A DNA stretch of 63,702 nucleotides, filler included, from Psammoneis japonica (lineage: Eukaryota): NCBI GenBank assembly GCA_008632985.1. It is 4 parts of 4 records of this genome, joined end to end, with 100 filler letters (N's around TTAATTAATTAA, not from the genome) between each part and the next. Parts side by side here need not be neighbours in the genome. Positions count along the whole stretch, not along the records: positions 1 to 20,079 come from QPGO01000451.1; positions 20,180 to 40,391 come from QPGO01000452.1; positions 40,492 to 60,607 come from QPGO01000453.1; positions 60,708 to 63,702 come from QPGO01000578.1. One strand, 5' to 3'. The translations under genes and the position numbers were made by a program. Below, piece by piece: positions 1-63,702 of this stretch. How positions within the stretch are numbered: the first letter of the stretch is position 1; each line of letters opens with the position of its first letter. The notes under the pieces are model-generated. The model was given only the letters and a program-made list of their open reading frames with translations. It did no database searches and was not told where the DNA came from.

Positions 1-289
1 AGTTTCCCAAACCCATGAACTGAAAATGTGTCTTGCAGTCAAGGTTTCTTTGTTGCACAACAGCATGTGAACTGCAAGTGTTGGAAATCCCTTCATTTCT
101 TTTGCTGGTGCATGTTTGACATGACAGTCTTCTTCATCATGAAAACAAAACAAAACCAAAATTCTGTCTTTAAAGTGCTGCTGCGCTTCCGCCCCGCAAC
201 TCCGGCAACAAGCCAACCCACACCCCCAGCACACCAATGGCGCGGCAGGAACATGTGACAATTGGCCAAGATCGGCATTGTCCGCAGAC

Positions 290-3200
290 GATGCCGTGCC
301 AAAGCAACTGGCAATCGTTCGTGTGCCGCGTAGAGCAAGGCGCTTGGCCTCCTTCATGCTCGACTTGAACATTGGTTTCACCACAGCCAGCCAATTCCGA
401 AGACGATGGGTTGAATGTGTGAGGTGTTCATCAACCAAATCGAACAATTGAGCCCTGTCCTTCGCAAGACATTCATCTGATTTTGAACAAATGGCTCGGA
501 CTTCAGCTTCGGCGTCTCTCCGCTGGGAGGACTTCCCAGTTTCCGAATCGTGGCCGTGTGCAGCATCGTCATGAGAATCCCACAAAGCCCACCATTGCTC
601 CCAGACATGACTTCCGATTGTTGCTGCCCAATCTAAACGTCGTTCTTTGTCCGAAAGATCTTGATGCAATCCGCTAGATTACAGATGAGCTCGCTGAGTT
701 ACATTCCACTCACGGGAAAAACGCCCAGTGAAGAGATGTCGCCAACCAACAGCATCCTGAGATCAGAAAATGGCCAGTGCACTCCTGTGAAGACTGTCGG
801 AGCACATGATTTCCTCTCGAAACCACATCTCAATTGATGCAAGGATGAAATCACGGATGGAAGGTGAAGTGTTGATGTCATCGCACTTTTTCCGCAGGCC
901 TTGTAAGAACTGTCTACGCCAATCTTCATTGTGGGGACACCGCAGGATGTGATCTCGGTCCTCCTTTGGATGCTGGCAGTGAATGCAACAATCGGGCCGG
1001 GTCGGATTGTGCTGGTGGATGATTTTGTCAGTTGGAAGTAAATCTTGGACCAACTTGACTGTGCTCACCTTTCTTCTAATGTTTCGAGACATCAGTTTGG
1101 AATGTGCTGTCCAGTCAATGGACTCACACACCATGTCAGACCACCCATGCTTTTCTTTCATGCAACGAATGAGCGCAGGACTGGATGCCTCGCATCGAAG
1201 AGTGGGCTTGAAATTTGAACCAACTGTTGCGTCTTGAACAACCAAATTTCCCATGCAATGAGGAGTCCTGGGGGCTGCCAGTGTGTTCCCTGAGAGTGTC
1301 CGTGATAACGACCCGCCAACACATCAGCACGCACGTTTAACTTGGCTGGCAACGAAAGAGATTTGAGTGGTGCGACGTCGTCTTGATGTCCTTTCACCCA
1401 CTGGAAGTCAACTTGCATTCCGGAAGACCCAGCAACAGAAAAACTTGAGATCTCGTGAGTAGAATGGTGTGTTTCGTGTAGCAAATCCCATTCTGCCGAC
1501 AATGTGTTCGCGACATGGTGTCGTTGATGGTAATCGCGAGCTCGGTTTGATTCGTCAAGGTTGTCTGGCAGAGGTGGTGCAGCAGCAAACTCGGAAATGT
1601 GCTGAATCAAAGAAAAGTTGTTGCAATGAAGATCCAAGCCAAGAGGAAATGTTGTTTGACAATGCTCCATCATCCGAAAAATGAAACGCAACACAGATGA
1701 GACACCACGCGCCTCTGCCCGACAAGAAGCAGGACGAAAACCAAATGCAGGGCCATCGCAGTCTACCAGAATGGTTCCAGAAACTGTTAGAGACCATCCA
1801 AAGGTGCCACAAAATTCGATCACCGATCCATCACTGCCAACAGCACCACGTGATGATCGAAGGCATTCCGCTGTTTCGAATGTCGACTTGTGCAAAGTGA
1901 CATCTTCAAATGGTGAAGCTTCCCACTGAGGGAGAGACCGCAGCATCGTCAAGAAATCATTCGGCGGCACATTGACATCTGGAACCGTGACAGGAGACAC
2001 GGACGAAACTGGTTGCCACCTGCCATCTTCCACAGTGGTTGCGATTGCAGGGGCAGCTGATGGAGACAAATCCTGCAATGTTTCTAGCTCGGACACTGAA
2101 TCCGCTCGGTCATCTCGCATCGAGAAAACTTGAAAACCTGAGTCAGTGCAGATGTGCAAGTGTCGTTCGTCTGGTTCGTAGCATGCCGGATGCGTCATTC
2201 GCACATCCAAAGAAGAAACTGCCCACTGCCCCAATGGACCTTTGAGAGTTGTTGCATTTCCCACACACAACAGGGAACACAACCTCTTCCACTGCTTCCA
2301 TGCCCGAGCAGACGGGCGCTGTTGTTCGACTGGATTCAACCTCGAGACTCCGCCAACCAAGGATCGTTTGCCTTCCAACGCACATTGATCGATGGACCGA
2401 CCATCCGGCAGAGTCATGTCTGACACGGTGAGAACATTCAAATAAAGTCTGCAACAGTTTGCCCATCGGATCTCGCGATTTGTAAAGATGCCTGAATCCA
2501 AAACAACATCCACAATGCATTGATCGTTGTCTCTTTGTAAAGGCAGGACGCCGGCATCATCAAAATCAATGCAAGCATTCACTCTCACAAGAAAGGATCG
2601 CAAGGACATGAACCATTTTGATTCTGCGTGGGGAAGTGTCGAATGCACGTCGCGAAGGAAACTGACTCCGGCACCCAAATGAAACTGCACCCAAGATGCG
2701 GTGATGAGAGATGGAGCCTGAGGTTGTCCTGATCCTCGCCAGTGTCGTAAGAACTGCAACACTTGGGCAACACCTTGCTCCACATCTAACGAACGAAAGC
2801 CCCCTCCTCCCAGGGAGCATGGCCCGAATAAAACATCACGCTTCATGTTTCGATTATAACCACATTTAGCAACGATGACACAAACGGCCTTTCGTTGAAT
2901 TTCCAAAAATTCCTTGGGAGCAAAATGTGCATTTGGGAGAATGCATGTCATGGAAGACAAGCAGCAAGCAAAGCAGTGGGTCCATGCTTCATGTCGGTCG
3001 AGAGGACATGAACGGAGAAACATTGCAATGTCATCACTTTTCTTCTTGAGAGCTGAGAATTGCATCTTTTGGCTGCCAATCGGAGCTTTGAAATGTCCCA
3101 AGGTTTTGTGTGATGAGCATGCCGACAGCTGTTTGCTTCGTCGACTGGTGGTCCTGTCGGCGGAGGCAATCTCGATGATGAGTTCGTCATTGCAAGGCCG

Positions 3201-6060
3201 CAGGTGAGGTTCACCGTCGTCCGAAAACATCCATTCGACAGTGTGGAAAGAACATTTGGGCAGTTCCAGTTCGTGGCCTGCGGCACTCAACAGGTCGCAC
3301 CACAATTGGTTGTCCTCCTGCATTTTGAACGCAAGTTCAAGCATGCAAGGCTGAGGTGATGCTCGAAAATCATTGACTTGTTTAGATGTGTCATCCACGT
3401 GTCCTCGGTCAAACATTCTCATTGCCGTCGTTCTGTCCGGAGTTTCAAAGAAGGCGCCGTGAGCGTTGCGATCAAAAACATCAAAAAGACTGTCACATGT
3501 CTGGCTCCAATCAAATGGAGACCTGCCACTGCCTTGCCCCGTCCCGAGAATCGGCAACTCTTCAGAATGGGAATGTGAAGTCGGAGACAATCCGAGGACA
3601 GTTTTCAACCAACAACGTGCTTCATGCAGCGCAGTGTTGGCGACTTGGGTCACCTTCTTGGGCATGCCGTTACTTCGGTTTTGGACAGCAACCAAAGCCG
3701 GGATGTTCCTGTTGTGACACGAAGTGCAATCGTCGTCGCTGTTGACAGCCGACTTGCGCGACACCCGACTGGTCTCTAGCATCAGTTCCTCAAGATAAAC
3801 GGGAGTCTGGGCATTTTGGAAAGGACGAGTGCCGTAAATGCCGGGGTTGTGCAGCCTTCGATGTTCCATGTTTTGAGCCAGCGCTCTCCACTTTACACCT
3901 GTGATCAGCTGGAAATCGGCTTCATAGACATGAACAACATGCAGCCGGTGGATTTTGGTGTTGCCAGGCTCCTTGAAAATCACAACGTTGACTGTGTCCT
4001 TCCAATGGTCAAAAGAGCAACCCCATCGTAAGGCACAATTCAGAAGATTGAGGCGAATTTGGATCAAAGTTTGTTGAGTGCTGTCCAACAGAATCCGATC
4101 GGAGTCATCTTCTTGATCTGAAGCAGGAGCGTCCGTGTGTTGATGAGGCGCATGCATGGCTTTCCAGTGCCCCAGATGCAATCCAGAATGTGGGGAAGTC
4201 GAAGTTGACTCTTTCCAGCTTTTTATCTTGCCCTCTAATTCTGCCTCGGTCAAATGTTCCGACACCGCAACAGGGGATCGGCGTTTCAAATGAGCAACGA
4301 GTTGAGCTGCAGCGTCATTTAGAGAAGAAGTCTCGTAATCTCCGTCAAGCATGAGTTCCGCCACAACAGTGTCGCCTTTGAATCCAAGGTCTAAAGATGA
4401 GGGAGGAACAGTGGGAGGAGTGCCATGCGCCTGCCCAAAATGCTTCTGGCTCCGCACACGAAGAGCAGTTGCAATGTCTTCTGGAGCATCGAGTGTCATC
4501 CAATCATCACATTCCTTGGGATGTGTGTCAGGGTTCTGAGGAACTTGAACGCTGTCAATGCCAACATCCCGTTCAGCCTTGCACGATTTGATCTTCTTGA
4601 AAAGTCGGACCATCTCTTCTGCTTTTTGTACATTGTGAATGATTGAGGCTTGTTTTCTGGACTGTTTGGTTCCTTCCAAATCGAGAGCTGCCATTTTAGC
4701 TGCCATTTCTCGTTCACGATGCACGACACCATCCGCTCCGATCCTCTTACAATCAGTTTGAGCTTCTCGCAGGGCTGCTTGGCATTCTTGCAATGTCTCG
4801 GGAACAACAAAGGATCCTTTGAGTTCATCACGAATTCGTTGAATTTGGGCGACTCAATCGATCTTGGTGCGCATCATGGAAACCATGCGAGAGAAAATGT
4901 GAGTGCGGTGATGAAGGTCTGCCAACTCCACCGACCAATCGGGTTCGCGATGACGCCTGCAACGTTTGGCCGCCGCTGAGGAAAACTGCAACAGATCGCG
5001 ATCTAATCTCTCTGCCAGGTCGTGATTGGGTTCGCTGAGTGCCAAGAGCTGTGCAGATCTTTCCAAAACAGAGCAACTCTCCAGCATGGGACCAACAGCT
5101 TTCAAATGCACTGTTGCCTGAGGTTCAGATGATGCTTGGATATCTCGAAAACATGCTTTTGGAAGATCGACCGTTGGATTGCCAAACAATGCCATTGTGT
5201 CAAAGTCAACGTAGTGCGCTCGGTGATCGGAAGTGATGCGACACCCAAAGGCCTTCGCACCCTCCCAATCTGACAGCAGATGAAGCTCCCAGCAAAGCCA
5301 GAACAAAGTCAAGGCGTTTTGATCCACGGGCATGCGTGGAGAACTCAGTGTTTCCAATTATGTTGAAGAATGCATCGGACAAATTAAACCGTTGTGCCAA
5401 GCTCGCCAAAGAATCCGTGTCAAATTCGAAGTCCGTGTCAAAGTCGCCGAACAAGACCACTTCTCTGTTAGATTCAGCCGTGAACTCTTGGAGAATTTGA
5501 GACAAGTCTGTGCAAAAGGCCTTGCGTGGGTCCACCACTTTAGCTCCATTCTGTCGAAGGAGGCATTGTTGCTGGGCGAACGCGGCAGTTTTCCCTGGCT
5601 GGCGTTGGTTCTTGGCGCAAACTCTGCAACACGAAACGAACACAACTTGTCATCCATTGTGGCCGTCGAATGCTTGAACAGACCATTGCCCGAGGGGGTC
5701 GGAAAGTTGGGATCGGTGCCGTGCAGACACAGAATTGCATGACAAGAGAGCTGTTCCGCCAGGTTCATGTTGCGTCGAGAAAGGGGTGGCACTGGAGAAA
5801 AAAGTGCCTTGGCTGTGCAGCAGAGAGCCAGACACCGTGGACCTGCATGCTGAAAGAATGTCAAATTGGGTTGTGTCCAAACACACTTCCAATGTGCCAA
5901 CAATGTCGGCTTGGATTTCGTCAGCCACTTGGCAGCATTCGTTGACATCGCCACCGCGCTTGTCGAACTTGCACCCATTGGCATTGAATGTGTGTGAACG
6001 TGTGTGGTGTGACAACTTTGGGCAAAAGCCATCACCGACAGGTTCATTGGTTTTCAGACT
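290..6060 (-). pseudogene. pol: LINE ORF2: endonuclease, reverse transcriptase, RNase H, zinc knuckle; several frameshifts/stops
   Basis: Pieces 5650..6015, 5206..5643, 4854..5357, 1158..4793 and 763..1254. The C-terminus (GWRHLFTGRF...WWALW...HG) continues past an in-frame TGA to about 290. Confidence 0.85.
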
Positions 6061-6358
6061 CGAGAAATCGATGCGTCAATCAGCAGGCGGGAGATGATTT
6101 CGTCCATCTAAAAGGGATTGCCGTGCGGACACGGTCTCAGGAGAGGGGTCACCACTCATGATTGGGCCGTGCTCCTCCAAAGAGAAGACTGGGGCTTGTG
6201 GCGAGGAAGCAAATTGGAACCGCAATGGAGGGAGAAAGGTCGGTGCTTGCCAGTCCGTCGGAAAACCCGTGCAAGGGATGGTGAAGATGTGTTTTGATGA
6301 ATGTTGGGAGGGTGCCCAATGGTTTGTGGAGATGGGGGCAGCGAGATCCATCTCCTTG

Positions 6359-8075
6359 CTAAAAATCCGAATCTTTCCCATCGTTGCTGCGGTCGGGAGT
6401 TTGATTTTGGTTTTGCCATTTTCTCGTGGGACTAGCGGACGGGGCTGGCTGAGAGGCTTGGAGCAACTGGATGATCTCATTCATCTGATTCTGCATGCCT
6501 GAAAGTTTTTCTGAACATTGTGATTGCATGTTGTGCATTTCATTGGCATGTTCATCGTGTGGTTCACGCAGGGCCTTTTCATGACTAGATTGCATGAGGG
6601 TCACAGTGCGCTGAACCTCGGCCAATTGGACAGATGCAATCGATGAGCTCAATGATGATTGAGCAATCTGAGAATAAGAAGCCTGTGGAGACGCGATGCC
6701 AGGACAGCCGGTGCAACCAAAACTTGGAGTTTGGAAGGATGGAGGATTCGCAAACATCTGAGGAGGGATGGGGCGTGCAGCCAACTCACCATGACCTGAA
6801 ATCGCGGAGCGGTCATTGCCTCTTTAGGGGAAGGGTCAGGTGGGCGGGTGTTGCGAGGACCATCCACATTGGTCAAAGGAGACACGTCTGAAAAGGTGAG
6901 AGACTCCAGGCTGTGGATGCCAGCCAACATGATCGATTTGCTGGTGTCTGAAACTTCATCAAGAACACCGGAAACCTGAGGAAGGTCTTCGAACGGAGGG
7001 GTCGGATGAGCTTCTTTAGGCAGATTCGGAGTTTTGTTCAGAACACACGTTGAAATCTCAGCTCGGGCTTTTTGAATTGAGTTCGATGGACTGGGATGTT
7101 GTGTCTGCCAGTGGACAATGCGGAAGGGGAAGGGAAAATGTCAATTACGCCCTGAATTGCCTTGATGTGATTCTCCAAGCAGAACATCACATCCAGTGTC
7201 GTGTGCAGTGACGGCACGACGAAAGCATTGTTGTTGTGTCGGGCTTGTGTTTTAACTGCATTGTAGAATGCGAGCGGGGACACGCAGCTGGTTTTTGCCA
7301 CAAGAATGTGAGTCGGAAGTTTGTCAGATGCATGTGAGAGGGTTTTTGCTGCGGTGCGACAGTCCTCTTGTTGAACTTCCACCAAAAAGGTCACCGTGCA
7401 AATCGGAGCTGATGTTCTGTTGTCATCTGCTCGAACGGAAGTGGGAGCCAAGCGAAATTTCAGCATCTTGGTTTTAAAATCTCTGAGATCTTTGACAAAC
7501 AACTTCGTCGCAGCATCAATGGGAGTGTGTTTTGACGCAGTTGCAATAAAATGTGCTGGACTGGCCGTGTCAATGACAGATTCGTTCCAGCAATGACGCT
7601 TCAAACCCATGTTGTTTGTCTCCAAAATGTTTTGGATGTTGGGGTGGGAACAAATGTCACGCAGGGGTGCTTTTGCAAGAATGCGGCGACACAAACGATG
7701 AGTGACGGGACGGTTCTCGCCATTGCGAGTTGTCGAAATCTGGAAATGGCATTCGTGTTGGAGGGCAGAAATCCAGTCGGCGATGTTGACATTTGCAATC
7801 CTGGCATTGTTGTCATCCAATGCCTGAACTTCGTTGTTGAATGCAAACAGGATCTGACTGAGAACTTGGAGATGAGAGGTGACGAGGGCCATTGGCTTGC
7901 AAGTGGCTTCTGGACCACGAATGTCAAAACGAACAGTTGTCTCTTCGAACTGTCGTTCTTTCGATTTGGATGAAGGTTTGAGGGATGCTGGGTCGACAGT
8001 GGTGTCGTCAGCGGTGGTGTTGTCTTTGTTTGCAGCAGCGGCATTGCTGCCGGCAGTGGCGGAAGATGACGCCAT
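6359..8075 (-). pseudogene. LINE ORF1, frameshifted, with C-terminal coiled-coil-like segment
   Basis: ORF 7038..8075 plus fragment 6359..6784 (VQLAEVQRTVTLMQ...MQNQMNEIIQLLQ) lie directly upstream of the endonuclease. Confidence 0.6.
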
Positions 8076-9109
8076 GGTGATCGGTGTTTCTACGGGGAGC
8101 CTGGTGTTGAAAACACGCAGGTGAATTCAACACTGACAAACGCAGGAAAGCAGTCTTCTTCACCATGGCTTGCTCATGCATCAACTTGGGTCATTTTGTG
8201 TGGCATGTGATGTGCAGCCAGTGGCTCTGGTTTGCTCCTTGATGGTCTGAATGCTCTGCTCAACTTCCTCAACATGGTCCTTGGAATTTGCAGACACAAA
8301 GATTTGCACCATCTGCAACTTCCGTCAGCATGTCCTTGAACTCGGGATCACACTTGATGAAGTCAATCTTGAATGGGGGCATGTTGCAGTGCCAGTGAAT
8401 CATGTCCAAATCTTTGCAAATGTGCTCATGCTTCTTGGACTTCACCTCACACTTGATCTGCACTTGATCATCAATGGCACACAGCAGCTTGGCACTGCAC
8501 ACTTCCACAATGCCAATGCAGAGGGTTGCACCTTCTCTCTGCTGTTTGCAAATTTCAGGCTGTTGAGGTGACTCCTCTTGTGGGCATGGCATGCACACTT
8601 GGTCTTGCTCACAGGAATTGCTGGCTTGGTGCACATGCACACAGACTGATGTCACTGGCCTTGAACACCACAACTTGTTTGCAAGCCTTCCCATCCAGCA
8701 GACAGAGCTCATTCACTGCTCTGTTGTTGCGCACAATGCAGCACTTGCTCTTCACATCCTTTGGCCTCAGGATGTTTGCTGTCAACTTCTGCAACCCAAG
8801 CTTCACATCACCCCATCCTGGCACAGTGCAGTCTCTGTCCAAAGTGTCCACTCCTGAGCTGGTGGACAGATCAATCTGACTTGATGCCTGCATCAGTTTG
8901 GCTCAAACTCATCTGCAACCTTTCATTGATCTGCTCATCTGCTTGGAACCCATGCCATGGAACATTTCTCTTGCTCTTGCTGGAGCTGGCTGATTGGTTG
9001 TGTCTGCGGGTGTCAACACTGATGTTGTTGCTGCTCACTGATGAACAGTCTTTGTCTCTCATCTGTGTGCAACTCATGACATCAACATTTGCCCCTGTGC
9101 TTCATCCTC

Positions 9110-9720
9110 TTTGGAGAGCCCAGTCAGACAAAGGATGGTGTCAAACCCACTCTGTGGAACACTTTTCAAGAGATGCATCTGCTGTGAATCTGGCCTGCTG
9201 GAAAAGTGTTGCAAGGAGAATTGTCCTCCTCCCACATGGGCCATTCAGATGGGAACCTGCATTTGGAAATCTTGGTGGGAGCTGTGGGAAGAACAAAACC
9301 AGGAAGTGCATGGTCACAATGCAGGCACCAGAAAACCATCACAGTGTAAACAAGCCAAAGAGCTGAGCTCACAGCTGCACACAACAAATGCCAAGAGCAC
9401 CTTGCCAAGGACAGAGACTTGCTGTCAGACTCAGTGGAGGATCACATGTCTCACTCCAGCACCTTGCAGATTGTGAACTGGATCACCATGGCAAAATTGC
9501 ATGTTCAAAGAAAGCCTCAAGAAGGCAAAGTGCTCCATGCTTTGTGGCACTTGCTCTGCTGCCAGTCATTTTGGCAGGGTGTCACCAGCAGTGCCCATCC
9601 CGGCCAATCCCTGACAGCTTCTGCTGCACTTAACTGTGCACTGGAAGTGTGGGTTAGCCAGTGCTGGCCTGGCTGGCAAAGGAGTGGTGGCACTTAAAAT
9701 TTAGATTTGTTTTTTTTCAT
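9110..9720 (+). mobile_element. 3' fragment of a related LINE (ORF2 C-terminus + 3' UTR)
   Basis: WAIQMGTCIWKSWWELWEEQNQEVHGH aligns with the C-terminus of the LINE at 100-8150 (WAATIGSHVWEQWWALWDSHDDAAHGH). The 3' UTR motif ctggaagtgtgggtt is shared. Confidence 0.7.
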
Positions 9721-11429
9721 CTGTGTGTGACTCTGTCCCCTGGTGTCCAGTTTCCTGCCAGTTTTCTTGTGCCTGTCCTTCTACAAGAAGATCTTGTCCT
9801 TGTCCTTGCAGTCCAGGGACTGGTGGTTTGTTTTGCCACAACAGCAGAGGCCCACTGCAGCACCACCTTGGTTGCCACTCTGGGCATGACTTTGGTCTTG
9901 TGGGTTCTTGCACTTGTGATTGGTCCCGTCTCCATTCTTGTTGTTGGGGTGTTGTTCATTCTTCTTCTTGTTGTTGTGATGCTTGCAAGGGTCATTGTCC
10001 TTTGGACAGTTCAGCAGCACATCCATTGCCTTCTCAAGGTTCTTCAGGTGTGAGTCCCTTCCCAGGCTGCAATCTCTCACAATGCTCCACTTGAGGCTCT
10101 TGCAGAAGCAGTTGTTGCTGTTCTCCACACAGCCCATGTCTCAAATGCAGCTTCTTTCAGCTCTTTCTCCTGCATTGCGTCAGTGCAGTCCTTGTGCTCT
10201 TCTTGGTGTTCTTGATGAATCCATCTGTCATCCTGCTGTCAAGACAGTTGTTTGCAGCATCTTGTTGATTCTTAAATCTTGACAGGTGGTCATTCAGCAA
10301 CTCATGAACAATGGCACCCAGTGGTCAGCAGTCACACTTCTTGTGCAAAAAGACAATTGCTGCTCACATTTTCAGAACACAAAATGCAGCTCTCACTCAA
10401 CTCTGCTCTTTGTTGTCACAAATGGCATGCCAGCTGGCACACACCTGTGATCTGGACTCTGGCTGGAGAGAGTCAACAAAACCATGGGCATGGACACTTC
10501 AAACAAGACCTTCTCTCTCAACAGATTTGGAGTGGCCTCTAGATTCCATTTGGCTGGCAGGCAGAGTGGTGGCTGTGAGCACAAAAAACAAAAGCAGCGC
10601 CGCAGCAAGCCAGCAATGATGCTGACACTCATCATCCCACTGGCAGTGAAAAGAAGGCAACAAAATGTGTCTGCATGAGGGTGGGGGCTCCAAGTCCACT
10701 GAGGCAAGAAGGGAGATTGTCTTGACAGAGAATGAGCAACTCACTTGCCATGGGTTGGATGTTGAGAGAGGCATCAGCAGAAAACGGCAGCACAACATGG
10801 TGTGGCTCATGCCAGAAGTTGGTCAGTGAAAAATGAATTGTCAATGAAAAATGAATGAGTGCTGCATCCAAGCACTTTTGTGACACCGGGACCTGATGGA
10901 CCAAGAAATGAAGGCAATTTTTTCATTGTCAGCCATCAAGGAGAAAGAAATGGCATCAGACCTCCAGTGCTTCAGGCAGAGTTGGTGAGAAATGATGACA
11001 GATTTGATGTCATTCAACAGCTGTTAGACACAACAGGAAGGACAAAAAGAGTGGGGAGCCTGCCTCAGTGGCCCAAGTCCAAGCAAGATGACACTGGCAA
11101 CAAGTGCAGGAGTTGTTGGCACTTTGTTGTTTTTGGGCTTGTTCTTGTTGTGCCTGCAACTGTTCTGGGGTTCATGCTTGGCCAGAGCAAGACCAAGCCA
11201 CCTGCTCAGATCCTGGGTGTGAATCTAGAGTGGCTTTGGTGAGGATGTGTGCTTCTGCACTTCCAGTGTGCACACCACATTGGTCAACAGCACTGTTGCC
11301 ACATTTGTGGACAATGAATGACAACCTTGACCCTGAAACCATCATCATCTCTGAACCTGAGGGCAAAGAAATGTCTCACAAGGACAGCTGGATGGAAGGA
11401 GGCATGGATTGTGGGCCAAGTGTTGCTTT

Positions 11430-11630
11430 GAACCCAAAGGCCCACATGGATGGCTCATGGATCAAGCAACAAAGTGTGCTCTAAATTGGCAGGTCAGAGT
11501 GGGTGTGTTGGCATGTTGGTGTGACTCTGACTTTGCTGAGAACAGAGGACATCATGCTGCAGGCACCAACTGGAGTGCCTCCATCTTCTTGTGAGTGCTT
11601 TTAGCTGAACTGCCAGCTGCTTGGGTGCTC
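11430..11630 (+). pseudogene. Possible highly decayed LINE RNase H remnant
   Basis: HMDGSW followed, after a frameshift, by SAF-AEL resembles the DGS...SxxRAE RNase H motifs. Weak. Confidence 0.25.
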
Positions 11631-12892
11631 AGCATTGGGGGGGGGAAGATTTGCATCAGCGGAGCAGGTCATGGTCTGCCTGTGCAAAGAGAAGTGCTCT
11701 GGAGAAGAATGCACAGCAATTGGCAACACCAATGTTTTGACGCTGGAAGATTTCCCCAGCTGGGTTAATCAAAGACCAGAGGAGCACAGCCCAAGAGAAA
11801 AAGATGGGATGCTGTTGCCCGCTCTCCTTGTCACAGGAGCTTTTTTGTTCTTTCTCCTCTCAGCCTGTTGTTGCCACACTGATCAACTCATTGATGGCTT
11901 CTTGAATGCATTGACCTGACTCTGAAATGTTTCTCAAGTGACTTGCAGCACAGGTGCAGCCGCAGGAGGCTCACCGTGGCCAAAAGAGTGATTGGTGATG
12001 GGGAGGTGCAGAGTCAGAGCATCAGCAGGGAAGCAAGAAATGAGGCAGAAGAACAGAGTTGGTCCAGTGCTGAACTTGCTCTCTGCTGCTGGCTCTTGGT
12101 GCCTTTGTTTGCTTTTGCTTGAACTTCTAGAGCAGAGAATGGTGGCACTGTTGACAGAGAGGGAATGAGGAGGAGGTGCTGTGTGCATGAAGCATGAGTT
12201 CTTCCCGTGTGATCTTCTCCATGGGACAACACAACCTGAGCAGCATCAGTGTGTGCACAGCACCCGGAAAAGAGCCCCCCCTGCCAAAAAGCTCTTTAAG
12301 AAGGATTTTGTCTTGTGGCCTGCCAATGCCATGAGGTTCTCAGGAAGGATTCAGGGCCCCACACTGTGCTGCACATGTGCAATGGGATTGAACATGTTCC
12401 TCTTCTGATGCCAGAAATGGTGGCAATCATCATGATCTCATCTCACAAAACAAACCTGCTTCAAACACAAAAAGCAACAAACAAGAAACAACAACAATGA
12501 CCATCATTGCAAGCTCTCCTCTTGTTTTCAAGCATCTCAACCTTCTCCCTCATGGGGCCCGAGGTGGAGTGACTTGATTCTTTGTGCTTTTGCAAGGCAT
12601 CAATTTCACAGAAGAGCTCATCACAATGGACAACTGGCCCAAGGAGAAGCAGCAATTTGTTGAGTCAGGCAAAAATTTGTTGGGCACTGTCCCTGTTTTG
12701 TGCTCCAGTGGTGTTGCCCACCCCCAACACATCACAGCTTCTTGATGCTTGGCTTGCATTCACAAGGTCACCAGCTGAGATGACTTCAAAGATTGTGTTC
12801 AGGATCTGGTGGTGGCTGACAAGCATCAGGGCTTCTGTGACCATTGGGCAAAGGTGACCTTCAGTGGGACTGATGATGAGAAGGAAGAACAC

Positions 12893-13668
12893 AAGATGAC
12901 TCAGATCATCAAATGTCTGACCAAGTTCAACTCACTTTACAACTCATTCAAGATGGAAGAGCCATTTTTGAGTCACAGTGCAAAAACTGGTCAACCATTG
13001 TGGGGCACTGCCGCCATGTGTGGCCTCTTGTGCAACAACATCTTGACCAATTACATCACTGAAGAAGACTTGAAGGAATGCTCTCAGCTGTCATTGGTGA
13101 TGTACAAAGCACATGCAAAGATCCCTGCTGTGAAGGAATGGCTCAAACAGCTCAACTGAGCTGTCATTCCAGTTGGCAAAGCAGACAAAAGTCTCTTGAA
13201 AGTTTAAATGTGATGACAATGTCATGCAAATGTTTCAATGCACTTTGCAACTTGTTCAAGATGGATGAGGTTTTCCTGAGTCTCAGTGCGAAAATGCACA
13301 ATCCTGTGTGGGGAGACTCCACCGTGTGCGGCCTTTTGTGTGACAATGTGTTGACCAATCACTTCGTCAAAGACTGCTTGAAGGAATGGTCAAAGCTCTG
13401 TTGGTGGTGTGCAAAGCACATGCAAAGATTCCTGTGGTGAAGAAATGGCTCAAAAAGCTCAACTGAGCCCATGCCATTCAACAAGATGGGTGAGGTTTTC
13501 CTGAGTCTGTGGGGCGCAGCTGCCATGTGTGGCCTTTCATGCGATGATGTGTTCACCAAGCACTTCACTGAGGTGACTTGAAGGAATGGTCTCAGCTGTT
13601 GGTGGGACACAAAGCACATGCAAAGATTCCTGGGGTGAAAAAAAAAGGCTCAAACAGCTCAACTGAGC
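12893..13668 (+). repeat. Three degenerate tandem units (~190-270 bp) with coding-like character
   Basis: ttcaagatgga...gccatgtgtggcct...ttgaaggaatg...aaagcacatgcaaagat...ggctcaaacagctcaactgagc recurs, ending at about 13161, 13468 and 13668. Confidence 0.85.
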
Positions 13669-15599
13669 TCTTGTTCCAGCACCGGACATGGACAAAAGTC
13701 TTTTTTTTTTTTAAGTCTGGTGTAATTTGATGACACAAATTGCTTTTGTTGGGGCAGCAACAGGACTTTGTGACAGCGGTGGTCAGCCAAAACAAAGTCA
13801 GCCTCATGGCCAAACTCAAAAAACCATGTGTTTGACATGCCAACCAATGTGTTGGCTGCTGCAAGTGCCTGAGTCACAACCTGACATGCCACTGCACACA
13901 GGTCAAATGCTGTTTTGAGGTGTGTTGCCAAGAACCCAGCTTCGTGATGATTGAAAGAAGTGGGTCCTGCTTGTTTGCCTCAAGTCAACAAGTGTTTGAT
14001 CTGGCACTCATTTTTGTTGACACCCAATGATTGTGCAGCAGCAGCATTGCATGGTCAAGCTTGCTGCGCCCTTCAACTTCACTTGGGATCTTCTCAAAGC
14101 TGAGCAGCCAAGGACAGCACAGCAAGTTTTGCCTGTGCCAAGACAAGTCTGCTGAACCAATGGCCTGATTTGATGCACTCTCCAGGGCCCAGAGGTGAGT
14201 TCACATGCAACTTCTTGCAGGAGCACAAAGAGCATGTTCACCTGGAAATCATGAAAGGAACAATGGGAGGTGGCACATCCAGAGTCATGAGTCCATGACC
14301 AAAGAAGTTGCTGAGACAAATTGCACAAAGAGGAAAACAGTGCTGAAGATGACACAACCTTCAGAGTTGTGGTCTACAAAAAGAACAGGGATGGTGAGAA
14401 TGCTCTTGATGTCTGGCAAAAAGGCAAGATTTTGGCAGGGCAAATGAGCAAAAAAAGTGGGGGGTTGGCTTGTTCTCTCAAACAATGTTGTGTTGGCCCC
14501 CTGCGCCCACCAGAACTGGCTGATTCTCTCTGCAGGAGATTTGTGATTTTGTGAATCCAAACCCAAAGAGTGTGCACAGTTGTTCCAACACAGGGCCCCA
14601 GTCATTTTAGAAACACCAAAACCATGGAAAAGCTGGCTCAATTTTTTGGCTCAGGATTCTGCACAAAATTTTCAGCACCAAAAATTGGCAACTTTGACGT
14701 TTTCTAGCAACACCATCATTTTTGAATCTGTGCAAATCTCGTGCGCACATTCAATTGTGTTTTTTGGCAATTTCCAGATGAGAAAACAACATGATGTCAC
14801 AGTTGCTGGCGAAAAGCCCATCAGAGTGTGTGTTGCAGTGATTGAGGCTGCCTGTCTCATTTTGCAGGCAACTGATTGATGCTGTGACAGATGGCCAGTT
14901 GTTCATGTGGCAAACATTTGTCAACTGTGACAGAGGGACAAACACTCCAGTGCTTTGCTGTGGGGTCTGACCCCCCCTCCTGAAAAGAGCAACACCGTTC
15001 ACTGTGAAACAGCCACTCCCTTTTCCCTGTGAGAGTGCCCACCCTCTGTCCCCACAGAACCTGTTGATTGAGAGTGCAAACCCCTGCATTTTTGTGACAT
15101 GCATGTGCAAAAAGTGTCAAAAAAGACTTTTGTTTTAATCATTTGTGATGCAATTGTGGAAAAATGTCCTGCTGCATTCTGTGCTCAGTGCACCAACAAC
15201 ACAGCCATGGCAGAAATGCTGTTCATTCTCAAAAACACAGTGGGGTGCCAAGTGTCTTCCTTCACAACATGACAGGCTTCTGTGGCACAACCAAAACACA
15301 ATGAGAAAAAGTTGCTTGATGCCCCACCTCCATTGCGCTCAATGAATGGCATTTCAGCCACTGTCACGTTGTTGGCAGGGTGAATGCAGGAAGCACTGGG
15401 GGGCTGTTTTTCTTCCACAATTGCACCACAGCATGTGATTGAAGTGTTTTGCATTTTGATGCTTTCACAAATCATGCAAGCAAAAAAAAAAAGAAATTTG
15501 CACCAAAACAAGTAGATTTGCACCCTTGAAAGCATTTTCATTGTGACATTTTACATTGACATTTGTGTTTGATTTGAGTGGTGCAATGCATTGTGCACA

Positions 15600-16235
15600 C
15601 AGTTGCCAATGATTGCCAATTTTTTCAATGGTCAATTTTCAACTTTGTGGAACATCTTCCAGGAGCTGCATCTCCACAAGTCAGGACTTCCAGAGCAGCG
15701 TCAAAAGGAAAACCAACCACCTCTGGTGTGGGCAGCACAGATTGGCTCATGCACTTGGAAATCATGGTGGGACTTGTGGAAAGCTCACAATCAGGTGTGG
15801 TGCATGGGCATGATGATGCCAACTCAAGGAAATCATCTCAGCACTTGCAGGCTGAAGGAGAGCTCACAGCTGTCCACAACAAATGACAAGAGCACCTTGC
15901 CAAGGACAGAGAAGTTTTGCTGGACTCAGTTGAAAGATTGCATGAGTTGCGCCACTTCCAAGATGCTGAAATTTGATTGCCGCGGCATGGTCACACCTGA
16001 AAGAGAGCATCAAGTGCTCTGCACTTTGTGGCACTTGCTCTGTTGCCAGGTTGCTTTGGCGGGGCATCACATTCTGGTGGCACCCATCTTGGCCAATCAT
16101 CTTGGCCAATTCCAGTCAACTTTTGCTGCTCTTGACAGTGCACTGCTGGAAGTGTGGGTTGGCCGGGGCTGGCCCAGCTGGCAAAGGAGCAATGGCACTT
16201 GAAATTTTGGGTTTGTTGTTTTTTCTGTTGATGAT
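15600..16235 (+). mobile_element. 3' fragment of a related LINE
   Basis: FFNGQFSTLW...WAAQIGSCTWKSWWDLWKAHNQ; colinear with 9110-9720, including the 3' UTR. Confidence 0.7.
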
Positions 16236-17639
16236 TGCCAGTTTGCTGCTTTGCCATGTGCCATTTCTGATTTTGGCAATTGGGTGCCATGCATCCAATG
16301 GGTGCATTCCTTTGCCAAACTGGTGCAGGGTTTTGTGTGCTCCATTCATTTTTGCTTGCACTGTCTTCTTCTTTGTTGTCTTTTCCTGTTTCCTCTTCCA
16401 CATTGTCCTTGCCATTGCTGAAAAGCTCAAGCTTGGCTTGTGTTTTTGCCACCTTCTTTGCCAGTTTTTTGCAGTCAGTGCACTCTTGCCCCTTTTGTTG
16501 CTTTTTTCTTGTCATTGCTGTGCCCTGTGTCAAGCTGTGCACCTGGCTCACTTGCCCTGTCTTGCTTTGCTGCTTCATGCAGCTTCTTGAATTGCTGTGT
16601 TCCTGCATCTCCACATGAGTTGTGCTGTTTTGCTGGGTTGGTGCACACAGGCACCGGGGGTGTTTCATTCCCATCATTCTCTCCATTGACATCTCCCTCT
16701 CAAATCTTCTTCTCTTTCATGGCCTTGTGCTCCCAAATTTTCCATTTGTTTTCCAACATCAACAGCCCCAGAGCCTTGTTGCTTGCCACAGTGAGCTTTG
16801 CAGCCTTGCTGTTTCCTGGCTCCACCATCTTTCTCCACACTGCAGTGCTCTTTGAGAATTTTAGCACCTTGTCAAAGAACCACCATGTGTGTGCTTCCTT
16901 GTTGGTCCATTTTTTCACCCACAATGGTTTCCACAGGCTTGTCCTTCCAAGTTGGCAGGAGTGGTTCTTCAATGGGTGCAACACCCTTTTTTCTCTTTTT
17001 TTGTCTTGTTTCTTTTCCGTTGCCACTGCACGCTTTTGCACATGGATTTTCTTGGCTTGTTCTGCTGTCAGCATGACTTGCACAAATGAGCGTTGTGTCA
17101 GCAGCATTTTCAGCACCTTTTTGGCAATGTTTCCCACACAGCAGCACTTGCCTCTCATTGTGCTCTTCATTGTTGACTGGGTGATGGTGTTCCTTTTTGT
17201 GTTGCCTGCACTGGTGGTGCACTTTTTTGCCCAGTGTTCCCATGTTTCTGCCCAGTCTCACTTGCTGAATCTGCCACTGGCCATGTTCTTGTGCATTGGC
17301 TGTGATGCTTTTCCACCACTTGACATGTCTGCCTCAGCAAAAAATTTTGCTCTCAGAAACAGCTCTTTCCCAGCCACCTCTTCAACTTTCTTTTGAGAGA
17401 TTGGCATCCTCCACTTGCTCCCACCCCCTCCAATGCTGCCACCACCAGCAGGCTGGGCAGCTCTTCAGCAGATGTGTCCTTCCTTTTCTTCCACCATGCT
17501 GCCTTTGCAGGTTGCAATTTGCTGTGTGAGCTGTCCATCAGGTCCCCTGTTTGCCATCTTGGGAGTGAATGTGAAGCACTCCATCCTGTGACAGAGCCAC
17601 TCATGTGTGGGGTTTGGACAATTGATGCCATGGTGGAAG

Positions 17640-17800
17640 AACAAGGCTGGCTTCCTGGCACCGGCGCCGGCTGACCCACACTTCCAGCACACCCCATGAG
17701 GGGCGCAGCAGAAGTTGTCACAGTTGGCCAGCTGTGGGGGATGCCCAACACAGAAACAGCTGAAACTGAGAGAACATGACACTTGAAGTTCGCTGCAGTC
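17640..17800 (-). mobile_element. Short LINE 3' end remnant
   Basis: Minus strand tggccaa..cttctgctgc..tgctggaagtgtgggtcagcc matches the 3' UTR motif of the other three copies. Confidence 0.55.
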
Positions 17801-19707
17801 TTGCTGGTGATGCACACATTGGCTGCACCACAACCACAGAGGACAGTTGCATTTGGGAAAAAAATCAATGGGAGCCACAAAGGAAACCAAAATGGACCCT
17901 GGAATTTGCTTGAGCAACAGACACTAACTGGCATCATGAGGCATCTCATTTGCACACCTTGAGCAACCGCAGCAAGAACAGCAAGATCACCACTCAAAGC
18001 AGTGAGCTTGACCAGCCAGTGGATGGAAGTGAGGTGGCACAGGGCTTGCAGGTGTGAAACAAGAAGCCGTGGTGTAGATGGACCTTGTTGGTCATCTGAA
18101 AAAACATTTGTCTTGTGCAAAAACCACACTGGATCTTGCGCAGACATGCCGACATGCACAGCAAAAGGACAACCATCACTTGGTGCCAAAGGAAGACTCG
18201 CGGTGACACTTGTCAGCACCACAACAGAGGAGGTGCTTTCACCAAATGGAGTGAAGCACTTGGTTGGCAAATGGAGATAAAGAAGGTTGTTGAGGACCAA
18301 TGGGCATGAGCACAAGCAGTTTGGAGGGTTGACGCAGCAGTTGTTGGTGGCTGTTGCTGTTGCAAGTGGAATTTGTGCTAAAATCCATGCAGAAAATGTC
18401 TTGAGTGTGCAGAAAATTACAAAAAAGTTCAACAAGCATGCAAACCACAAGGAGTCAATGCCAGTCATTTTTCACTTAGAAACATTGCCCAAGAACATGC
18501 TGAAATGAGGGTGTGCCATTGGTTGAAATGGCCAGAATGGTCTTGGGAGACCCAGCAAAATGCCATCTGAGAAGGGCGACATCAGCAGCACAGGAGCACA
18601 CTTGGAAACACATGCAGGTGTTGTTGGTGGGCAGCTGCCACAGATTTGTCCCCACAGTTCCAGCATGGCAATGACCAATGTTGAGTGTCATGAGGGGTCC
18701 AAACCATCCATTTTTGTCTGTGCCACATGAGGGCAAGCTGACCCTCAACATCTTGTGCAACTCATCAACATTGTTCTTGTTCAGGGCTGACCACGCATTG
18801 TTGCCCCTTGATCCAGCAGTGCACTCATCTCTTGTGTTCTTCTCTTCACCATCAATGTGGTTTCCAAAATGGAAACAACATGTTTCAACTTAACTCTCCA
18901 TGTGGCTTCCACCGACATCCCAAAAATTCCTTGGTTTTGTGTGCATTCTAGGCCCCTGTTTTGCCCAAACATTGCAGTCAGCCTTGCACCATTGTTGCAT
19001 TGGATTTGGACAGAACTCATCTGTGTCTACATTTTCATGTCATTCCAAAGCAGAGTTGCACAAATTTCATCCACCATCATGCCCACCAAGGGATTGGCCA
19101 TTTCCTTGTTCTTGGGATCCAAAAAAACCTTTGCAAACTTCTCATCTGTCAAGTTGGTGTGGCAGATCTGTCCTGCTTGTTTGTCCCCAAAGGAAACACC
19201 AAAGTCCCTCATCATCAGCTGTTGGAAGAGAGCAGATGGGTCCATGCCTTCACAGCGGAGATTGGGCAAACACTTGTCCCTTGAATTGGTGAATTGCTGT
19301 GGCCAGAGCTGACAGATGAATGTCTCTCACCAGTCAAGCCAGTGTCTTTGAACAGCACATGAGCACTTCAGGGACACCGGTGGTGCCACCACCACCTGTC
19401 GCCACAGCATTCCATGGATGACTGTCATCTGGCAACAAGTGCTTTTGAGCATGTTTGCAGAAAGCATGACTTCAGGATGGGAGGGACTGTCATGCTTGAG
19501 ATCAATGTCTTGCAGCACACAGTCAAGCTGAGCTTTTGACTGCAATGCATCCAAGTTGGCATTGGCTGCATGTTGAGCTTGTCATTGCAGCAGAGACCAA
19601 CAGCCTTCCCACCATTGCACACCACCTTGAAGGACCAGATCTCACCAAAATGTCCATGACAAAGAAACAACTGGCAGATGCCTTCCTGTGTCAATGCACC
19701 AGCTGCA

Positions 19708-19708
19708 G

Positions 19709-19805
<97 letters not shown>
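19708..19805. repeat. (GTT)~32 microsatellite
   Basis: Perfect trinucleotide run. Confidence 0.98.
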
Positions 19806-20079
19806 GGTGACCTGCGCAGTGTTGACTGCAAGAGATGCACGAGCCCTGCATTGGGCAGTCCTTGCATTTGAAGTGTGTGCAGCCCAGCTCATCAGCCAAA
19901 ACCTTCACAAACTCATGATGCTGAAGTGACCAGTTGAAGGGTGGTGGGTTGCTCAGTTTCTCAAGCTCCACCTTGCTCTCACAAAGCTGAGTGGAGTCCA
20001 AAATGTCTGCAACCACAGCCTTTGTCTTGGCAGACTTGTGTTTGTTGAAGTTGTCATCAGAGTCAAACTGTCCAGTGCA

Positions 20080-20179
20080 NNNNNNNNNNNNNNNNNNNNN
20101 NNNNNNNNNNNNNNNNNNNNNNNTTAATTAATTAANNNNNNNNNNNNNNNNNNNNNNNNNNNNNNNNNNNNNNNNNNNN
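20080..20179. other. Artificial contig spacer (N44-TTAATTAATTAA-N44)
   Basis: 100-nt N run with a six-frame stop linker, identical at three places. Confidence 0.98.
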
Positions 20180-20235
20180 ACGGTTGCACTGTCGAACAGT
20201 GCCACTCCTCTCATTGTTGCCGTGAAAAGATCAAG

Positions 20236-21535
20236 ATGTCGTCTCCAGCACAACCGGCAAAGAAGAGAAAGAAAAATGAGACCATCAAGCCAATGAGCCC
20301 GAGACTTCAGGCAGTGTTGAAGAGAACAGGTGCGCAGGCAGCGCATGGTGCATTGAAATCAGAAGTGGAGAAGGTGGCCAGAAATGATCTCTTTCCACAG
20401 GTGAAGTTTCTCAGTCCATCAGAATTGGCAAGCAATGGGAGCGTCTCAATGTTTGTCAAGAAACAGATTGCTGGTGGCAACATGGACACTTCAAATTGGT
20501 CAGGAACTTGGGAGGAATGGGCAAAAAAGGCGGTAAAAAGGCAAATTGACAATCGCAGAAACACGGTGTGTTCAGCTGTTGGGGCGGAGGCAATGGCCAG
20601 CAAGCCAAGTGACCAATGTGTGTGATTGGAGAGTTGCGCGCATCTCACAAGAAGATGACGGTGATGCTTTGTCTGTGTGGGCGTTGTCACTGAGGAAGAG
20701 GGAAAGGAAAAAGAAAAGGAACTCAAGGCGGCAGAGAGGAGGAAAAAGAGGAAAAAGTCAAGCCGTGACAAGAATGAAGAGAATGACATCCCGTTTGTGC
20801 CGACATGGGATCCGTTTGGCCTGGACACTGTCACCGGCGGTAAACGAAGGAACAAGCAGGCATGCAAGTGGTTCTGTGATCACATCCTGCCTCAAACCAA
20901 GCAAAAGCAGGCGTGGAGCAGCACCGTCAAAACTGGGAACGCACAGGTCTCACAGTTGTTTGCGGTCGGTGACGAAGCTTTGGCGCTGTCAGCCATGGAG
21001 AATTGTTGGCAGGTGTGGGCATGCAGGAACAAGGAGGAGGCGGTGGAAGAATTGGGTGAGGAAATGGAGCCCGAAGAAACAAGGCCTGCCCCTCAAGCAC
21101 ATGAAGCCAAAGAAACAACGAGTGTCTTGGGGAGACGACGGAATCAATCGGTTCAACGATTCATGCAAAGAGGTGACGAAAGACAGAGACTCCAAGGAGG
21201 GCAAGGAGTTTGAAAAGTGGCATGTGGAGATCAAGAAAAGCGAGCACAAGAAGTCCGGAGAAGCAAAAAAGAAGAAAAAGAAAGCACCGACCGGTGATGC
21301 GGATGAGGTGAAGGCAATGAACAGCCCAATGGTGGAGAGCAACAGGGACGACAACAGCAACGACAATGAGCAGGAGGAAGGCGCAAAAGGCAAAACGGAC
21401 AATGGAGGAGACGAGTCTGATGGAGACAAGTCCGATGATGATCGCTGGCTCAGTTTAAGAGAGTTGCAGCAAGAAAATGTGTGCACAGTTAACACAGCAC
21501 TCGGTCATTGCACTGCAGATGTAAAAAGGGATTGA
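20236..21535 (+). pseudogene. Decayed two-exon gene of unknown function; inferred intron 20600-20680, frameshift near 21090
   Basis: Protein-like ORFs 20236..20625 and 20677..21213 join in frame across an 81-nt intron-like gap. Motifs include LFPQVKF, W..(K/R)..IDNRRN, GDEALAL..MEN.W, WGDDGINRFN..KEV..DR and an acidic tail. Confidence 0.6.
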
Positions 21536-22944
21536 CTTAACCGATGAAATGCTTTTCTCATTTAAAACAATGTTTGCAAAAATTGACAAACCAAAGATTG
21601 TGTGGAAATGCAACCACGCATTGGCATGTGGCAACAAGGTGGAGGCAGATGTGGTGATGTGGGTGCAGTGAAAAACAGCATGCACAATTCTCAACAAGTT
21701 GTTGCAACATTGGTGTGGCAAACTTGCAACCAGAGGTTGGCCTTTCATCATGTGACAACAATGTTTTGCAACATTTTGACAAATTGTCATCATGCAAATC
21801 TACACATTTTCAACATTTCGTGCACTCTGATGCTCGCCTCACCTTTTGTGCTCTTGTCCTCCGCTGATTTCAGTTGGCACCAACTCACAACTGATCACTT
21901 TGGCTTCTCTTGCCACTCCTCCACTCCTTCTCAATGAGCCGCTCAAACTCTTGGCTGCAACATTGTCCATCACTCATCCGCCCACGCTCTCCGCTTCCTT
22001 TCCAACCTTCACACTGATGCATCTCCCATCCCTTCTTCGAAATGCCCTTTGCACTGTCTCGCGTGCCCCTTCTTTGCACCCGCCCCTGCAGCTCTGCAGC
22101 TCTCCACCGTGCCCACTCCCGGCTTGGGAGGTCTGCAATTGGTGCGGGAAGAAGAGGAAGAGAAAGAGCTCCGTGCCGGCCCATCCTCTTGCTGCTTTCC
22201 ATTCCTTTGCTGATTTTGCTCTTTGGCTTTCTGCTTAAAACAAAAAGCCGCCGCACCGGCTGGCCACACTGTAAAAAAGCACGGCGCTCACTGGCCTCGT
22301 GGAGACCGACAAGGGGAGATGACCTCATTGCCCGTTGATGACGCACTTGGAAATCACCCCCCGCATCTGCCACATTGAACGCATTCAAGTTGGCGTTTGG
22401 AAGCGAGCTGCTGTTGCTCATTCTTCCGAAGAGCTTTAGCAGCAAGCCAAACAGACAGTCTAAAAGCGCCATTGTGTTCGGCGGAGGATGCCATCCGCCG
22501 CTGCACCCACGAGGCTCGCAGGACAGTCACACATTGTGAACCAAGACGGAAATGTCAGAAATGATCCACTGCCGGATGCCGCTGCGGCGGCACAACAACC
22601 CCAACAACTGATTCCGGCGGCCAACAATGCCCAGAACGTGCCGCCAGCACCGGTGCATCCTGTGGCGCTGGCAGCACCAGGAGCAGTGGCACAACCTGCC
22701 GCAGCGCAGGGAGGACAAGCCCCGGGAGGGGCTCCCCAACAGCCGGCACCTCAAGTGCCACCCGTCCCGCCAGCAGGTCCCGTGGGGCAGGGAGCTCCAG
22801 TGCCACCAGCAGCAATCCGGGCCTGTTGGGATTGCTGCTCACATGCCACAAAGGATCCGTGCGCCGGCAACCATGCGGAAATCATGCAGGACTTCATGGT
22901 CCCACTGCAAGGGCAATCCCGCTGCAGTCCCAACGTGTTGAGGA

Positions 22945-23220
22945 TGACAGGATTTGAACAGGATTTGGGTGCGCGCGAAATGTCGCGCGCTGTTTGGTTT
23001 GCGGCGCACAGTTTTGTGTGCTTTAGTTCCGCGCGTTCGCGCACGATGTAGTTTGCTTTCGAGCCACAAGGCTCACAAGAATGACAACAGCAGCCCGATT
23101 GTGCCGACTTGCACGTCTTTCGGCTCCTGCAACAGTCTCTGAGCGGAGACTCATCTGCTGTTTAGACAGCAGCAAGGAGTTGTTGTTTGAATTCTTGCCA
23201 TTTGCCTTCAATTTCTGTCA
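22945..23220 (+). repeat. 5' LTR (276 bp) of Copia-1
   Basis: Direct repeat of 29779-30053 with 6-bp inverted termini. Confidence 0.95.
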
Positions 23221-23231
23221 GATTAACAGTC
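23221..23231 (+). promoter_or_regulatory. Primer binding site, complementary to a tRNA-Asn(GUU) anticodon arm
   Basis: GATTAACAGTC abuts the LTR; its reverse complement is GA-CT-GTT-AA-TC. The same sequence abuts the LTR of Copia-2 (45394-45404). Confidence 0.6.
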
Positions 23232-24159
23232 TTGCTCATTGTCAACCCATTGAGCAACCGCCATCGTCGTCGTTGATTTACCAACGACGCTGTTTCAATT
23301 CTACGTGGACCTCCGTGTGCATTCTACATACATCGGCAAGTCTACGCGCATTCAATGCCAGGGCATTGGCAGGAAGTTAACGTCACCGTCAAGTCTCCTC
23401 ACCGCTGGACATCTGGATTGATTGCACTGCCTTTGATCGCTGAAGACATGCATTCAACGGTCATGTCCAAGTCTGTCCTTGATCCTCATCCCTTGACACA
23501 CCCATTCATCGGTTGACGGTCAAGAACCCCACATGTTCAAGGATCTTCGTCGCTGAAGACATGTGCACACACACACATCCTCACGGCCAAGAACCTGCAC
23601 CCACTCTTCAGACTGCGGTTTTGCTGCCACTCCACAAGCACACCAAGTCCATTGCACCTGATCTGCCCCGGACTGCTGGTGCTCTGCAGTTCCACTGGGT
23701 CCACGAGGACGACTGTGAGAGCAAGCAGCCGTGATTGCAGCCTGCGTTGGGGCGAGGGTGCTTTCCCGCATTTGTTCGTTCGTCCACAGCGCCCAACGCC
23801 TGCGTCAACTGGCCAGCCTGATCGGGAAATCCAACCGATGTAAAACAAGAACGGTTCGGGGGTCTTGTCCACCTCCAGTCAGCTCACCTGCAGGGGTTTA
23901 CAACCCGCTGCTCCGCTTGCAAGCAACCCAAAGCGCCACCAGCTGTGGGTTCGGACGTGCCGGCACAACTCTACGGACCGGATGGGAAGTTTAGCACTTG
24001 ACAACGAACGGGATGGCAAAGCCCGGCGACTTCTGATTTTAAGATAGATCAAGATTTCAAGTCAAGTCCATTTCAAGTCAAGTCTGTTCTCACCCAAGCT
24101 TCAAGTCCACCTTTGCTTCCCAACAAGAATTGCTTGTCCTGACACCACTTTTGTCTGCC

Positions 24160-27100
24160 ATGGTTCTCACTCATCAGCAACAAACCGATGGTTTCGAGCA
24201 CGTTGTTGGAACCGTGCTTGCCCAAGGTGCTGGGAGCCCTCTCCGTTTGGCTTTGGCACAAGACGGCACGGACTCGCATCAAGAACTGTTCACGTTCATG
24301 CCGTCCCAAATCGACTCGCTTGAGTGCGACAATGGCACTGATGTGATCCCTTTGCCCCGTGGTTATAAGAACATGTTGGCAGCTCTAGTTAGTCTGCACA
24401 TTGTCAAAGCACACAAAGGTCTTGACATTGCCAATGACTCCTCGTTGTTCACGCATGACGAGTTCCTTGCCTGCCGCCTCAGCCCCGACTGCATGTCTTC
24501 TGTGTCCATCGGCAGCTCACCCCTCGCACCTCCACATGTCACCAACCCGACCAAGGCACGCAACCCGGTGCGGGACTTCAAGTGAGGCATCAAGCGTGAT
24601 CCCACCTCTTTCACGGCTCTCAAATCCGACAAGCAGTGGCACACTTGGCACACCTCACTTGTGGCACAAGCCCGTGCCCAAGACGTCGAGTGCATTCTAG
24701 ACTCGTCGTACAAACCGACCAGCCCCGAAGACAAACTGCTCTTTGCTGAACAGCAAAAGCACATGTTCGCCGTCTTCGAACGCATCCTTCTCACCGACAA
24801 GGGCAAGGCTCTCATCCGCGAAAATGTGGGGTCTTCTGACGCACAGACCGTCTGCCGCGCCTTGTCTGAGTGCGCGCTCGCCTCCACCCGCGCATCCATC
24901 GAGTCCTCCACCCTGCCAACGTACCTTGCCACCGCACGTCTTGGTGATGGCACTTGGAAAGGTCCGACCCACGGGTTCATCCTTCATTGGCAAGATCAGT
25001 TGCGCAAGTGCGAGGCACTCATCCCGGCCAGTGACCACTTCTCTGAAGGACAGAAGCGCGTCATGCTCAAGAATGCCGTGCACCCTGTCGAGGAACTCCG
25101 TGCTGTCAAGAACCAAGCTGATCAGCATCGTACGCAGAGTGGCAAGAGCCTCACATGCGATCAATGCTGTGGCTTGCTCCTCTCCGCGGCAGCCCAATGC
25201 GACAGTGCGTTTCAACCCAAGACGACACCTCGAGCTCCCCGCCGCGCCACACACGCACACGACGTCTGCTCCGAGGAACCGTCCGATGATGTGTTCTGCG
25301 ACATTGACAGTGACATTGACGTCCTTCAGGCCAATGCTGCCTGCACCCGTGGTCCCAGCCTCGCCGGTGACCAATGGAAACGTCTCCCTCCCGACCACCA
25401 ACGGATCTGGGATTCATTGCCCCATTCCTCCAAGGCGATCATCCTTGAGCATTCTCGTCCGCCTCCCCGTAACCCGCGAGACAGCAACTGCCATGAGTCC
25501 GTTACGGCCAACCTTCACGACCAACGCCTTGGGAGTGACGGTGATGTCAACTTGTCCAACACGACTCCTGCTGACTCTGGTGACTCCGCTCCAAATGTGG
25601 GTGCCACTTCGGGTGATCCCATCCTGGCACACCTCACCAAGCGCAAGCCACTGCCACCCGGTGATCTGCACCGTCTGTTGTCTCCTAACCAAGCCCCCAA
25701 TGCCAGTCGACCGGGGCCATCCGCCGCTCCCTCTACCCCGCCAGCTTCTGCCAATGACACAGAACTCAACGGCCGCACTTGCCACCACGTCAATGACCAC
25801 AATGTCATTTGCTCTGCCTCTGCTCATCGCTCCACACGCACTGGCACTCTAGTCGATCGTGGGGCCAACGGCGGCATTGCTGGTGACGACGTTCGCGTCA
25901 TTGCACGCACCTCTCGCCAAGTCGACGTTCAGGGCATTGATGACCATCAATTGGTGGACATCCCTGTTGTCACCGCTGGTGCCGTCATTGAGACCCAGCA
26001 TGGTCCCGTCATCGCCATCCTCCATCAGCACGCATGCACGGGCAAGGGCAAGACCATCCATTCCTGCGGCCAGCTCGAATGGTGCAAACAGGATGTCAAC
26101 AATCGCTCTGTCAAGGTGCCCAACGGCTTGCAACGCATTGCCACTCCTGATGGCCATGTCATCCCCATTGACATCAAGGCTGGCCTGCCTTGTGTTGCCA
26201 TGCGACCTTGCACTGACGCCGAATGGGACACCCTGCCCCATGTCATCCTCACCGGTGATGACACATGGGATCCTTCCATCCTCGATCACTCTGTCACTGA
26301 TGACGACCAGTGGTGCGACGCGATCTCTGACCTGCAGGACGATCCCACTGCCAACCTGTTTGACGAATGCGGCAACTGCCGTCATCGTGTCGTTGTCAAC
26401 GAGACCATCATGTCCACTTCCTTGTCTGCCGATCACGCGTCCGCCCCTCGATGATCGCCTCATTCCGAATGACGACGTGTTCTACGAGTGTCATCTGCAC
26501 GCGATTGACCCCAAGGACGACGACGTCCCGCCCCCCGGAGCGCACTGCACAGCCCAAGGGCCCGCCCTTCGAGTCTTTTCGGCCTTGCTTTGGCTTCCTG
26601 CCTGCCGATGCGGTCTGTCGTACTTTTGACTGCACCACGCAGTGCGCCCACATGCCCGCCGGCACACACCTCAGGAAGGCCTGCAAATCACCCAACCCCG
26701 CCCTTAATGTGCACCGCCGCAACGAGCCTGTCGCCACTGACACCGTTTGTGCCGACACCCCGGCCGTCGACTCTGGTTGCACCAGTGCCCAACTGTTTGT
26801 TGGCACCGAGTCTACCGTCACTGACGTCTGCGGCACCAAGACGGACAAAGAGTTTGTCAGCACACTCGAGGATCAGATCCGTGAGCGTGGTGCCCCATCC
26901 AAACTCATTGGCGACCGTGCTCAAGTTGAGATCAGCAACAAAGTGCTCGGGATCCTGCGGGCCCTCTTCATCTCCAGCTGGCAAAGTGAGCCTCACCAGC
27001 AACACCAAAACTTTGCCGAGCGTCAACACCAGACCGTGAAGCGCATGGCGAACACTGTCATGGATCGTTTTGGTTCGCCCGCCCACACATGGCTGCTGGC

Positions 27101-29760
27101 GCTCATGTGTGTGTGCTTCATGCTCAACCATGCAGCGTCCCCACATCTCCACTGGCGCATGCCCCTCGAGACTCTCACTGGCTCCACCCCGGACATCAGC
27201 CCATTGCTTCGCTTTCACTGGTGGGAACCCGTGCACTTCCACCTCGATGACTCCGATTGGCCGTCCGAATCCCGTGAGTTGCGTGGATGCTTCGTTGGCA
27301 TTGCTGAGCACGTCGGCCACCAGATGACCTTCAAGATTCTCTCTGACGAGACTCAGAAGATCCTCTGCCGGTCCAACGTCCGCTCCGCTGCCACCGATCC
27401 TGCCGTTCGAAACCTGCGTCTTGATCCTCCTGATGGGGAGCCACCTGAACCCATCATCAAATCTCGCCATGACGACAACCCCGTCGATTCTCCTGATGGG
27501 GAGATCAGGACACCCAAGATGCCAGTTTTCGATCCACAAGACATCATTGGACGCACCTTCCTCATGCAGCCACAAGAGGACGGACAATGCCACAGAGCTC
27601 GCATCGTCAAGGTCGTCGAAGACCACGAATGGAAAGTGAACGGCAATCCCGAGCTCACCAAGTTCGTCTGCTCTGTCAACAACGACGAATGCGAGGAAGT
27701 CCTTGCCCACAATGACATCATGAATCACATTGAGCAAGAAGACGAAGACACTGCCATTTGGAAATTTCGATGCATCGTGTCACACGAAGGACCTCTGAAG
27801 CCTCACGACCCAACCTGGAAAGGCTCAAGCTACAACATCATGCTTGAATGGGAAAGTGGGGAGATCACGTCCGAGCCTCTTGCCATCATCGCCAAGGACG
27901 ACCCCGTCACCTGCGCCATCTATGCACGAGAGAACGGACTCCTCGACACAGATGGCTGGAAGCGGTTCCGCACCATCGCGAGGCGCCAAAAGAAGCCATT
28001 TCGCATGGCCAACCAAGCTAAGCTTCGCTCCTTCCGCACTGCACCTCGCTACAAGTGCGGATGCGAAGTTCCCCGGAACTGCAAACACGCCATGTCACTG
28101 GACGAACGCAACGGCAACCGCAAATGGGGAGACGCAACTAATCTCGAGATGGACCAACTCGACGAATACGAAGTCTTCCATGACTGCGGGCCCTTCGAGT
28201 CTTCCACTCCTCCTGCGGGACACAAGAAGATCCGAGTGCACCCAGTGTACGACGTGAAACACGACGGTCACCACAAGGCACGACTCGTAGCCGACGGGCA
28301 CCTCACGGACATGCCCATCGACAGTGTCCACTCCGGAGCAGTCTCCCTCTGTGGCCTTCGGCTGATGATTTTCCTGGCCGAACTCAACGAGTTGGAGACA
28401 TGGGCCACCGACATTGGCAATGCCCACCTTGAAGCCACCACCAAGGAGAAGCTTTACATTGCAGCCGGACCCGAATTTGGCAAACTCGAAGGACACATCC
28501 TTGTCATCCACAAGGCCCTGTGTGGACTGCGCAGCTCCGGTCTCCGCTGGCACAAGCGCTTCGCCGACTGCCTGCGAGCTGAAGGCTTCTTCCCCTGCCG
28601 CGCCGAACCCGACATTTGGATGTGCAGGAACGGCAACCACTGTGAATGCATTGCCGTTTATGTGGATGACCTTGCCATTGCCATGAAGGACCCTCAATCT
28701 TTTGTCGATGCTCTCACGGAAAAGTGCAAGTTCAAGCTCAAGGGTGCGGGACCCATTGAGTTCCATCTGGGTTGCGACTTTTCTCGGGATCCCGACGGAA
28801 CCTTGTGCCTGTCTCTGCGCAAGTGCATCGAGCGCATGGTCGACAGCTGTGCCCGACTGTTTGGGGAGAAACCTGCCACCAACGCCCTGTCACCTCTGGA
28901 GAAGGGTGACCACCCCGAACTGGACACTTCCGAACTGCTGGGACCCGATGGCATTCACAAGTTCCAGTCTCTTGTTGGTTCACTCCAATGGGCAGTGTCC
29001 CTTGGTCGAATTGACATCACCACGGCCGTCATGTCACTCTCTAGCTTCCGAGCTGCGCCCCGTCAAGGCCACTTGGATCATGCCAAACGCGTCTGTGGGT
29101 GCCTCTCCAAGATGCGACACGGTGCTCTCCGCGTTCGCACGGAAGAGCCCGACTGTTCGGATCTCCCTGCTCCGGCCTGTGAATGGATGCATTCCGTGTG
29201 CGGCGAAGCAGAAGAGATGATCCCAAAGGACGCTCCACTGCCCCTTGGCAAGTTCGTCACTGCCACCCACTGCGTCGATGCAAACTTGCACCATTGCATG
29301 CTCACCGGACGCTCTGTCATGGGAATGCTCCACTTCCTCAACAAATTCCCAGCTGATTGGTTCTCTGAGAAGCAAGCCACCGTGGAGACTGCAACCTGCG
29401 GGTCTGAATTTGTTGCCGCAAGGACTTGTGTCGAGCAGATTGTTGACCTGCGCATCACCCTGCGCTGCCTTGGCATCCCGATCCGTAATGTCAGTTGCAT
29501 GTTCGGTGACAACAAGTCGGTTGTAGACAGTGCCACCATCCCGCACTCCAAGTTACACAAGCGACACACCGCACTGTCGTTCCACCGTGTGCGTGAGGCA
29601 ATTGCCTCTGGTTGCCTTGAGTTCCACTTCATCGAAGGCTCCCACAACCCTGCTGACATCCTCAGCAAGCATTGGGGTCACTCCCAAATCTGGGACCTTC
29701 TCCGCCCCCTCATGTTCTGGAACTTCATTTCATCCGAAGTCGAGTCTGTTTCTGTGACTC
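24160..29760 (+). pseudogene. pol: Copia gag-pol polyprotein; premature TGA at 24583, frameshift near 26430
   Basis: PR LVDRGANGG; IN ATDT..IGD..SEPHQQHQNFAE; RT TDIGNAHL, KALCGL, YVDD; RH CVDAN, TCGSEF, FGDN, NPADILSK. Confidence 0.92.
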
Positions 29761-29778
29761 CTCAAGCAAACTGGGGAG

Positions 29779-30235
29779 TGACAGGATTTGAACAGGATTT
29801 GGGTGCGCGCGAAATGTCGCGCGCTGTTTGGTTTGCCGCGCACAGTTTTGTGTGCTTTAGTTCCGCGCGTTCGCGCGCGATGCAGTTTGCTTTCGAGCCA
29901 CAAGGCTCACAAGAATGACAACAGCAGCCCGATTGTACCGACCAACACGTCTTTCGGCTCCTGCAACGGTCTCTGAGCAGAGACTCATCTGCTGTTTAGA
30001 CAGCAGCAAGGAGTTGTTGTTTGAATTCTTGCCGTTTGCCTTCAATTTCTGTCGCGTGCGATGCAGTTTGCTTTCGAGCCACAAGGCTCACAAGAACAAC
30101 AACAGCAGCCCGATTGTGCCGACTGACACGTCTTTCGGCTCCTGCAACGGTCTCTGAGCGGAGACTCATCTGCTGTTTAGACAGCAGCAAGGAGTTGTTG
30201 TTTGAATTCTTGCCATTTGCCTTCAATTTCTGTCA
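29779..30235 (+). repeat. 3' LTR of Copia-1 with tandem duplication of its last ~182 bp (30054-30235)
   Basis: The LTR runs to ...tttctgtc at 30053, restarts at gcgtgcgatgcag and ends tttctgtca at 30235. Confidence 0.93.
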
Positions 30236-30579
30236 GAGGACACGTGTTGGAGCAGCCTCTTCACATGATTTGCCTGTGGCACTGATGCAGCACTGCCGGG
30301 TGCAAGGAGGCAATGACATGGGAGTCACGCAGGTGTTTCATCACGCAACCCAGCACCCCATCACGGTGGCAGGACCAGCACAACCGTGGGACGGACAACT
30401 TTTTGCGCTCGCAGGCGACCTGACGATGGGACAATGCCAACTTGCACCCGTTGCCAACGATGCCTTTCAGCTGGCCCAACACGGCACATGGGTGCCGACC
30501 GACGCAGCGCTGCAAGCTCACATTGTCACGACCCCGGAAGGATTGCACCCACAAGTTCAGCCGAACGACCCAGACGCGG

Positions 30580-30975
30580 GACGCGTTCCAGACGCAGGTG
30601 GGAATCCGTGTGACATTGGGCCCGTAGACTTCTGCGTGCGAGCTCCGTAGTAAAATCACACGGCAATTAAAATGTCAATGATCGCCAACAGAAAATGAGG
30701 CAATTTTGCGAACGCACAAACTCGCCCATGATTGAAGTACATCATTTTTTACTCAGCCAGTTGCGTTCTTCAGACATTGAAGAATGTAACTGGCGCATTG
30801 TTGTTTCTATAAATTCGTTGTGTAAAACGTCTGGGGCTTCGCAAAACAGCAAGTCTGGACAATTTTTTTTAAATGTCATACGTAGAAAGCTACGTGCGAA
30901 ACATGCGACGGATGATAAAAATTATTTGTGTCACACGTCAGTGCTGCGAGCTCCCACCCAGGGCTGGAACGCGTC
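30580..30975. mobile_element. MITE, 396 bp, TIR GACGCGTTCCAG, 4-bp TSD GCGG
   Basis: Perfect 12-bp TIR; GCGG at 30576-30579 and 30976-30979; removal restores the host ORF; family member at 59249-59638. Confidence 0.92.
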
Positions 30976-32599
30976 GCGGTTGAGGTCAGGATGCGGAACA
31001 CCATGATGGTGCCATTCGCGCATGTTAATCTCTTGCTTTCAACGCCGTTGACGCCAAAGCAGGCATTTGCCCGGGTGCTGGGGGCTGTCACGGCTGCCAA
31101 TGCGGTCAACGAATGCAGGCCACTTCTGGACTTTTTAAAAGTGGCGTGTTGCGCGACAGCATGGGACCAGCACACATCCGAAGCAGTGCAAGCATGGCCA
31201 ACGATGGTGCAGCCACCCAACGAAGCGCTCATTCGTTTCTTTGACGCGATGGTGCAGCATGACCTTCCGCACCGCGTGGGCCAACCGCCGCAACCGCGCC
31301 AGTTCAAACCAGTGGTCACGGCCATTGAGAGCTCAACAGCAGAACAGCGCCAACAATGTTTAGACGTGGAAGCGCGCCAACAGGCGGCATCGCGCGGCAA
31401 GACACAAACGGAGTTCTGCGGAGAGTTTGGCGTCGCCAAACTCATGCGTTTGTGCCAGGTGCATCACGAAGCTAACCCACCACCACTCTGGGCGCAACTG
31501 GCGGCCTCTCCCAAGACCAGCCGAATTGCTGCCGTCCAAAATGCAATCGACGAGCAACGGCAAGCACACCACGTGTACTTCAGCGTGCCAGTGACCGTGA
31601 ACCTGGTCACAAAACTCACCCAAGTCGACTTTGCTGGGCACAACAAGGACGAGTTAACTCAAGGAATCACCCCCTTCTTGTTCGGCATTGCTGCACCGGA
31701 GCACGCCGAGCAGACCGCCTGTCGCAGCTCCATGCACCAACAGATTCATGGAGGCGATGGCACACTGCCATCCTTGGCGGATGCACGTGTGTTGGAGGCC
31801 CCGGACGATGCTGTGGTGGCCACTGCAATCCAGGCAGTTCAGCAGTCTTTCGATGGTTTGTGCATGGTCCTCTCAGCAGCCTTTGGCGTGGCACATCCAC
31901 TGGCACAGTGGTTGACTCACATGCACCAGTCAATGGATGTCTGCGTGAACAATTTGGCGGCGCAAGTGGTGTCGCACCCGACATCACCAGCAGACCTGCA
32001 ATGTTGCACGCAGGCAAAGATGTGCCATTGGTTCCAGGCGCAGATGCACTCACAAAACCCTGTCCCATTTCAACCGCTCCCAGTGGTGGCTGAGGCCGCA
32101 CAAGGCGCCTGCTGTTGGCGTCTCGACCTGCCAACGTCTGTCCTTCAACCACCCACGACACCGCAGTCGCAGACCTCTGGGCAGCCACAGCCAGGACAAA
32201 ACCGCGTAAATGCACCTGGCGACAATTCCATCGTCCGCAACAAACAGTGCGACTGACGTTTCACGGTCTTGCGGGAGCACCCCAATGTCCGTTCGTGCAC
32301 CATCAAGCAGCGCTGCACCCGTGACAATGTCGCCTTGCCCACGGATTCCCAAGGGGTGCCACATTGTCTCCCATGCCATTTCATTGGACAGTGCAACAAC
32401 AACTGCAGATCACGTGCCAATCATCATCACAACCACATGGAGCAGGAGCAGGTCGACCTTCTCACGTGGGGTGCGCAACATTGGAAGACTGAACAGGTCA
32501 TCGGCAATGGTTCCTGCTCGGGGACATGGAACCAAGAGCCACTTCCCGCACGGGCACACAAGCCCATGCATCCACAACCCCCGCAAGTGGAGTCTAGAA

Positions 32600-34899
32600 A
32601 ATGGCCCTTCCGCCCCACAACACGTGGACAGGATGTGGCTGCATCAGTGCTGACTGACAAACCAGGCAAGCAAATTGCACGCGATGCAAAATCATTGCGC
32701 CTTAGAGGCCTCAGTTGCTTGTCACGTCTGCACAGTGGCAGAGGTGACTGGGGACCATTGGTGACAACGCGACAGCATGCAGCACACCAAGTGCTCACCG
32801 GTTGCAAATTTCGAGGGGTGCCGGTCACTGTTGCAGACAAGCCATGGTCCAACGCTGAGCTCCAAGGCAGCATCGCTCGAGGACCACACAAGTCCGCCTA
32901 CGAATGCATTGAGTTTTTGTGCGAAGACATGTCTGACTGTGTCGACAAGGGTTTCTGGGTGGTTGTTCCATGCAACGACGTCCAAAATGAGCCCAATCTG
33001 CGGCTGAGTCCCATTGGCGTTGTCCCACAACATGCACGTAGACCACGACCGATTGTGGATTGCACATTCTACGGTGTTGATCCCTCTGCTCAGCCCAACA
33101 TGCCAATGGAGTCCATGCAGTTCGGTCGCACGCTGGACCGCATCCTGCGGTGCGTTCTCCTTGCCAATCCCAACAAGGGCTGCGTCCATCCAATGAAGAT
33201 TGACCCAGCTGACGGTTTCTGCCGCATGCAGCTGGCGCCCGAGCAAGCACCCACACTGGGTGTGGTTTTTCCTCAACTTCCCGGGGAACCTCCCCTGGTG
33301 GCCATGCCAACTCGGTTGCCCATGGGATGGTCCAACTCGCCTCCGGCATTGATTGCCAGCCAGTGCGCAACCATCGGGCACCGGAACACCCACTCGAACC
33401 TTGCCTTGACAGCCGCCCACCAAAGCACCACGCTGTCACTGCTGACGTGAATCCATCCATTGCTGTCCCAGTGCCAGACACGCCAGATCCACACCTCATG
33501 CACCGCCGCCGGCGGCACCTCCAACATGTCGACATCTACGTTGATGACTTCATTGGCGCCGCCCAAGGCTCCAAACAATCGCTGGCGCAACGTGCATCGC
33601 ACGATCATGCACGCCATTGACGATGCATTTCGTCCACTCGACAACCGAGACCACGCGAGTCGCAAGGAGCCAATCTCAGTCAAAAAGCTCCGCAAAGGCG
33701 ACGCCACTTGGTCAACGCAGAAGGAGGTCCCAGGGTGGATCATTGACACTTTGTCCATGACCATCCGCCTTGCGCCGCGATGCCGCGAGCACCTCCGCAC
33801 CACACTGCACGAAGAGTTTCCCCACCATCGCAAGCGGGCAGCGCTCACCGACCTGCACAAGCTTCTTGGCGAACTGCGATCCCTCACACCCGGCATTCCC
33901 GGGTCTCGCAATCTGTTCTCCGAACTCCAGGAAGCCTTGCTCCACACCAAACCCGACGGGCGAGTTTGTCTTGCCCGCAATTTTCATGACACATTGGACG
34001 ATTTTTGGTTGTCATGCCGCGGGCTCGATCTCCACCCCACCTGTGTCCAAGAACTTGTTCCCCTGTCGCCCACTGTCACGGGCTGCCATGATGCAGCCGG
34101 TCATGGTGCAGGTGGCGTTCTTCTCCCTGCGCCGTCAGCGGTCGCACGCAGCACCACGCTGCATTGCTCCACTGCTTGCCATCGGAGACCACAACACAAT
34201 GCCGGACCCATCGTCTGGCGCATGCATTTCCCTCAAGCAGTCACCGACCGCCTGTCCACCTTTAAGAATCCCCGCGGCCCTGTTGCCAACACCGACTTGG
34301 AGTTGGTTGGCAGCATTGTGCAATCCTGTGCCGCGGCGGACTGTTTCGATGTTCGAGAGCGCACAGTGCTTGACCGCACGGACAACACCGGCACTCTCTT
34401 TCATCAACGCAAGGGCTCCACCATGACTGCGAAGGTCGCAGCACCCCTCCTTCGATGCCAAGGTCACCACCAACGTTTCCACCGCCACCTGTCTCTCCAC
34501 GACTGCTTGCCGGGACCGTTAAACACCGCTGCAGACGACGCCTCTCACTTGCAACATTTGTCCAACCGTGCCTTCTTGCAACATTTTAACACTCACCACC
34601 CACAGACTCCCTCTTGGCGCCTTTGGACCCCGCCACCCGAGCTGCGTTCCTGTGTGATCTCGGCGCTGTGCAGCGTGCCATTGCCCACGGCATTGCCGCT
34701 TCTTCCGCCAGCTCCAGCAACACCCACTGGGACCTCTGGCGAAGTTTCTGTGACGACTTGGCCCTCGACCCTCTCTCACAAGACGTCGATGACCCAGTCA
34801 TCTTTTTCCAAGTTTTCATGCACCGATTCTGTACAGGCGCCATCGCCCCACGTGGCAATCCCGTCCGCGCACGCACCGCTGAGGGTGCCTTGCGGTTGA
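32600..34899 (+). pseudogene. pol: Ngaro-like RT-RNase H; small deletion/frameshifts near 33350 and 33570
   Basis: RLSPIGVVPQ..RRPRPIVD, KIDPADGF, RLPMGWSNSPP, IYVDDF; RH HDAAGHGAGG, DLEL, TDN, PGPLNTAADDAS. Confidence 0.9.
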
Positions 34900-35768
34900 T
34901 TGGCCAAACGTTCGCTGCAATGGGGTCCCCGGACCCGCGGCACACACTCCAAGGCAACATGGATTTCCGCATCAGCCGCCAAATCCGTTTCTACAAGAAA
35001 GAGGATCCTCCGCCAGAATGGGTCAAACCGGTCCCCGTCGCTGTCCTCTTGTGGATTGCCCACGCCGCTTCCCCAACCAACCATCCGGGCACCCAAGCCA
35101 TCGCAGACATGACTGCTTTGGCCTTTTTCTTCCTCCTGCGGCCAGGCGAATGCACCGCCACCCCTTCCGACACCACTCCATTTCGGTTGGGGGACATTCG
35201 CCTCTCTGCTGGAGGTGCTTGCCTCGATTTGTTCACCTGCACCGATGAACACCTCGACACCGCCACCTTTGGCACGCTCACTTTTGCCACACAGAAGAAC
35301 GGCGTGCGTGGCAAAGTGACAGGCCTTGGCCTGTCCAGACACCCTGACCTCTGTCCAACACATGCCCTCATCTGTCGCGTGAAACATCTCCGCGCCTTTG
35401 GTGCCACACCAGACACGCCCCTGGGTGTGTGCTTGCACAACAACACCTGGTGCCGTGTCTCTCCCACCGACATCACCAGCATCCTGCGCACCGCAATTCT
35501 GGCAATCAGCCCCGCTGCGCTGGGTTTCACACCTGCCGATGTCTCCGCTCGCTGTTTGCGCGTGGCCAGTGCCATGGCCCTCCCATGTGCCCATGTTGAC
35601 GCCGACGTGATCCGCCTCTCAGGCCGATGGCGCTCCGACGAGATGCTCCGTCACCTCCACTTACAAGCAGAACCCGTCATGCGCAATTTCGCAACCCGCA
35701 TGTTGGCGGGTGGCCAATTTGTCCTGCACCCCAATGCCGACGTGCCCCTTGCTGCCGCCGACCCGTGA
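34614..35768 (+). CDS. Tyrosine recombinase of the Ngaro-like element; open frame, but the catalytic Tyr position reads His
   Basis: LAFFFLLRPGE (R), QKNG (K), SARCLR (R), GRWRSDEMLRHLH (W; Y->H). Confidence 0.9.
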   Translation: MAPLDPATRAAFLCDLGAVQRAIAHGIAASSASSSNTHWDLWRSFCDDLALDPLSQDVDDPVIFFQVFMHRFCTGAIAPRGNPVRARTAEGALRLIGQTFAAMGSPDPRHTLQGNMDFRISRQIRFYKKEDPPPEWVKPVPVAVLLWIAHAASPTNHPGTQAIADMTALAFFFLLRPGECTATPSDTTPFRLGDIRLSAGGACLDLFTCTDEHLDTATFGTLTFATQKNGVRGKVTGLGLSRHPDLCPTHALICRVKHLRAFGATPDTPLGVCLHNNTWCRVSPTDITSILRTAILAISPAALGFTPADVSARCLRVASAMALPCAHVDADVIRLSGRWRSDEMLRHLHLQAEPVMRNFATRMLAGGQFVLHPNADVPLAAADP

Positions 35769-35921
35769 TTCCATCACAGGCCGCGCCTCAGCCTTCCAGC
35801 CGGGCCCACCCACCCACCCAATTGCACACCGCCACTGCCTGCACCAGTGCACGTGGGTGGTGCCGGAACGGCCACACCGTTCCAGCTTGGGAATGGAAAG
35901 GGACCAACTGCACTAGTGAAG

Positions 35922-36300
35922 TGCAATGTGCGTTGTCATGTGCGCATTGCATGTGTGTGTCTACACATTAAATAAAAGCACATTTCAATCGTACGTCGAT
36001 CGTGGGTTCGTACGAAGTACAGATCAGTCACACAGAAGTGATCGGATGTCGAGAATCGCAAATGCGATCGTACGATGATGTTGACATCTTGTGTGTCAAT
36101 GTCAATCGTATCCGGACAATCTGTCGTCACGATCATATTCTCCGAAAGGCCTTTTGTCTGTGGGAGCAGTGCAAAAGGTTTAGGCCATTGAGAACCCGTT
36201 CGGAGAAACCCAAAATGATTGCGCAGAAATAATTCTCATAATTTTCACCTTTTGAACTTCGTTCTACTTTCGTTTACACTCGTTCTTCGAGCACAGTGCA
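35922..36300 (+). repeat. 5' LTR (379 bp) of Gypsy-1
   Basis: TGCA...TGCA termini; same length as, and colinear with, 57799-58177 (minus). Confidence 0.88.
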
Positions 36301-36337
36301 TTGTGCATACACACCACAGAAGGGCAACAAGTTCAAG

Positions 36338-37492
36338 ATGAAGCTTTCACCTCATGCAACCAACGCCAAAACTTCGTTAAGGCAGGAGAAAATCGTCCCT
36401 CAACCGCTGGAATCGAACTCCGAGCCGAAGAGCCTCAAACCGAGCCAGTGCCTCAAGATGGAGCAACGTTTTCATCCCGAGAAGAAGGACAGCCGTGCCT
36501 GCACCATCAATGTTGAGCACTACAAGAAACAAGGTGTCCCCAAGTTCATCGAATTTCTCAAGAGCTACGATCAACTTCCAGTGGGCCAGAATGTCAGGAA
36601 GCAATCTGATGAGTTTCGTCTCATGCGCATGTTGCTCCAAGGAGACGCTCTGCATGCTTTCGAGAATGCGGCAGCGAACCTTGAAGACGAATCTGCGGAA
36701 GGAAGCTTCGAGAAATGCCCACAACATCTCACAAGGGCATGTGTTTCCCAAGAACGCACTTTCGGTGCAGAAACGTTATTTGCGTCGTGATCTCAAGAAG
36801 CCGGAGTCCATGAAAGTGCGCGAAATTGCTGCTTGGGTCCAGGAAGTCAATGAAGACCTCAAGTTCTATCCTCCCTTTGGGAAGGAACAGAAGATCGAGG
36901 ACGACGAGCTCAAGGACATCCTCTTCAACCTTGCACCTCGAAAGTGCAGCGTCAGTCGACCGTCCAGGGTTTCGAAATTTTGAAACACACCTGTGACGAG
37001 TTGGTTGAGTTCTTGGAGCGCCTGGAGGTCGCAGAAGACACATTTGATGGCATTCATGCCAAGGCTGATGGCAGTGGCGGCACTGCATCAAAAGCCAAGA
37101 GTGGTTCCCAACGTGGTTCCAAAAATGGTCACCAACATGGTGCCGAAAAATCTCAGTCCGAGAAGTGGTGCATTTCATGCGAGAAATCCACTCATGACAC
37201 GGACAAGTGCTGGTCGATCAAAAGACTTGCGAAAGAACGCCGTGGGAACTGTGAACCCGACCCGAAACGGCGCCGTTCAAATGGCAATCGCACGTGGTCT
37301 CGTCGCGATGACGACAACGCCGCTCGCAAAGAAGAGTTGAATGCTGTGGCGATCCAAGCAGTTCAAAAAATGCTCAAAGCAAGTTCTTCGAACAATGATA
37401 AAAAACACAAGAGCAAAGATTGTGATTCTGATGCCCTTGACGAGGAAAATTGTCAGTTTGAAAAAATGACGCGCAGTGATTCTGAGGAATGA
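36338..37492 (+). pseudogene. gag: Gypsy-1 gag (two frameshifts)
   Basis: ORFs 36296..36790, 36495..36983 and 36944..37492; LLQGDAL and QKRYLRR motifs are shared with Gypsy-2 gag. Confidence 0.8.
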
Positions 37493-37592
37493 CTTGCACC
37501 GCAAGAGGAGTCTTGTGCTCTGCTGGACATTAGGAAGCCCAGAAAAAGGGCCAAAGCAATTCATGCTAGTCCAGCAGTCGTCGCCTGTATGA

Positions 37593-40391
37593 ATGCTTCA
37601 TTGGGTGGAGGCGAAAAACAAGCCTCTGCGCGTTCTCCTCGACAGCGGAACATCGTCAACCATAATTTTGCGCAAATTCACGCGGAAACTCAGAACAAAA
37701 GCATCCGCCACCAAACTCTGGGAAACCAAAGGAGGGCTCTTCACGACTGACAGTCGATGTAAGATCCAATTCTCCTCACCCGAATTTGACAAACACAAGA
37801 TGATTGAAACAACGGCACATGTTGACAACTCCCCTTCTTCTTCGAGTCGTTGTGACATGATCATGGGACGCGACTTAATGTCAAGTCTGGGACAATGTGG
37901 ACTTCTCGAATGAAGAGATTAAATGGGAAGATGCAACTGCTCCCATGAAGAATGTTGATGCACTCTTCGATGCCAATGTTTTTAAGTTGATTGCCGATCA
38001 CATTGAGGAATCTCATGCAGTGATTGGTCTTAATGACAGGGTCAATCGGATCCTTGACTCAGACTGTCACGCTGCAAACCTCAACAATGTGACCGCAGCA
38101 GCCACTCATCTAACCCCTGAAGAGCAGAAGCAGCTGAACTTCCTCTTAAAAAGATTTGAAAACCTTTTCGATGGTTCCCCAGGCAAATGGACCGGGAAAC
38201 CGGTGGATTTAAAGTTGAAATCGGGCGTGAGTCTGCATCATGCCAAACCATTTCCCATGCCACAAGCCTTGGAGATGACTGCTCGTAAGGAGGTTGAAAG
38301 ACTGTGCAAGTTGAAGGTCTCAAGAAAAACAAATTGTTCTGAATGGGCGGCTCCAACCTTTGTTCAACCCAAGAAAAACAGCAGAGTTCGGTTCTTGTCC
38401 GACTTTCGTGAGCTGAACAAGAGGTTAATTCGCACTCCGTTTCCTCTGCCCAATGTTCAGGATGTGCTACAGAAGCTCGAAGGCTTCATGCATGCAACGT
38501 CCCTAGATTTAAACATGGGACACTGTCACATCGAATTGACGCCGCACGCACGTCGCTTGTGCACGATCGTCATGCCTTGGGGCAAACATGAGCACTGTAG
38601 ACTCCCGATGGGAATCTGTGGAGCTCCAGACATTTTCCAAGAGCACATGAGTGAGCTCATGGCAGGTCTGGAGTTCGTCAGAACTTGTGTTGACGACACA
38701 TTGTGTCCTGCAAAAGGTGATTTTCAAGACCACCTCAAGAAGCTTGAAACGGTGTTCTCACGCCTGGAACAAGCCGGATTGAAGGTCAACGCCGAGAAGT
38801 CCTTTTTCGCTAAACCCAAAGTAGACTGTCCAGGCTTTCATGTCACCCGCAAGGGCATCAGCCCGATTCCAAAAAAAGCAGAAGCGATTCGCGCGATCGC
38901 AACTCCCAAAACTCGCAAGGAATTGCGACGCTTCATCGGTGTGATCAACTGCTGTCGAGACATGTGGCCTCGACGATCTCATGTTTTAGCTCCTTTAGCC
39001 AAACTCACTTCTACCCAAGTAAAGTGGCAATGGACCGAAACAGAACAAAAAGCCTTCGAAAATATGAAGCGCATCATCTCCAAAGACATGCTGTTGTCAT
39101 ACCCGAATTTTAACATACCCTTTGAGATATGTGCCGATGCTAGTAATTCTCAATTGGGGGCGGTTATTACTCAGAAAAACCGACCAATTGCCTTCTACAG
39201 CCGCAAGCTGAATGGAGCGCAGACGCGTCATGCTACAACGGAAAAAGAACTATTGTCCATAGTGGAGACGTTAAAAGAGTTCCGCAATATACTGTTTGGC
39301 CAACAGATAAATATATATACGGATCACAAAAATCTCACACACAAAAATTTCACAACGGACAGAGTCATGCGTTGGCGTCTAATGATAGAAGAATACAGTC
39401 CCAAAATAATATACCTTGAGGGCAAGGCAAATGTTGTCGCAGATGCGATTAGCCGACTTACTATGAAGAAAATAGAACCTATGGAAACCCTCAGCACAGA
39501 AGAGCTAGCTGAAAAGGTCCCACCAAAATCCTGCGACAATGTCTTTCCGTTAAATTACAAAGTTCTTGATTATGAACAAAAACGGGACAAAGACATTCTC
39601 TCCCAATTGTCGAATAAGACGTTTCATACGAAGACTTTCGTGGAGGCGAGCGAGACCGGTTGCTCACATGTCATAAGGATAAAATTGTCGTCCCGAGGAC
39701 GTTACAAAAGGCAGTGATAGATTGGTGTCATACGCACCTTCTCACCCTGGCATAAATCGAACAGAAGAAACAATCTCACAACACCTGTGGTGGTCCACCT
39801 TGCGTGAAGACATACGAAAATACGTGTCGAGATGTGAGACGTGCCANAAAATTCAAAAAGAAACACAAGAAATGTGGACATTTACCTCCTAAGTGCGCAG
39901 AATCCGCACCGTGGGAATGACCATGTGTGACCTTATTGGCCATACAAAATACGTCGTAAGGGAAAGAAAAAACCCCCAGTCCTGAAATGTTTGACCATGA
40001 TCGATCCAGCAACCGGATGGTTTGAAGTTGTGGAAATCCCAAATGAGGAGTCCACAACTGCAGCTGGACTGCTAGAACGAACATGGTCAAGCAGACATCC
40101 TTGGCCATCGTTGGTCACATGTGACCGTGGAAGTGAGTTCATCGGACACCAATTTAGAGAAATGGTGCAAGATGATCATGGCATTAAAGTCAAGCCCACA
40201 ACTGCACAAAATCCACAAGCAAATGCAATTGTTGAATGCGTGCATCAAGCACTGGGGAACATGCTCCGTACATTTGATTTGCAACATGCACCTCTGGACA
40301 CTGAGGATCCTTTCGCTGGAACACTGTCAGCGGCAGCGTTTTGCGTGCGGTGCGTTCTGCGCATCACATGGAACCACAACCAGTGCGCAAG
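37593..40391 (+). pseudogene. pol: Gypsy-1 pol (PR-RT-RH-IN), frameshifted
   Basis: ORFs 37593..37913, 37897..39717 and 39991..40391. Confidence 0.9.
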
Positions 40392-40491
40392 NNNNNNNNN
40401 NNNNNNNNNNNNNNNNNNNNNNNNNNNNNNNNNNNTTAATTAATTAANNNNNNNNNNNNNNNNNNNNNNNNNNNNNNNNNNNNNNNNNNNN
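40392..40491. other. Artificial contig spacer
   Basis: N44-TTAATTAATTAA-N44. Confidence 0.98.
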
Positions 40492-43400
40492 GGCTTCTCC
40501 CCAAAGAGGCATGCATGGTTGTCAACCATGCGCTCAATGCACTTGCGGGGAGCAAGGCACAGGGTGCCGTCTGGGTCACGGGTGAAGTCGCAGCCAAGAT
40601 GAAACTCCAATGGTCCAGTGCCCTTGAGCTTGAACTTGCATTTCTCCATGAGGGTGTCTGCAAAAGCCTGGGGGGTCCTTCATGGCAAAGGCCAGGTCGT
40701 CCACATACACTGCCATGCATTTGCAGTGGTCACCATTCCCATGCAGCCAGATGTCGGGTTTGGCTTTGCATGGGAAGAAGCCTTTGGCATGCAAGCAATC
40801 AGCAAAGCGTTCATGCCATCTGAGGCCAGAGCTGCGGAGTCCGTACAAGGCCTTGTGGATGACAAGGATGTGTCCTTCCAGGTCACTGAACTTGGTAGCC
40901 TGCCACAATGTACAGTTTCTCCTTGGTCGTAGCTTCGAGGCAGGTGTTCCCAACGTCAGTGGCCCAGGTCTCTAGTTCATTGAGTTCAGCCAGGAAGATC
41001 ATCATTTGCAGGCCACGGAGAGACACTGCTCTGGAACAGACACTGTTGACAGGCACGTCTGTGAGGTGTCCATCGGCAACAAGCCTTGCTTTGTGCCATC
41101 CGTCATGTTTGATGTCGCAGATGAGATGCACCCGGATCTTCTTGTGCCCTGATGGAGCACTAGAATCCTTGTGGTGTCCGCAGTCATGGAAGACCTCGCA
41201 CTCATCAAGCTGAGTCATCTCAAGGTCCATTGCATCTCCCCACTTGCGGTTGCCATTGCGCTCATCAAGGGCCATGGCATGCTTGCAGTCCCATGGCACT
41301 CCATGCCCGCACTTGCATCATGGCGCAGCACGAAAGGAGCGCAACTTGGCTTGGTTGGCCATGCGGAATGGCTTCTTCTGACGAAGGGCTATCTTGCAAG
41401 AACGTCTCCATCCTTTGGTTTCTAGAAGGCCGTGCTCACGCACGTAGATGGCACAGGTGACGGGGTCGTCCTTGGCAATGATGGCAAGGAGTTCAGACGT
41501 GATCTCCCCATTCTCCCATTCAAGCATGATGTTGCAGCTTGAGTCTTTCCAAGAGGGAACATGGGGTTGCAATGGTCCTTTGTGCGACACGATGCATCGG
41601 AACTTCCAGAGGGTGGTGTCCTTGTCTTGCTCAATGTGGTGCATGATGTTGTTGCAGGCCAGGACTTCCTTGCATTTGTCATTGTTGATGGAGCAAATGA
41701 ACTTGACCAGTTCAGGATTGTCTCCGATTTTCCAGTCATGGTCCTCAACGGCTTTGACGATGTGGGCTCTGTGGTGTTGTCCATCCTGTTGTGGCTTCAT
41801 GAGGAAGGTGCATGCGATGACATCCTCAGGGTCAAAGACTGGCATTTTGGGCATCCTGATCGCCTCCCCATCTGGTGAATCTGGCAAATCCTTGGAGTCA
41901 TGGCAGGATTTAATGACAGGTTCAGCAGATTTCTTGTCAGGAGGATCAAGATGCAGGTTTGGAGCAGACGGATCACGGGCGGAGCACACGTTGGAACAGC
42001 AGAGAATCTTCTGAGTGTCATCAGAAAGAATCTTGAATGTCATTTGGTGACCAACGTGATCGGCGATGCAAACAAAGTGACCATGTAATTCACGGGATTC
42101 GGGCAGGCAGTCAGAATCATCCAGGTGGCAGTGCACGGGTTCCCACCATTGAAAGTGGAGGAGCGGGCTGATGTTGGGAGTAGAGCCAGATGGCACCTCG
42201 GTGGGGGCATGCCAGTGGAGCTTGGCAGAGGCTGTGTGGTTGAGCACAAAGCACACGCACATCAGGGCAAGCAGCCAGGTGTAAGCCAGAGACCCGAAGC
42301 GATCCATGATGGTGTTGGCCATGGTCTTCACAGTTTGGCAGTGGCATTCAGCAAAATTCTGATGCTGTTGGTGAGGCTCGCTTTGCCAACTAGAAATGAA
42401 GAGGGCAAGAAGGATGCCAAGAACCTTGTTGCTGATCTCAAGCTGAGCACGGTTGCTGATGAGCTTGGACGGGGCACCATGATTGCGAATGTTGTCTTTG
42501 AGGGTGTTGACAAATTCTTTGTCAGTTTTGGTGCCACACACATCAGTGACAAGAGATTCTGTGCCGACAAAGAGGTGGGCGCTGGTGCAACCAGAGTCAA
42601 CAGCAGGGGTGTCAGAGCAGACCGTGTTGGTGGCAATGGGTTCATTACGTCAGTGGACATTGAGAGCTGGGTTGGGTGATTTGCACGCCTTTTTCAGGTG
42701 CGTGATGGCTGGCATGTGTTGGGGACCTTGATGGACCGATCATTGACATTGTGTTTGCACCACTCCAGCTGGCTGCAAGAGCGCATCGTCTTCCCCTTTC
42801 CAGTGCAGGTGCACTGGTGAACAATGGCAATGGCAGGGCCGCGTTGCGTGTGGATGACACCACCGGCAGTGACAATGGGAATGTTGACTGGTTGATGATC
42901 ATCGACACCTTGGACGTCAACCTGGCGACCAGTGTGGGCAATGACATGAACATCATCACCGGCGATGCCACCGTTTGCACCACAATCCACAAGAGCACCT
43001 TTGCAAGTTGACTTGTGGGTCGAGGCAGAGTAGACAACATTGTGGTTGTTGATGCGATGGCATTTGTGGCCATTAATCTCAATGTCAGTGTCGTTGGGCT
43101 TCGCGTCGGAGCGGATGGAAGGTGCAGATCTGGGCAGTTTCTTGCCAGAACGGGCGGAAGGAGGCCGTTCAGGTGCCAGGAGATGTTGCAAGTCGCCGGG
43201 TGGCAGAGGCTTGCACCTGGTGAGATGAGCCAGAATGGGGCCAGCATCGGCTGCATCGGCTGTGGCATGGGATTGGGCGAAGGCTGACGCAAGATCATGA
43301 GTGTTGGTGGACAAGTTGACATCGCCATCGCTGCCAATGTGGAGGTCGTGCAGGTTGACTGCCGTCAAGTCATGGCAGTTGCCGGTGTGGGTGGTGCGCG

Positions 43401-45648
43401 AGCCAAGAATGATGGCCTTGGTGGACTGGGGTAAGGTGTCCCAAATGTGCTGATGGTCCGGCGGAATGTGACGCCACATCATCTTCAGGGTCGTCAGGGA
43501 CCAGGTCATGTTCGTAGATGGCACGGCACCGAGCGCGAGGAGCCGTCTTGGGGGTGAACTTGCTGTTGCACTGTGCTGCAGCAGAAAGCAGGAGTCCACA
43601 GCACTCTTCATAAGAGAGCCCCTTTCCATTCTGCACGCGGAACTGATCGGCCTGATTCTTCACTGAACAGAGTTCCTTGACAGGATGAATGGCGTTCTCA
43701 AGCATGACACGTTTCTGGCCAGCAGAGAAATGGTCTGTGCCCGGGATGAGAGCTTCACACTTGTGGAGCTGGTCCTGCCAGTGGAGTGTGAAGGCATGGG
43801 TGGATCCTTTCCAGGTGCCATCACTGAGGCGAGCAGTGGTGAGGTACATGAGAAGGGTCAAGGACTCCAGGGATGCATGAGCAGAAGCAAGGGCACACTT
43901 GGAGAGGTCCCAACACACCGCTTGAGCATCAGAGGAGCCAACATGTTGACAAACAAGAGCCTTGCCTTTGTCATTCTGCAAGATCCATTCAAACATGGCG
44001 AACATGCACAGTTCAGCAAACAGGGCCTTGTCCTCAGCTGCAGAGGGCTTGCACGTCGGATCGAGAATGCGTGTGACGTCTTGGGAGTGGGCCTGTGCGA
44101 TGATGGAGGTGTGCCATGTGTGCCACTGTTTGTCAGACTTGAGAAGCGCGAAGGTGAGCAGGTCACGTTCGATGCCTCGTTGAAAGTCACGCACGGAATC
44201 ACGTGGTTTGGGTGGCAACGAGCCAGGAGTAGGAGCAGATGGTGCTGCACCCATGGAGAGGGACGCTGCATGCTCAGGACTAAGATGACAGTTGGTGAAT
44301 TCCTCTTGCGTGAACAATTGAGGGTCATTGCTGACATCCATGCCGCCGCGTGCTTTTACCGTGTATGGGCTAATCAGTGCAGCTGTCTGTGCTTTGTAAC
44401 CACGTGGCAAGGGCATTTGATTGGTGCCGTCATTGTACACAAGGGCATCTAATTGCATCGGAGTAAAAGTGAAAAGGTCCTGATGCGAATCGGTTCCATC
44501 AATGTTGAGGGTGGAGCACAGTGGACTGTCTGTGGCTTGATTCAAAACAGTGCCTAGAATGTGCTCAAGGCCATTGATTTGTTGTTGCCTGGTGAGAACC
44601 ACGTTGCAACCAGGTGGATGTCGGAACTGGCTGGAGTCAGAGGGTGAGCTTGAAACAACTTGAAACTTGACTTGAAGTCTTGAACTGTCTTAAGAGTCAG
44701 AAGCCACCGGGCTGTGATGTCCCATTCGTAGTTAGGTGCCAAGCTTCCCATCCGGTCTGTAGAGTTGTGCCGGCACGTCCGGACCCGCAGCCAGCGACGC
44801 TTTGGGTTGCTTGAGAGCAGAGTGACGGGTTTAAAAAACCCCTGCTGACAAGCCAACTGGAGGTGGACAAGACCTCCAAACCGTTCTTATTTTGTGTCGG
44901 TTGGATGACCCCATCAGGCCGGCCAAATTTGGCGCTGTGGAGGGACGAACAAACGTGGGAAATGCACCCTCGCCCCAATGCAGGCTGCAATCATGAACTG
45001 CTTCCTCTCACAGTTGTCCTCGTGGACCTTGCAGGACTGTAAAAGACCAGCAATCCGGTGTGGATACAAGGCGGTAGACTTGGCATGCATGGAGCAGAGC
45101 CAGAGTCAAAGGTTTGTGTCGTGTGCGTGTGGACGCGAGCGGATGGATTGGTAAAATCCGCCACAAGGAATCCGGAATCTCGGATGTCTGAGAATTTGGG
45201 AATTCCTGGCCAAACAAACATCCGTTGAATAAACATGTCCAACGATGGGAGGCATTGGATAAATCCAAACGTGTAGATTTTATCCAGCATCCACCAGTGA
45301 AGAAGGTAGACACATGCTTCCACCACCACTGGTGCGTGTCGTCAAAAATTTCTCAATGACAACAATGAACGCTCAATGGACAACAAAGAGCAAGACTGTT
45401 AATCTGACAAAAAATGAAGATGACTGGGTGGAAGAAAACAACAACTCCTCACTGCTGTCTAAACAGCAGATGAGTCTCTGTGCAGAGACCGTTGCAGGAG
45501 CCGAAAGACTGGTGTCGTGATGTTGGTGCTGCTGTCATTGTTCTTGTGAGCCTGTGGCTCAAAAGCAAACTACATCGCGTGATGCACCTGGAACTAAGAG
45601 CACACATGGTCATGTGTGACAAACTAAAATCTTGTTCAAATTCTGTCA
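40492..45648 (-). mobile_element. Copia-2, same family as Copia-1, more decayed, with internal deletions; cut by the contig end in RT; inserted into the RNase H of Copia-3
   Basis: gag starts at 44602 (MVLTRQQQ); PR, IN and RT (YVDD) are colinear with 24160-28870; deletions near 43480 and 42720; LTR at 45405-45648. Confidence 0.92.
45405..45648 (-). repeat. 5' LTR (244 bp) of Copia-2
   Basis: TGACAG...TTGTCA on the minus strand, homologous to 22945-23220, followed by the same PBS. Confidence 0.88.
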
Positions 45649-46059
45649 TGTGTGTTGACGTGCGCCGTTCTCCATTCGTCTCTGGCCGCACCTTCTCGCA
45701 CAAAGTGGTGAGCCAGACTATGACATTTCTTCTTTGGCTTTGAGTCAGGGATGGAGGTGTTAGCCAAAACAGACTGGTCATCTCCATGGACACAGGCTGG
45801 TCCAACAACCAGGATCCCCATCATCCAGAGCTTGTGGCAAAGCCCACGGATGCACTCCGCACACTGTTTCATGCTGGTGAACTCTGAACCAAATGAACTC
45901 GTTTCAATGCTCGTCTGCTTCTTGGACATCCAACAGACAGGTGCTGAGTTCAAATGGATGAGAAAACCAGTCTGTGATGGGCAAGTGATTGAGTTGTCCG
46001 CATGATCAGCATCCACGAAGGCATGCATGATCATGCCAAATCCTCTTGCTTGAGGCATG

Positions 46060-46491
46060 TGCAGTGTGCCTCGCCACTGGACAACACGGCGAGACCGTGC
46101 ATGAGCCTCTTGTACGTGACAACGCAGTGTTGTCAACACGTGCCTGGGAAGCACGACCACAGGAGGGCGTGGCTCTAGATCTCAGGCAGTTCCAGAAGGA
46201 TGCTAAGAGAGCATCCGTGTGAAGCACACCAGCCCGTCGTCTGGCCAACGATGGCAGCGTGATTCCACACGATGACATCACTCGTGCACAGCGCGTGATG
46301 GCTTGATTCACACGATCCACAATGCAAACGCACGATCGATTTGATGCGATCCAAGTGCGAATGAACAGGGATTTGGCAAGATTCCCTGTTCGCATGATCC
46401 CATTTTCTCTGCTCTAAACCAGCTCATAATTTTCACAACGACAAAGTCGCAACACATCTTCTTTTTCAGCACCTGGTGCATGCATGGGGCA
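46060..46491 (+). repeat. 5' LTR of Gypsy-2
   Basis: Ungapped direct repeat of 52642-53073. Confidence 0.95.
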
Positions 46492-46552
46492 CAGCAACAT
46501 TGCTCCCGCATGTTGTGCGAGGCAACGAAATCTACAGAAACGAAACTACGAA

Positions 46553-47629
46553 ATGTTGGTGGGACCGACAAATCTCAAAACGACCATGAAGAAGCGGATT
46601 AAGCCGCCGATTCCGTTCGCACGGCCGGAGAAGAAAGAGCTGCAGCAGGGCAAGTGCCAGACGTTCAAAATGCGCAACAACCCCACTGATCCGGACAGTC
46701 CAACGCACGAGATGGGCATCCTGCACCTTTCTACGGCTACATGCGAGACACTCCCAATCTTTCTACGCAACGTGGATCGCGTGCACGAAGGACAAAACAT
46801 GACAACCGGGCCAGCGAAATTTGCCCTCATGCGAGACCTGCTGCAGGGCGATGCTCTGACGTCATTTGACAATGCTGCTGACATGCAGGCATCCGAAACC
46901 AATGCTGCACACGCAGTGTGCATGGCGAAGCTAAAGGAAAGTGTCTTCCCACATGGGGCGGCGCTGTTGCAGAAGCGTTGTCTGAGGCGCTTCATGTGCA
47001 AACCCGCAGAGGTTTCCACTCGTGACTGCATCGCAAAGGCTGTTGAAATTAACGGCTGTGTCTCTCAGTTTCCACCCGTGACGGAGGATGGAGCAGCACC
47101 GGCACCATCACCTGATAACGAACTATGTGACATGTTCGAGTGCGGTGTGCCGAACGCATGGCAGAAGTTCATAACGTTACAGAATTTTGACCCGTTGGCG
47201 CATGCCATCGCCGAATTTGTACAGTTCTGCGAGCGCATCGAGCAGGTCGAGCTTGCCGAAGGTAACCTGGACCAACACACTGAGGTTCCACGTAAGCGGG
47301 GACGTACAACGGACAATCCTGAGTCGTTGATCACGAACCAATGGAACACCCAGAAGTTGTGTATGTCACACGGGACTAACTGTGGACATCATACGGAGGA
47401 TTGCCGTCAGCTCAAGCACCACGTGAAACGTGTCAAGACTGGCCATTCCAATGACGGAGGCAGCAAGCCTAACAAAAAACATCGGAATGAGGAAGACATT
47501 GACACTCTCATCGGATCGAAGGTCGAGGAGTTCTTTGCCAACGCTCAGAAAAAGCACAAGGCATGCGAGGAGGAGCTTAATCACTTCCGCGACCTCAACT
47601 TAAGTGATTCCGAAGATTCGGACGCCTGA
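46553..47629 (+). CDS. gag: Gypsy-2 gag (open, hypermutated)
   Basis: LLQGDAL, QKRCLRR, CMSHGTNCGHHTEDC knuckle. Confidence 0.85.
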   Translation: MLVGPTNLKTTMKKRIKPPIPFARPEKKELQQGKCQTFKMRNNPTDPDSPTHEMGILHLSTATCETLPIFLRNVDRVHEGQNMTTGPAKFALMRDLLQGDALTSFDNAADMQASETNAAHAVCMAKLKESVFPHGAALLQKRCLRRFMCKPAEVSTRDCIAKAVEINGCVSQFPPVTEDGAAPAPSPDNELCDMFECGVPNAWQKFITLQNFDPLAHAIAEFVQFCERIEQVELAEGNLDQHTEVPRKRGRTTDNPESLITNQWNTQKLCMSHGTNCGHHTEDCRQLKHHVKRVKTGHSNDGGSKPNKKHRNEEDIDTLIGSKVEEFFANAQKKHKACEEELNHFRDLNLSDSEDSDA

Positions 47630-47665
47630 GAAGGGGGCCGACACGACACAGGCAGTTTTAATGCA

Positions 47666-50600
47666 TTGGATGAATGTATAAATGAACAACTGAATTACCA
47701 TCGTACACGTGTTGTAGGCCAATCCCGTAAACGAGTTAAAAAGACTCATCTTACTCCAATCTTGTTTATGGCTATGAACACTAAACATGGCAAGGGCAAG
47801 ACTCAAACCATTAAGGCACTGCTAGATAGTGGCGCCAGCAGTACTCTACTCGATAGTCGATACTGTAAGCGTCTGCGAAGCCGTTCAACGGCTGAGACAA
47901 ACTGGACTACGGTAGCAGGCTCGTTCAGTACGTCTAACGACTGTACCGTTAAATCTCGGTTACCAGAATTATCCGAAACTGCAGAACTTAAACATACCGT
48001 CCACGTACACAACGGAAAGTTGGGCAAGTACGATATGATTATTGGACGTGACATTCTGGAGACACAAGGCATTGACATTGTCTTCTCTAAACAGATGATA
48101 GAGTGGCTATTAGTCAATGGAGAAGTACCAATGAGGCACGTAGATGCTACGGTGGAAACCTCCTTCTATCTTCAAGATCCAGAACACTTATCTTCGGAAA
48201 CCGACCGGATTTCACGTATTTTAGACGCTAAGTACGCGCCGGCCTGCCTCGAGGACATAACGCGAGCGGCAATAGGAATTTCTACAGTTCAACAAAACGA
48301 CCTTTTGGCACTATTGAAACGCCATGAGTCCTTATTTGATGGGACATTGGGAGAATGGAAGGGAGAACCCTACCATATCCAACTCAAGGAGGGTGTAGAA
48401 CCACACCACGCTCGTCCGTATAAAGTACCTCGTGCGTACGAAGCTACGCTACGTAAAGAAGTAGAACGCCCAGTGCGTGTCGGTGTTCTCAAACGCGTCA
48501 ACCGATCCCAATGGGCAGCTCCATCATTTATCATGCCGAAGAAAGACTCAACGGTGCGCTTTATTAATGATTTCAGAGAGCTGAATAAACGGATCAAGCG
48601 ATTGCCTTATCCGATTCCTCATGTCCAAGACATGCTGCTCAAGCTCGAAGGCTTTGTGTGGGCTGCATCTCTGGATTTAAATGTGGGCCATTGTCACATC
48701 CGATTGGATGCTGACAGCAAGAAGCTCTGCACGCTCATCTTCCCGTGGGGCAAGCATGAGATGCAGGCATTGCCCATGGGGCCATGCAATTCGCCAGACA
48801 TTTTCCAAGAACGCATGTCAGGCTTGTTTGAAGATCTGTCGTTCGTTCGAACGCACTTAGATGACCTTCTCGTCATGACGAAAGGCACCTGTGAAGATCA
48901 CCTCAACAAACTTGAAGAAGTTTTATTGAGGGTCCAGAAAGCAGGACTAAAAGCCAACGCAACTAAATCTCACTTCTGTCAAACCCAATTAGAACACTTG
49001 GGTTGTCTGGTCAACAGAGACAGAACGCGACCAACACCTGATAAAGTCGACGCCATCAAGCGAATCACGACCCCAACCAACAAACGCGACCTGCGGTCAT
49101 TTGTTGGTGTGGTGAACTGCTGCTGCGACACGTGGATTAGACGTTCTGAAGTCTTGGCTCCGCTAACACGACTCGCAAGCGAGACTGTTAAGTGGGAGTG
49201 GACGTCCGTTGAAGACGAGGCGTTCAAAACCGTTAAACGGGTGATGTCGGATGATGTTTTGTTGTCACATCCTGATTTTAACAAACCCTTTGAGATGCAT
49301 GCCGATGCCTCAAAACATCAATTTGGAGCAGTTACATCCCAAGACAATAAACCCATCGCCTTTTGCAGCAGAAAGCTTCGCAGTGTGCAATTAAATCACA
49401 CAACAACGGAGAGAGAATTGCTCGCCATTGTGGAGACGTTGAAAGAATTTCGAACGATTCTCCTTGGTCATCGTGTGGTTGCACATGCTGATCATAAAAC
49501 TCTTGCGTGCAAAGCATTCAATGCCGAGCGCGTTATGCGCTGGCGGTCAACATGCGAAGAATGCGGTCCCGAATTATGCCATGTCAAGGGTGCCCACAAC
49601 CTGGTCGCTGACGCTCTTAGTCACCTTTGGCCAGCACCCAGCTTGCCTTCCGAGGCCAATCCAGATGTAAAAGACACTCCATCGAGTCGTCCTTTGCATG
49701 AAGCTTTTAATGCAGACACGCAAAACGATGTCTCTCTGCCTGTTAGCTTCAAGCGCATTCAAACAGAACAACAAAAGGACAAGCGCCTGCTCTCCCGAGC
49801 TGAGGACTCATCCAACCACTCCATTCGCGCGCATCGTGGGGGAGGGTCATCACGACAGTTAATCTGTCATAAGGACAAAATCGCAGCACCACAGTCATTG
49901 CAGGTTCCGCTAACTGAATGGTGCCACGAGACACTGTGTCATCCAGGTGAGACACGTGCGGAAATGTCCATTGCGCAGCACTTCTGCTGGCCTGGCATGA
50001 GGTCTACGGTGCATTCTACATGCGTTAAGTGCAATCGATGCCAGAAGACAAAACGCCGAATGCAGCATCATGGAAAGCTGCCAGAAAAGGTCGCTGAGAT
50101 AATTCCATGGGAGACTCTGTGCATGGACATGACAGGGCCACACAAAATTCAAAGACGCGGAAAGGACACTTTGCAATCATGGGCAGTCACAATGATCGAC
50201 CCAGCAACCGGGTGGTTCGAGATTAAAGAAGTGTCTGCGAAACGCGCAGACGTCGTAGCAAACGTCGTTGAACAAACGTGGCCATGCAGACATCCGTGGC
50301 CAACCCAGGTGGTTTATGACCGTGGGACAGAATTTATGGCAGAATTTAGCCAGATGATCAAGGGGGACCGCCGACCTATTTTTTCCGCGTTTGTCCTAAA
50401 ATTAGCAATGTGTTTGAATGCGTTTATTCACAATTGTCAATTTTAAATGCAAGAATTGTTCCATCGCCCACGAAAACGAGAACATCAGGCACCGCGATCG
50501 AAGCACGACGATGACGGCAATTACGCTATCTCTCAAAATTGGCCCAGTGGCACGAGGGACGAAAGCACATAAATCAATCTGCACCACACGACGACAATGA

Positions 50601-51294
50601 AACCAGTGAGCATCCCTCGTGAGGTGACACTTTGCAACTCACCGCTCGTCGCGAACATCATCATTGTTGCTCGTGCTTTTGTCGTGTCATTTTCTGTCGC
50701 GACCCATCAAAAGCACGTAAAAACCCGGAAAAGACATGCGAAAAAAATGAGCCGACGGCCCGCCTTAAAAATGACTGTGGGATTTTGAAGAAACCCATGA
50801 GTGAGCGAAATCCACAGGCGAATGCCACAGTGGAACGTGTGCACCAGACACTTGGCAACATGGTGCGTTCCTTTTCAGCACAGGATGTGGAACTGGACAA
50901 AGATGACCCATGGAGTGGCATCCTCTCCACAGCAGCCTTTGCCATTGTAGCTGCGGCACACACGACCACGCGTGCAAGTCCCATGCAATTGGTCTTTGGA
51001 CGCAATGCGGTTTTGTCTGTTGCCCATCGTGCCAAGTGGAAGCACATAGAAACCAGAAAGCAGAAGCTCATCCACTTAAATGACAAGCATGAAAATCAGA
51101 AACGCAAGGAGTGTCAATGTGCCGCAGGGCAATTGGCACTTGTCAAACAGGAACAATCCTCTAAATGCGGTTCTGACAGCTGTGCAGGACCCGCCAGAGT
51201 TGTCTGTGCACATGACAATGGCATGTTGCGCATCCAGAATGGAGCGCTGATGGATGCGTACAATCTACGGCAGATTGTGCCCTGTCACCAGTGA
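47666..51294 (+). pseudogene. pol: Gypsy-2 pol (PR-RT-RH-IN), integrase split by a MITE
   Basis: LLDSGAS, HLDD, HADAS, HPGE..CVKC..C, TMIDPATGW, YDRGTEF, then after the MITE NPQANATVER. Confidence 0.93.
50362..50764. mobile_element. MITE, 403 bp, ~30-bp imperfect TIR (GG..CC termini), TTAA target (Kolobok-like ends)
   Basis: Left gggggaccgccgacctatttttt versus right reverse complement ggcgggccgtcggctcattttttt; flanks TCAA/TTAA; removal restores QMIKND. Confidence 0.8.
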
Positions 51295-51311
51295 GACATT
51301 CTGTCACTCAA

Positions 51312-52615
51312 GTGGGCGCACCGGAGTTTTTGGCCCGTTCACTTTCTACGTGGCCTGGCACAACCCAAATCTGTGTAGATTCAGTGCATTTTGCCCTGTG
51401 GAACAGTTTTTGGGAGTGTTTTCTGGCTCGCGGCTCAAAACAACACGCAAAATGACACGGACAATGGCGTTTCACCGATTTGAAAAATACGATCGTCTCT
51501 GAGGTTGGAACCTGTGTGCTCTCAACGGAATCTGGTGCGTCACATCATAAGATGTGAGACAAGCTTGAGAACATCCAGGTTCATGTGGGTGGATCATGGT
51601 GTAATTTTGACCTGAAGATTGGTGTTGATGCCGCCGCTTTTGTTGCATCAACACGCAGCTTATGCATCACCATTCATGCTGTGCATTTCGTTGAGCACTC
51701 ACACGTTCAAATTCTTTCAACTTGCACACATGTTCTCTTTCCTCATTGTTGTTTTGTTCTGCAGGGTCTCCCTTGCCATGAGCCATCCCTGAGAGAGAAA
51801 TGCTTGCTTTGAATGTCACTTCTACCTTGCAACGGCCACGGCAGTCTTACGACAAGTCCAAGTCACAGATGCAGCATCAGGATGACTTCATGTCAACAGC
51901 TCAGATTTGTCGTCGAGCAATTTTGCCGCGCATTTGACGTGCATCCAGAAGGTGATGCGGAGTTTTGTTCGACAGAGAAACGCACCATGGCAATTGTGAA
52001 GGGGTGGATTGTTTCTTTGTTCTGTGGGGCAGTTTACAAACTAGAAACATGTGACTCATTTGCCTGCATTGTCAGCCAATGCAATAAATTTTGAGGGTGA
52101 AAGCTGGTGCACCGTGCACAAACAGCGAACCAAGCCTCAAAAGTGCAGCAGGCCAGCTAGAGAGTTTACGCCAATGGGAAGAACTAGCTTTGCTGTTCAT
52201 CATGGGACAGCAGATTTTATTTCATTGGGGCAACAAGTCTCCATTGCTGTTCTAGAGTGACCAGCATTGGTTTGGCCGTTGCAGCCTTCATGCATGCCCG
52301 CCTCTTGACAATCTGTTTTATTCTGAGATTGTGCAATGAAAAAACCTTTGTTTGCAACATTCCATCACAAGAGAGAGCTCACCAGCTTTGCTTGGCCCTT
52401 TGAAGTGATCAGGCAAGTGAAAGAGGAGCCAACAGAAAGACGCCAACGACGACAACGAACGACACCATTTTGATGCACTGTCGTCTGGTGGTGCAGTGTC
52501 GTTGATGGAGTGCCGTGCTTTCTGTTTTGCACTGCTTCTGTGCAGGAATGTACGTGCTTGGCTCTTGGGCAGTTCCTGCATAAAAAGGGCACCAGGCCAT
52601 CTCCGGACCGCCCTC
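51312..52615. mobile_element. 1.3-kb non-autonomous TIR element, TTAA target, G(A/T)G..CTC ends (Sola3-like)
   Basis: Left gtgggcgcaccggag versus right reverse complement gagggcggtccggag; flanks TCAA (51308-51311) and TTAA (52616-52619); sits between the Gypsy-2 pol stop and PPT. Confidence 0.65.
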
Positions 52616-52641
52616 TTAACGGCCCTGATCATGGGGGAGTG

Positions 52642-53073
52642 TGCAGTGTGCCTCGCCACTGGACAACACGGCGAGACCGTGCACAAGCCTCTTGTGCGTG
52701 ACAACGCAGTGTTGTCAACACGTGCCTGGGAAGCACGACCACAGGAGGGTGTGGCTCTAGATCTTAGGCAATTCCAGAAGGATGCTAAGAGAGCATCCGT
52801 GTGAAGCACACTGGCCCGTCGTCTGGCCAACGATGGCAGCGTGATTCCACATGATGACATCACTCGTGCACAGCGCGTGATGGCTTGATTCGCATGATCC
52901 ATGATGCGAACGCATGATCGATTTGATGCGATCCAAATGCGAACGAATGGGGATTTGGCAAGATTCCCCACTCGCATGATCCCATTTTCTCTGCTCTAAA
53001 CCAGCTCATAATTTTCACAACGACAAAGTCGTGACACATCTTCTTTTTCAGCGCCTGGCACATGCACAGGGCA
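52642..53073 (+). repeat. 3' LTR of Gypsy-2
   Basis: Direct repeat of 46060-46491, preceded by the PPT. Confidence 0.95.
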
Positions 53074-56000
53074 CATGCCATCAAGCATCTCTTCCGCTGT
53101 CACCAGACCAAACTCAGAAGTTGTCCAGTCTCGTCATGCAAAGAGAGCTTCATCAATGGCAGGACAGGTGGGGTCAAATGCCATCTCGGTGTTGTGATGC
53201 CTCTTGAGATGCACAAAGATGTGGCACACCTGGTCGAGGTGCCCTTCTCGCAGCATGGCCAAGTGCAACAACATCATGGACACCTCAAGACAAATGTCGA
53301 CATGCCCCAGCTCAACCATCCAGTGCAGGACACCAATGAGCAATTGACAGTGTGCAGCATCAGTCAGAGTCAATTCCTTGCTCGTGTCATGCTCAGGATG
53401 ATGCGAGCTGCTGAGCGGGGTTGGAGCCTTGGCAGGCAACTTCAAACCCTTCGACTCCAGAAAAGTCTCGACATTCTCAACCAATGCTTGAGCATGCTGG
53501 GAGGAACTGAATGCCCATGCTTTGGCCCCATTCTCAAGTTCCACCTTTCGCAGGTGTCCTCCAAGGCACAGACTTGGAGGTCCGATTGATGACTCCTTCA
53601 GTGGGAAGAACTTGCCAATCTCCCCTTGTAGAATCTCCTCTGCATTGTTGGAGATACACAGAACATCGTCAGTGTACATCAGGGTCAGCCTTGCAAGGCT
53701 TGAAACCAAGATGGGACATGCACGCACGCAGATGATTCCGGAAATCTCATCCCGCTGACTTGCCACCACACAGAGCCCGACGAATGAGGCCTTGCTTGCC
53801 AACATTCTCGAGACCAAACTCTGGGCCACATGTGATGCAGTGCTTTTGGGATGAGGGAGCCTGAAGGCACGCATTCTGAATGTCCGCTGCCATCATGTCA
53901 ATGTTGTTCAAGGCAGCGTACGTCAGGGCAACACGCACACTTTCCCCAGAGACAATGCCAGCGTACGTCAACCCTTCGGGACTTGAAGTCTTGTGTCCAT
54001 CAAGGACCCATCTAGCCTTCCTAGCCATGGTCATCTTAACATCAAAAGTCAGGTGACCTGACTGTTTGGACCAACCAACAGGAGTCGGAGTGTCATCATC
54101 CAGGATCTCAAATGCAACACCCACGTCACGCATCTCCTTCTCGATTGCCAGTGCCCAAAGTTTGTTGCCATTCTGGCGGTCAAATTCAAGTGCCTCTCCA
54201 ACTGTCCCAGGAAGTTTGACTCCACACTTGTGCGTCACACGTTGCACACGCACCTTGACTGCAGATACGATGACATCTCGCTTGCAAAGGGTGTGCGGCA
54301 TCCACCATCAAAAAGCCGGTTCATTGTCGATGCCTCGGGCTTTGGCAAATTCCGCAGTCTCCACTGGGTGCAATTCCTTCATGTCCTTCAGGGAGACCCA
54401 AGACTCGGTCCCATCCTTCCACAGAACTAGGAATTTCCAACCGCACATTGTCTTGTGCAACCGTTTCTGCTTGCCAACCTTGGCGCACATGTTGTCTTTG
54501 GTCACTGCTGCATCATCTTTGGCGAAATCGAGTGTGCTGTCAAAAACATTGAGAGTGCAGCCCTCCCAGTCAACTTGAGAGAGCAAGTTCTCAGCTGTGA
54601 CGTTGGCGGCATGTTCCTTCACCTCCCCATCAGGAAACTCGACTTTGTAAACCAAAGTGTTCATGATCGGGTTGTCATTGTGCGTGTCAACCGATCAACC
54701 ATCTGGATCCACAGACCGGCCAATTACGCGGACCTGCTGGAGCTTGTCACCCTGAGGCAGAGCAACCTCAGCATGGATGAGTTGGTCACACAAGGGGGTT
54801 GGATTGATGGCATTCCCAGTGGCATCAACTGGGTCATCAAATTCAGGTTGATCTCTGGGCTTTTCATCTGCATCCCGATGCGGAAGGAACTGCTTGCCTG
54901 CAGAGGACACGGAACAAGCTGCAGAGCCCCAGCGTGATTCAATGCACTGGTCAAAAATCTCACGCTTGCATTTCTCAGTGTCGCTGTTCAACTCAGCAAC
55001 TGAAAGGGGTCAGACGGAATGTCGTGGCACAACATTGCCATTGCCCTTCAGCACCCACTGAGCCATGTCGTTTCCTTCTCCTTTCACAAGGCCTGGCACA
55101 CGCCCGAGTGCCTTGCGATCAAATGGAAAGGGATTGGTGTGCTCACGGAAGTGGCACCATTCATGCCATCCAAATTGAGCAAGGTTGGACATGTTGCCTT
55201 CTTCCCCTGTCACAGAGAAGTGCGGGTTCCTCTCCTCAAGTTGGAACAGGTTCCGGGCTGTCAAGTTGTTGGTTCTTGCCTGTCACTCAAAGCAGCAGTC
55301 CCAGAAAGGCAAAGGGCACAAGGACTCTTTCATGTCCTTGTGTGCCACCTCCTTGAGCAAGCCAATGTGCAGTTCAGCACAATTCGACAGCAGCCCAAGG
55401 CTGGCTCCAATGGAGTGGAGAAATTGTTGAATCTCATCAGACTTCTGTGCTGGGTCACTGTCACATGCAATTGCCTCCGGTGCACCCACTTCCTTGGCAA
55501 ACATCTTGAGTGCCTGAGGTGTCTCAGATCAAGCACACATGGGCACCACATGAACGAAGCCCTTTGTCAGCAACAAACAACTGCATGCATGAGTGTCCTC
55601 GTGTGGACTTCCCAGCCTTCTTGCTTGCAAAGAAAGCATCCATGAAGAAATGCTGGGCAATTCGTCAATGCTGCAGCATCCTGTTGTTTGTTGAACAGTT
55701 CCTTGAGAAAGCTGGGTCTTGGGTGCGTCAAAGGAGTTGAGTGGTGTTGTCCATGGTCCGCTCTGCATCCTTGGTGCTGATTCTCCAGATCTTGGACAAG
55801 TGTTCTGGAGATGCCCCCTTAGACTTGGAGGCAGTGGTTCCTCCAACATGGACCTCGGGATCAGATTCAAAATGCTCCACAAGATGGTCAACAATGTCTT
55901 CAAGTTGGACATCCTCGAAAATGTCAAAATCAACATTGTCATTCTGACCCGAATCATCTTGAAGTCCTGCCGTTGTGGATCCTACAGAGGATGCAAAAAC

Positions 56001-57798
56001 GCCAATGTCGCGGCAGTCCTGTGGACCTTTGGCAAGTGAGATGGGATCAAGAGTAGCCGAGATGTCACACATGACGGCATGGGAGTTGTCAGCCTCCCGC
56101 ATGACTCCTGTGCATCCACTCAGGTCATCACAAGCCTCAAAGCGATCAATGGCCGACAACTTGGAGTCAACAATTCCGGACTCAACACTTGACATCATCA
56201 ATGACAGCCGCAGGTCCTCGTCTTCATCAGGCAGGTCTTCAACCAAAATCCTGATCCAATCACGTTTGTCCGACATGTTCCCTTCCCAGTCCAACATGCT
56301 TTCCTCATTCTGAGCACAGGAATCCGAGTGGGGATTCCACAAGTGCCCAGATGGAGTCAGGACCAGGACGTCATCAGTGTCTTGCATTTCTTCCATCATT
56401 GGTCATCTGGATGGAAAGCACGAGAACACACCCCACAGAGACAGTGGGATCCTAACCTTCAAGTCCGGGAACACAAGGGCATGATTGTCCTCTGTTGGTT
56501 CCCGTCCTTGGACTTGTGTCTTGGGAACATCGTTGACAATCACCCCTGCTTCATGCAGCACAAAGGGTGGCAACAGATTGTGGTCCATTGCCGGAACATG
56601 CAGGGCATTGTGCAGGACCAACAAGTGGGTTTTCAGGGAGTGCGGACAGTCGCATGCCAAGAGAGCGTCAACTGTTCTCACATCTTTCATCAACTCATGC
56701 TCTGGACTGAAAGGACTGACTTGAGCTGTGCGACCGGTGTTGTTCAGCACACAGGACCCCTTGCCAACCACAACCATGTTAGCGTGAGAATCCAGTTCGG
56801 TGCATGTTTCACTCTCATTGCAAGTCTCTTTGCTTGTCTCTGCAGTGACATCAGAGACTGCACAGTGAGCAACAAATTGATTGGGAATCAGCGACTGCGA
56901 TTCCATGGCACAGATGGCACATTTTCTCCCCTCAAGCAAGGAGACATTGGAGCACAGCACCATCCCGTTGTTTCATTTCTTGTTGCTGGCACGCCGCAGG
57001 ATCGACTGCAACGTCACCAAGGGTGGCTTGAACTGAACCACCGAGGCTTGCGCCGGGGCTGGTGTCACCGTCGGTGGTGGTGGAGGAGGCAGCGACACGG
57101 TGGCTGGAGCCGAATTTGATGCCGCCTGAACAAAGGAAAGGAGGCAAGTGCCTGCCTTGGCATCATCAGACTCAGTGTTGGCCTTTTCATCTTTCTTCTT
57201 GTAAGAAGCTAGCTCGGAGGCCACAGCTTCCGAGATCATCTTCTTGATCTTCTTCTGCGAACCAGCCGGTTGTGTCTTGTGCTTGCCCTCTTTCTTCTTC
57301 ATGGCAGAAGAACCCTCTGAGGAGTGCCATTCTTTCAGTTCGGCTTTCTGGTCAGAGTTCAATTGTCGACACTCAGAATGAGTGTGGCAGCATAACTCCA
57401 CACCAGATTTGCCAATCCCAGACTTAATGGCACCAGAAACTTCAGTGTGAGGCCATTTGGCAGCTCGTTTCTTGGCCACAGGGTCACAGGGCAAGAGGTG
57501 TGCCGCCGCTGCCTCGAAGTCACTGCGTTTTCCATTTGGTCCTGTGTCATTGCGGACCAGAGCCATCACGGCCTGCAGTGGAGCATTGGAGGTCTCGATG
57601 GCATCCAACAGGTGCGTGACTCTCGTGCACTCGTTCAGGAGCTGGAAGGTGACATGCTCAGCACACTGCTGCATGGAGACAAAGGCATTGCGGTGCTGAG
57701 AGACAAAGCGGTCAAGGGAGAAATTCAATTGGGCTTTCCACTTCTGAGTGTGGATGAAGTCCTCCTGCTTCTTAAATTCAGCTGCCCATTTATCCTTG

Positions 57799-58177
57799 TG
57801 CACTGTGCTCGAAGAAAAAGCACAAACGAAAGTAGAGTCAAGCATGAAAAGTGAAAATTATGAGAATTATTTCTGTGCAATCATTTTGGGTTTCTCCGAA
57901 CGAGTTCTCAATGGCCTAAAGCATTTGCACTGTCCCTGCAGACAAGAGGCCTTTCGGAGAATAAGATCGTGACAACAGATTGTCCGGATACGATTGACAT
58001 TGACACATGAGATGTCAACATCATCGTACGATCGCACTTGCCTTTTTCGACATCCGATCAACTCTGTGTGATTGATCTGTCCTTCGTACGAACCCACGAT
58101 TGACGTGCGATTGAAATGTCAACTTGTTTAACACATGGACACACATGTGCATGACGCACACAACAACGCACATTGCA
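57799..58177 (-). repeat. 3' LTR (379 bp) of Gypsy-3
   Basis: Homologous to 35922-36300. Confidence 0.88.
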
Positions 58178-59248
58178 CTCGCCTCCCTAATTGCACATTA
58201 GAGTCAGTTGTTAAACGGCGTTGTTCGACGGATGTTGACAGTGTCAATGACGTCACCGCGTTTGATCTGCACTGTGCCATCAGTGTGCACCGTTGTCATT
58301 GCATGCGGTCCAACATGGGGCTGTTCTAATTTCTGCGAGTCTTTTTCGAGTGGCATCTTCTCTCCCACTCTGCACGTGTGAGGAGTGTGCCGAGCATTCT
58401 CTTGAGCATTGTTTTTATTTATGATTTCTTGTTTTCGCTGCTGGATTAATTTCCAGTCTGCAACATGTTGGACGTTAAATGTCATGTCTCTGTTAAAGAC
58501 CAATTGTCCAGGTGCAGCTTGCGCAGCAGTGTGATGCGCAGAACGCACTGCAAATGCTGCTGCTGATGACATTCCAGCGAAAGGATCCTCAGCATCCAGA
58601 GGTGTGTGTTGCAAATCAAGTGCACGGATCATGTTTCCGAGCACTTGATGCATGTGCTCAATGATTGCATTTGCTTGTGGATTTCGTGCAGTTGCAGGCT
58701 TGACTCCAATGCCACAATCAGCTTGCACCATGTCTTTAAATTGGTGTCCGATGAACTCACTTCCACGATCACAAGCAATTGACGATGGCCAAGGGCATCT
58801 GCTTGACCATGTTTGTTCTAACAGTCCAGCTGCAGTTGTGGATTCCTCATTTGGAATTTCCACAACTTCAAACCATCCGGTTGCCGGATCAATCATTGTC
58901 AAACACTTCAAGACTGGGGGTTCTTTCTCCCCCTCATGACGCATTTTGTATGGTCCAATGAGATCCACACACAGTCGTTCCCATGGCACTGATTCTGTGC
59001 ACTTGGGAGGTAAATGTCCACATTTTTTGTGTTTCTTTTTTGAATTTCTGGCACGTCTCACATTTTGACACGTGTTTTTGCATGTCTTCACGCAAGGCAG
59101 ACCACCACAAGTGTTGTGAGATTGTTTCTTCTGCTCGATTTATGCCAGGGTGAAGAAGGTGCACATGACACCAGTCTGTCACTGTTTTTTGTAACGTCTT
59201 TGGAACGACGATTTTATCCTTGTGACATGTGAGCAACCGGTCTCGCTC

Positions 59249-59638
59249 GACGGGTTCCAGTCCCAGGTGGGACTTTTTGTGACATTTGCCCCGTAGAATT
59301 CTACGTGCGAGCTCTGTAGTTCGTACTCTGGTTGATGGACACACTTGTCTTTGACATGAAATAAATGGCCAAGTTTGCAGTGCATGTGCCTCTGTTTGTA
59401 CTCAAAGTTTTGGACAACACGCCTGCCCTGCGCCATTCTTAAGACACTCGAGAATGGCGTAGAAGAAAAAAAATGTTAAAAGTTGCTGAATGGATCGCCT
59501 GACATTTGTGCTATAAAATGATGCAAAATTTCGCCAAAATCACGTAGAAATCTACGTGCGCGACATACGACGCGATTCAAAAAACTGTCGATGTCACAGT
59601 TCAGCAGTACGAGGTCCCACCTAGACCTGGAACGCGTC
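59249..59638. mobile_element. MITE, 390 bp, same family as 30580-30975, TSD GCTC
   Basis: GACGGGTTCCAG...CTGGAACGCGTC; GCTC at 59245-59248 and 59639-59642; removal restores TFRGGERDRLL. Confidence 0.92.
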
Positions 59639-59869
59639 GCTCGCCTCCACGAAAAGTCTTCGCATGAAAGGTTTTATCAGACAATTTGGAGAGAATGTCT
59701 TCACCCCGTTTTTGTTCAGCATCAAGAACTTTGTAATTTAACGGAAAGACATTGTCGTAGGATTTTGGTGGGATTTTTTCAGCTGACTCTTCTGTGCTGA
59801 AGTTTTCCACAGGTTCCATTTTTTTCATGTGTCCCAAAGACGTCATCTTCAATGTCGTATTTTTAAGTG

Positions 59870-59985
59870 ATGTCAAGTGCATGCATGTCATGTCGCATGA
59901 TGTCATGTCACACAAAATGATGTGACACAACATCACATGATGCAATGTGACATGACATGATGTGAGATGACACAGCAGATGACGA
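59870..59985. repeat. Low-complexity ~5-nt periodic repeat (atgtc/atgac/atgat)
   Basis: atgtcatgtcgcatgatgtcatgtcacac...gtgacatgacatgatgtgagatgac. Confidence 0.7.
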
Positions 59986-60607
59986 CATTGTAAACACACC
60001 TTTCTTCTTGTGCCTTTTGGCTTTTCCTTTCACTCGGACATTGAGAGCCTCGGGCAAAAACTCACCAGACATGACAAACAAGGTCGCAATGAAGTTGTTC
60101 CCAACCATTGAAGAGTGCTCCATGCTACAAAGGAAAAGGTCACAGGAAAGAAGAAGCATCACGTGCACCATGAAAAAGAAAGGATCTGGGACAGCTTTGG
60201 AGCTTTGCCGCGTGCGTGACGTTGCATTTGTTGAGATGGACACACAGGACAGCCGTGCGCGACGTTGCATTTGTTGAGACAGGACAAATTGAGCTTTGGC
60301 TCAGCACTGGTTCAGCAAAAATCAATTGCCCTTTGGATGCTGGTTCAGCAAAAAATGTCTTGGTTCAGCACTTTGTCACTTGTGGTTTTTGAATCATTGT
60401 AATTTTATTCTTTTGTTGTTGAGAGACAACAGTGTGTCTTTAGAGATGATGCGCTTCATGTTTTTGAAGGCTTTTTGTTCTGTTTCGGTCCACTGCCACT
60501 TCACTTGGGTTGAGGTGAGTTTGGCCAAAGGAGTTAAATCAAGGGATGTCGCACACATGAAACCTTTGAGTTTCTGTGGCATGTCCTGAATGTTGGGCAG
60601 AGGAAAC

Positions 60608-60707
60608 NNNNNNNNNNNNNNNNNNNNNNNNNNNNNNNNNNNNNNNNNNNNTTAATTAATTAANNNNNNNNNNNNNNNNNNNNNNNNNNNNNNNNNNNNN
60701 NNNNNNN
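60608..60707. other. Artificial contig spacer
   Basis: N44-TTAATTAATTAA-N44. Confidence 0.98.
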
Positions 60708-61195
60708 TGGCATTGTGTCATTTGCACCACACTTGCATCATGCTCTGCTCAACTGCTGCGGGGTTGGCAACTGCTGCTTGATTGGCAACTGCTGCGTGAT
60801 TGGCAAAAAGCAATTTAGAGCCCGTGTCTTGCATGTGTCACACACACATCATGCCAGTTTGGCATGGTGTCGTTTGCATCGTGCATGTGTCATGCTCCAC
60901 TCTGGGTGGGCATCAACACAAGTTGGCATGGTGTCGTTTGTGTCATGCATGCACCATGCTCCACCATGGGTGGGGAAAAAGTTGGCAGTGCCGTTTGCAG
61001 TTAAAAAGATGCAAAAAAGTTGAAGTTTTGATTCCTGCAAGGTGTGCGGTGCCGGCGGGTGTTTCCCCTTGTGCGAAGTGCAATTCTGAAAGTGACGAAT
61101 GTGCGCATGTCAGCATGTGCTGTGCCAGGCATCGTCGCATCCCTTTTCTTTCACACTGGGTTGTTTCCCAAGACTGCCTGTGGATTTCATGCACA

Positions 61196-63296
61196 ATGAA
61201 ACTGAGTCAAGAGCAGCCAAGAATGTCAGTGATCAACCACATCAAGAATGTGCCAGGAGCAAGCAAGAATTTAATAGGACATGGGAAGCGGGCGGCGGCA
61301 AACATCAAGAACCAAGCAGAGACACCGTTGCAACACGGTGTGCTGTTGCAAGTGAGAGTTCTAAAAGCATTTCCCTGTGCAAAAGATGGCGGAAAGGATG
61401 CTTTGTTTCTCGGAACGGCCGTTGCTTGTCATCCATGCTCTGCAAGCAAAGCCGTTGCTTGCCACCCGTGCTCTGCAAGCAAAGCAGGCAAAAGACTAAA
61501 AGCACCGGACAAAGGGTTGTGCCGGGTTCACTTTGATGGTGGAGACATGGATGACATGGACCCAGAAGAGTTGCTCCAGTGCATCATGCTGTGTCACAAA
61601 GAACGGCAGCTGTGTCTGCTGGAAGAAAACAAGAAAACAGCAAAGGCCCATCTGCCTGTGTTGAGAACCTCAGCAGACCGCGGCCTCGGGATTGAAGCCA
61701 GCCTCAGCGCCATGCAAACGCTCTTGTCAAGGGAGAACCCATCACTGTCCAGAGCTCAAATTGAAGAACTTGACAAGGAAAGAGAGCAACGCTGGATGCA
61801 GTGTGAAGAGCACAACATCAACAACAACATTCCTTGACCCACCAGCCTTCTGGAATGCGGACACGAATTTTGGTGGGACAACGAAGCAGAACAACTGGAG
61901 CGGTTTGTCTGCAAGCCTCCCCCAGACAGCTGGTCCAGGAAGCTCGATGATGTCATTTGCTTGCACTCACTCGACATCATCAACTCACTGGATGGAGGGA
62001 ACATTGACGGCATTGCAGACAAATGGAAGGACCTCCAGCTTGCACTGGAGGATCTGGAGACCCATGAGCACTGTCGATTAAAGAATGAAAGAACAATCGG
62101 TCCTTCATTGTTGCACAGCATGATCGCAAGAATGTGCATCAAAGTCTGTTTGGCCAACCCACACGAAAGACTCAGACCCACTGGAAATCAGGGAGGAAAC
62201 CACGATTGTGATGTGCAAAAGAAGGCGCTAAAAACTTTGCCGGTAAAGCAAGATAAATGTCAAGTCATTGTGCGATTGGAAAAGTGAAGATTGGAGTGCG
62301 TTGAGAGGTGAACTGAGCGACATCGTGGAGAAGATTGCAGGCACCAAACCACCAAAGGAGAAAGGGGAGATGGATCACAGCATGGACGAACTGGCTTCAT
62401 GTTCTGAGCACAAAGAATTGGATTTAAAATTGCCAATCCATGGCGCACTTGCGACAGCGAGGAATGTGATGCATGTCTCCGACCGCAAAGGGGGGTGCAC
62501 TGAGCAATTGTCCATGTCTAGAGCGGCTGCTGCAGAGTGCATGCAAGTGACCAAAGACAACCACTGCGTTCCTGACATTGCTCCATCAAGCTGACTGACT
62601 GCACAACTGGTGGCACATTCCTTGCCACACAGGGAGACATTCAAGAATCTGAAAATCATGTCCGCAGGGCTTGAACGAGACGCAGCAAATGGATTGGCTG
62701 TCATTCACAAAGCCGCAAGAACCGTCTTGTCAGTGAAACACTCAAGGGAACGGGACATGCTGACAGTGGAAGCAAGCACTTTCCGGAAGCATTTTGGCCC
62801 ACCAGAAGATCGGGGTGTCACTGACAATCCAGACTCATCCCATGATTCAGATGACAATGACGAGGATGCATGTGTTGCACCCGAGCTGTGTTTGACAAGC
62901 TTCCAATTTGATCTCATGCATTTTTTAGGACTCTGTGCGTCGGACACAAGAGATTCACACCAACAAGGATCTTTCTGTGAAACAGGAGGAAGCACACTGT
63001 CATTTGCTGTGACCCACACAGGTCCAGGCAGAAGCAGCAGACGGCAGCGCAGGAAGTGGACAGACAAGGAAGTGAAGGAGTTGAAGATGGTCTGCGACAC
63101 TGTTCGCCGACACAATCCTCACAATCCACGCATCTGGAAGACTGTCTTGGACCATTCGTCGTTGCTCCGGCAGTGCAAGAGGACCAATGTGGATGTGAAG
63201 GACAAAATTCGAAACATGGAAAGGAAGAGGAAAAGAGAAGAGAAAGGAGTGAGCAGCTGGCTAGATGGAGCCATTGTCCAGCCAGGGACGAATTGA
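61196..63296 (+). pseudogene. Decayed gene with N-terminal Tudor-like motif and C-terminal telobox-type Myb/SANT domain
   Basis: RVLKAF..LFLGTAV..LCRVHFDGGDMDDMDPEEL (~61355-61575); RRKWTDKEVKEL..IWKTVL..RTNVDVKDKIRNM (63048-63218); broken into four ORFs; 33-bp tandem duplication at 61418-61483. Confidence 0.6.
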
Positions 63297-63702
63297 GCGA
63301 CAGTGGTGCAACTGATGCGGTTGTCTCATTGCCACCCAAACAAAGTTTTCTAGAAAAATTTGCATGACAAATGTGACATCAATTTGATCAATTTTAAGTG
63401 CATTGGAGTCGCTGTGCAATGAAGTCACACAGACCTTGTTCAACCACACTGACAAGTTGTTCGGGAGCCACCATGCAATGGTGCTCCGTGCAAGCTCCTT
63501 TGCTTTGACGAGGAGCCTCACAAGCAAGGGTGAAAGTCCTTGGGAAGCCCTGTCCAGCACAGACTGCCAAACGACCCCTTTCCCAGTCCCCCTCAGCAGC
63601 TCTTTGTCAAAGTCCAAATCAAATGCAACGGCATCACGATGAAGCCACTGAAACTTGGCACATTGCTCACAGGCAATCTCAAAGGGGCCCTCTCCGCATG
63701 TG

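Follow-up and report, generated by a model that had tools for sequence, protein, structure and literature searches.

The 63,702-nucleotide stretch of the Psammoneis japonica genome analysed here (the window) is strongly depleted of the dinucleotide TpA, and it holds transposon copies. We consider it likely that TpA in these copies was converted to TpG or CpA after integration, close to saturation, with a signature of the type found in Bigelowiella natans; the process would be targeted and, more speculatively, might proceed through a deaminase step.

Elements of the window and loss of TpA

Over the whole window the observed/expected ratio (obs/exp) of TpA is 0.165. There are 626 TA dinucleotides, nine of them within the artificial TTAATTAATTAA spacers, against 3786 ± 49 in 20 mononucleotide shuffles. 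CpA and TpG are in excess (obs/exp 1.54 and 1.58), and the counts of TG (6067) and CA (6285) show that both strands were hit. TpC is not depleted (TC 1.06, GA 1.06), and CpG stands at 0.64. The scarcity of TA in every one of the four contigs, claimed in the initial annotation, was confirmed (obs/exp 0.077, 0.19, 0.243 and 0.087 for contigs 1 to 4). At one-kb resolution, 60 of 63 windows had a ratio of 0.34 or less, the exceptions being 39001-40000 (0.70), 47001-48000 (0.72) and 48001-49000 (0.64). Counted in six frames, the stop triplets were 2737 TGA, 473 TAA and 307 TAG. The depletion is real and very strong. A LINE, two Copia, three Gypsy and probably one DIRS-like element were recognized, as follows.

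1..20079, no strand: contig 1, TA obs/exp 0.077, 101 TA
1161..4853, minus strand: LINE ORF2-like frame of 1231 aa, open despite hypermutation; 20 homologues with PF03372, PF00078 or PF13966
8001..20000, no strand: most depleted stretch, per-kb TA obs/exp 0.01-0.10, CpG 0.05-0.21
22939..30053, plus strand: Copia-1, LTRs 22939-23219 and 29772-30053 (95.7% alike), pol frame 26364-29915
30919..35765, plus strand: long frame interrupted by two in-frame stops, TA obs/exp 0.07-0.29; possible DIRS-like (tyrosine-recombinase) retrotransposon
35920..40391, plus strand: Gypsy A, pol frame 37879-39714
39001..39846, plus strand: little-mutated tract in Gypsy A, TA obs/exp 0.73
40492..45606, minus strand: Copia-2, DNA identity to Copia-1 66-76%
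46058..53075, plus strand: Gypsy B, full length, LTRs 46058-46493 and 52640-53075 (93.3% alike), pol frame 47630-50443
47601..48600, plus strand: unmutated tract inside Gypsy B, TA obs/exp 0.96 versus 0.36 and 0.34 in its flanks
53273..57274, no strand: low-copy stretch matched exactly by contigs of run X1 at a depth of about 27-38, TA obs/exp 0.03-0.12
57799..59828, minus strand: Gypsy C fragment with integrase domains, 86-88% identical to Gypsy A
60708..63702, no strand: contig 4, TA obs/exp 0.087, 16 TA; weak Myb/SANT-like match at 62595-63293

The LINE frame is poor in tyrosine (0.7% of residues versus 2.6-4.4% in 13 homologues) and is flanked by weak Pfam matches at 5653-6075 and 766-1323. 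A Pfam search of 8001..20000 found no recognizable domain, and the TA still present there is mainly in TTAA, TTAG and CTAG. The frame at 30919..35765 likewise had no Pfam match; an Atlas lead gave as its nearest clusters ones in which RVT_1, RT_RNaseH and Dam occur in 10-63% of members. The low-copy stretch, as depleted as the repeats, overlaps a weak RVT_1 match (53137-53892, E 0.028) and is possibly an old retroelement relic. The initial annotation had listed the element classes short of TA: this held for LINE, Copia and Gypsy, while its YR-retrotransposon goes back only to the feature-search lead and its "non-retro genes" to the single weak Myb/SANT match. The 63 kb contain no single-copy host gene, and no unaffected neutral DNA was seen in them. 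A lone N at 39847 suggests a short-read scaffold.

Direction and sequence context of the changes

The direction of change was determined by comparing the proteins of four elements with columns conserved among their homologues. Conserved Tyr was retained at 3 of 21 columns in Gypsy B (11 now read His and 7 Cys), 4 of 17 in Gypsy A (11 read CAY or TGY), 1 of 11 in Copia-1 (6 Cys, 3 His, 1 Phe) and 3 of 16 in the LINE (7 read CAY or TGY). Other conserved residues were kept at 80-95% (Gypsy B 348/412, Gypsy A 243/300, Copia-1 160/168, LINE 264/330), which sets the polarity as TA>CA and TA>TG. All 120 Gypsy homologues retain at least 78% of 27 Tyr columns, and the reverse change, from conserved His or Cys to Tyr, was found at none of 16 columns in Gypsy B. 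The reading of Tyr codons as Cys or His, put forward from individual motifs, thus holds in a column-wise test of all four elements. The motifs themselves are present: CVDD (38686), MGHCHI (38515), WGKHEH (38578) and CADAS (39130) in Gypsy A; NAHL (28419), KALCGL (28512) and TCGSEF (29394) in Copia-1; an intact KALYGL in Copia-2 (40837-40854, minus strand); and HLDD at 48854, which had been placed at 48853.

Single-step codon changes give the same polarity. Gypsy B has 58, comprising 18 TA>CA, 18 TA>TG, 8 CpG-type, 4 other transitions, 9 transversions and one that may be either a transition or a transversion; A>G outside TpA accounts for 3 of the 58. Gypsy A has 54, including 14 TA>TG and 9 TA>CA. 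The excess of polarized TA>TG/CA changes, set beforehand as a check, is therefore present (36/58 and 23/54), and the equal products in Gypsy B agree with the proposal that TA>TG and TA>CA are one event on opposite strands. These results support a mutational process, and not selection, as the cause of TA loss.

Sites differ in sensitivity. Retention, measured for each tetranucleotide as TA/(TA+TG+CA), was lowest for ATAT (0.003) and highest for TTAA (0.092). Among the four classes it was 0.017 for RTAY, the most sensitive, 0.033 for YTAY, 0.040 for RTAR and 0.072 for YTAR, the most resistant. The YTGY share was 0.557, versus 0.510 in control loci. Context and products fit an edited A in 5'-TAY.

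The signature recurs outside the window. We screened 80 related metagenome loci for His or Cys at the Tyr positions of one homologue (P0001). Two environmental contigs stood out: such positions carry His or Cys in 13 of 18 cases in L036 and 15 of 21 in L063, the median fraction over 82 sequences being 0.09. TA obs/exp in L036 is 0.09-0.23 over 501-3000, and of the 65 TA surviving in the two contigs 34 are YTAR and none is RTAY. Both come from other projects and hold unrelated Gypsy copies, with signature and context as in the window.

Timing of the changes and unmutated copies

The LTR pair of Gypsy B differs at 29 positions. All the differences are transitions, and 26 fall within YR sites. 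Eight are CG/TG-or-CA differences. At another class of sites one LTR reads TG and the other CA: there are 8 such discordant pairs, against about 0.35 expected from CpG decay. Since the two LTRs are discordant in this way, the DNA was changed after integration. About 0.77 of some 21 ancestral TA sites were mutated per LTR, and non-YR positions diverged by 0.0078 per copy. The ratio of TA rate to background is about 186 (63-900), a rough figure derived from three background differences. These data support a change at TA that is far faster than other substitutions, takes place at the DNA level and follows integration. The Copia-1 LTR pair contains no TG/CA discordant pair; perhaps the mutations in Copia-1 preceded its last round of retrotransposition, or its CG-rich LTR was TA-poor from the start. 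Copia-1 and Copia-2 differ at 71 TG/CA discordant sites in two aligned blocks. CpG decay lags TA loss, as in Copia-1, where CpG obs/exp is 0.84-0.92 and TA obs/exp 0.04-0.18.

Unmutated tracts within mutated elements have sharp edges. The tract inside Gypsy B contains all three of the conserved Tyr codons retained (3/3), and downstream of it conserved Tyr is retained at 0 of 21. The tract may be recombinant, or a chimera produced in assembling a family that numbers several hundred copies. Run X1 also contains other copies, with TA at 11 of 40 listed variants where the window has TG or CA (788 variants in total). With TA at 0.96 in the Gypsy B tract and TA-bearing copies in run X1, there is no family-wide equilibrium. 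Of the sampled 31-mers, 97% occur in the k-mer contigs of run X1, and over the low-copy stretch these contigs show no difference from the window, so the reads are accurate. Run X1 is possibly the source of the window assembly, and its agreement with the window is then not independent.

Mechanism, alternatives and related systems

In the mechanism that we favor, transposon copies would integrate and TpA in their DNA would then be converted, on either strand, to TpG or CpA until the sensitive sites were nearly saturated. The process would be aimed at foreign or silenced DNA, and its role may be a genome defense that kills the elements, in which Tyr and other TA-containing codons would be destroyed and no stop codons created. 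The unmutated tracts and the TA-bearing copies of run X1 would speak for confinement to such DNA, though indirectly. More speculatively, a TadA/ADAT2-like enzyme might deaminate adenine to inosine. CpG decay (CG>TG/CA) would act on this DNA as well, as a separate and slower process.

A>G in TA is T>C in TA on the opposite strand, so a thymine-directed modification fits equally well, and all counts given here are consistent with editing of either base. A TET/JBP-type enzyme could mark T in TpA of silenced transposons, and the resulting 5-hydroxymethyluracil (5hmU) or a derivative could mispair with G or be misrepaired, giving T>C. This would concern the chemical step only and is compatible with targeting. 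According to the available text of PMC11572971, a TET/JBP homologue of the dinoflagellate A. carterae produces 5hmU, which is concentrated in transposons and serves there as a mark for silencing; in earlier work, TA and TC were the preferred contexts of thymine replacement. That text reports no mutational outcome of 5hmU, however, TpC is undepleted in the window, and the B. natans authors prefer adenine deamination, by homology only in the text seen of 10.64898/2026.01.13.699255. We regard a thymine target as somewhat unlikely. It is a little less likely still that TpA is hypermutable throughout the genome without targeting, active elements and host genes retaining TA by selection and defense playing no part. 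Depletion does extend to all four contigs, to the low-copy stretch and to the 8-20 kb stretch without domains, and neutral DNA escaping it was not seen in the window. Yet Copia-1 lost all but one conserved Tyr while keeping nearly all other conserved residues, sensitive sites are saturated but resistant ones have persisted, which resembles a burst more than steady decay, and the sharp-edged tracts lie inside mutated elements. In B. natans, moreover, the baseline spectrum is described as ordinary, with hypermutation confined to two regions and some lines (10.64898/2026.01.13.699255).

The remaining explanations carry far less weight. ADAR-like A-to-I editing of retrotransposon transcripts, fixed via reverse transcription, would share the 5' T/U preference, as discussed in the part of the preprint available (10.64898/2026.01.13.699255), and would suit the concordant Copia-1 LTRs. 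It is very improbable, as the coding-strand products are symmetric in Gypsy B, its LTRs differ at TG/CA despite a common template, and stretches without a recognizable retroelement are affected as much; LTR discordance and strand symmetry largely refute it. Miscalling of a modified base in TpA as TG or CA, if strand-dependent, would give random TG or CA at one site across two LTRs, and the assembly may have come from run X1. But the run holds nearly all sampled 31-mers, matches the low-copy stretch exactly and includes TA-bearing copies, the two metagenome records come from other projects, and mutations were seen arising in Illumina-sequenced lines by the preprint's account (10.64898/2026.01.13.699255); an artefact is hardly credible. 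Equally hard to credit is GC-biased gene conversion among repeats or selection against TA: the changes do go from A/T to G/C and ectopic recombination of repeats is possible, but they are restricted to TpA, other A>G being rare in Gypsy B, and loss of the catalytic Tyr (YxDD to CVDD and HLDD) cannot be favored by selection on the element. Dinucleotide specificity contradicts both.

Post-integration conversion of TpA resembles several known processes in part. Like RIP of fungi, which is defined by its dependence on repeats and a sexual stage, it is a DNA-level transition hypermutation of repeated DNA, on both strands and with a dinucleotide preference, and it kills transposons. RIP, however, changes C to T at CpA and thereby generates TpA, whereas in the window TpA is destroyed and CpA/TpG created. 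The low TpA, high CpA and TA>CA polarity are not the signature of fungal RIP, and the direction is, as had been proposed, the opposite one. ADAR hyperediting and APOBEC3 share deaminase-type transitions, a neighbor preference (5' U for ADAR) and repeats and viruses as targets, but act on RNA or single-stranded cDNA and are strand-specific, leaving LTRs identical; the symmetric products and 8 discordant LTR sites of the window do not match ADAR-type editing fixed by retrotransposition. Methyl-CpG decay, too, acts on a palindromic YR dinucleotide with TG and CA as its products, and the window shows it as a separate component (CpG 0.64 overall, 0.05-0.21 in 8-20 kb), but it cannot remove TA or convert TAY to CAY or TGY. 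Dinoflagellate 5hmU, as presented in the available text of PMC11572971, is likewise an enzymatic, transposon-enriched DNA modification with a preference for T in TpA; it differs in being an epigenetic mark without reported mutation that also prefers TpC.

The closest likeness is to B. natans, and the earlier statement that no eukaryotic system of this kind had been described does not stand. TpA>TpG/CpA hypermutation was measured directly in mutation-accumulation lines of that alga (Mettrop et al., bioRxiv 10.64898/2026.01.13.699255), in which giant-virus and virophage insertions had a mutation rate some 1000-fold that of the remaining genome. Of 231 mutations in two viral regions, 230 were A>G or T>C, each of them at a TpA site; among 324 TpA-depleted CDS the preprint further found an excess of RT, endonuclease-RT and DDE domains. 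Common to both species are TpA>TpG and TpA>CpA changes on both strands of DNA of foreign origin at a rate orders of magnitude above background, long-term TpA depletion with CpA and TpG enrichment, and effects on transposon domains. What the preprint describes are de novo events in two viral insertions with TpA still at about half the genome level; the window, likened to them by signature only, holds a near-saturated fossil signature in LINE, Copia and Gypsy. The extended context (RTAY over YTAR), the proof from an LTR pair of post-integration change and the co-occurring CpG decay go beyond that report.

The TpA signature is able to wipe out entire LINE, Copia and Gypsy families. To our knowledge, RIP, which is restricted to fungi, was for long the sole DNA hypermutation outside animals known to kill repeats; a system that works in the opposite chemical direction (A:T to G:C at TpA) has been reported so far in only one 2026 preprint, from a pair of viral insertions in a single alga. 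The process has a measurable extended motif, and environmental contigs that carry its signature can be found by a simple Tyr-to-His/Cys screen. Since the process removes stop codons without making new ones, mutated frames remain open, and gene finders will be misled by them. The base-editing field, too, would take an interest in a natural enzyme acting on A:T pairs of double-stranded DNA within a defined context. Tentatively, and with slightly less than even confidence, we propose that TpA editing may be a RIP-like defense of several protists, uncultured ones included, in which all retrotransposon classes would be saturated at 5'-TAY soon after integration, faster than by methyl-CpG decay, through a DNA adenine deaminase or a thymine-modifying enzyme.

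TpA depletion and the elements of the window

TpA is scarce over the whole window, with an observed/expected ratio of 0.165, while CpA, TpG and CpG stand at 1.54, 1.58 and 0.64, respectively. In absolute terms, 626 TA dinucleotides were counted against 3786 ± 49 expected from 20 shuffles. The scarcity extends to all four contigs, as the initial annotation had maintained (0.077, 0.19, 0.243 and 0.087 for contigs 1 to 4), and each of the nine peptides that it gave as examples is present in the sequence (9/9). When the window was divided into 63 one-kb windows, the ratio was at or below 0.34 in 60 of them and reached 0.01-0.10 between 8 and 20 kb; among 80 related Gypsy loci from metagenomes, used as a comparison set, the median was 0.71 and the minimum 0.34. 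The TpA depletion of the window is thus a confirmed observation. Over the 63 windows, TA and CpG ratios are correlated (Spearman 0.67). Since CpG remains near 0.85-1.0 in the retroelement copies Copia-1 and Gypsy B, where TA is already down to 0.04-0.35, and since only the old 8-20 kb stretch is depleted in both, TA loss precedes CpG loss.

Contigs and elements of the window
1-20079, 20180-40391, 40492-60607 and 60708-63702: the four contigs, with N runs around a TTAATTAATTAA spacer between them
1161-4853, minus strand: LINE ORF2-like frame; 20 homologues, several with PF03372, PF00078 or PF13966
22939-30053: Copia-1, with LTRs at 22939-23219 and 29772-30053
30919-35765: long frame of about 1300 codons, broken in frame by stops at positions 32254 and 33448; a 392-aa frame comes after it
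35920-40391: Gypsy A
40492-45606, minus strand: Copia-2
46058-53075: Gypsy B, full length, LTRs present
57799-59828: Gypsy C fragment

Over the frames of the window, the Pfam output consisted of retroelement domains and chance-level matches only, among them weak endonuclease and zf-RVT matches flanking the LINE frame. The frame at 30919-35765 gave no match in the Pfam search. In the Atlas clusters nearest to it, RT, RNase H and Dam-like adenine methyltransferase domains are present; as a lead only, the domains of these neighbours suggest that it could be a DIRS-like element. In Atlas searches Bacillariophyta was the commonest taxon, though based on just 1-2 members and hence too weak for naming a lineage; for 10 Gypsy homologues, a look-up by cluster yielded neither names nor accessions. 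Rfam and tRNA scans of the window returned 0 matches each. Two repeats were also recorded: a 181-bp tandem duplication (29871-30234; 2.0 copies, 95% alike) at the end of the Copia-1 3' LTR, and a perfect (GTT)32.7 microsatellite (19708-19805) within the stretch most depleted in TA and CpG.

The stop triplets in all frames of the window are mostly TGA (2737, versus 473 TAA and 307 TAG). Because the loss of TpA eliminates TAA and TAG triplets without generating new stops, both strands are rich in long open frames, of which 53 reach at least 200 aa; examples lie at 1161-4853 on the minus strand and at 15970-18471 on both strands. The majority of these long open frames are not genes, and ORF finders see dead elements as intact.

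Polarity and timing of the mutations

The transposon proteins were aligned to public homologues and the residue of the window was scored at columns where the homologues agree. In Gypsy B (60 homologues), conserved Tyr was retained in 3 of 21 columns, 11 others reading His and 7 Cys, versus 348/412 retained at other conserved columns. Gypsy A kept 4 of 17 (6 Cys, 5 His) and 243 of 300, respectively. When all 120 Gypsy homologues were considered, each retained Tyr in 78% or more of 27 columns, as compared with 12.5% and 20% for the window copies. For Copia-1, aligned with the 69 homologues of 900-2100 aa among the 150 matches listed, a single conserved Tyr of 11 remained (6 Cys, 3 His, 1 Phe) and 160/168 other conserved columns were kept. 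The LINE, aligned with the best 13 of its 20 homologues, retained 3/16 Tyr (4 Cys, 3 His, 3 Phe, 2 Leu, 1 Arg) and 264/330 other conserved columns; its Tyr content is 0.7%, versus 2.6-4.4% in the homologues. The claim that normally conserved Tyr reads Cys or His in Gypsy, Copia and LINE genes is therefore borne out. In a public Copia homologue, P0240, the 9 conserved Tyr columns include 4 with Cys and none with His; this protein may be another, one-sided instance of the signature, or chance.

TAY are the sole codons for Tyr. Since His is encoded by CAY and Cys by TGY, the replacements give the polarity TA>CA and TA>TG, in agreement with the direction first proposed; the reverse change, from conserved His or Cys to Tyr, was found in 0 of 16 columns of Gypsy B. 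The 58 single-step replacements of Gypsy B, when sorted by codon, comprised 18 TA>CA, 18 TA>TG, 8 CpG-type, 4 other transitions, 9 transversions and 1 that is either, and the 54 of Gypsy A comprised 14 TA>TG, 9 TA>CA, 3 CpG-type, 8 other transitions, 19 transversions and 1 that is either, a classing that leans to the TA reading when the ancestral codon is ambiguous and of which the Tyr counts are independent.

The two LTRs of an element derive from a single template and are identical when integrated. Over 436 aligned bases, the LTRs of Gypsy B differ at 29 positions, all transitions, 26 of them within YR dinucleotides (TA, TG, CA or CG). The differing sites include 8 TG facing CA, 8 CG facing TG or CA, and 2 TA facing TG or CA. 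From CpG counts, about 0.35 TG/CA pairs are expected to come from CpG; the remaining ones are TA sites mutated separately in each LTR. We estimate about 21 ancestral TA sites, of which a fraction of 0.77 was mutated per copy; non-YR positions have diverged by 0.0078 per copy. The TA rate thus exceeds the background about 186-fold, with a range (63-900) that is wide because just 3 background differences were observed. The sites are uneven, a few being retained in both LTRs and the rest mutated in both, which looks like a burst saturating the sensitive sites. RNA editing before reverse transcription is excluded by the strand symmetry together with the Gypsy B LTR differences. The Copia-1 pair (22939-23219 versus 29772-30053) showed 0 TG/CA discordant sites, and the internal Tyr codons of this element are nearly all converted. 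Its CG-rich LTR was perhaps poor in TA, or the copy may have been mobilised once already mutated.

Site context, retained tracts and relatives

Two little-mutated tracts interrupt the Gypsy copies. In Gypsy B, TA observed/expected is 0.96 over 47601-48600, versus 0.36 and 0.34 in the flanks, and the edges are sharp. The three conserved Tyr codons retained by this element all lie in the tract; downstream of it, 0 of 21 are retained and 19 read His or Cys. The tract in Gypsy A (39001-39846; 0.73) is similar, less sharp. Recombination, template switching, protection of the segment or, in a family of several hundred copies, chimeric short-read assembly may account for both.

With the spacers and these tracts masked, TA as a fraction of TA+TG+CA ranged from 0.003 (ATAT) to 0.092 (TTAA), and was 0.017 for RTAY, 0.033 for YTAY, 0.040 for RTAR and 0.072 for YTAR. 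Among retained TA sites of the window, 43% are YTAR and 11% RTAY; in the two tracts the shares are 17% and 30%. Polarised Tyr sites preceded by A gave 8 His and 1 Cys, versus 14 His and 18 Cys at other sites (Fisher p = 0.024). When both strands were counted, the share of YTGY (RCAR on the opposite strand) in YTGY+YCAY was 0.557, versus 0.510 in 74 control loci; the double-strand count makes the nominal p-value of this difference too low. This context fits an edited A preceded by T and followed by a pyrimidine (5'-TAY), and equally an edited T in 5'-RTA. The natural substrate of TadA is UAC in the tRNA anticodon loop, and by analogy a TAY context would suit a TadA/ADAT2-like enzyme. Strand runs of TG or CA outcomes would indicate processive editing of one strand; in three elements no clear clustering by strand was seen (z of -2.03, +1.37 and -1.79, combined -1.41).

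Metagenome contigs were scanned with the Gypsy alignment, 80 loci being kept of 426 confirmed, and a public homologue, P0001, served as the ruler for Tyr positions. His or Cys stood at these positions in 13/18 cases in locus L036 and in 15/21 in L063. The corresponding fraction is 0.68 and 0.61 for the Gypsy copies of the window, with a median of 0.09 for all 82 sequences; L055, L071 and L031 are intermediate (0.41-0.42). The TA ratio of L036 is 0.09-0.23 across positions 501-3000. In L036 and L063, 34 of 65 retained TA sites are YTAR and 0 of 65 RTAY, versus 25% and 26%, respectively, for the 74 remaining loci. No DNA match between the window and the 80 loci exceeded 76% identity or 464 bases, and for L036 and L063 there was no match to the window at the DNA level. 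Thus, the signature and its context occur in unrelated Gypsy copies on environmental contigs, in records of other projects, from the same organism or a different one.

In the read data, 97% of the 31-mers sampled from 8001-18000 were present in run X1. Contigs of this run, when compared with 40600-60599, were identical to the low-copy stretch (53.3-57.3 kb), at a depth of about 27-38, and over the transposon parts their summed depth was in the thousands. Nearly all variants between copies are transitions (A>G 175, C>T 175, G>A 176, T>C 170), each type of transversion being found 7-15 times. Of the 788 variants, 40 were listed; 32 of these exchange one YR dinucleotide for another, and 11 are TA in other copies and TG or CA in the window. 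As the assembly may have been built from X1, the agreement of this run with the window is no independent confirmation; it shows that the reads are accurate and that TA-bearing sister copies exist in the same data. Among the runs listed for the stretch, none was of RNA. Runs X2 and X3, from the sample of X1, contained next to no words of the stretch, and the X2 contig set is transcriptome-sized. One X2 contig (depth 161) links 46548 to 47257, leaving out 708 bases within gag of Gypsy B. Its junction ends CG..GC and hence is no canonical intron; the contig may represent a transcript or a derivative with a deletion.

Relation to described systems

A full-text literature search returned one description of such a process (10.64898/2026.01.13.699255), and otherwise only papers on RIP, ADAR and APOBEC. 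This bioRxiv preprint reports that, of 302 nuclear point mutations in 15 mutation-accumulation lines of Bigelowiella natans, 231 were located in integrated giant-virus and virophage regions, at about 6e-7 per site per generation versus 3.5e-10 elsewhere. With one exception (230/231), these were A>G or T>C changes, every one at TpA, and only some of the lines acquired them. The same source lists 124 depleted clusters and 324 TpA-depleted CDS enriched for RT, endonuclease-RT and DDE domains, and its authors propose an ADAT2-like deaminase, on homology alone (10.64898/2026.01.13.699255). The earlier statement that no such eukaryotic system has been described is consequently outdated, and the idea of a 'reverse-RIP' agrees with a comparison that the B. 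natans authors themselves draw. The B. natans observations concern de novo mutations in two viral regions, whereas the window carries a near-saturated signature in four retroelement groups.

We consider that the window probably records TpA hypermutation of the B. natans type, acting on transposon DNA after integration and near saturation in the four retroelement groups. All parts of the window with recognisable homology are transposon, and no host gene was found in it by a Pfam search of 181 frames of at least 110 aa and a lax rerun on 19 frames. Genome-wide mutability of TpA, in place of targeting, is a rival reading that seems rather unlikely. As to the chemistry, a thymine modification of the TET/JBP 5hmU type would be a rival with a precedent. 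According to one report, a dinoflagellate TET/JBP enzyme makes 5hmU that is enriched in transposons, and earlier work is cited in which 5hmU took the place of T mostly at TA and TC (PMC11572971). However, TpC, the other of these contexts, is not depleted in the window.

A screen of Tyr columns such as that applied to the metagenome loci could map TpA hypermutation over public data. If the host of the window is B. natans, the present results add detail to a published system; if it is another organism, they represent a second lineage.

Follow-up and report, generated by a model that had tools for sequence, protein, structure and literature searches.

Retroelements and layout of the window

We analyzed a window of 63,702 nucleotides from Psammoneis japonica (GCA_008632985.1), which consists of four pieces joined end to end by artificial linkers (N44-TTAATTAATTAA-N44). 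The linkers bring artificial TTAA into unmasked counts of the whole window or of its segments and were masked for the sub-region counts; none lies inside 8200-20079. The features of the window are given below.

82..8220, minus strand: LINE-like non-LTR retroelement, nested in an older repeat and containing ORF 1158-4853 (minus strand)
8200..20079: repeat-derived DNA nearly devoid of TA (rho 0.05) and of CpG (rho 0.10), with TG/CA at rho 1.85
9246..9724, plus strand: LTR-like direct repeat, copy 1, 69% identical to 15738-16228
15738..16228, plus strand: LTR-like direct repeat, copy 2, partner of 9246..9724
20080..20179, 40392-40491, 60608-60707: artificial linkers
26364..29918, plus strand: Ty1/copia pol ORF (RVT_2), frame open, conserved Tyr changed to Cys or His in 22/32
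37879..39717, plus strand: gypsy RT/RNase H ORF, with CVDD for YxDD
38987..39960, plus strand: uneroded block in the second gypsy element, rho_TA 0.74
40492..45606, minus strand: second copy of the copia family of 26364..29918, truncated by the linker, with TA erosion and partial CpG decay (rho 0.53)
46058..46493, plus strand: Ty3/gypsy 5' LTR, 93% identical to 52640-53075
47578..48465, plus strand: uneroded block in the gypsy ORF, sharp edges, rho_TA 1.02, used as internal baseline
47630..50446, plus strand: gypsy pol ORF with protease, RT, RNase H, and integrase zinc domain, and HLDD for YxDD
52640..53075, plus strand: Ty3/gypsy 3' LTR of the same element as 46058..46493

All identifiable elements in the window are retroelements, and the window offers no host gene for comparison. 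Contigs that join positions 57 to 8229 and 81 to 8221 leave out the LINE-like element, whose atlas features resemble reverse-transcriptase clusters (0.93), a lead only; ORF 5653-6075 (minus strand) has a weak Exo_endo_phos match (E 3.6e-4), below cut-off. A repeat boundary at 9717 is marked by the loose ends of 15 contigs. Over 8200-20079, the run X1 contigs had 4-25x single-copy depth in the flanking parts but close to single-copy depth at 10465-14388. Read through in six frames, this region yielded no Pfam family at the curated cut-off; the one match listed, to TFIIA (E 5.9e-4, 20.4 bits against a cut-off of 36.2), falls on a translated (GTT)n array.

Specificity, direction, and timing of TA loss

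Across eight sub-regions of the window, rho_TA was 0.05-0.38 and TG/CA 1.3-1.85. Only TA was depleted, while AA, CA, and GA were not (rho 0.8-2.1). A transition process, TA to TG or CA, lies behind this loss; it destroys conserved Tyr codons and cannot create stop codons. At 32 conserved Tyr columns of the copia pol protein, defined as Tyr in at least 80% of 30 outgroup copia proteins, the window copy carries Cys at 16, His at 6, Tyr at 6, and Phe at 4, and the second copy has Cys at 12, His at 2, and Tyr at 2 of 16 such columns. Other conserved copia residues were mostly retained (e.g., Leu 52/57, Phe 23/24). Compared with the medians of 120 homologs, the protein contains 0.6% rather than 3.8% Tyr and 4.3% rather than 0.9% Cys, and where the RT motif YxDD is expected, the two gypsy elements have HLDD and CVDD.

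Selection against TpA/UpA, such as might come from nucleases that cleave UA or from the adaptation of codons in active elements, appears the least probable of the explanations considered here. UpA avoidance is reported as widespread in expressed RNA (PMC3829696), but the loss of conserved and catalytic Tyr, the alteration of noncoding LTRs after insertion, the presence of blocks with rho_TA near 1 within the same ORFs, and the rho of 0.05 in 8200-20079 all argue against it. UpA selection is not known to yield anything nearly as low as this last value.

The timing of the changes was evident from the two gypsy LTRs (436 bp), which differ at 29 positions, 26 of them at former TA or CG dinucleotides, with no transversions. 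These comprise 8 CG<->TG/CA differences, 2 TA<->TG/CA differences, 16 differences in 8 adjacent TG<->CA doublets, and 3 other single transitions; by our own estimate from the LTR-pair counts, CpG-derived doublets should number about 0.35, against the 8 seen. There are 10 changed former TA sites against 3 other single transitions over the 436 bp. As most differences within this LTR pair lie at former TA sites, the changes came after integration. With 112 sites at risk, 30 sense and 28 antisense events were counted, and the TG and CA products were not clustered in runs (z of -0.3 to 1.9 across 7 alignments). Both strands were struck equally, after integration.

These observations also bear on ADAR-like or ADAT-like RNA editing, in which transcripts of the retroelements would be edited and reverse transcription would fix the changes in each transposition round. 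Such editing typically has T/U at -1, and the identifiable elements are all retroelements; nevertheless, we regard it as very improbable, given the balance of sense and antisense events, the occurrence of both Tyr to Cys and Tyr to His changes, the postintegration origin of the LTR differences, and the finding of TAG among the best survivors. TAG is the context preferred by ADAR (+1 G). Moreover, the targets of the similar process in Bigelowiella natans, described below, are integrated DNA viruses. ADAR editing followed by retrotransposition, with A-to-G changes on the sense strand only and before integration, was rejected, as the changes lie on both strands and postdate integration. Both RNA editing and TpA selection are thus contradicted by the evidence of the window.

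A second process overlies the TA loss in 8200-20079, where rho_CG is 0.10, compared with 0.79-0.81 in the equally TA-eroded stretches 1-8199 and 20180-36000; the LINE-like element has rho_TA 0.12 (eroded) and CpG rho 0.79 (kept). Among the sites that read CA or TG in the window, a paralogous contig carries CG at 14 and TA at 8. CpG decay with TG/CA excess has therefore taken place in 8200-20079, independently of the TA loss.

Flanking bases of surviving TA sites

In the 11,880 bp of 8200-20079, 37 TA dinucleotides survive (rho_TA 0.05), of which 24 are YTAR, 12 mixed (YTAY/RTAR), and 1 RTAY. A first-order Markov expectation gives 12.2, 18.1, and 6.7, respectively (binomial P(YTAR>=24) = 7.6e-5); hence, the residual contexts are not uniform, and the claim of the preliminary description that surviving TA sites are mostly YTAR is borne out. 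In 2000 shuffles that preserved dinucleotides, YTAR never reached 24 (mean 12.3, maximum 22), and RTAY was at most 1 in 9 of them. The fraction of sites flanked by Y..R was 0.65 for TA against 0.17-0.28 for the remaining 15 central dinucleotides. Each of the two flanks adds to the YTAR excess, with a 5' Y at 31/37 and a 3' R at 29/37 TA. TAT/ATA was found once against 14.7 expected, and TAC/GTA 13 times against 16.7. The sites singled out earlier were all present in the contexts then given.

YTAR sites: 9631 TTAA, 9655 TTAG, 9695 TTAA, 9702 TTAG, 10273 TTAA, 10540 CTAG, 11025 TTAG, 11226 CTAG, 11482 CTAA, 11602 TTAG, 11766 TTAA, 12128 CTAG, 12297 TTAA
Exceptions outside YTAR: 9347 GTAA, 9782 CTAC, 12938 TTAC, 13052 TTAC, 13103 GTAC

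The YTAR bias was seen again in other eroded parts of the window, where the survivors (YTAR/mixed/RTAY) numbered 27/35/2 in sub-region A, 13/3/0 in H, 39/51/13 in C, and 57/87/25 in F, and the classes of the LINE-like element 82..8220 were 27/35/2. Sub-region D (28/42/27) had no bias as a whole because more than half of its TA sit in an uneroded block. Three uneroded blocks in the same transposons, with rho_TA 0.59-1.02, likewise had no YTAR bias (26/73/38, n=137), compared with 208/221/51 (n=480) in the rest (chi2 p = 2.7e-9). The same was seen within a single ORF, with 12/34/17 in its uneroded and 23/21/0 in its eroded part. The stretch homologous to block 38987..39960 is eroded in the copy at 58.5-60.5 kb. 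These baseline blocks consist of coding sequence and may be chimeras of the assembly.

Survival ratios for YTAR, mixed, and RTAY sites, which hold 0, 1, and 2 TAY, respectively, were 8.0, 3.03, and 1.34, with steps of OR 2.64 (p = 5e-5) and OR 2.26 (p = 0.002). Since survival falls geometrically with the number of TAY per site, the strands contribute independently, and the suggestion that the bias acts on each strand separately stands. In pairwise comparisons of copies, loss per adenine was 47/137 for adenines followed by Y and 35/207 for those followed by R (OR 2.57, p = 2.8e-4), and stratification by pair gave a Mantel-Haenszel OR of 2.52 (p = 4.8e-4). A two-strand survival model fits 8200-20079 as 24.3/11.4/1.3, with hY/hR of 1.9-2.1. 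The Y/R hazard ratio of about 2 was 1.3-2.2 in six eroded sub-regions and 3.5-5 in one, with no bias in one, and a model with four separate rates (A 1 : C 1.5 : G 1.3 : T 3.0) outperformed the Y/R one (p = 2e-13). The counts of residual sites, the comparison of copies in pairs, and the survival models thus agree on a roughly 2-3 fold preference for a pyrimidine on the 3' side, in the order T >= C > G >= A. It is only the prior loss of about 95% of TA that makes the YTAR excess among survivors so extreme.

The TAY-biased target that had been proposed therefore holds in direction, but the bias is only modest (hazard ratio about 2), not absolute, as had been anticipated, and uneven between the pyrimidines (T 3.0, C 1.5). 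The flank order varies by method, with T 3.0 and C 1.5 in survivor models and C 0.37 and T 0.29 as pairwise rates, and the most depleted context varies by element, TAC in gypsy F (from 43 to 5) and TAT in gypsy D (from 34 to 0). The cleanest test, two adenines competing within one mixed-class site, gave 23 against 12 (p = 0.09), and the Bradley-Terry fit was not significant (p = 0.30). Antisense adenines in oriented coding pairs had no Y preference (Y 11/47, R 17/65), and Tyr to His changes, counted by eye, were independent of the preceding base (2/10 after R, 4/18 after Y).

Alternatively, the enzyme might have no flank preference and YTAR might be specifically protected, for example by a bound protein or by adenine methylation at TTAA/CTAG/TTAG-type sites. 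Consistent with this, the YTAR survivors of 8200-20079 include 9 TTAA and 5 CTAG, both palindromic, along with 10 sites of the TTAG/CTAA pair, and in the doublet analysis mixed and RTAY sites were lost in both copies at similar rates (57/90 and 27/44), only YTAR standing apart (13/45). However, the two survival steps are nearly equal (8.0 to 3.0 to 1.3) and both significant, and the per-strand model reproduces the observed 24/12/1; stepwise survival is predicted by independent per-strand rates and not by protection of whole sites. Protection of YTAR consequently seems improbable.

Proposed mechanism and comparison with known systems

We propose that 8200-20079 is old transposon DNA nearly saturated by a TA-specific transition mutator. 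The adenine of 5'-TA-3' on integrated double-stranded DNA would be converted to read as G, the strands being struck independently, such that a top-strand event gives TA to TG and a bottom-strand event TA to CA. Most likely, a DNA-acting deaminase would convert adenine to hypoxanthine, needing T at -1 and acting about 2-3x faster with a pyrimidine at +1 (T >= C > G >= A). As YTAR is the slow context on both strands and about 95% of TA is gone, the survivors are mostly YTAR. A slower, separate CpG decay, presumably driven by 5-methylcytosine, would overlie the region. On balance, we consider that a flank-biased, TA-specific mutator of deaminase type, acting on integrated transposon DNA, probably explains the region; adenine rather than thymine as the modified base, a deaminase as the agent, and the mode of transposon recognition are putative parts of this model. 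A scan of 126 ORFs, and of 8200-20079 read through in six frames, found no deaminase domain.

An adenine target in TAY and a thymine target in RTA look the same in sequence. Modification of thymine, by a TET/JBP-type dioxygenase or other T-directed activity on 5'-TA that is fastest on 5'-RTA, with oxidized T mispairing with G and giving T to C, fits all observations equally well by strand symmetry, although we think it rather unlikely. In dinoflagellates, TET/JBP homologs are reported to make 5-hydroxymethyluracil, which is enriched on transposons, with TA and TC as the dinucleotides in which thymine is preferentially replaced, a parallel in favor of this explanation; the available text of the same source, however, holds no evidence of 5hmU causing T-to-C hypermutation (PMC11572971). 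In the window, moreover, TC is not depleted (rho 0.8-1.4). The run X1 contigs comprise 141 million letters (~35x for exact pieces), far below dinoflagellate genome sizes, which weakens the parallel.

More broadly, and only tentatively, the window may reflect a transposon-wide, near-saturating, TpA-directed DNA editing defense, possibly in a second organism to have one, that acts after integration, in tracts and on both strands, through an undescribed double-stranded-DNA enzyme that would either deaminate adenine or modify thymine. The flank rule, with an obligatory T at -1, T >= C > G >= A at +1, and no UACG, GAA, or UAG signature, fits no characterized adenosine deaminase and hence points to such an enzyme. 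The weak stacking of a pyrimidine-flanked A, which should favor base flipping, might be its physical basis.

Bacterial TadA resembles the proposed process in its A-to-I chemistry and in needing T/U at -1, a base reportedly common to TadA, ADAT-type, and ADAR editing, and the C at +1 of its UACG motif agrees in direction (PMC10027721). The window shows the T at -1 but no preference for C at +1 followed by G at +2, since T at +1 is as hot as C or hotter and a +2 G is not favored. Eroded/baseline ratios were 3.0 for TACG (28 to 85), 1.5 for TACC, and 0.95 for TACT, against 3.5 overall; TACC and TACT are specially depleted, and TACG is not. With TAT also lost more than TAC, the link to TadA drawn in the preliminary description reduces to a weak analogy. 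The natural substrates of TadA and ADAT2-ADAT3 are, besides, RNA loops. Fungal ADAT-type mRNA editing is reported to favor A/G at +1, the opposite of the window, and amphioxus ADAT2 acting on DNA is reported to prefer GAA and TCG, not TA (PMC10354150).

Dense one-dinucleotide transitions on both strands of repeated or mobile DNA, after integration and with sharp boundaries, are shared with repeat-induced point mutation (RIP). Among ascomycete fungi, RIP changes C to T at CpA, raises TpA, and creates stop codons. The process in the window is its chemical mirror, TpA to CpA/TpG, raising G+C and creating no stop codons; fungal RIP itself was rejected on this opposite direction. In 8200-20079 there are 35 TAA, 25 TAG, and 601 TGA on both strands together. 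APOBEC3 and ADAR likewise leave context-specific transition footprints of deaminase-based restriction in retroelements. APOBEC changes C to T on one cDNA strand, and ADAR changes A to G on RNA, hence on a single strand, preferring G at +1. In the window, unlike these, both strands of integrated DNA are struck, and G at +1 is a slow context.

The closest likeness is to Bigelowiella natans, in which TpA-only hypermutation of integrated viral DNA was reported in 2026, with 231 de novo TpA to TpG/CpA changes in integrated DNA of mutation-accumulation lines at about 1000x background, 124 TpA-depleted clusters, and enrichment of reverse-transcriptase and DDE Pfams in TpA-depleted CDS (Mettrop et al., bioRxiv 10.64898/2026.01.13.699255). 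Transitions confined to TpA, leading to TpG or CpA on either strand of integrated DNA, are common to both. Unlike in B. natans, TA loss in the window has come close to saturation (rho_TA 0.05-0.2) throughout 20-kb pieces of LTR/LINE-like retroelements, with sharp-edged spared blocks and CpG decay on top. The words flank, context, and trinucleotide are absent from the B. natans main text (bioRxiv 10.64898/2026.01.13.699255), whereas a +1 flank preference was measured in the window, a detail of mechanism for a type of system that was first described very recently.

Retroelement content and dinucleotide erosion of the window

Retroelements make up all the identifiable content of the 63.7-kb window, whose four pieces are separated by artificial N44-TTAATTAATTAA-N44 linkers. 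The linkers were masked in the TA counts (8200-20079 holds none); left unmasked, they inflate naive counts with artificial TTAA-type sites, and they also produced spurious repeat families (D1 and I12-I14).

Linkers and elements of the window
20080-20179, 40392-40491 and 60608-60707: artificial linkers, TTAATTAATTAA between N runs, with stops in six frames
about 82-8220: LINE-like element, skipped by public-run contigs (57->8229, 81->8221)
9246-9724 and 15738-16228: LTR-like pair within 8200-20079
26364-29918: Ty1/copia pol ORF (RVT_2)
37879-39717 and 47630-50446: Ty3/gypsy ORFs
40.5-45.6 kb, minus strand: second copia copy
58.2-59.4 kb: integrase remains

The 1231-aa ORF of the LINE-like element may be akin to reverse-transcriptase clusters according to language-model features, which we treat as a lead only, and the ORF upstream of it gave a weak endonuclease match below the cut-off. 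Region 8200-20079 is repeat-derived, and the contig depth of its flanks is 4 to 25 times that of single-copy sequence. Its six read-through frames contained no Pfam family above the curated cut-off, the one listed match being a low-complexity TFIIA hit below it, and no match was found for the ten longest ORFs overlapping 7000-21000. Among the contigs placed on 1-19600, 1938 came from run X1 and 3 from X2. A tandem duplication of 181 bp (29871-30234; 2.0 copies, 95% identical) was observed in the copia 3' LTR region, and its copies have already diverged at former TA and CG sites.

TA was depleted throughout the window (observed/expected ratio, rho, of 0.05 to 0.38 by sub-region), and TG/CA was raised to 1.3 to 1.85. 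CpG was nearly erased in 8200-20079 alone (rho 0.10), and three further stretches had lost half of theirs. The 68 CpG sites surviving in 8200-20079 are flank-biased too, with strand-symmetric observed/expected counts of 15/33 for CGA/TCG, 24/33 for CGT/ACG, 52/40 for CGC/GCG and 45/30 for CGG/CCG; CpG beside A/T decayed faster there than beside G/C. The LINE-like element at 82-8220 has intact CpG (rho 0.79) and eroded TA (rho 0.12) and is nested in an older repeat lacking both, suggesting either that TA erosion is much faster than CpG decay or that CpG methylation affects only some elements.

Flanking bases of surviving and lost TA sites

The preliminary description held that the TA sites surviving in 8200-20079 are mostly YTAR, the class lacking 5'-TAY on both strands (the mixed classes YTAY and RTAR carry it on one strand and RTAY on both). 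All the sites it listed are present, with contexts as described, and the 37 TA found per 11,880 bp of this region divide into 24 YTAR, 12 mixed and 1 RTAY (24/12/1), against a first-order Markov expectation of 12.2/18.1/6.7 (p = 7.6e-5). The fraction with Y..R flanks was 0.65 for TA and 0.17 to 0.28 for the remaining 15 dinucleotides. Chance and composition were both ruled out as sources of the excess by 2000 dinucleotide-preserving shuffles (YTAR mean 12.3, maximum 22); the YTAR excess is real and is not caused by composition. As seen below, the bias recurs in other sub-regions, scaling with erosion.

TA classes (YTAR/mixed/RTAY) by sub-region, with the loss hazard of a 3' pyrimidine over a 3' purine (hY/hR) from survival models with Markov priors
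1-8199: 27/35/2 observed, 17.8/32.0/14.2 expected; hY/hR 1.8-2.2
8200-20079: hY/hR 1.9-2.1 (fitted 24.3/11.4/1.3)
20180-36000: 39/51/13 observed; hY/hR 1.5-1.8
36001-40391: 28/42/27 observed, no bias
40492-46000: 18/29/7 observed, not significant; hY/hR 1.3-1.8
46001-53000: 57/87/25 observed; hY/hR 1.9-5.2, varying with the assumed ancestral rho
53001-60607: 28/35/14 observed, not significant; hY/hR 1.3-1.8
60708-63702: 13/3/0 observed, 4.7/8.0/3.3 expected; hY/hR 3.5-5

The lack of bias in 36001-40391 led to three sharp-edged blocks of normal TA content.

Uneroded blocks
30625-30925: rho_TA 0.59
38987-39960: rho_TA 0.74
47578-48465: rho_TA 1.02

These blocks are 0.3 to 1 kb long, have edges sharper than about 100 bp, and lie inside uninterrupted ORFs of gypsy elements whose TA is otherwise eroded; in another copy (58.5-60.5 kb), the stretch homologous to an uneroded block is eroded. 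Their 137 TA fall into 26/73/38, indicating that RTAY outnumbers YTAR in unmutated sequence of the same elements. The window outside the blocks gave 208/221/51 (chi2 against the blocks, p = 2.7e-9), and 8200-20079 also differed from this baseline (p = 1.1e-7). The contrast is reproduced within the single gypsy ORF at 47630-50446, whose first, uneroded 836 bp have 12/34/17 (Tyr 2.9%, Cys 1.4%) and whose eroded remainder has 23/21/0 (Tyr 0.3%, Cys 3.8%; class contrast, p = 3e-5). Three origins of the blocks are possible: targeting tract by tract, gene conversion templated by an intact copy, or chimeric assembly; as a baseline, the blocks are coding and might be chimeras or conversion tracts.

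Four approaches to this flank rule agree in direction. Relative to the internal baseline, survival was 8.0 for YTAR, 3.03 for mixed and 1.34 for RTAY sites (YTAR to mixed, OR 2.64, p = 5e-5; mixed to RTAY, OR 2.26, p = 0.002), a geometric fall as expected under independent hits on the two strands. By the base after the A of TA (+1), survival relative to A was C 0.56, G 0.94 and T 0.26 in the window outside the blocks, and C 0.35, G 1.0 and T 0.03 in 8200-20079; a four-rate model (A 1 : C 1.5 : G 1.3 : T 3.0) fitted better than a Y/R model (p = 2e-13). In pairwise alignments where the other copy keeps TA, loss affected 47/137 adenines with a 3' Y vs 35/207 with a 3' R (OR 2.57, p = 2.8e-4), and stratification over 20 alignments, some of them overlapping in LTR sub-repeats, gave an OR of 2.52 (p = 4.8e-4). 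Moreover, when five redundant alignments were removed and identical flanks demanded, doublets in which both copies had lost the TA amounted to 13/45 for YTAR, 57/90 for mixed and 27/44 for RTAY (p = 0.0016). Overall, the preference for a +1 pyrimidine is real, amounts to about 2- to 3-fold and operates on each strand separately, T being as hot as C or hotter.

Several comparisons were weaker. At mixed-class sites, where two adenines compete, 23 hits fell on the adenine followed by Y and 12 on its rival (p = 0.09), and a Bradley-Terry fit (strengths A 1, C 2.0, G 1.15, T 2.24) was not significant. Antisense adenines in coding pairs showed no Y preference (Y 11/47 vs R 17/65), and the ranking of T and C at +1 changed with method and element. 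The product contexts (TGN/CAN, observed over expected) carried no signal of the flank rule, as expected near saturation. The rule can equally be read as a thymine target in 5'-RTA rather than an adenine target, a reading for which 5hmU on dinoflagellate transposons is a partial precedent (PMC11572971). Tyr-to-His changes, counted from the alignment, were independent of the preceding base (2/10 after R, 4/18 after Y). A perfect (GTT)32.7 microsatellite was observed at 19708-19805; the flank rule would turn any (TTA)n into (TTG)n, not (TCA)n, and the microsatellite bears no sign of such an origin.

Direction, timing and coding consequences of TA loss

The copia ORF was searched against a large protein collection, and 30 of 120 listed homologs (57-69% identical, metagenomic) were aligned. 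At 32 columns with Tyr in at least 80% of these 30, the residues in the window copy are Cys 16, His 6, Tyr 6 and Phe 4, and those in the second copia copy are Cys 12, His 2 and Tyr 2 at 16 such columns; conserved residues other than Tyr were mostly retained. Tyr makes up 0.6% of the copia ORF, where the homologs have a median of 3.8% (range 2.9-5.0); for Cys the figures are 4.3% and 0.9%. In two gypsy reverse transcriptases, the catalytic YxDD reads HLDD and CVDD. These results indicate that TAY codons became TGY/CAY even where function needs Tyr, a matter of mutation and not of selection. Scanning metagenome contigs for the copia protein yielded one locus (48% identity, rho_TA 0.60), which is uneroded and does not help to polarise changes.

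The two LTRs of an element are identical when it integrates. The gypsy LTR pair (436 bp, 93% identical) differs at 29 positions: 8 CG<->TG/CA, 2 TA<->TG/CA, 16 in 8 adjacent TG<->CA doublets, 3 other single transitions and no transversion. We read each doublet as a former TA that was hit on one strand in one LTR and on the other strand in its partner; by our own estimate from CpG counts, about 0.35 CpG-derived doublets would be expected. These differences place the process after integration. In oriented coding pairs with 112 sites at risk, 30 sense and 28 antisense events were counted, and the products, when tested, showed no strand-coordinated runs, TG and CA being interspersed. Thus, the process works on integrated DNA and on both strands. 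Among 40 of the 3390 variant rows, one paralogous public-run contig reads TA at 8 and CG at 14 positions that are CA/TG in the window; by eye, a pyrimidine followed the mutated adenine in 5 of those 8 lost TA and a purine in 3, too few to weigh.

Given the genetic code, TA-to-TG/CA changes create no stop codon in any frame and remove TAA and TAG. On both strands of 8200-20079 together, TAA occurs 35, TAG 25 and TGA 601 times. Many long open frames arise in this way, as in the 20 ORFs of at least 150 aa overlapping 7000-21000, where long frames occur in all six frames, and ORF length is no mark of a live gene here. Genes are inactivated purely by missense, chiefly Tyr to Cys/His, without stops, and in annotation such hypermutated elements retain long open frames and appear intact.

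Comparison with known systems

The known deaminase motifs do not fit the flank rule well. The preliminary description had proposed a TAY-biased target and likened it to TadA-family deaminases; this reading is partly supported, in that the 3' pyrimidine preference stands and the TadA link is an analogy that fails at the +2 base. The bacterial TadA motif is UACG, and fungal ADAT-type editing is reported to prefer A/G at +1 (PMC10027721); in the window, TACG was not specially lost (28 -> 85, ratio 3.0 vs 3.5 overall), and the test for a +2 G was negative (ratios TACC 1.5, TACT 0.95). For amphioxus ADAT2 on DNA, GAA and TCG are the preferred contexts reported (PMC10354150). AA shows no depletion in the window, and TAG and TAA are the best survivors.

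The underlying system belongs to a kind described very recently. For a TA-depleting, RIP-like process, the paper library searched yielded only a Bigelowiella natans preprint, besides ordinary fungal RIP; it is the first report, from 2026, of TpA-specific hypermutation of invading DNA (10.64898/2026.01.13.699255). In its mutation-accumulation lines, 231/302 new mutations fell in integrated giant-virus and virophage regions, where all but one were A->G or T->C, those all at TpA; TpA-depleted genes were enriched for transposon-type Pfams, and an ADAT2 homolog is the enzyme proposed (10.64898/2026.01.13.699255). The words "flank", "context" and "trinucleotide" are absent from its main text, and its figures or supplements may hold a flank analysis. 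The measured flank rule offers a concrete fingerprint for the published de novo events, for candidate deaminases and for thymine-modifying enzymes, and, together with the post-integration timing and missense-only inactivation, is a useful addition.

A TpA-depleted cluster in B. natans comprises at least three consecutive 1-kb windows, and one of five windows was singled out (10.64898/2026.01.13.699255); whole 20-kb pieces would qualify here, which is at most a hint of a more pervasive process than in B. natans. Compared with what the preprint's main text describes, the window shows the same chemistry near saturation on retrotransposons, which are within reach of the process at a saturating level, and with a flank rule in addition.

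Follow-up and report, generated by a model that had tools for sequence, protein, structure and literature searches.

Probable TpA loss at the splice sites of a likely intron in a PlavakaB-type DNA transposon of Psammoneis japonica

Hypermutation at TpA was described in 2026 in Bigelowiella natans, where A>G and T>C changes occur on both strands and at the DNA level (bioRxiv 10.64898/2026.01.13.699255). According to the same preprint, new mutations were measured in two integrated viral regions of this chlorarachniophyte, DDE endonuclease and reverse-transcriptase domains are over-represented among TpA-poor coding sequences, and an ADAT2-like deaminase is proposed. The process found here in Psammoneis japonica is alike in that TpA is turned into TpG and CpA on both strands, and in that mobile regions are affected while host genes are spared, apart from a spill-over into flanking DNA. 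It differs in that the organism is a probable diatom, as judged by 24 silicon-transporter matches in its genome, the mutation is near-saturating and affects both class I and class II transposons, and the changes are read from paralogs and alleles. The damage to splice sites and the spill-over into flanks that are reported here are not described in the abstract, Results or Discussion of the Bigelowiella work.

In fungi, repeat-induced point mutation (RIP) depends on homology sensing, the sexual cycle and RID/DIM-2. It also leaks as a gradient about 1 kb into adjoining single-copy DNA, according to the account in PMC2973834. The likeness to the process described here lies in dinucleotide-specific transitions that wreck repeats after insertion and in the leak into adjacent DNA, which is seen here in one allele pair. 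However, RIP changes C to T and creates TA, whereas the process here removes TA; because RIP changes C, the process is not RIP. A further difference is that unmutated duplicates exist in the genome, namely silicon transporter genes, lectin-like genes and half of one retrotransposon.

APOBEC/ADAR editing of retroelements acts on RNA or cDNA and leaves a bias towards one strand. It resembles the present case as a context-specific hypermutation of the deamination type directed at mobile sequences, but here both strands and the flanks of integrated copies are mutated.

The intron considered here is in itself ordinary, and the process that altered it is a variant of the TpA hypermutation described in 2026. 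Very probably it is a real phase-1 intron of a PlavakaB-type element, the ends of which were changed after insertion by a chromosomal mutator that turns TpA into TpG or CpA on either strand, likely via adenine deamination. No report of a TA-stripping mutator in diatoms was found in the literature searched, a search with subscription journals mostly outside its coverage. The features are listed below in coordinates of the window, that is, the whole stretch of DNA analysed (63,702 nucleotides, filler included).

20180-21832, plus strand: visible right-hand part of the transposon; the transposase-bearing left part falls into the assembly gap 20080-20179 and is missing.
20236-20599, plus strand: first exon of the accessory gene, ending in phase 1; its length is 364 nt in 19 of 30 copies, this one included.
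20600-20680, plus strand: putative intron of spliceosomal type, 81 nt; all 30 copies, as well as a 74%-identical subfamily, have it at this length and place.
20600-20605, plus strand: donor GCAAGC, probably a former GTAAG with T>C, which is A>G as seen on the minus strand.
20623-20625, plus strand: in-frame TGA within the intron, ending the unspliced product after 129 codons; in 30 of 30 aligned copies (by eye).
20644-20648, plus strand: CTCAC, possible branch point, 33 nt upstream of the acceptor; in 30 of 30 copies, absent from the sister subfamily.
20678-20680, plus strand: acceptor TGG, probably derived from a presumed TAG by A>G on the plus strand.
20681-21535, plus strand: exon 2 of the accessory gene, with an extra base near 21096 in the window copy.
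20697-20698, plus strand: nearest downstream in-frame AG as read from the sequence; its use would remove 99 nt.
21818-21832, plus strand: right terminal inverted repeat, ending TGATG.
21833-21834, plus strand: CT, which likely forms the right half of a target duplication of 2 bp, since CT is found on both sides of the C84 copy, with a common flank.

Judged by its sequence, the gene with the intron is an accessory ORF at the right end of a 7-8 kb cut-and-paste DNA transposon of PlavakaB type. The P. japonica genome has more than 100 copies; of 145 candidates from a search within the genome, 40 were scored, at 93-100% identity. Similarity to most of 29 other loci (91-98%) stops at about 21832, and the flanks beyond are unrelated. 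In the 16 copies that were read over 10 kb the element measures 6.8-8.3 kb, opens with CATCAGAGTG and closes with CACTCTGATG; CATCA..TGATG is present at both ends in 15 of them, the right end being cut in the remaining one, and 12 have a 2-bp target duplication. CATCA..TGATG ends together with 2-3 bp duplications are the marks of PlavakaB (CMCT clade) in PMC12730594, and a possible Plavaka-like transposase with a C(2)C motif would be a further likeness. The elements of that account are described from fungi. The present one comes from a probable diatom, has an accessory gene that is unnamed and contains an intron, and gave no TET/JBP match in Pfam. The minus-strand ORF of the main subfamily resembles PF18759 (Plavaka) at E 2.1e-4 and 9.3e-4, under the 26.3-bit cut-off, and a protein search with the mutated transposase ORF gave no match. 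When the inferred TA sites are restored by script, the transposase becomes one frame of 1093 codons with 3.2% tyrosine, within which CRFC and H..H-type strings are found, possible counterparts of the C(2)C and H(3-4)H motifs that lie between the catalytic residues.

A host gene is ruled out by the copy number and the terminal repeats, and a Helitron or a retroposed copy by the terminal repeats plus target duplication. The initial annotation took the locus to show that genes outside retroelements are also hit; this is so, but the gene belongs to a cut-and-paste DNA transposon and not to the host. A second subfamily (L041-L045, L049, L050) has both ends and the accessory gene in common with the main one and a different interior, where plus-strand ORFs without Pfam match replace the transposase. 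Two copies lacking a target duplication (L043 and L049) have a short inverted echo of the terminal repeat after the right end, possibly from hairpin repair.

TA is scarce in the whole window, with O/E 0.17, and TG/CA is in excess with O/E 1.56. The element has a TA O/E of 0.04-0.10, against 0.43-0.67 in nine host loci, some of them overlapping; one host locus shows ordinary GT..AG introns by eye. The spacer TTAATTAATTAA between N runs at the first gap (20124-20135) is an assembly linker and adds false TA counts; an identical arrangement of N runs recurs at the gaps near 40436-40447 and 60652-60663. Two other parts of the window stand out. Between 8001 and 20079 both CpG (O/E 0.05-0.21) and TA (0.01-0.10) are nearly lost, as in an older or methylated block, while the retroelements further right keep CpG. 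At 39001-40000 and 47001-49000 there are TA islands (O/E 0.63-0.70) within Gypsy-type reverse-transcriptase regions, resembling the half-mutated element of contig C295 that is described below.

The copies of the transposon allow the changes to be counted site by site. An alignment of 28 copies leaves out L025 and L030, which are split by insertions; for the layout of mutations the near-duplicates L002 and L020 were also left out, giving 26 copies, and L012 was dropped as well from the comparison with the sister subfamily. At 70 TA-type sites in the 26 copies there are 784 TG, 804 CA, 190 TA, 9 CG and 33 other states, although absolute mutation rates are inflated because TA-type sites were chosen by their variation. 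The dominant change is A:T to G:C at TpA. None of the 26 copies has a strand bias at p<0.05, the pairwise agreement between copies is the same as in permuted columns (0.608 in both, one duplicate pair apart), and neighbouring TA-type sites are uncorrelated; this layout points to independent outcomes in each copy and rules out processive one-strand tracts. Over 241 sites in 10 full-length copies, TA retention is only 5-20% in each region, ends and intron included. Small strand skews are seen in two regions, with TG fractions of 0.454 (p 0.013) and 0.429 (p 0.042), and the strand that reads TAY is mutated more often than the other. Outside TA, the A>G rates against the sister subfamily are 0.024 for CA, 0.013 for AA and 0.008 for GA, where CA>CG may include mis-polarised CpG sites.

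The process that removes TA is likely a host defence against mobile DNA. In the mechanism that we propose, each copy would land in, or create, a silenced chromosomal domain of several kb, and a host process would mark such domains of silenced mobile elements. TA sites would then be converted singly, on either strand and over many cell divisions, until 80-95% are lost, with splice sites, tyrosine codons and element ends all mutated alike. In the window copy the donor would have been changed via the minus strand and the acceptor via the plus strand.

As to the chemistry, we lean slightly towards a TadA/ADAT-like enzyme that would deaminate A to inosine while the DNA is transiently single-stranded. 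Adenine deamination is favoured because the order of A>G rates outside TA (CA, AA, GA) resembles the preference of an engineered TadA variant, which in the account of PMC12528748 prefers YA, with YAY above YAR. Deaminase searches of the genome gave five MafB19-deam matches and four A_deamin matches at two loci; all are ordinary-looking and no unusual deaminase gene stood out among them. TadA/ADAT2-like deaminase ORFs with an HAE motif, also of ordinary appearance, are found at L113 (G000:C38) and L117 (G000:C26).

Another chemistry acting on DNA is possible, though less probable, for example an error-prone polymerase that places G opposite T at TA, or a mispairing modified thymine, in silenced domains. 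Sequence cannot separate A>G on one strand from T>C on the other, the absence of runs along a strand gives a processive deaminase no support, and the deaminase matches are all unexceptional. A polymerase of the eta type, whose signature is the WA motif, would put AA above CA, whereas here AA does not exceed CA, with the reservation on CA>CG given above.

The intron was called in the initial annotation from two ORFs, beginning at 20236 and 20677, that join in frame as M-A-S-V-V after removal of 20600-20680. This was reproduced: excision of the 81 nt gives ...EAMA-S-VVTEEEG... in frame with the ATG at 20236. The start GCAAGC, the CTCAC motif and the end TGTGTGG are likewise all present. Shifting the cut by up to 2 bases around 20600/20680 leaves the product unchanged, and the boundaries were set at these bases because paralogs carry GT and AG at exactly those positions. 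From the appearance of the ends alone the call is weak, because the window holds 141 GYAAGY motifs and 377 pairs of GYAAGY with TGG, CAG or TAG at a distance of 60-120. Every one of the 30 copies has a segment of this length at this place, and so does the 74%-identical subfamily, where it ends in CAG. Divergence from this sister subfamily leaves 60/81 in the intron and 164/200 and 145/200 in the exons, so that the intron is not clearly more diverged. The reading of CTCAC as a branch-like motif is compatible with its presence in all 30 copies and remains unproven, since the sister subfamily has not kept it.

Relatives of the encoded protein agree with removal of the segment. A profile of exon 2 found 209 relatives, and a profile of exon 1 matches 10 of the 150 listed exon-2 relatives, all of them long proteins in which both halves are present. 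The spliced product would be collinear with these relatives, at 401-412 aa in 6 of 30 copies. In P0044, P0074 and P0123 the two halves are joined without an insert, and eight others have extra residues there (by eye), as expected if a gene caller read through the intron. The two closest relatives have A-R-K-Y...I-A-G and L-I-G at the boundaries, compatible with GTAAG..CAG and ATAG by back-translation only, the introns of relatives being deduced solely from protein sequence, as metagenome scans returned no locus.

It is very unlikely that the 81 bases belong to a coding sequence interrupted by a premature stop and are no intron at all. The length is divisible by three and there is a single in-frame stop, but this stop is found in all 30 copies, relatives occur both without an insert and with extra residues at this place, and sister copies have GT and AG at the exact ends.

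U2-type signals, a GT donor and a YAG acceptor, are present in the family, where 4 of 30 copies have GT..AG at both ends, and absent from the window copy. Both splice sites had been described as apparently destroyed. The word suits the TGG acceptor more than the donor, as splicing can make use of GC donors. With the splice sites mutated like all other sites, the accessory gene of the window copy would lose correct splicing, and a complete loss of splicing is likely. Downstream, an out-of-frame AG at 20693-20694 precedes the in-frame one at 20697-20698. The window copy also has a frameshift near 21096, besides the altered donor and acceptor, and its spliced frame would close at 21213 to give 298 aa. 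Among the contigs of the DNA run X1 none joins the exons directly and none is listed at the acceptor, which says nothing either way on splicing.

The clearest view of the process comes from a filled and an empty site. Contigs C295 and C26 appear to be allelic, 99.5-99.6% alike outside the affected stretch. On C295 (G000:C295:14520-22450; L155, L153) an LTR retrotransposon of 6.5 kb is inserted between the halves of a 4-bp target duplication, and C26 (G000:C26:347500-353300; L154, L156) has the empty site. To the left of the insertion TA is kept at 74 of 74 sites. To the right, 46 of 59 TA sites are converted within 1.44 kb and 2 of 17 beyond (p 1e-6), after which 61 of 61 are kept. Of 60 mismatches in the right flank, 48 are TA to CA (30) or TG (18) with no reverse change, and CpG is kept at 177 of 182 sites. 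This flank contains a lectin-like gene remnant and short tandem repeats; it is non-mobile and a low-copy duplicate, hence not strictly single-copy. The mutated tract starts abruptly in mid-element near C295:17000, where the TA O/E drops from about 0.7-1.1 to 0.03-0.4 halfway through the retrotransposon, and continues through the right LTR into the flank, leaving the left half untouched. The sharp left edge could be due to recombination or to a merged assembly. In this allele pair the mutated domain is mismatched to the ends of the retrotransposon, and this spill-over into flanking DNA is the main addition to what is known of TpA hypermutation.

Flanking DNA never undergoes reverse transcription, so the mutation was made in place on chromosomal DNA and not via RNA. 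This bears on the explanation that A-to-I editing of RNA was written back to DNA by reverse transcription, which is highly improbable. Retroelements package unspliced RNA, and for this reason the retention of the intron, which had been put forward as an argument against reverse transcription, cannot exclude it alone. The conclusion itself holds, since reverse transcription is excluded by terminal repeats with target duplications together with the filled/empty allele pair, which also support the DNA-level origin proposed from the start. RNA editing would yield A>G, ADAR-type enzymes prefer U before A (Mettrop et al., bioRxiv 10.64898/2026.01.13.699255), retroelements are abundant in the window and there are the two A_deamin-family loci. 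Against this, the copies carry both terminal repeats, target duplications and the intron, the strands are equally affected in every copy, element ends included, and in the retrotransposon with mutated flanking DNA TA is lost in one LTR only (16 of 30 in the right, none in the left). The allele pair has already largely refuted this route.

TA-free margins of 0.4-1.1 kb are also found to the left of four Plavaka copies, and three such flanks have a single match in the genome. Another such margin was rejected as spill-over; it is a low-copy repeat whose paralogs are TA-free too. Among 70 open frames in the TA-free flanks no credible Pfam match was found, and one Atlas search gave nothing useful. 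On contig G000:C31 (L033:1775-2374 and L124:101-1150) a Plavaka copy lies between host genes, and both flanks have a single genome match: on the left TA is absent over 553 bp, a stretch that stops about 60 bp short of a release-factor-2-like ORF, while on the right it is nearly absent over 1050 bp. These flanks may be host DNA or an old repeat.

The splice sites of the intron are found in several states among the copies. The donor is GTAAG in 7, GCAAG in 19, GTGAG in 2 and ACAAG in 2 of 30 copies, a set that contains three near-duplicate pairs. That GCAAG is far commoner than GTGAG is in keeping with a stronger targeting of TA-pyrimidine. The acceptor is TGG in 19, CAG in 10 and CTG in 1. These states, together with the balance of TG and CA over all TA-type sites (784:804), support the suggestion that each end lies one TA change from canonical, on opposite strands. 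TAG was found in none of 108 general-pattern matches in the genome, among which TGG accounts for 35; as none of the copies retains it, we infer TAG as the ancestral acceptor. Its absence is accounted for by the ATAG context, in which TA is retained in 1 of 182 cells. At ATAG sites overall CAG exceeds TGG (233 vs 170), yet at the intron acceptor this is reversed. When TA and CG columns are excluded from the tree of copies, 8 changes are needed in the TGG/CAG state, against 7.8 with shuffled labels, and each state has therefore arisen repeatedly from a shared precursor. The best match in the genome to an unmutated relative is another mutated subfamily.

An internally deleted derivative of the element occurs in several copies per contig (L061, L072, L074, L075, L085-L092; contigs C7, C52, C56, C204, C212, C306, C351, C414, C458). 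In 16 of its 17 introns the same mutated acceptor pattern ending in CAG is found, so this derivative likely spread after mutation; its donor varies (4 GT, 13 GC). The window copy (20180-22400) and the C84 copy (L002/L046) have right flanks that are 97.6% alike, and differ at TA and CG in both directions, so that both probably kept mutating after separation. The TA differences in both directions suggest continued activity.

It is extremely doubtful that the TG or CA at the acceptor arose by CpG decay of an ancestral CG, or by neutral decay, instead of from TA. Such decay is active here, as 496 of 1794 cells at 69 CG-type sites are TG or CA, and no copy has TAG. But CG-type sites retain CG in a median of 73% of copies and never in fewer than 31%, whereas CG is found at the acceptor in none of 28 copies, which makes a CG ancestor unlikely; at the lowest retention the chance of this is 3e-5 if copies are independent. 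Nor is CG seen by eye at the acceptor in any of the 100 genome matches listed, the near-complete loss of TA at ATAG explains why TAG is missing, and the donor is still TA in 7 of 30 copies. A sequencing or assembly artefact is most improbable, for although the sole run containing the stretch may be the source of the assembly itself, host loci of the same assembly retain TA and canonical introns, and contigs of run X1 carry the same variants, such as T at 20601 in 6 contigs.

The locus points to in-place removal of TA from transposons by a mutator in a major algal group, and to a natural DNA adenine-editing activity. Such a process would account for transposon ORFs that are poor in tyrosine and open in frame, and so mislead gene prediction, and it could disable host genes and promoters that adjoin new insertions. 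Splice sites are a cheap read-out of it, because sister copies with GT..CAG, GC..CAG and GC..TGG coexist in one genome. There is perhaps an even chance that diatoms have a RIP-like defence of opposite chemistry, in which a DNA adenine mutator marks multi-kb domains wherever a mobile element lies, removes TpA from both strands, so that GT-A donors, TAG acceptors and tyrosine codons are lost, and spreads more than 1 kb into host DNA. Together with Bigelowiella, this would make it a defence that distant algal lineages have in common, with a natural DNA adenine deaminase as its enzyme.

Follow-up and report, generated by a model that had tools for sequence, protein, structure and literature searches.

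Introduction

Fungal RIP changes C to T mainly at CpA, so that TpA is created. Transposable elements of vertebrates, plants and many protists decay by deamination of methylated CpG. APOBEC3 and ADAR editing acts on a single-stranded intermediate in a strand-asymmetric manner and leaves sister LTRs mostly alike.

The closest described system is the TpA-targeted hypermutation of integrated viral DNA in Bigelowiella natans (Mettrop et al., bioRxiv 10.64898/2026.01.13.699255, 2026). According to the main text of that preprint, de novo TpA>TpG/CpA mutations were seen in mutation-accumulation lines, and low-TpA coding sequences were enriched in reverse transcriptase (RT) and endonuclease-RT domains (bioRxiv 10.64898/2026.01.13.699255). 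Expected of this type are ongoing de novo events, at a rate of some 1e-7 to 1e-6 per site and generation, and a restriction to foreign or repeated DNA with sparing of host genes. The terms 'LTR', 'retrotrans' and 'CpG' are absent from the same main text. A literature search on TpA-targeted mutation returned this preprint and fungal RIP papers only, so that a TpA-removing mutator, the mirror image of RIP, has so far been described in the text of one preprint for one alga. Here, a 63.7-kb window (the whole stretch of DNA that was analysed) is presented, the signature of which is a new example of the process reported for B. natans and not a new kind.

Results

Composition of the window

Over the whole window, the observed/expected ratio was 0.17 for TA and 0.64 for CG, with 1.55/1.58 for CA/TG. 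When one-kb windows were scored, 60 of the 63 had a TA rho of at most 0.43, and 36 of the 63 also had a CA+TG rho of at least 1.52; both cut-offs were taken from the B. natans preprint, the formula of which, as its text gives it, may differ in detail from that used here.

The window consists of nested, similarly eroded retroelements. Pfam searches of 28 further ORFs revealed retroelement domains only, plus one weak Myb-like match; no host gene was recognised within the window by Pfam on ORFs, and a tRNA search found none. The oldest tract is:

8001..20000, no strand assigned: oldest tract, TA and CG almost gone

Across the 1-kb windows of this tract, TA observed/expected was 0.01-0.10, CG 0.05-0.21 and CA/TG 1.59-2.39. 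The CG ratio drops with apparent age, from 0.9 in the Gypsy-2 element to the values of the oldest tract.

Structure and setting of Gypsy-2

Gypsy-2 and the sequences around it were annotated as follows:

45684..46016, minus strand: Copia-3 fragment on the upstream side of Gypsy-2, from the element that received the insertion (Copia-1 pol residues 971-1081 by blastx)
46058..46493, plus strand: Gypsy-2 5' LTR (ungapped 436-bp match to 52640-53075, 93.3% identity)
46430..47629, plus strand: Gypsy-2 gag-like open frame (399 aa, without Pfam match)
47630..50446, plus strand: Gypsy-2 pol, an inactivated reading frame with 938 aa open
52640..53075, plus strand: Gypsy-2 3' LTR, partner of 46058-46493
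53233..54442, minus strand: Copia-3 fragment on the downstream side of Gypsy-2 (Copia-1 pol residues 489-751 and 834-905 by blastx)

Of the hallmarks of a Ty3/gypsy element, those present were direct LTRs, TG...CA ends (the 5' LTR starts with TGTGCAG and finishes with GGGCACA) and the order protease, RT, RNase H, integrase, given in pol by the Pfam succession gag-asp_proteas, RVT_1, RT_RNaseH_2 and Integrase_H2C2, the last being an integrase zinc domain. The pol reading frame is lost near 50372. The LTR pair was recovered independently as 46058-46357 / 52640-52939 and then extended without gaps.

The sequences immediately flanking the element (AGGCA versus TGCCA) do not form a clean target-site duplication, though the flanks are collinear, the 66-residue gap between the two Copia-3 fragments corresponding to 157 + 41 nt of flank. 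Therefore, Gypsy-2 is a simple insertion into another copia. Its family is highly repeated, as 6587 contigs of sequencing run X1 align to the element (runs X1-X3 belong to one sample; X2 gave 6 contigs and X3 a single contig on the stretch). With so repeated a family, mixing between copies during assembly is possible.

The repetition of the family and the lack of a clean duplication would both fit LTRs that are not sisters, or assembly mosaics of a multi-copy family, in which case the differences analysed below would lie between copies. Two of the 40 variant places listed among the 766 of run X1, 46179 and 46189, fall within the Gypsy-2 LTR, and 40/40 and 39/39 covering X1 contigs, respectively, disagree there with the base of the window. 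This explanation is nevertheless highly improbable, as both flanks belong, in collinear order, to a single copia element, with nothing missing or extra at protein-alignment resolution, and like differences are shown by Copia-1, which has a perfect GAGGA duplication. Differences between copies would be chromosomal too, and the direction of change was established independently.

Differences between the Gypsy-2 LTRs

In the preliminary description, these LTRs were 432 bp long and differed at about 21 sites, all of them transitions. The length proved to be 436 bp, and 29 bases differ in 20 events, without gaps; that every difference is a transition stands, as does the make-up that had been reported. 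Eight events are TG/CA double differences (one of them TGT/CAC), eight are CG versus TG or CA, and two are TA versus TG/CA (46113-14 TA / 52695-96 TG and 46183-84 CA / 52765-66 TA), with three single-base differences (46189, 46355 and 46389) outside any pyrimidine-purine step. At the reciprocal sites, each LTR carries 4 TG and 4 CA. Unchanged pairs amounted to 4 TA/TA, 23 CG/CG, 33 TG/TG and 44 CA/CA. As four surviving TA/TA pairs are too many for one uniform near-complete rate, susceptibility would have to vary with place or context.

The distribution was compared with a chance model in which 29 transitions were placed at random in 20,000 trials, and the observed pattern was never reached: 26 of the 29 differing bases lie in TA, CG, TG or CA steps (random mean 16.2, maximum 25), and 9 adjacent pairs differ (random mean 1.86, maximum 8). 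Of the 16 repeat pairs compared within the window, 15 carried TG/CA double differences; TA/CG pairs were absent from the Gypsy-2 LTRs and numbered only 2 across the 16. The divergence of the LTRs was 0.0665 at all sites versus 0.0156 outside pyrimidine-purine steps, which agrees with the earlier claim that dating by LTR divergence would be inflated here, about 4.5-fold by Kimura distance.

One explanation of these differences is CpG decay only, the reciprocal sites having once been CG hit on opposite strands and the TA sites having arisen from TG or CA. CpG decay is real in this window: it is seen in the 8 CG versus TG/CA sites of the LTRs, in 7 polarised CG>TG/CA coding changes (see below) and in the fall of CG observed/expected to 0.05-0.21 in the oldest tract. 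However, with a rate fitted to the 8 single and 23 intact CpG pairs of the Gypsy-2 LTRs (q = 0.148), only 0.35 reciprocal sites were expected versus the 8 seen (Poisson P(>=8) = 3.9e-9). The 23 intact pairs themselves, the absence of CpG from Tyr codons, the TA ratio of 0.17 and a coding polarity of 36 TA>TG/CA to 7 CG>TG/CA also speak against CpG decay as the only process, which is hardly credible.

Further members of the family were sought in other collections. An exact 25-base word of the Gypsy-2 LTR gave 0 matches in metagenome_contigs and 0 in viral_contigs, protein-guided locus searches of both yielded 0 confirmed relatives, and a shorter-protein search retrieved no same-family fragment, the best match having 74% identity.

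Direction of change in the coding sequence

The Gypsy-2 coding sequence was polarised with 60 protein homologues. Only 3 of its 21 conserved Tyr were kept, 11 having changed to His (CAY) and 7 to Cys (TGY), whereas 348 of the 412 columns with other conserved residues retained them (Fisher P = 1.5e-11). In leave-one-out controls, the median fraction of conserved Tyr kept was 0.96 for the 60 gypsy homologues and 0.95 for 40 copia homologues, with at most 3 and 2 His+Cys, respectively.

Among the 70 changed conserved columns of Gypsy-2, 18 were TA>CA, 18 TA>TG, 5 CG>CA and 2 CG>TG, the rest being other transitions (4), transversions (9) and columns with more than one change (14). Thus, 36 of the 56 single-step polarised changes were TA>TG/CA, versus 7 CG>TG/CA. 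The preliminary description had left it to polarisation whether the TG/CA sites had been TA or CG, and in the coding region the outcome is TA. The same TA>TG/CA polarity was found in Copia-1, in Copia-2 and in the two Gypsy-1 pieces, and at the one usable outgroup site of the Copia-1 LTR, 23049, the Copia-2 LTR has TA. TA and CG are thus the ancestral states and TG/CA the derived ones; the reciprocal LTR sites of Gypsy-2 were polarised indirectly, by the coding sequence and the models. A single-step flip from TG to CA is unnecessary, TA being ancestral, and the signature of RIP (C>T at CpA/CpG, enriching TpA) is contradicted by the TA>CA/TG polarity.

A sharp-edged patch of about 1 kb in Gypsy-2 (47600..48600) largely escaped TpA conversion. 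It retains 12-18 TA per 200 bp, versus 1-7 elsewhere in the element; the surviving conserved Tyr codons are all inside it (3/3), and outside it 17/17 were lost. Enrichment of TTAA among surviving TpA, relative to the TA-retaining patch, was not significant (P = 0.22). Changes in the same direction come in runs, both in Copia-1 (P = 0.004) and in Gypsy-2 (P = 0.03). Of 10 informative Tyr columns, 7 have identical His or Cys states in Gypsy-1 and Gypsy-2, and 11 short environmental gypsy fragments show independent patterns of Tyr-to-His/Cys change.

The copia elements and Gypsy-1

The remaining elements that were compared are:

22945..23220, plus strand: Copia-1 5' LTR, with the target-site duplication GAGGA in front of it at 22940-22944
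24586..29918, plus strand: Copia-1 gag-pol, two overlapping open frames, RVT_2
29779..30235, plus strand: Copia-1 3' LTR, within which about 183 bp are tandemly duplicated, then GAGGA
37879..39714, plus strand: Gypsy-1 RT/RNase H frame (Pfam RVT_1, RT_RNaseH), eroded likewise
40492..45606, minus strand: Copia-2, older relative of Copia-1 (66-80% DNA identity to it), its LTR serving as outgroup

Copia-1 has the hallmarks of Ty1/copia, namely direct TG...CA LTRs, RVT_2 and the 5-bp duplication GAGGA on both sides. Over 275 bp (22945-23219 / 29779-30053), its LTRs differ at 10 bases in 8 events, a pair too small for a test by itself. They had been said to show the same pattern as those of Gypsy-2; the TA sites named as examples were recovered (23049 T / 29883 C and 23103 G / 29937 A), and the 10 differing bases comprise 8 transitions and 2 transversions.

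Conserved Tyr were kept at 7 of 41 columns in Copia-1 (Cys 22, His 8, Phe 4), at 4 of 16 in Copia-2 (Cys 10, His 1) and at 3 of 16 in Gypsy-1 (Cys 6, His 5). The excess of Cys over His in Copia-1, which reflects the sense strand, had P = 0.016. Copia-1 and Copia-2 agree at 7 of the 9 columns where both carry His or Cys. Such shared states, also found between Gypsy-1 and Gypsy-2, may mean that some of the loss was inherited from already-edited source copies or, alternatively, that the choice of strand depends on the neighbouring bases; in copia, the present insertion may be younger than part of the TA loss.

A process acting on the chromosome with full strand symmetry does not predict the sense-strand excess of the copia elements.

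Editing of the RNA or cDNA intermediate before integration, either ADAR-like (A>I) or by a deaminase on single-stranded cDNA, with a minor chromosomal part, would account for this excess of TA>TG (Cys:His 22:8 in Copia-1 and 10:1 in Copia-2) and for the states shared at 7/9 columns, and would agree with the 5' U preference of ADAR noted in the Discussion of the preprint (bioRxiv 10.64898/2026.01.13.699255). However, changes made at the RNA stage yield identical LTRs, yet those of Gypsy-2 differ at exactly these steps. Nor could editing of a single-stranded intermediate produce both directions in each LTR, 4 TG and 4 CA, and the earlier claim that the process acts on chromosomal DNA is upheld. 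The symmetry of the Gypsy-2 coding changes (18:18), the erosion of non-coding flanks and old remnants and the sparing of a sharp-edged 1-kb patch point the same way, so that a mainly pre-integration origin is very unlikely.

Discussion

Very probably, the window records a near-saturating conversion of TpA to TpG/CpA that took place on both DNA strands once the elements were in the chromosome, together with a slower decay of CpG. Both strands were hit, the action followed insertion, it approached saturation outside one protected patch, and the two rates differ greatly. In the fast process, TpA would be changed to TpG or CpA by a single A>G event; as TpA equals its reverse complement, the strand that is hit decides how the event reads. 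The process would be nearly complete in affected tracts, and about half of the TA positions ancestral to both LTRs would now be split, with TG in one LTR and CA in its sister, which would explain the reciprocal sites. The slow process would be ordinary CpG to TpG/CpA decay, most likely by deamination of methylated cytosine, with TpG/CpA as the shared sink of both processes.

By analogy with the proposal in the text of the Bigelowiella preprint, the fast process may tentatively be ascribed to enzymatic deamination of adenine to inosine on DNA at 5'-TA-3'. The same outcome could come from another chemistry, in which it is the thymine of TpA that is modified (e.g. by oxidation to a base of the hydroxymethyl- or formyl-uracil type), T>C then following from mispairing with G. 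Since TpA is palindromic, T>C on one strand is indistinguishable from A>G on the other, and 5-substituted uracils tend to mispair. This second chemistry is nonetheless unlikely: the sense A>G excess of copia seems to fit non-template-strand damage better, and thymine damage on the template strand would tend to be removed by transcription-coupled repair, though both points weigh little. In addition, an ADAT2-like candidate is reported in the text on B. natans (bioRxiv 10.64898/2026.01.13.699255).

As to function, the process would presumably be a defence directed against repeated or foreign DNA. Given an origin of the window outside B. natans, it is conceivable, if rather doubtful, that TpA editing is a widespread RIP-like defence of marine protists that drives retroelements to complete TpA loss, acting tract by tract and on one strand at a time, like an adenine deaminase on exposed single-stranded DNA. 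What suggests this are the patterns of the environmental gypsy fragments, the same-direction runs and the sharp-edged escaped patch. The taxon labels obtained from the atlas, Oomycota or Bacillariophyta with 1-2 members behind each, hint weakly at stramenopiles and not at chlorarachniophytes. An initial idea, that of a dinoflagellate with hydroxymethyluracil, is supported by no result.

The long-term outcome of a TpA-removing mutator is visible in these LTR retrotransposons, where Tyr codons become His or Cys, RT motifs included. TAA and TAG stops vanish, so that dead elements retain long open frames in all six phases, and signals of the TATA and AATAAA types would be lost too. In such genomes, ghost ORFs will be predicted by gene finders, transposable elements are harder to detect by homology, and LTR-divergence dating is inflated, as here, unless pyrimidine-purine steps are masked. 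Sister LTRs are a simple assay that requires only a genome, and reciprocal TG/CA sites could serve to survey other eukaryotes.

Comparison with known systems

The window shares with methyl-CpG decay the CG>TG/CA changes, in both LTRs and in coding sequence, and a CG depletion that grows with apparent age. Unlike what such decay alone would give, CpG explains no more than roughly one in four LTR differences (8/29 bases) and 0 Tyr losses. With APOBEC3 and ADAR editing it has in common transitions of the deaminase type, a neighbouring-base preference and the inactivation of retroelements, but here both strands were hit and the sister LTRs differ.

The likeness to fungal RIP lies in a transition-only, dinucleotide-specific and near-saturating mutation of repeated elements on chromosomal DNA, by which coding capacity is destroyed and divergence inflated. 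The direction is the opposite, as TpA is destroyed here and CpA/TpG created (TA 0.17, CA/TG 1.55/1.58).

With B. natans, as far as the text of the preprint describes it, the window shares changes that are nearly all A>G / T>C and lie at TpA, with TpG or CpA as the product by strand, a TpA depletion coupled to CpA+TpG enrichment in clustered 1-kb windows, and a patchy, non-uniform action. The evidence described there consists of de novo mutations in two viral insertions, with TpA about 1.8-fold depleted, whereas here the process was inferred from LTR retrotransposons, by way of their LTR pairs and Tyr codons, is near saturation (17/17 outside the patch) and has depleted 60 consecutive kb, far beyond the clusters described in that text. 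Finally, the type described for B. natans is exclusively TpA, whereas a CpG component accompanies the TpA changes here, and these CG versus TG/CA changes are read as a second, slower process.

Differences between sister LTRs

The elements compared were the following.

46058-46493 and 52640-53075: LTRs of Gypsy-2, a Ty3/gypsy retrotransposon with its pol frame at 47630..50446 (+)
22945-30235 (approximate, +): Copia-1, an LTR retrotransposon
40492..45606 (-): Copia-2, an older relative of Copia-1
37879..39714 (+): Gypsy-1, an eroded RT/RNase H frame
Both sides of Gypsy-2: Copia-3, fragments

The Gypsy-2 LTR pair was detected by a repeat search (46058-46357 and 52640-52939) and extended by alignment and self-BLAST to 436 ungapped bp with 93.3% identity. 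Base-by-base comparison revealed 29 differing bases in 20 events, all of them transitions, whereas TA/TA (4), CG/CG (23), TG/TG (33) and CA/CA (44) pairs were unchanged.

Table. Events between the Gypsy-2 LTRs.
TG/CA double differences: 8, including one TGT/CAC
CG versus TG or CA: 8
TA versus TG or CA: 2
Single bases outside pyrimidine-purine steps: 3 (46189, 46355, 46389)

The preliminary description held that these LTRs differ almost only at TA, CG, TG and CA, and this was borne out, as 26 of the 29 bases lay in such steps. When 29 transitions were placed at random in 20,000 trials, the mean was 16.2 (maximum 25); adjacent differing pairs numbered 9, compared to a random mean of 1.86 (maximum 8). 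The two TA versus TG/CA sites that it named in Gypsy-2 were present (46113/52695 and 46183/52765), as were both in the Copia-1 LTRs (23049/29883 and 23102/29936), among 8 events and 10 differing bases in the 275 bp compared. Among the variant places listed for X1, a sequencing run compared with Gypsy-2, all 39 contigs read A at 46189, as does the 3' LTR; therefore, the G of the 5' LTR is derived. Divergence of the Gypsy-2 LTRs was 0.0665 over all sites versus 0.0156 when only the 192 positions outside pyrimidine-purine steps are counted, and dating from it is, as anticipated, inflated, by 4.5-fold in Kimura distance.

Within the Copia-1 3' LTR (29779-30235), a segment of about 183 bp is tandemly duplicated (29871-30053 and 30052-30234, 95.6% alike), and its two copies already differ at 2 TG/CA, 1 TA and 3 CG sites.

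Direction of change in coding regions

Polarity was taken from the Gypsy-2 coding region compared with 60 homologues of 50-58% identity. At the 21 columns with Tyr in at least 80% of homologues, Tyr survived in Gypsy-2 at 3, with 11 now His (CAY) and 7 Cys (TGY), compared to 348 of 412 other conserved residues kept (Fisher P = 1.5e-11). In leave-one-out controls, Tyr was kept at 0.79-1.0 (median 0.96) in the 60 gypsy homologues, with His plus Cys at no more than 3 columns, and at 0.87-1.0 (median 0.95) in 40 copia homologues, with no more than 2.

Table. Conserved Tyr columns in the other elements.
Copia-1: kept 7/41, Cys 22, His 8
Copia-2: kept 4/16, Cys 10, His 1
Gypsy-1: kept 3/16, Cys 6, His 5

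The 70 changed conserved columns of Gypsy-2 were then sorted by the single base change restoring the consensus residue, and the full alignment gave a similar spectrum.

Table. Changed conserved columns in Gypsy-2.
TA>CA: 18
TA>TG: 18
CG>CA: 5
CG>TG: 2
Other transitions: 4
Transversions: 9
More than one change: 14

In Gypsy-2, each of the six Thr-to-Ala changes was preceded by a codon with final T. At 23049, the only TA site of the Copia-1 LTR with an alignable outgroup, the Copia-2 LTR reads TA.

Origin of the reciprocal sites

Sites with TG in one LTR and CA in its sister could also have been CG. However, with a single rate fitted to the CpG pairs (8 hit once, 23 intact; q = 0.148 per LTR), a CG origin predicts 0.35 such sites, and the probability of 8 or more is 3.9e-9. 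With the loss estimated from coding regions (18/21 overall, 17/17 outside one patch), a TA origin predicts about the observed number, and also few single-hit TA sites, of which 2 were observed. Of 16 in-window repeat pairs compared, all but one had TG/CA double differences; TA/CG pairs, the product of neither route, were absent from the Gypsy-2 LTRs and numbered only 2 among those 16. The coding-region estimate and the CpG rate fit together support the reading of reciprocal sites as probable former TA.

Stage and strand of the process

Changes at the RNA stage would leave sister LTRs identical, and editing of one cDNA strand would run in one direction only. Each Gypsy-2 LTR carried 4 TG and 4 CA at reciprocal sites, coding TA>TG and TA>CA changes stood at 18:18, and erosion was alike in older elements around Gypsy-2 and in non-coding remnants. 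As the LTRs are non-identical, both directions are present and the surroundings are eroded, the results support a process that acts on the chromosomal DNA of inserted elements, where the preliminary description had placed it, and on both strands. Its observation is thus confirmed, and its interpretation supported by LTR comparison, coding polarity and the both-strand pattern. TpA conversion is near saturation in these LTR retrotransposons, alongside ordinary CpG decay; its chemistry and targeting we infer.

Patchiness, strand bias and shared states

Five complications were found, none of which overturns the main reading. The first is patchiness: 47600-48600 holds 12-18 TA per 200 bp versus 1-7 elsewhere in Gypsy-2 and includes all 3 surviving conserved Tyr codons, and 39001-40000 in Gypsy-1 likewise retains TA (54 per kb). 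Such patches, about 1 kb long, sharp-edged and near-normal in TpA inside eroded elements, could have been protected, or converted later by a fresher copy.

With both strands counted, the 5' neighbour of surviving TpA was T at 0.38-0.43 versus 0.27 in the 47600-48600 patch (chi-square P = 0.003 for 0.43 versus 0.27, somewhat optimistic as each site is counted twice), and GTAC occurred 10 times in that 1-kb patch versus 33 in the other 62.7 kb, which suggests that neighbouring bases influence conversion.

In Copia-1 Tyr codons (24586-29918, +), sense-strand TA>TG exceeded TA>CA (TGY:CAY 22:8, P = 0.016); in Copia-2 (-) the ratio was 10:1, the sum being 32:9 with counts that are not independent. 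This Cys excess followed the sense strand of the copia elements irrespective of window strand, and Cys:His in Gypsy-2 was 7:11. The bias may point to transcription, to an RNA stage or to shared descent.

Same-direction runs were found in the pol of Copia-1 (26364-29918; 6 runs over 30 sites, P = 0.004) and Gypsy-2 (47630-50446; 13 over 36, P = 0.03), and no run effect in Gypsy-1 (P = 0.95); they would fit single-strand events over hundreds of bases. Of 9 informative Tyr columns, Copia-1 and Copia-2 had the same state at 7; for Gypsy-1 and Gypsy-2 the figure was 7 of 10. Together, the five suggest tract-wise single-strand events, with either some inheritance from already-edited source copies or neighbour-dependent strand choice.

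Other copies and environmental sequences

Run X1 contained 38% of sampled Gypsy-2 words, and 6587 of its contigs matched a 6.6-kb Gypsy-2 stretch at 80% likeness, with 766 variant places (A>G 199, T>C 174, C>T 151, G>A 150, transversions 88). Therefore, the family is abundant, its copies differing mostly by transitions.

Screening of 180 further homologues at conserved Tyr columns picked out 11 short gypsy RT fragments on unnamed environmental contigs from ENA and JGI (P0258, P0261, P0267, P0275, P0276, P0285, P0289, P0325, P0327, P0340 and P0362). Each has 4-6 such columns, 3-5 of which read His or Cys, in a Tyr/His/Cys pattern distinct from the others. Similar TpA erosion thus exists in other public environmental DNA.

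Composition and setting of the elements

Window-wide observed/expected ratios were 0.17 for TA, 0.64 for CG, 1.55 for CA and 1.58 for TG; TA was at or below 0.43 in 60 of 63 one-kb windows, 36 of which also had CA+TG of at least 1.52. All identifiable regions were retroelements (Gypsy-2, Gypsy-1 with a partner copy, Copia-1, Copia-2, Copia-3), and no host genes were recognised within the window. Other stretches were as follows.

1161-4853 (-): 1231-aa open frame, TA 0.12-0.18 and CG 0.79-0.87 of expectation, nothing in Pfam at E <= 0.01; could be a non-LTR element that has eroded
8001-20000: tract nearly without TA (0.01-0.10 of expectation) and CG (0.05-0.21), CA/TG up to 2.4, internal diverged repeats (9246-9724/15738-16228; 12926-13679), no Pfam match; resembles the outcome of both decay processes run to the end
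30919-35765 (+): four consecutive GC-rich (58-60%) open frames, each 392-482 aa long and without a Pfam match, one of which has unnamed eukaryotic and RT-bearing clusters as Atlas neighbours; probably another unclassified retroelement
20080-20179, 40392-40491, 60608-60707: N runs, three pairs of 44-base runs 12 bases apart at about 20.3-kb spacing, plus a single N at 39847; these look like marks left by masking or scaffolding rather than biological features

Gypsy-2 lies inside Copia-3, with Copia-1 pol residues 971-1081 matched on its upstream side and residues 834-905 on its downstream side; it is a simple insertion, because the 66 residues skipped between these matches correspond exactly to the 198 nt of flank lying between them. 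AGGCA and TGCCA, the 5-base sequences bordering Gypsy-2, do not form a clean duplication, and the GAGGA duplication flanking Copia-1 is perfect.

Over the whole window, TGA numbered 1324 versus 249 TAA and 148 TAG on the + strand, and TCA 1413 versus 224 TTA and 159 CTA for the - strand as read on +. With TAA and TAG lost and TGA almost the only stop, long open frames, often overlapping, therefore occur in all six phases, and frames of 900-1200 aa persist in dead elements.

Comparison with known systems

A full-text literature search returned one matching report, by Mettrop et al. (bioRxiv 10.64898/2026.01.13.699255). According to its main text, two integrated viral regions of Bigelowiella natans received 231 of the 302 nuclear point mutations seen in mutation-accumulation lines. 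These were almost exclusively A>G or T>C, with every such change at TpA; reverse-transcriptase domains were over-represented among low-TpA coding sequences, and an ADAT2-like adenine deaminase was proposed. The strings 'LTR', 'retrotrans' and 'CpG' have zero occurrences in that main text.

Fungal RIP is the closest older analogue, although its direction is opposite to the TpA loss found here. Our results support the window as a new, near-saturated LTR-retrotransposon example of this very recently described context-specific hypermutation, beside ordinary CpG decay.
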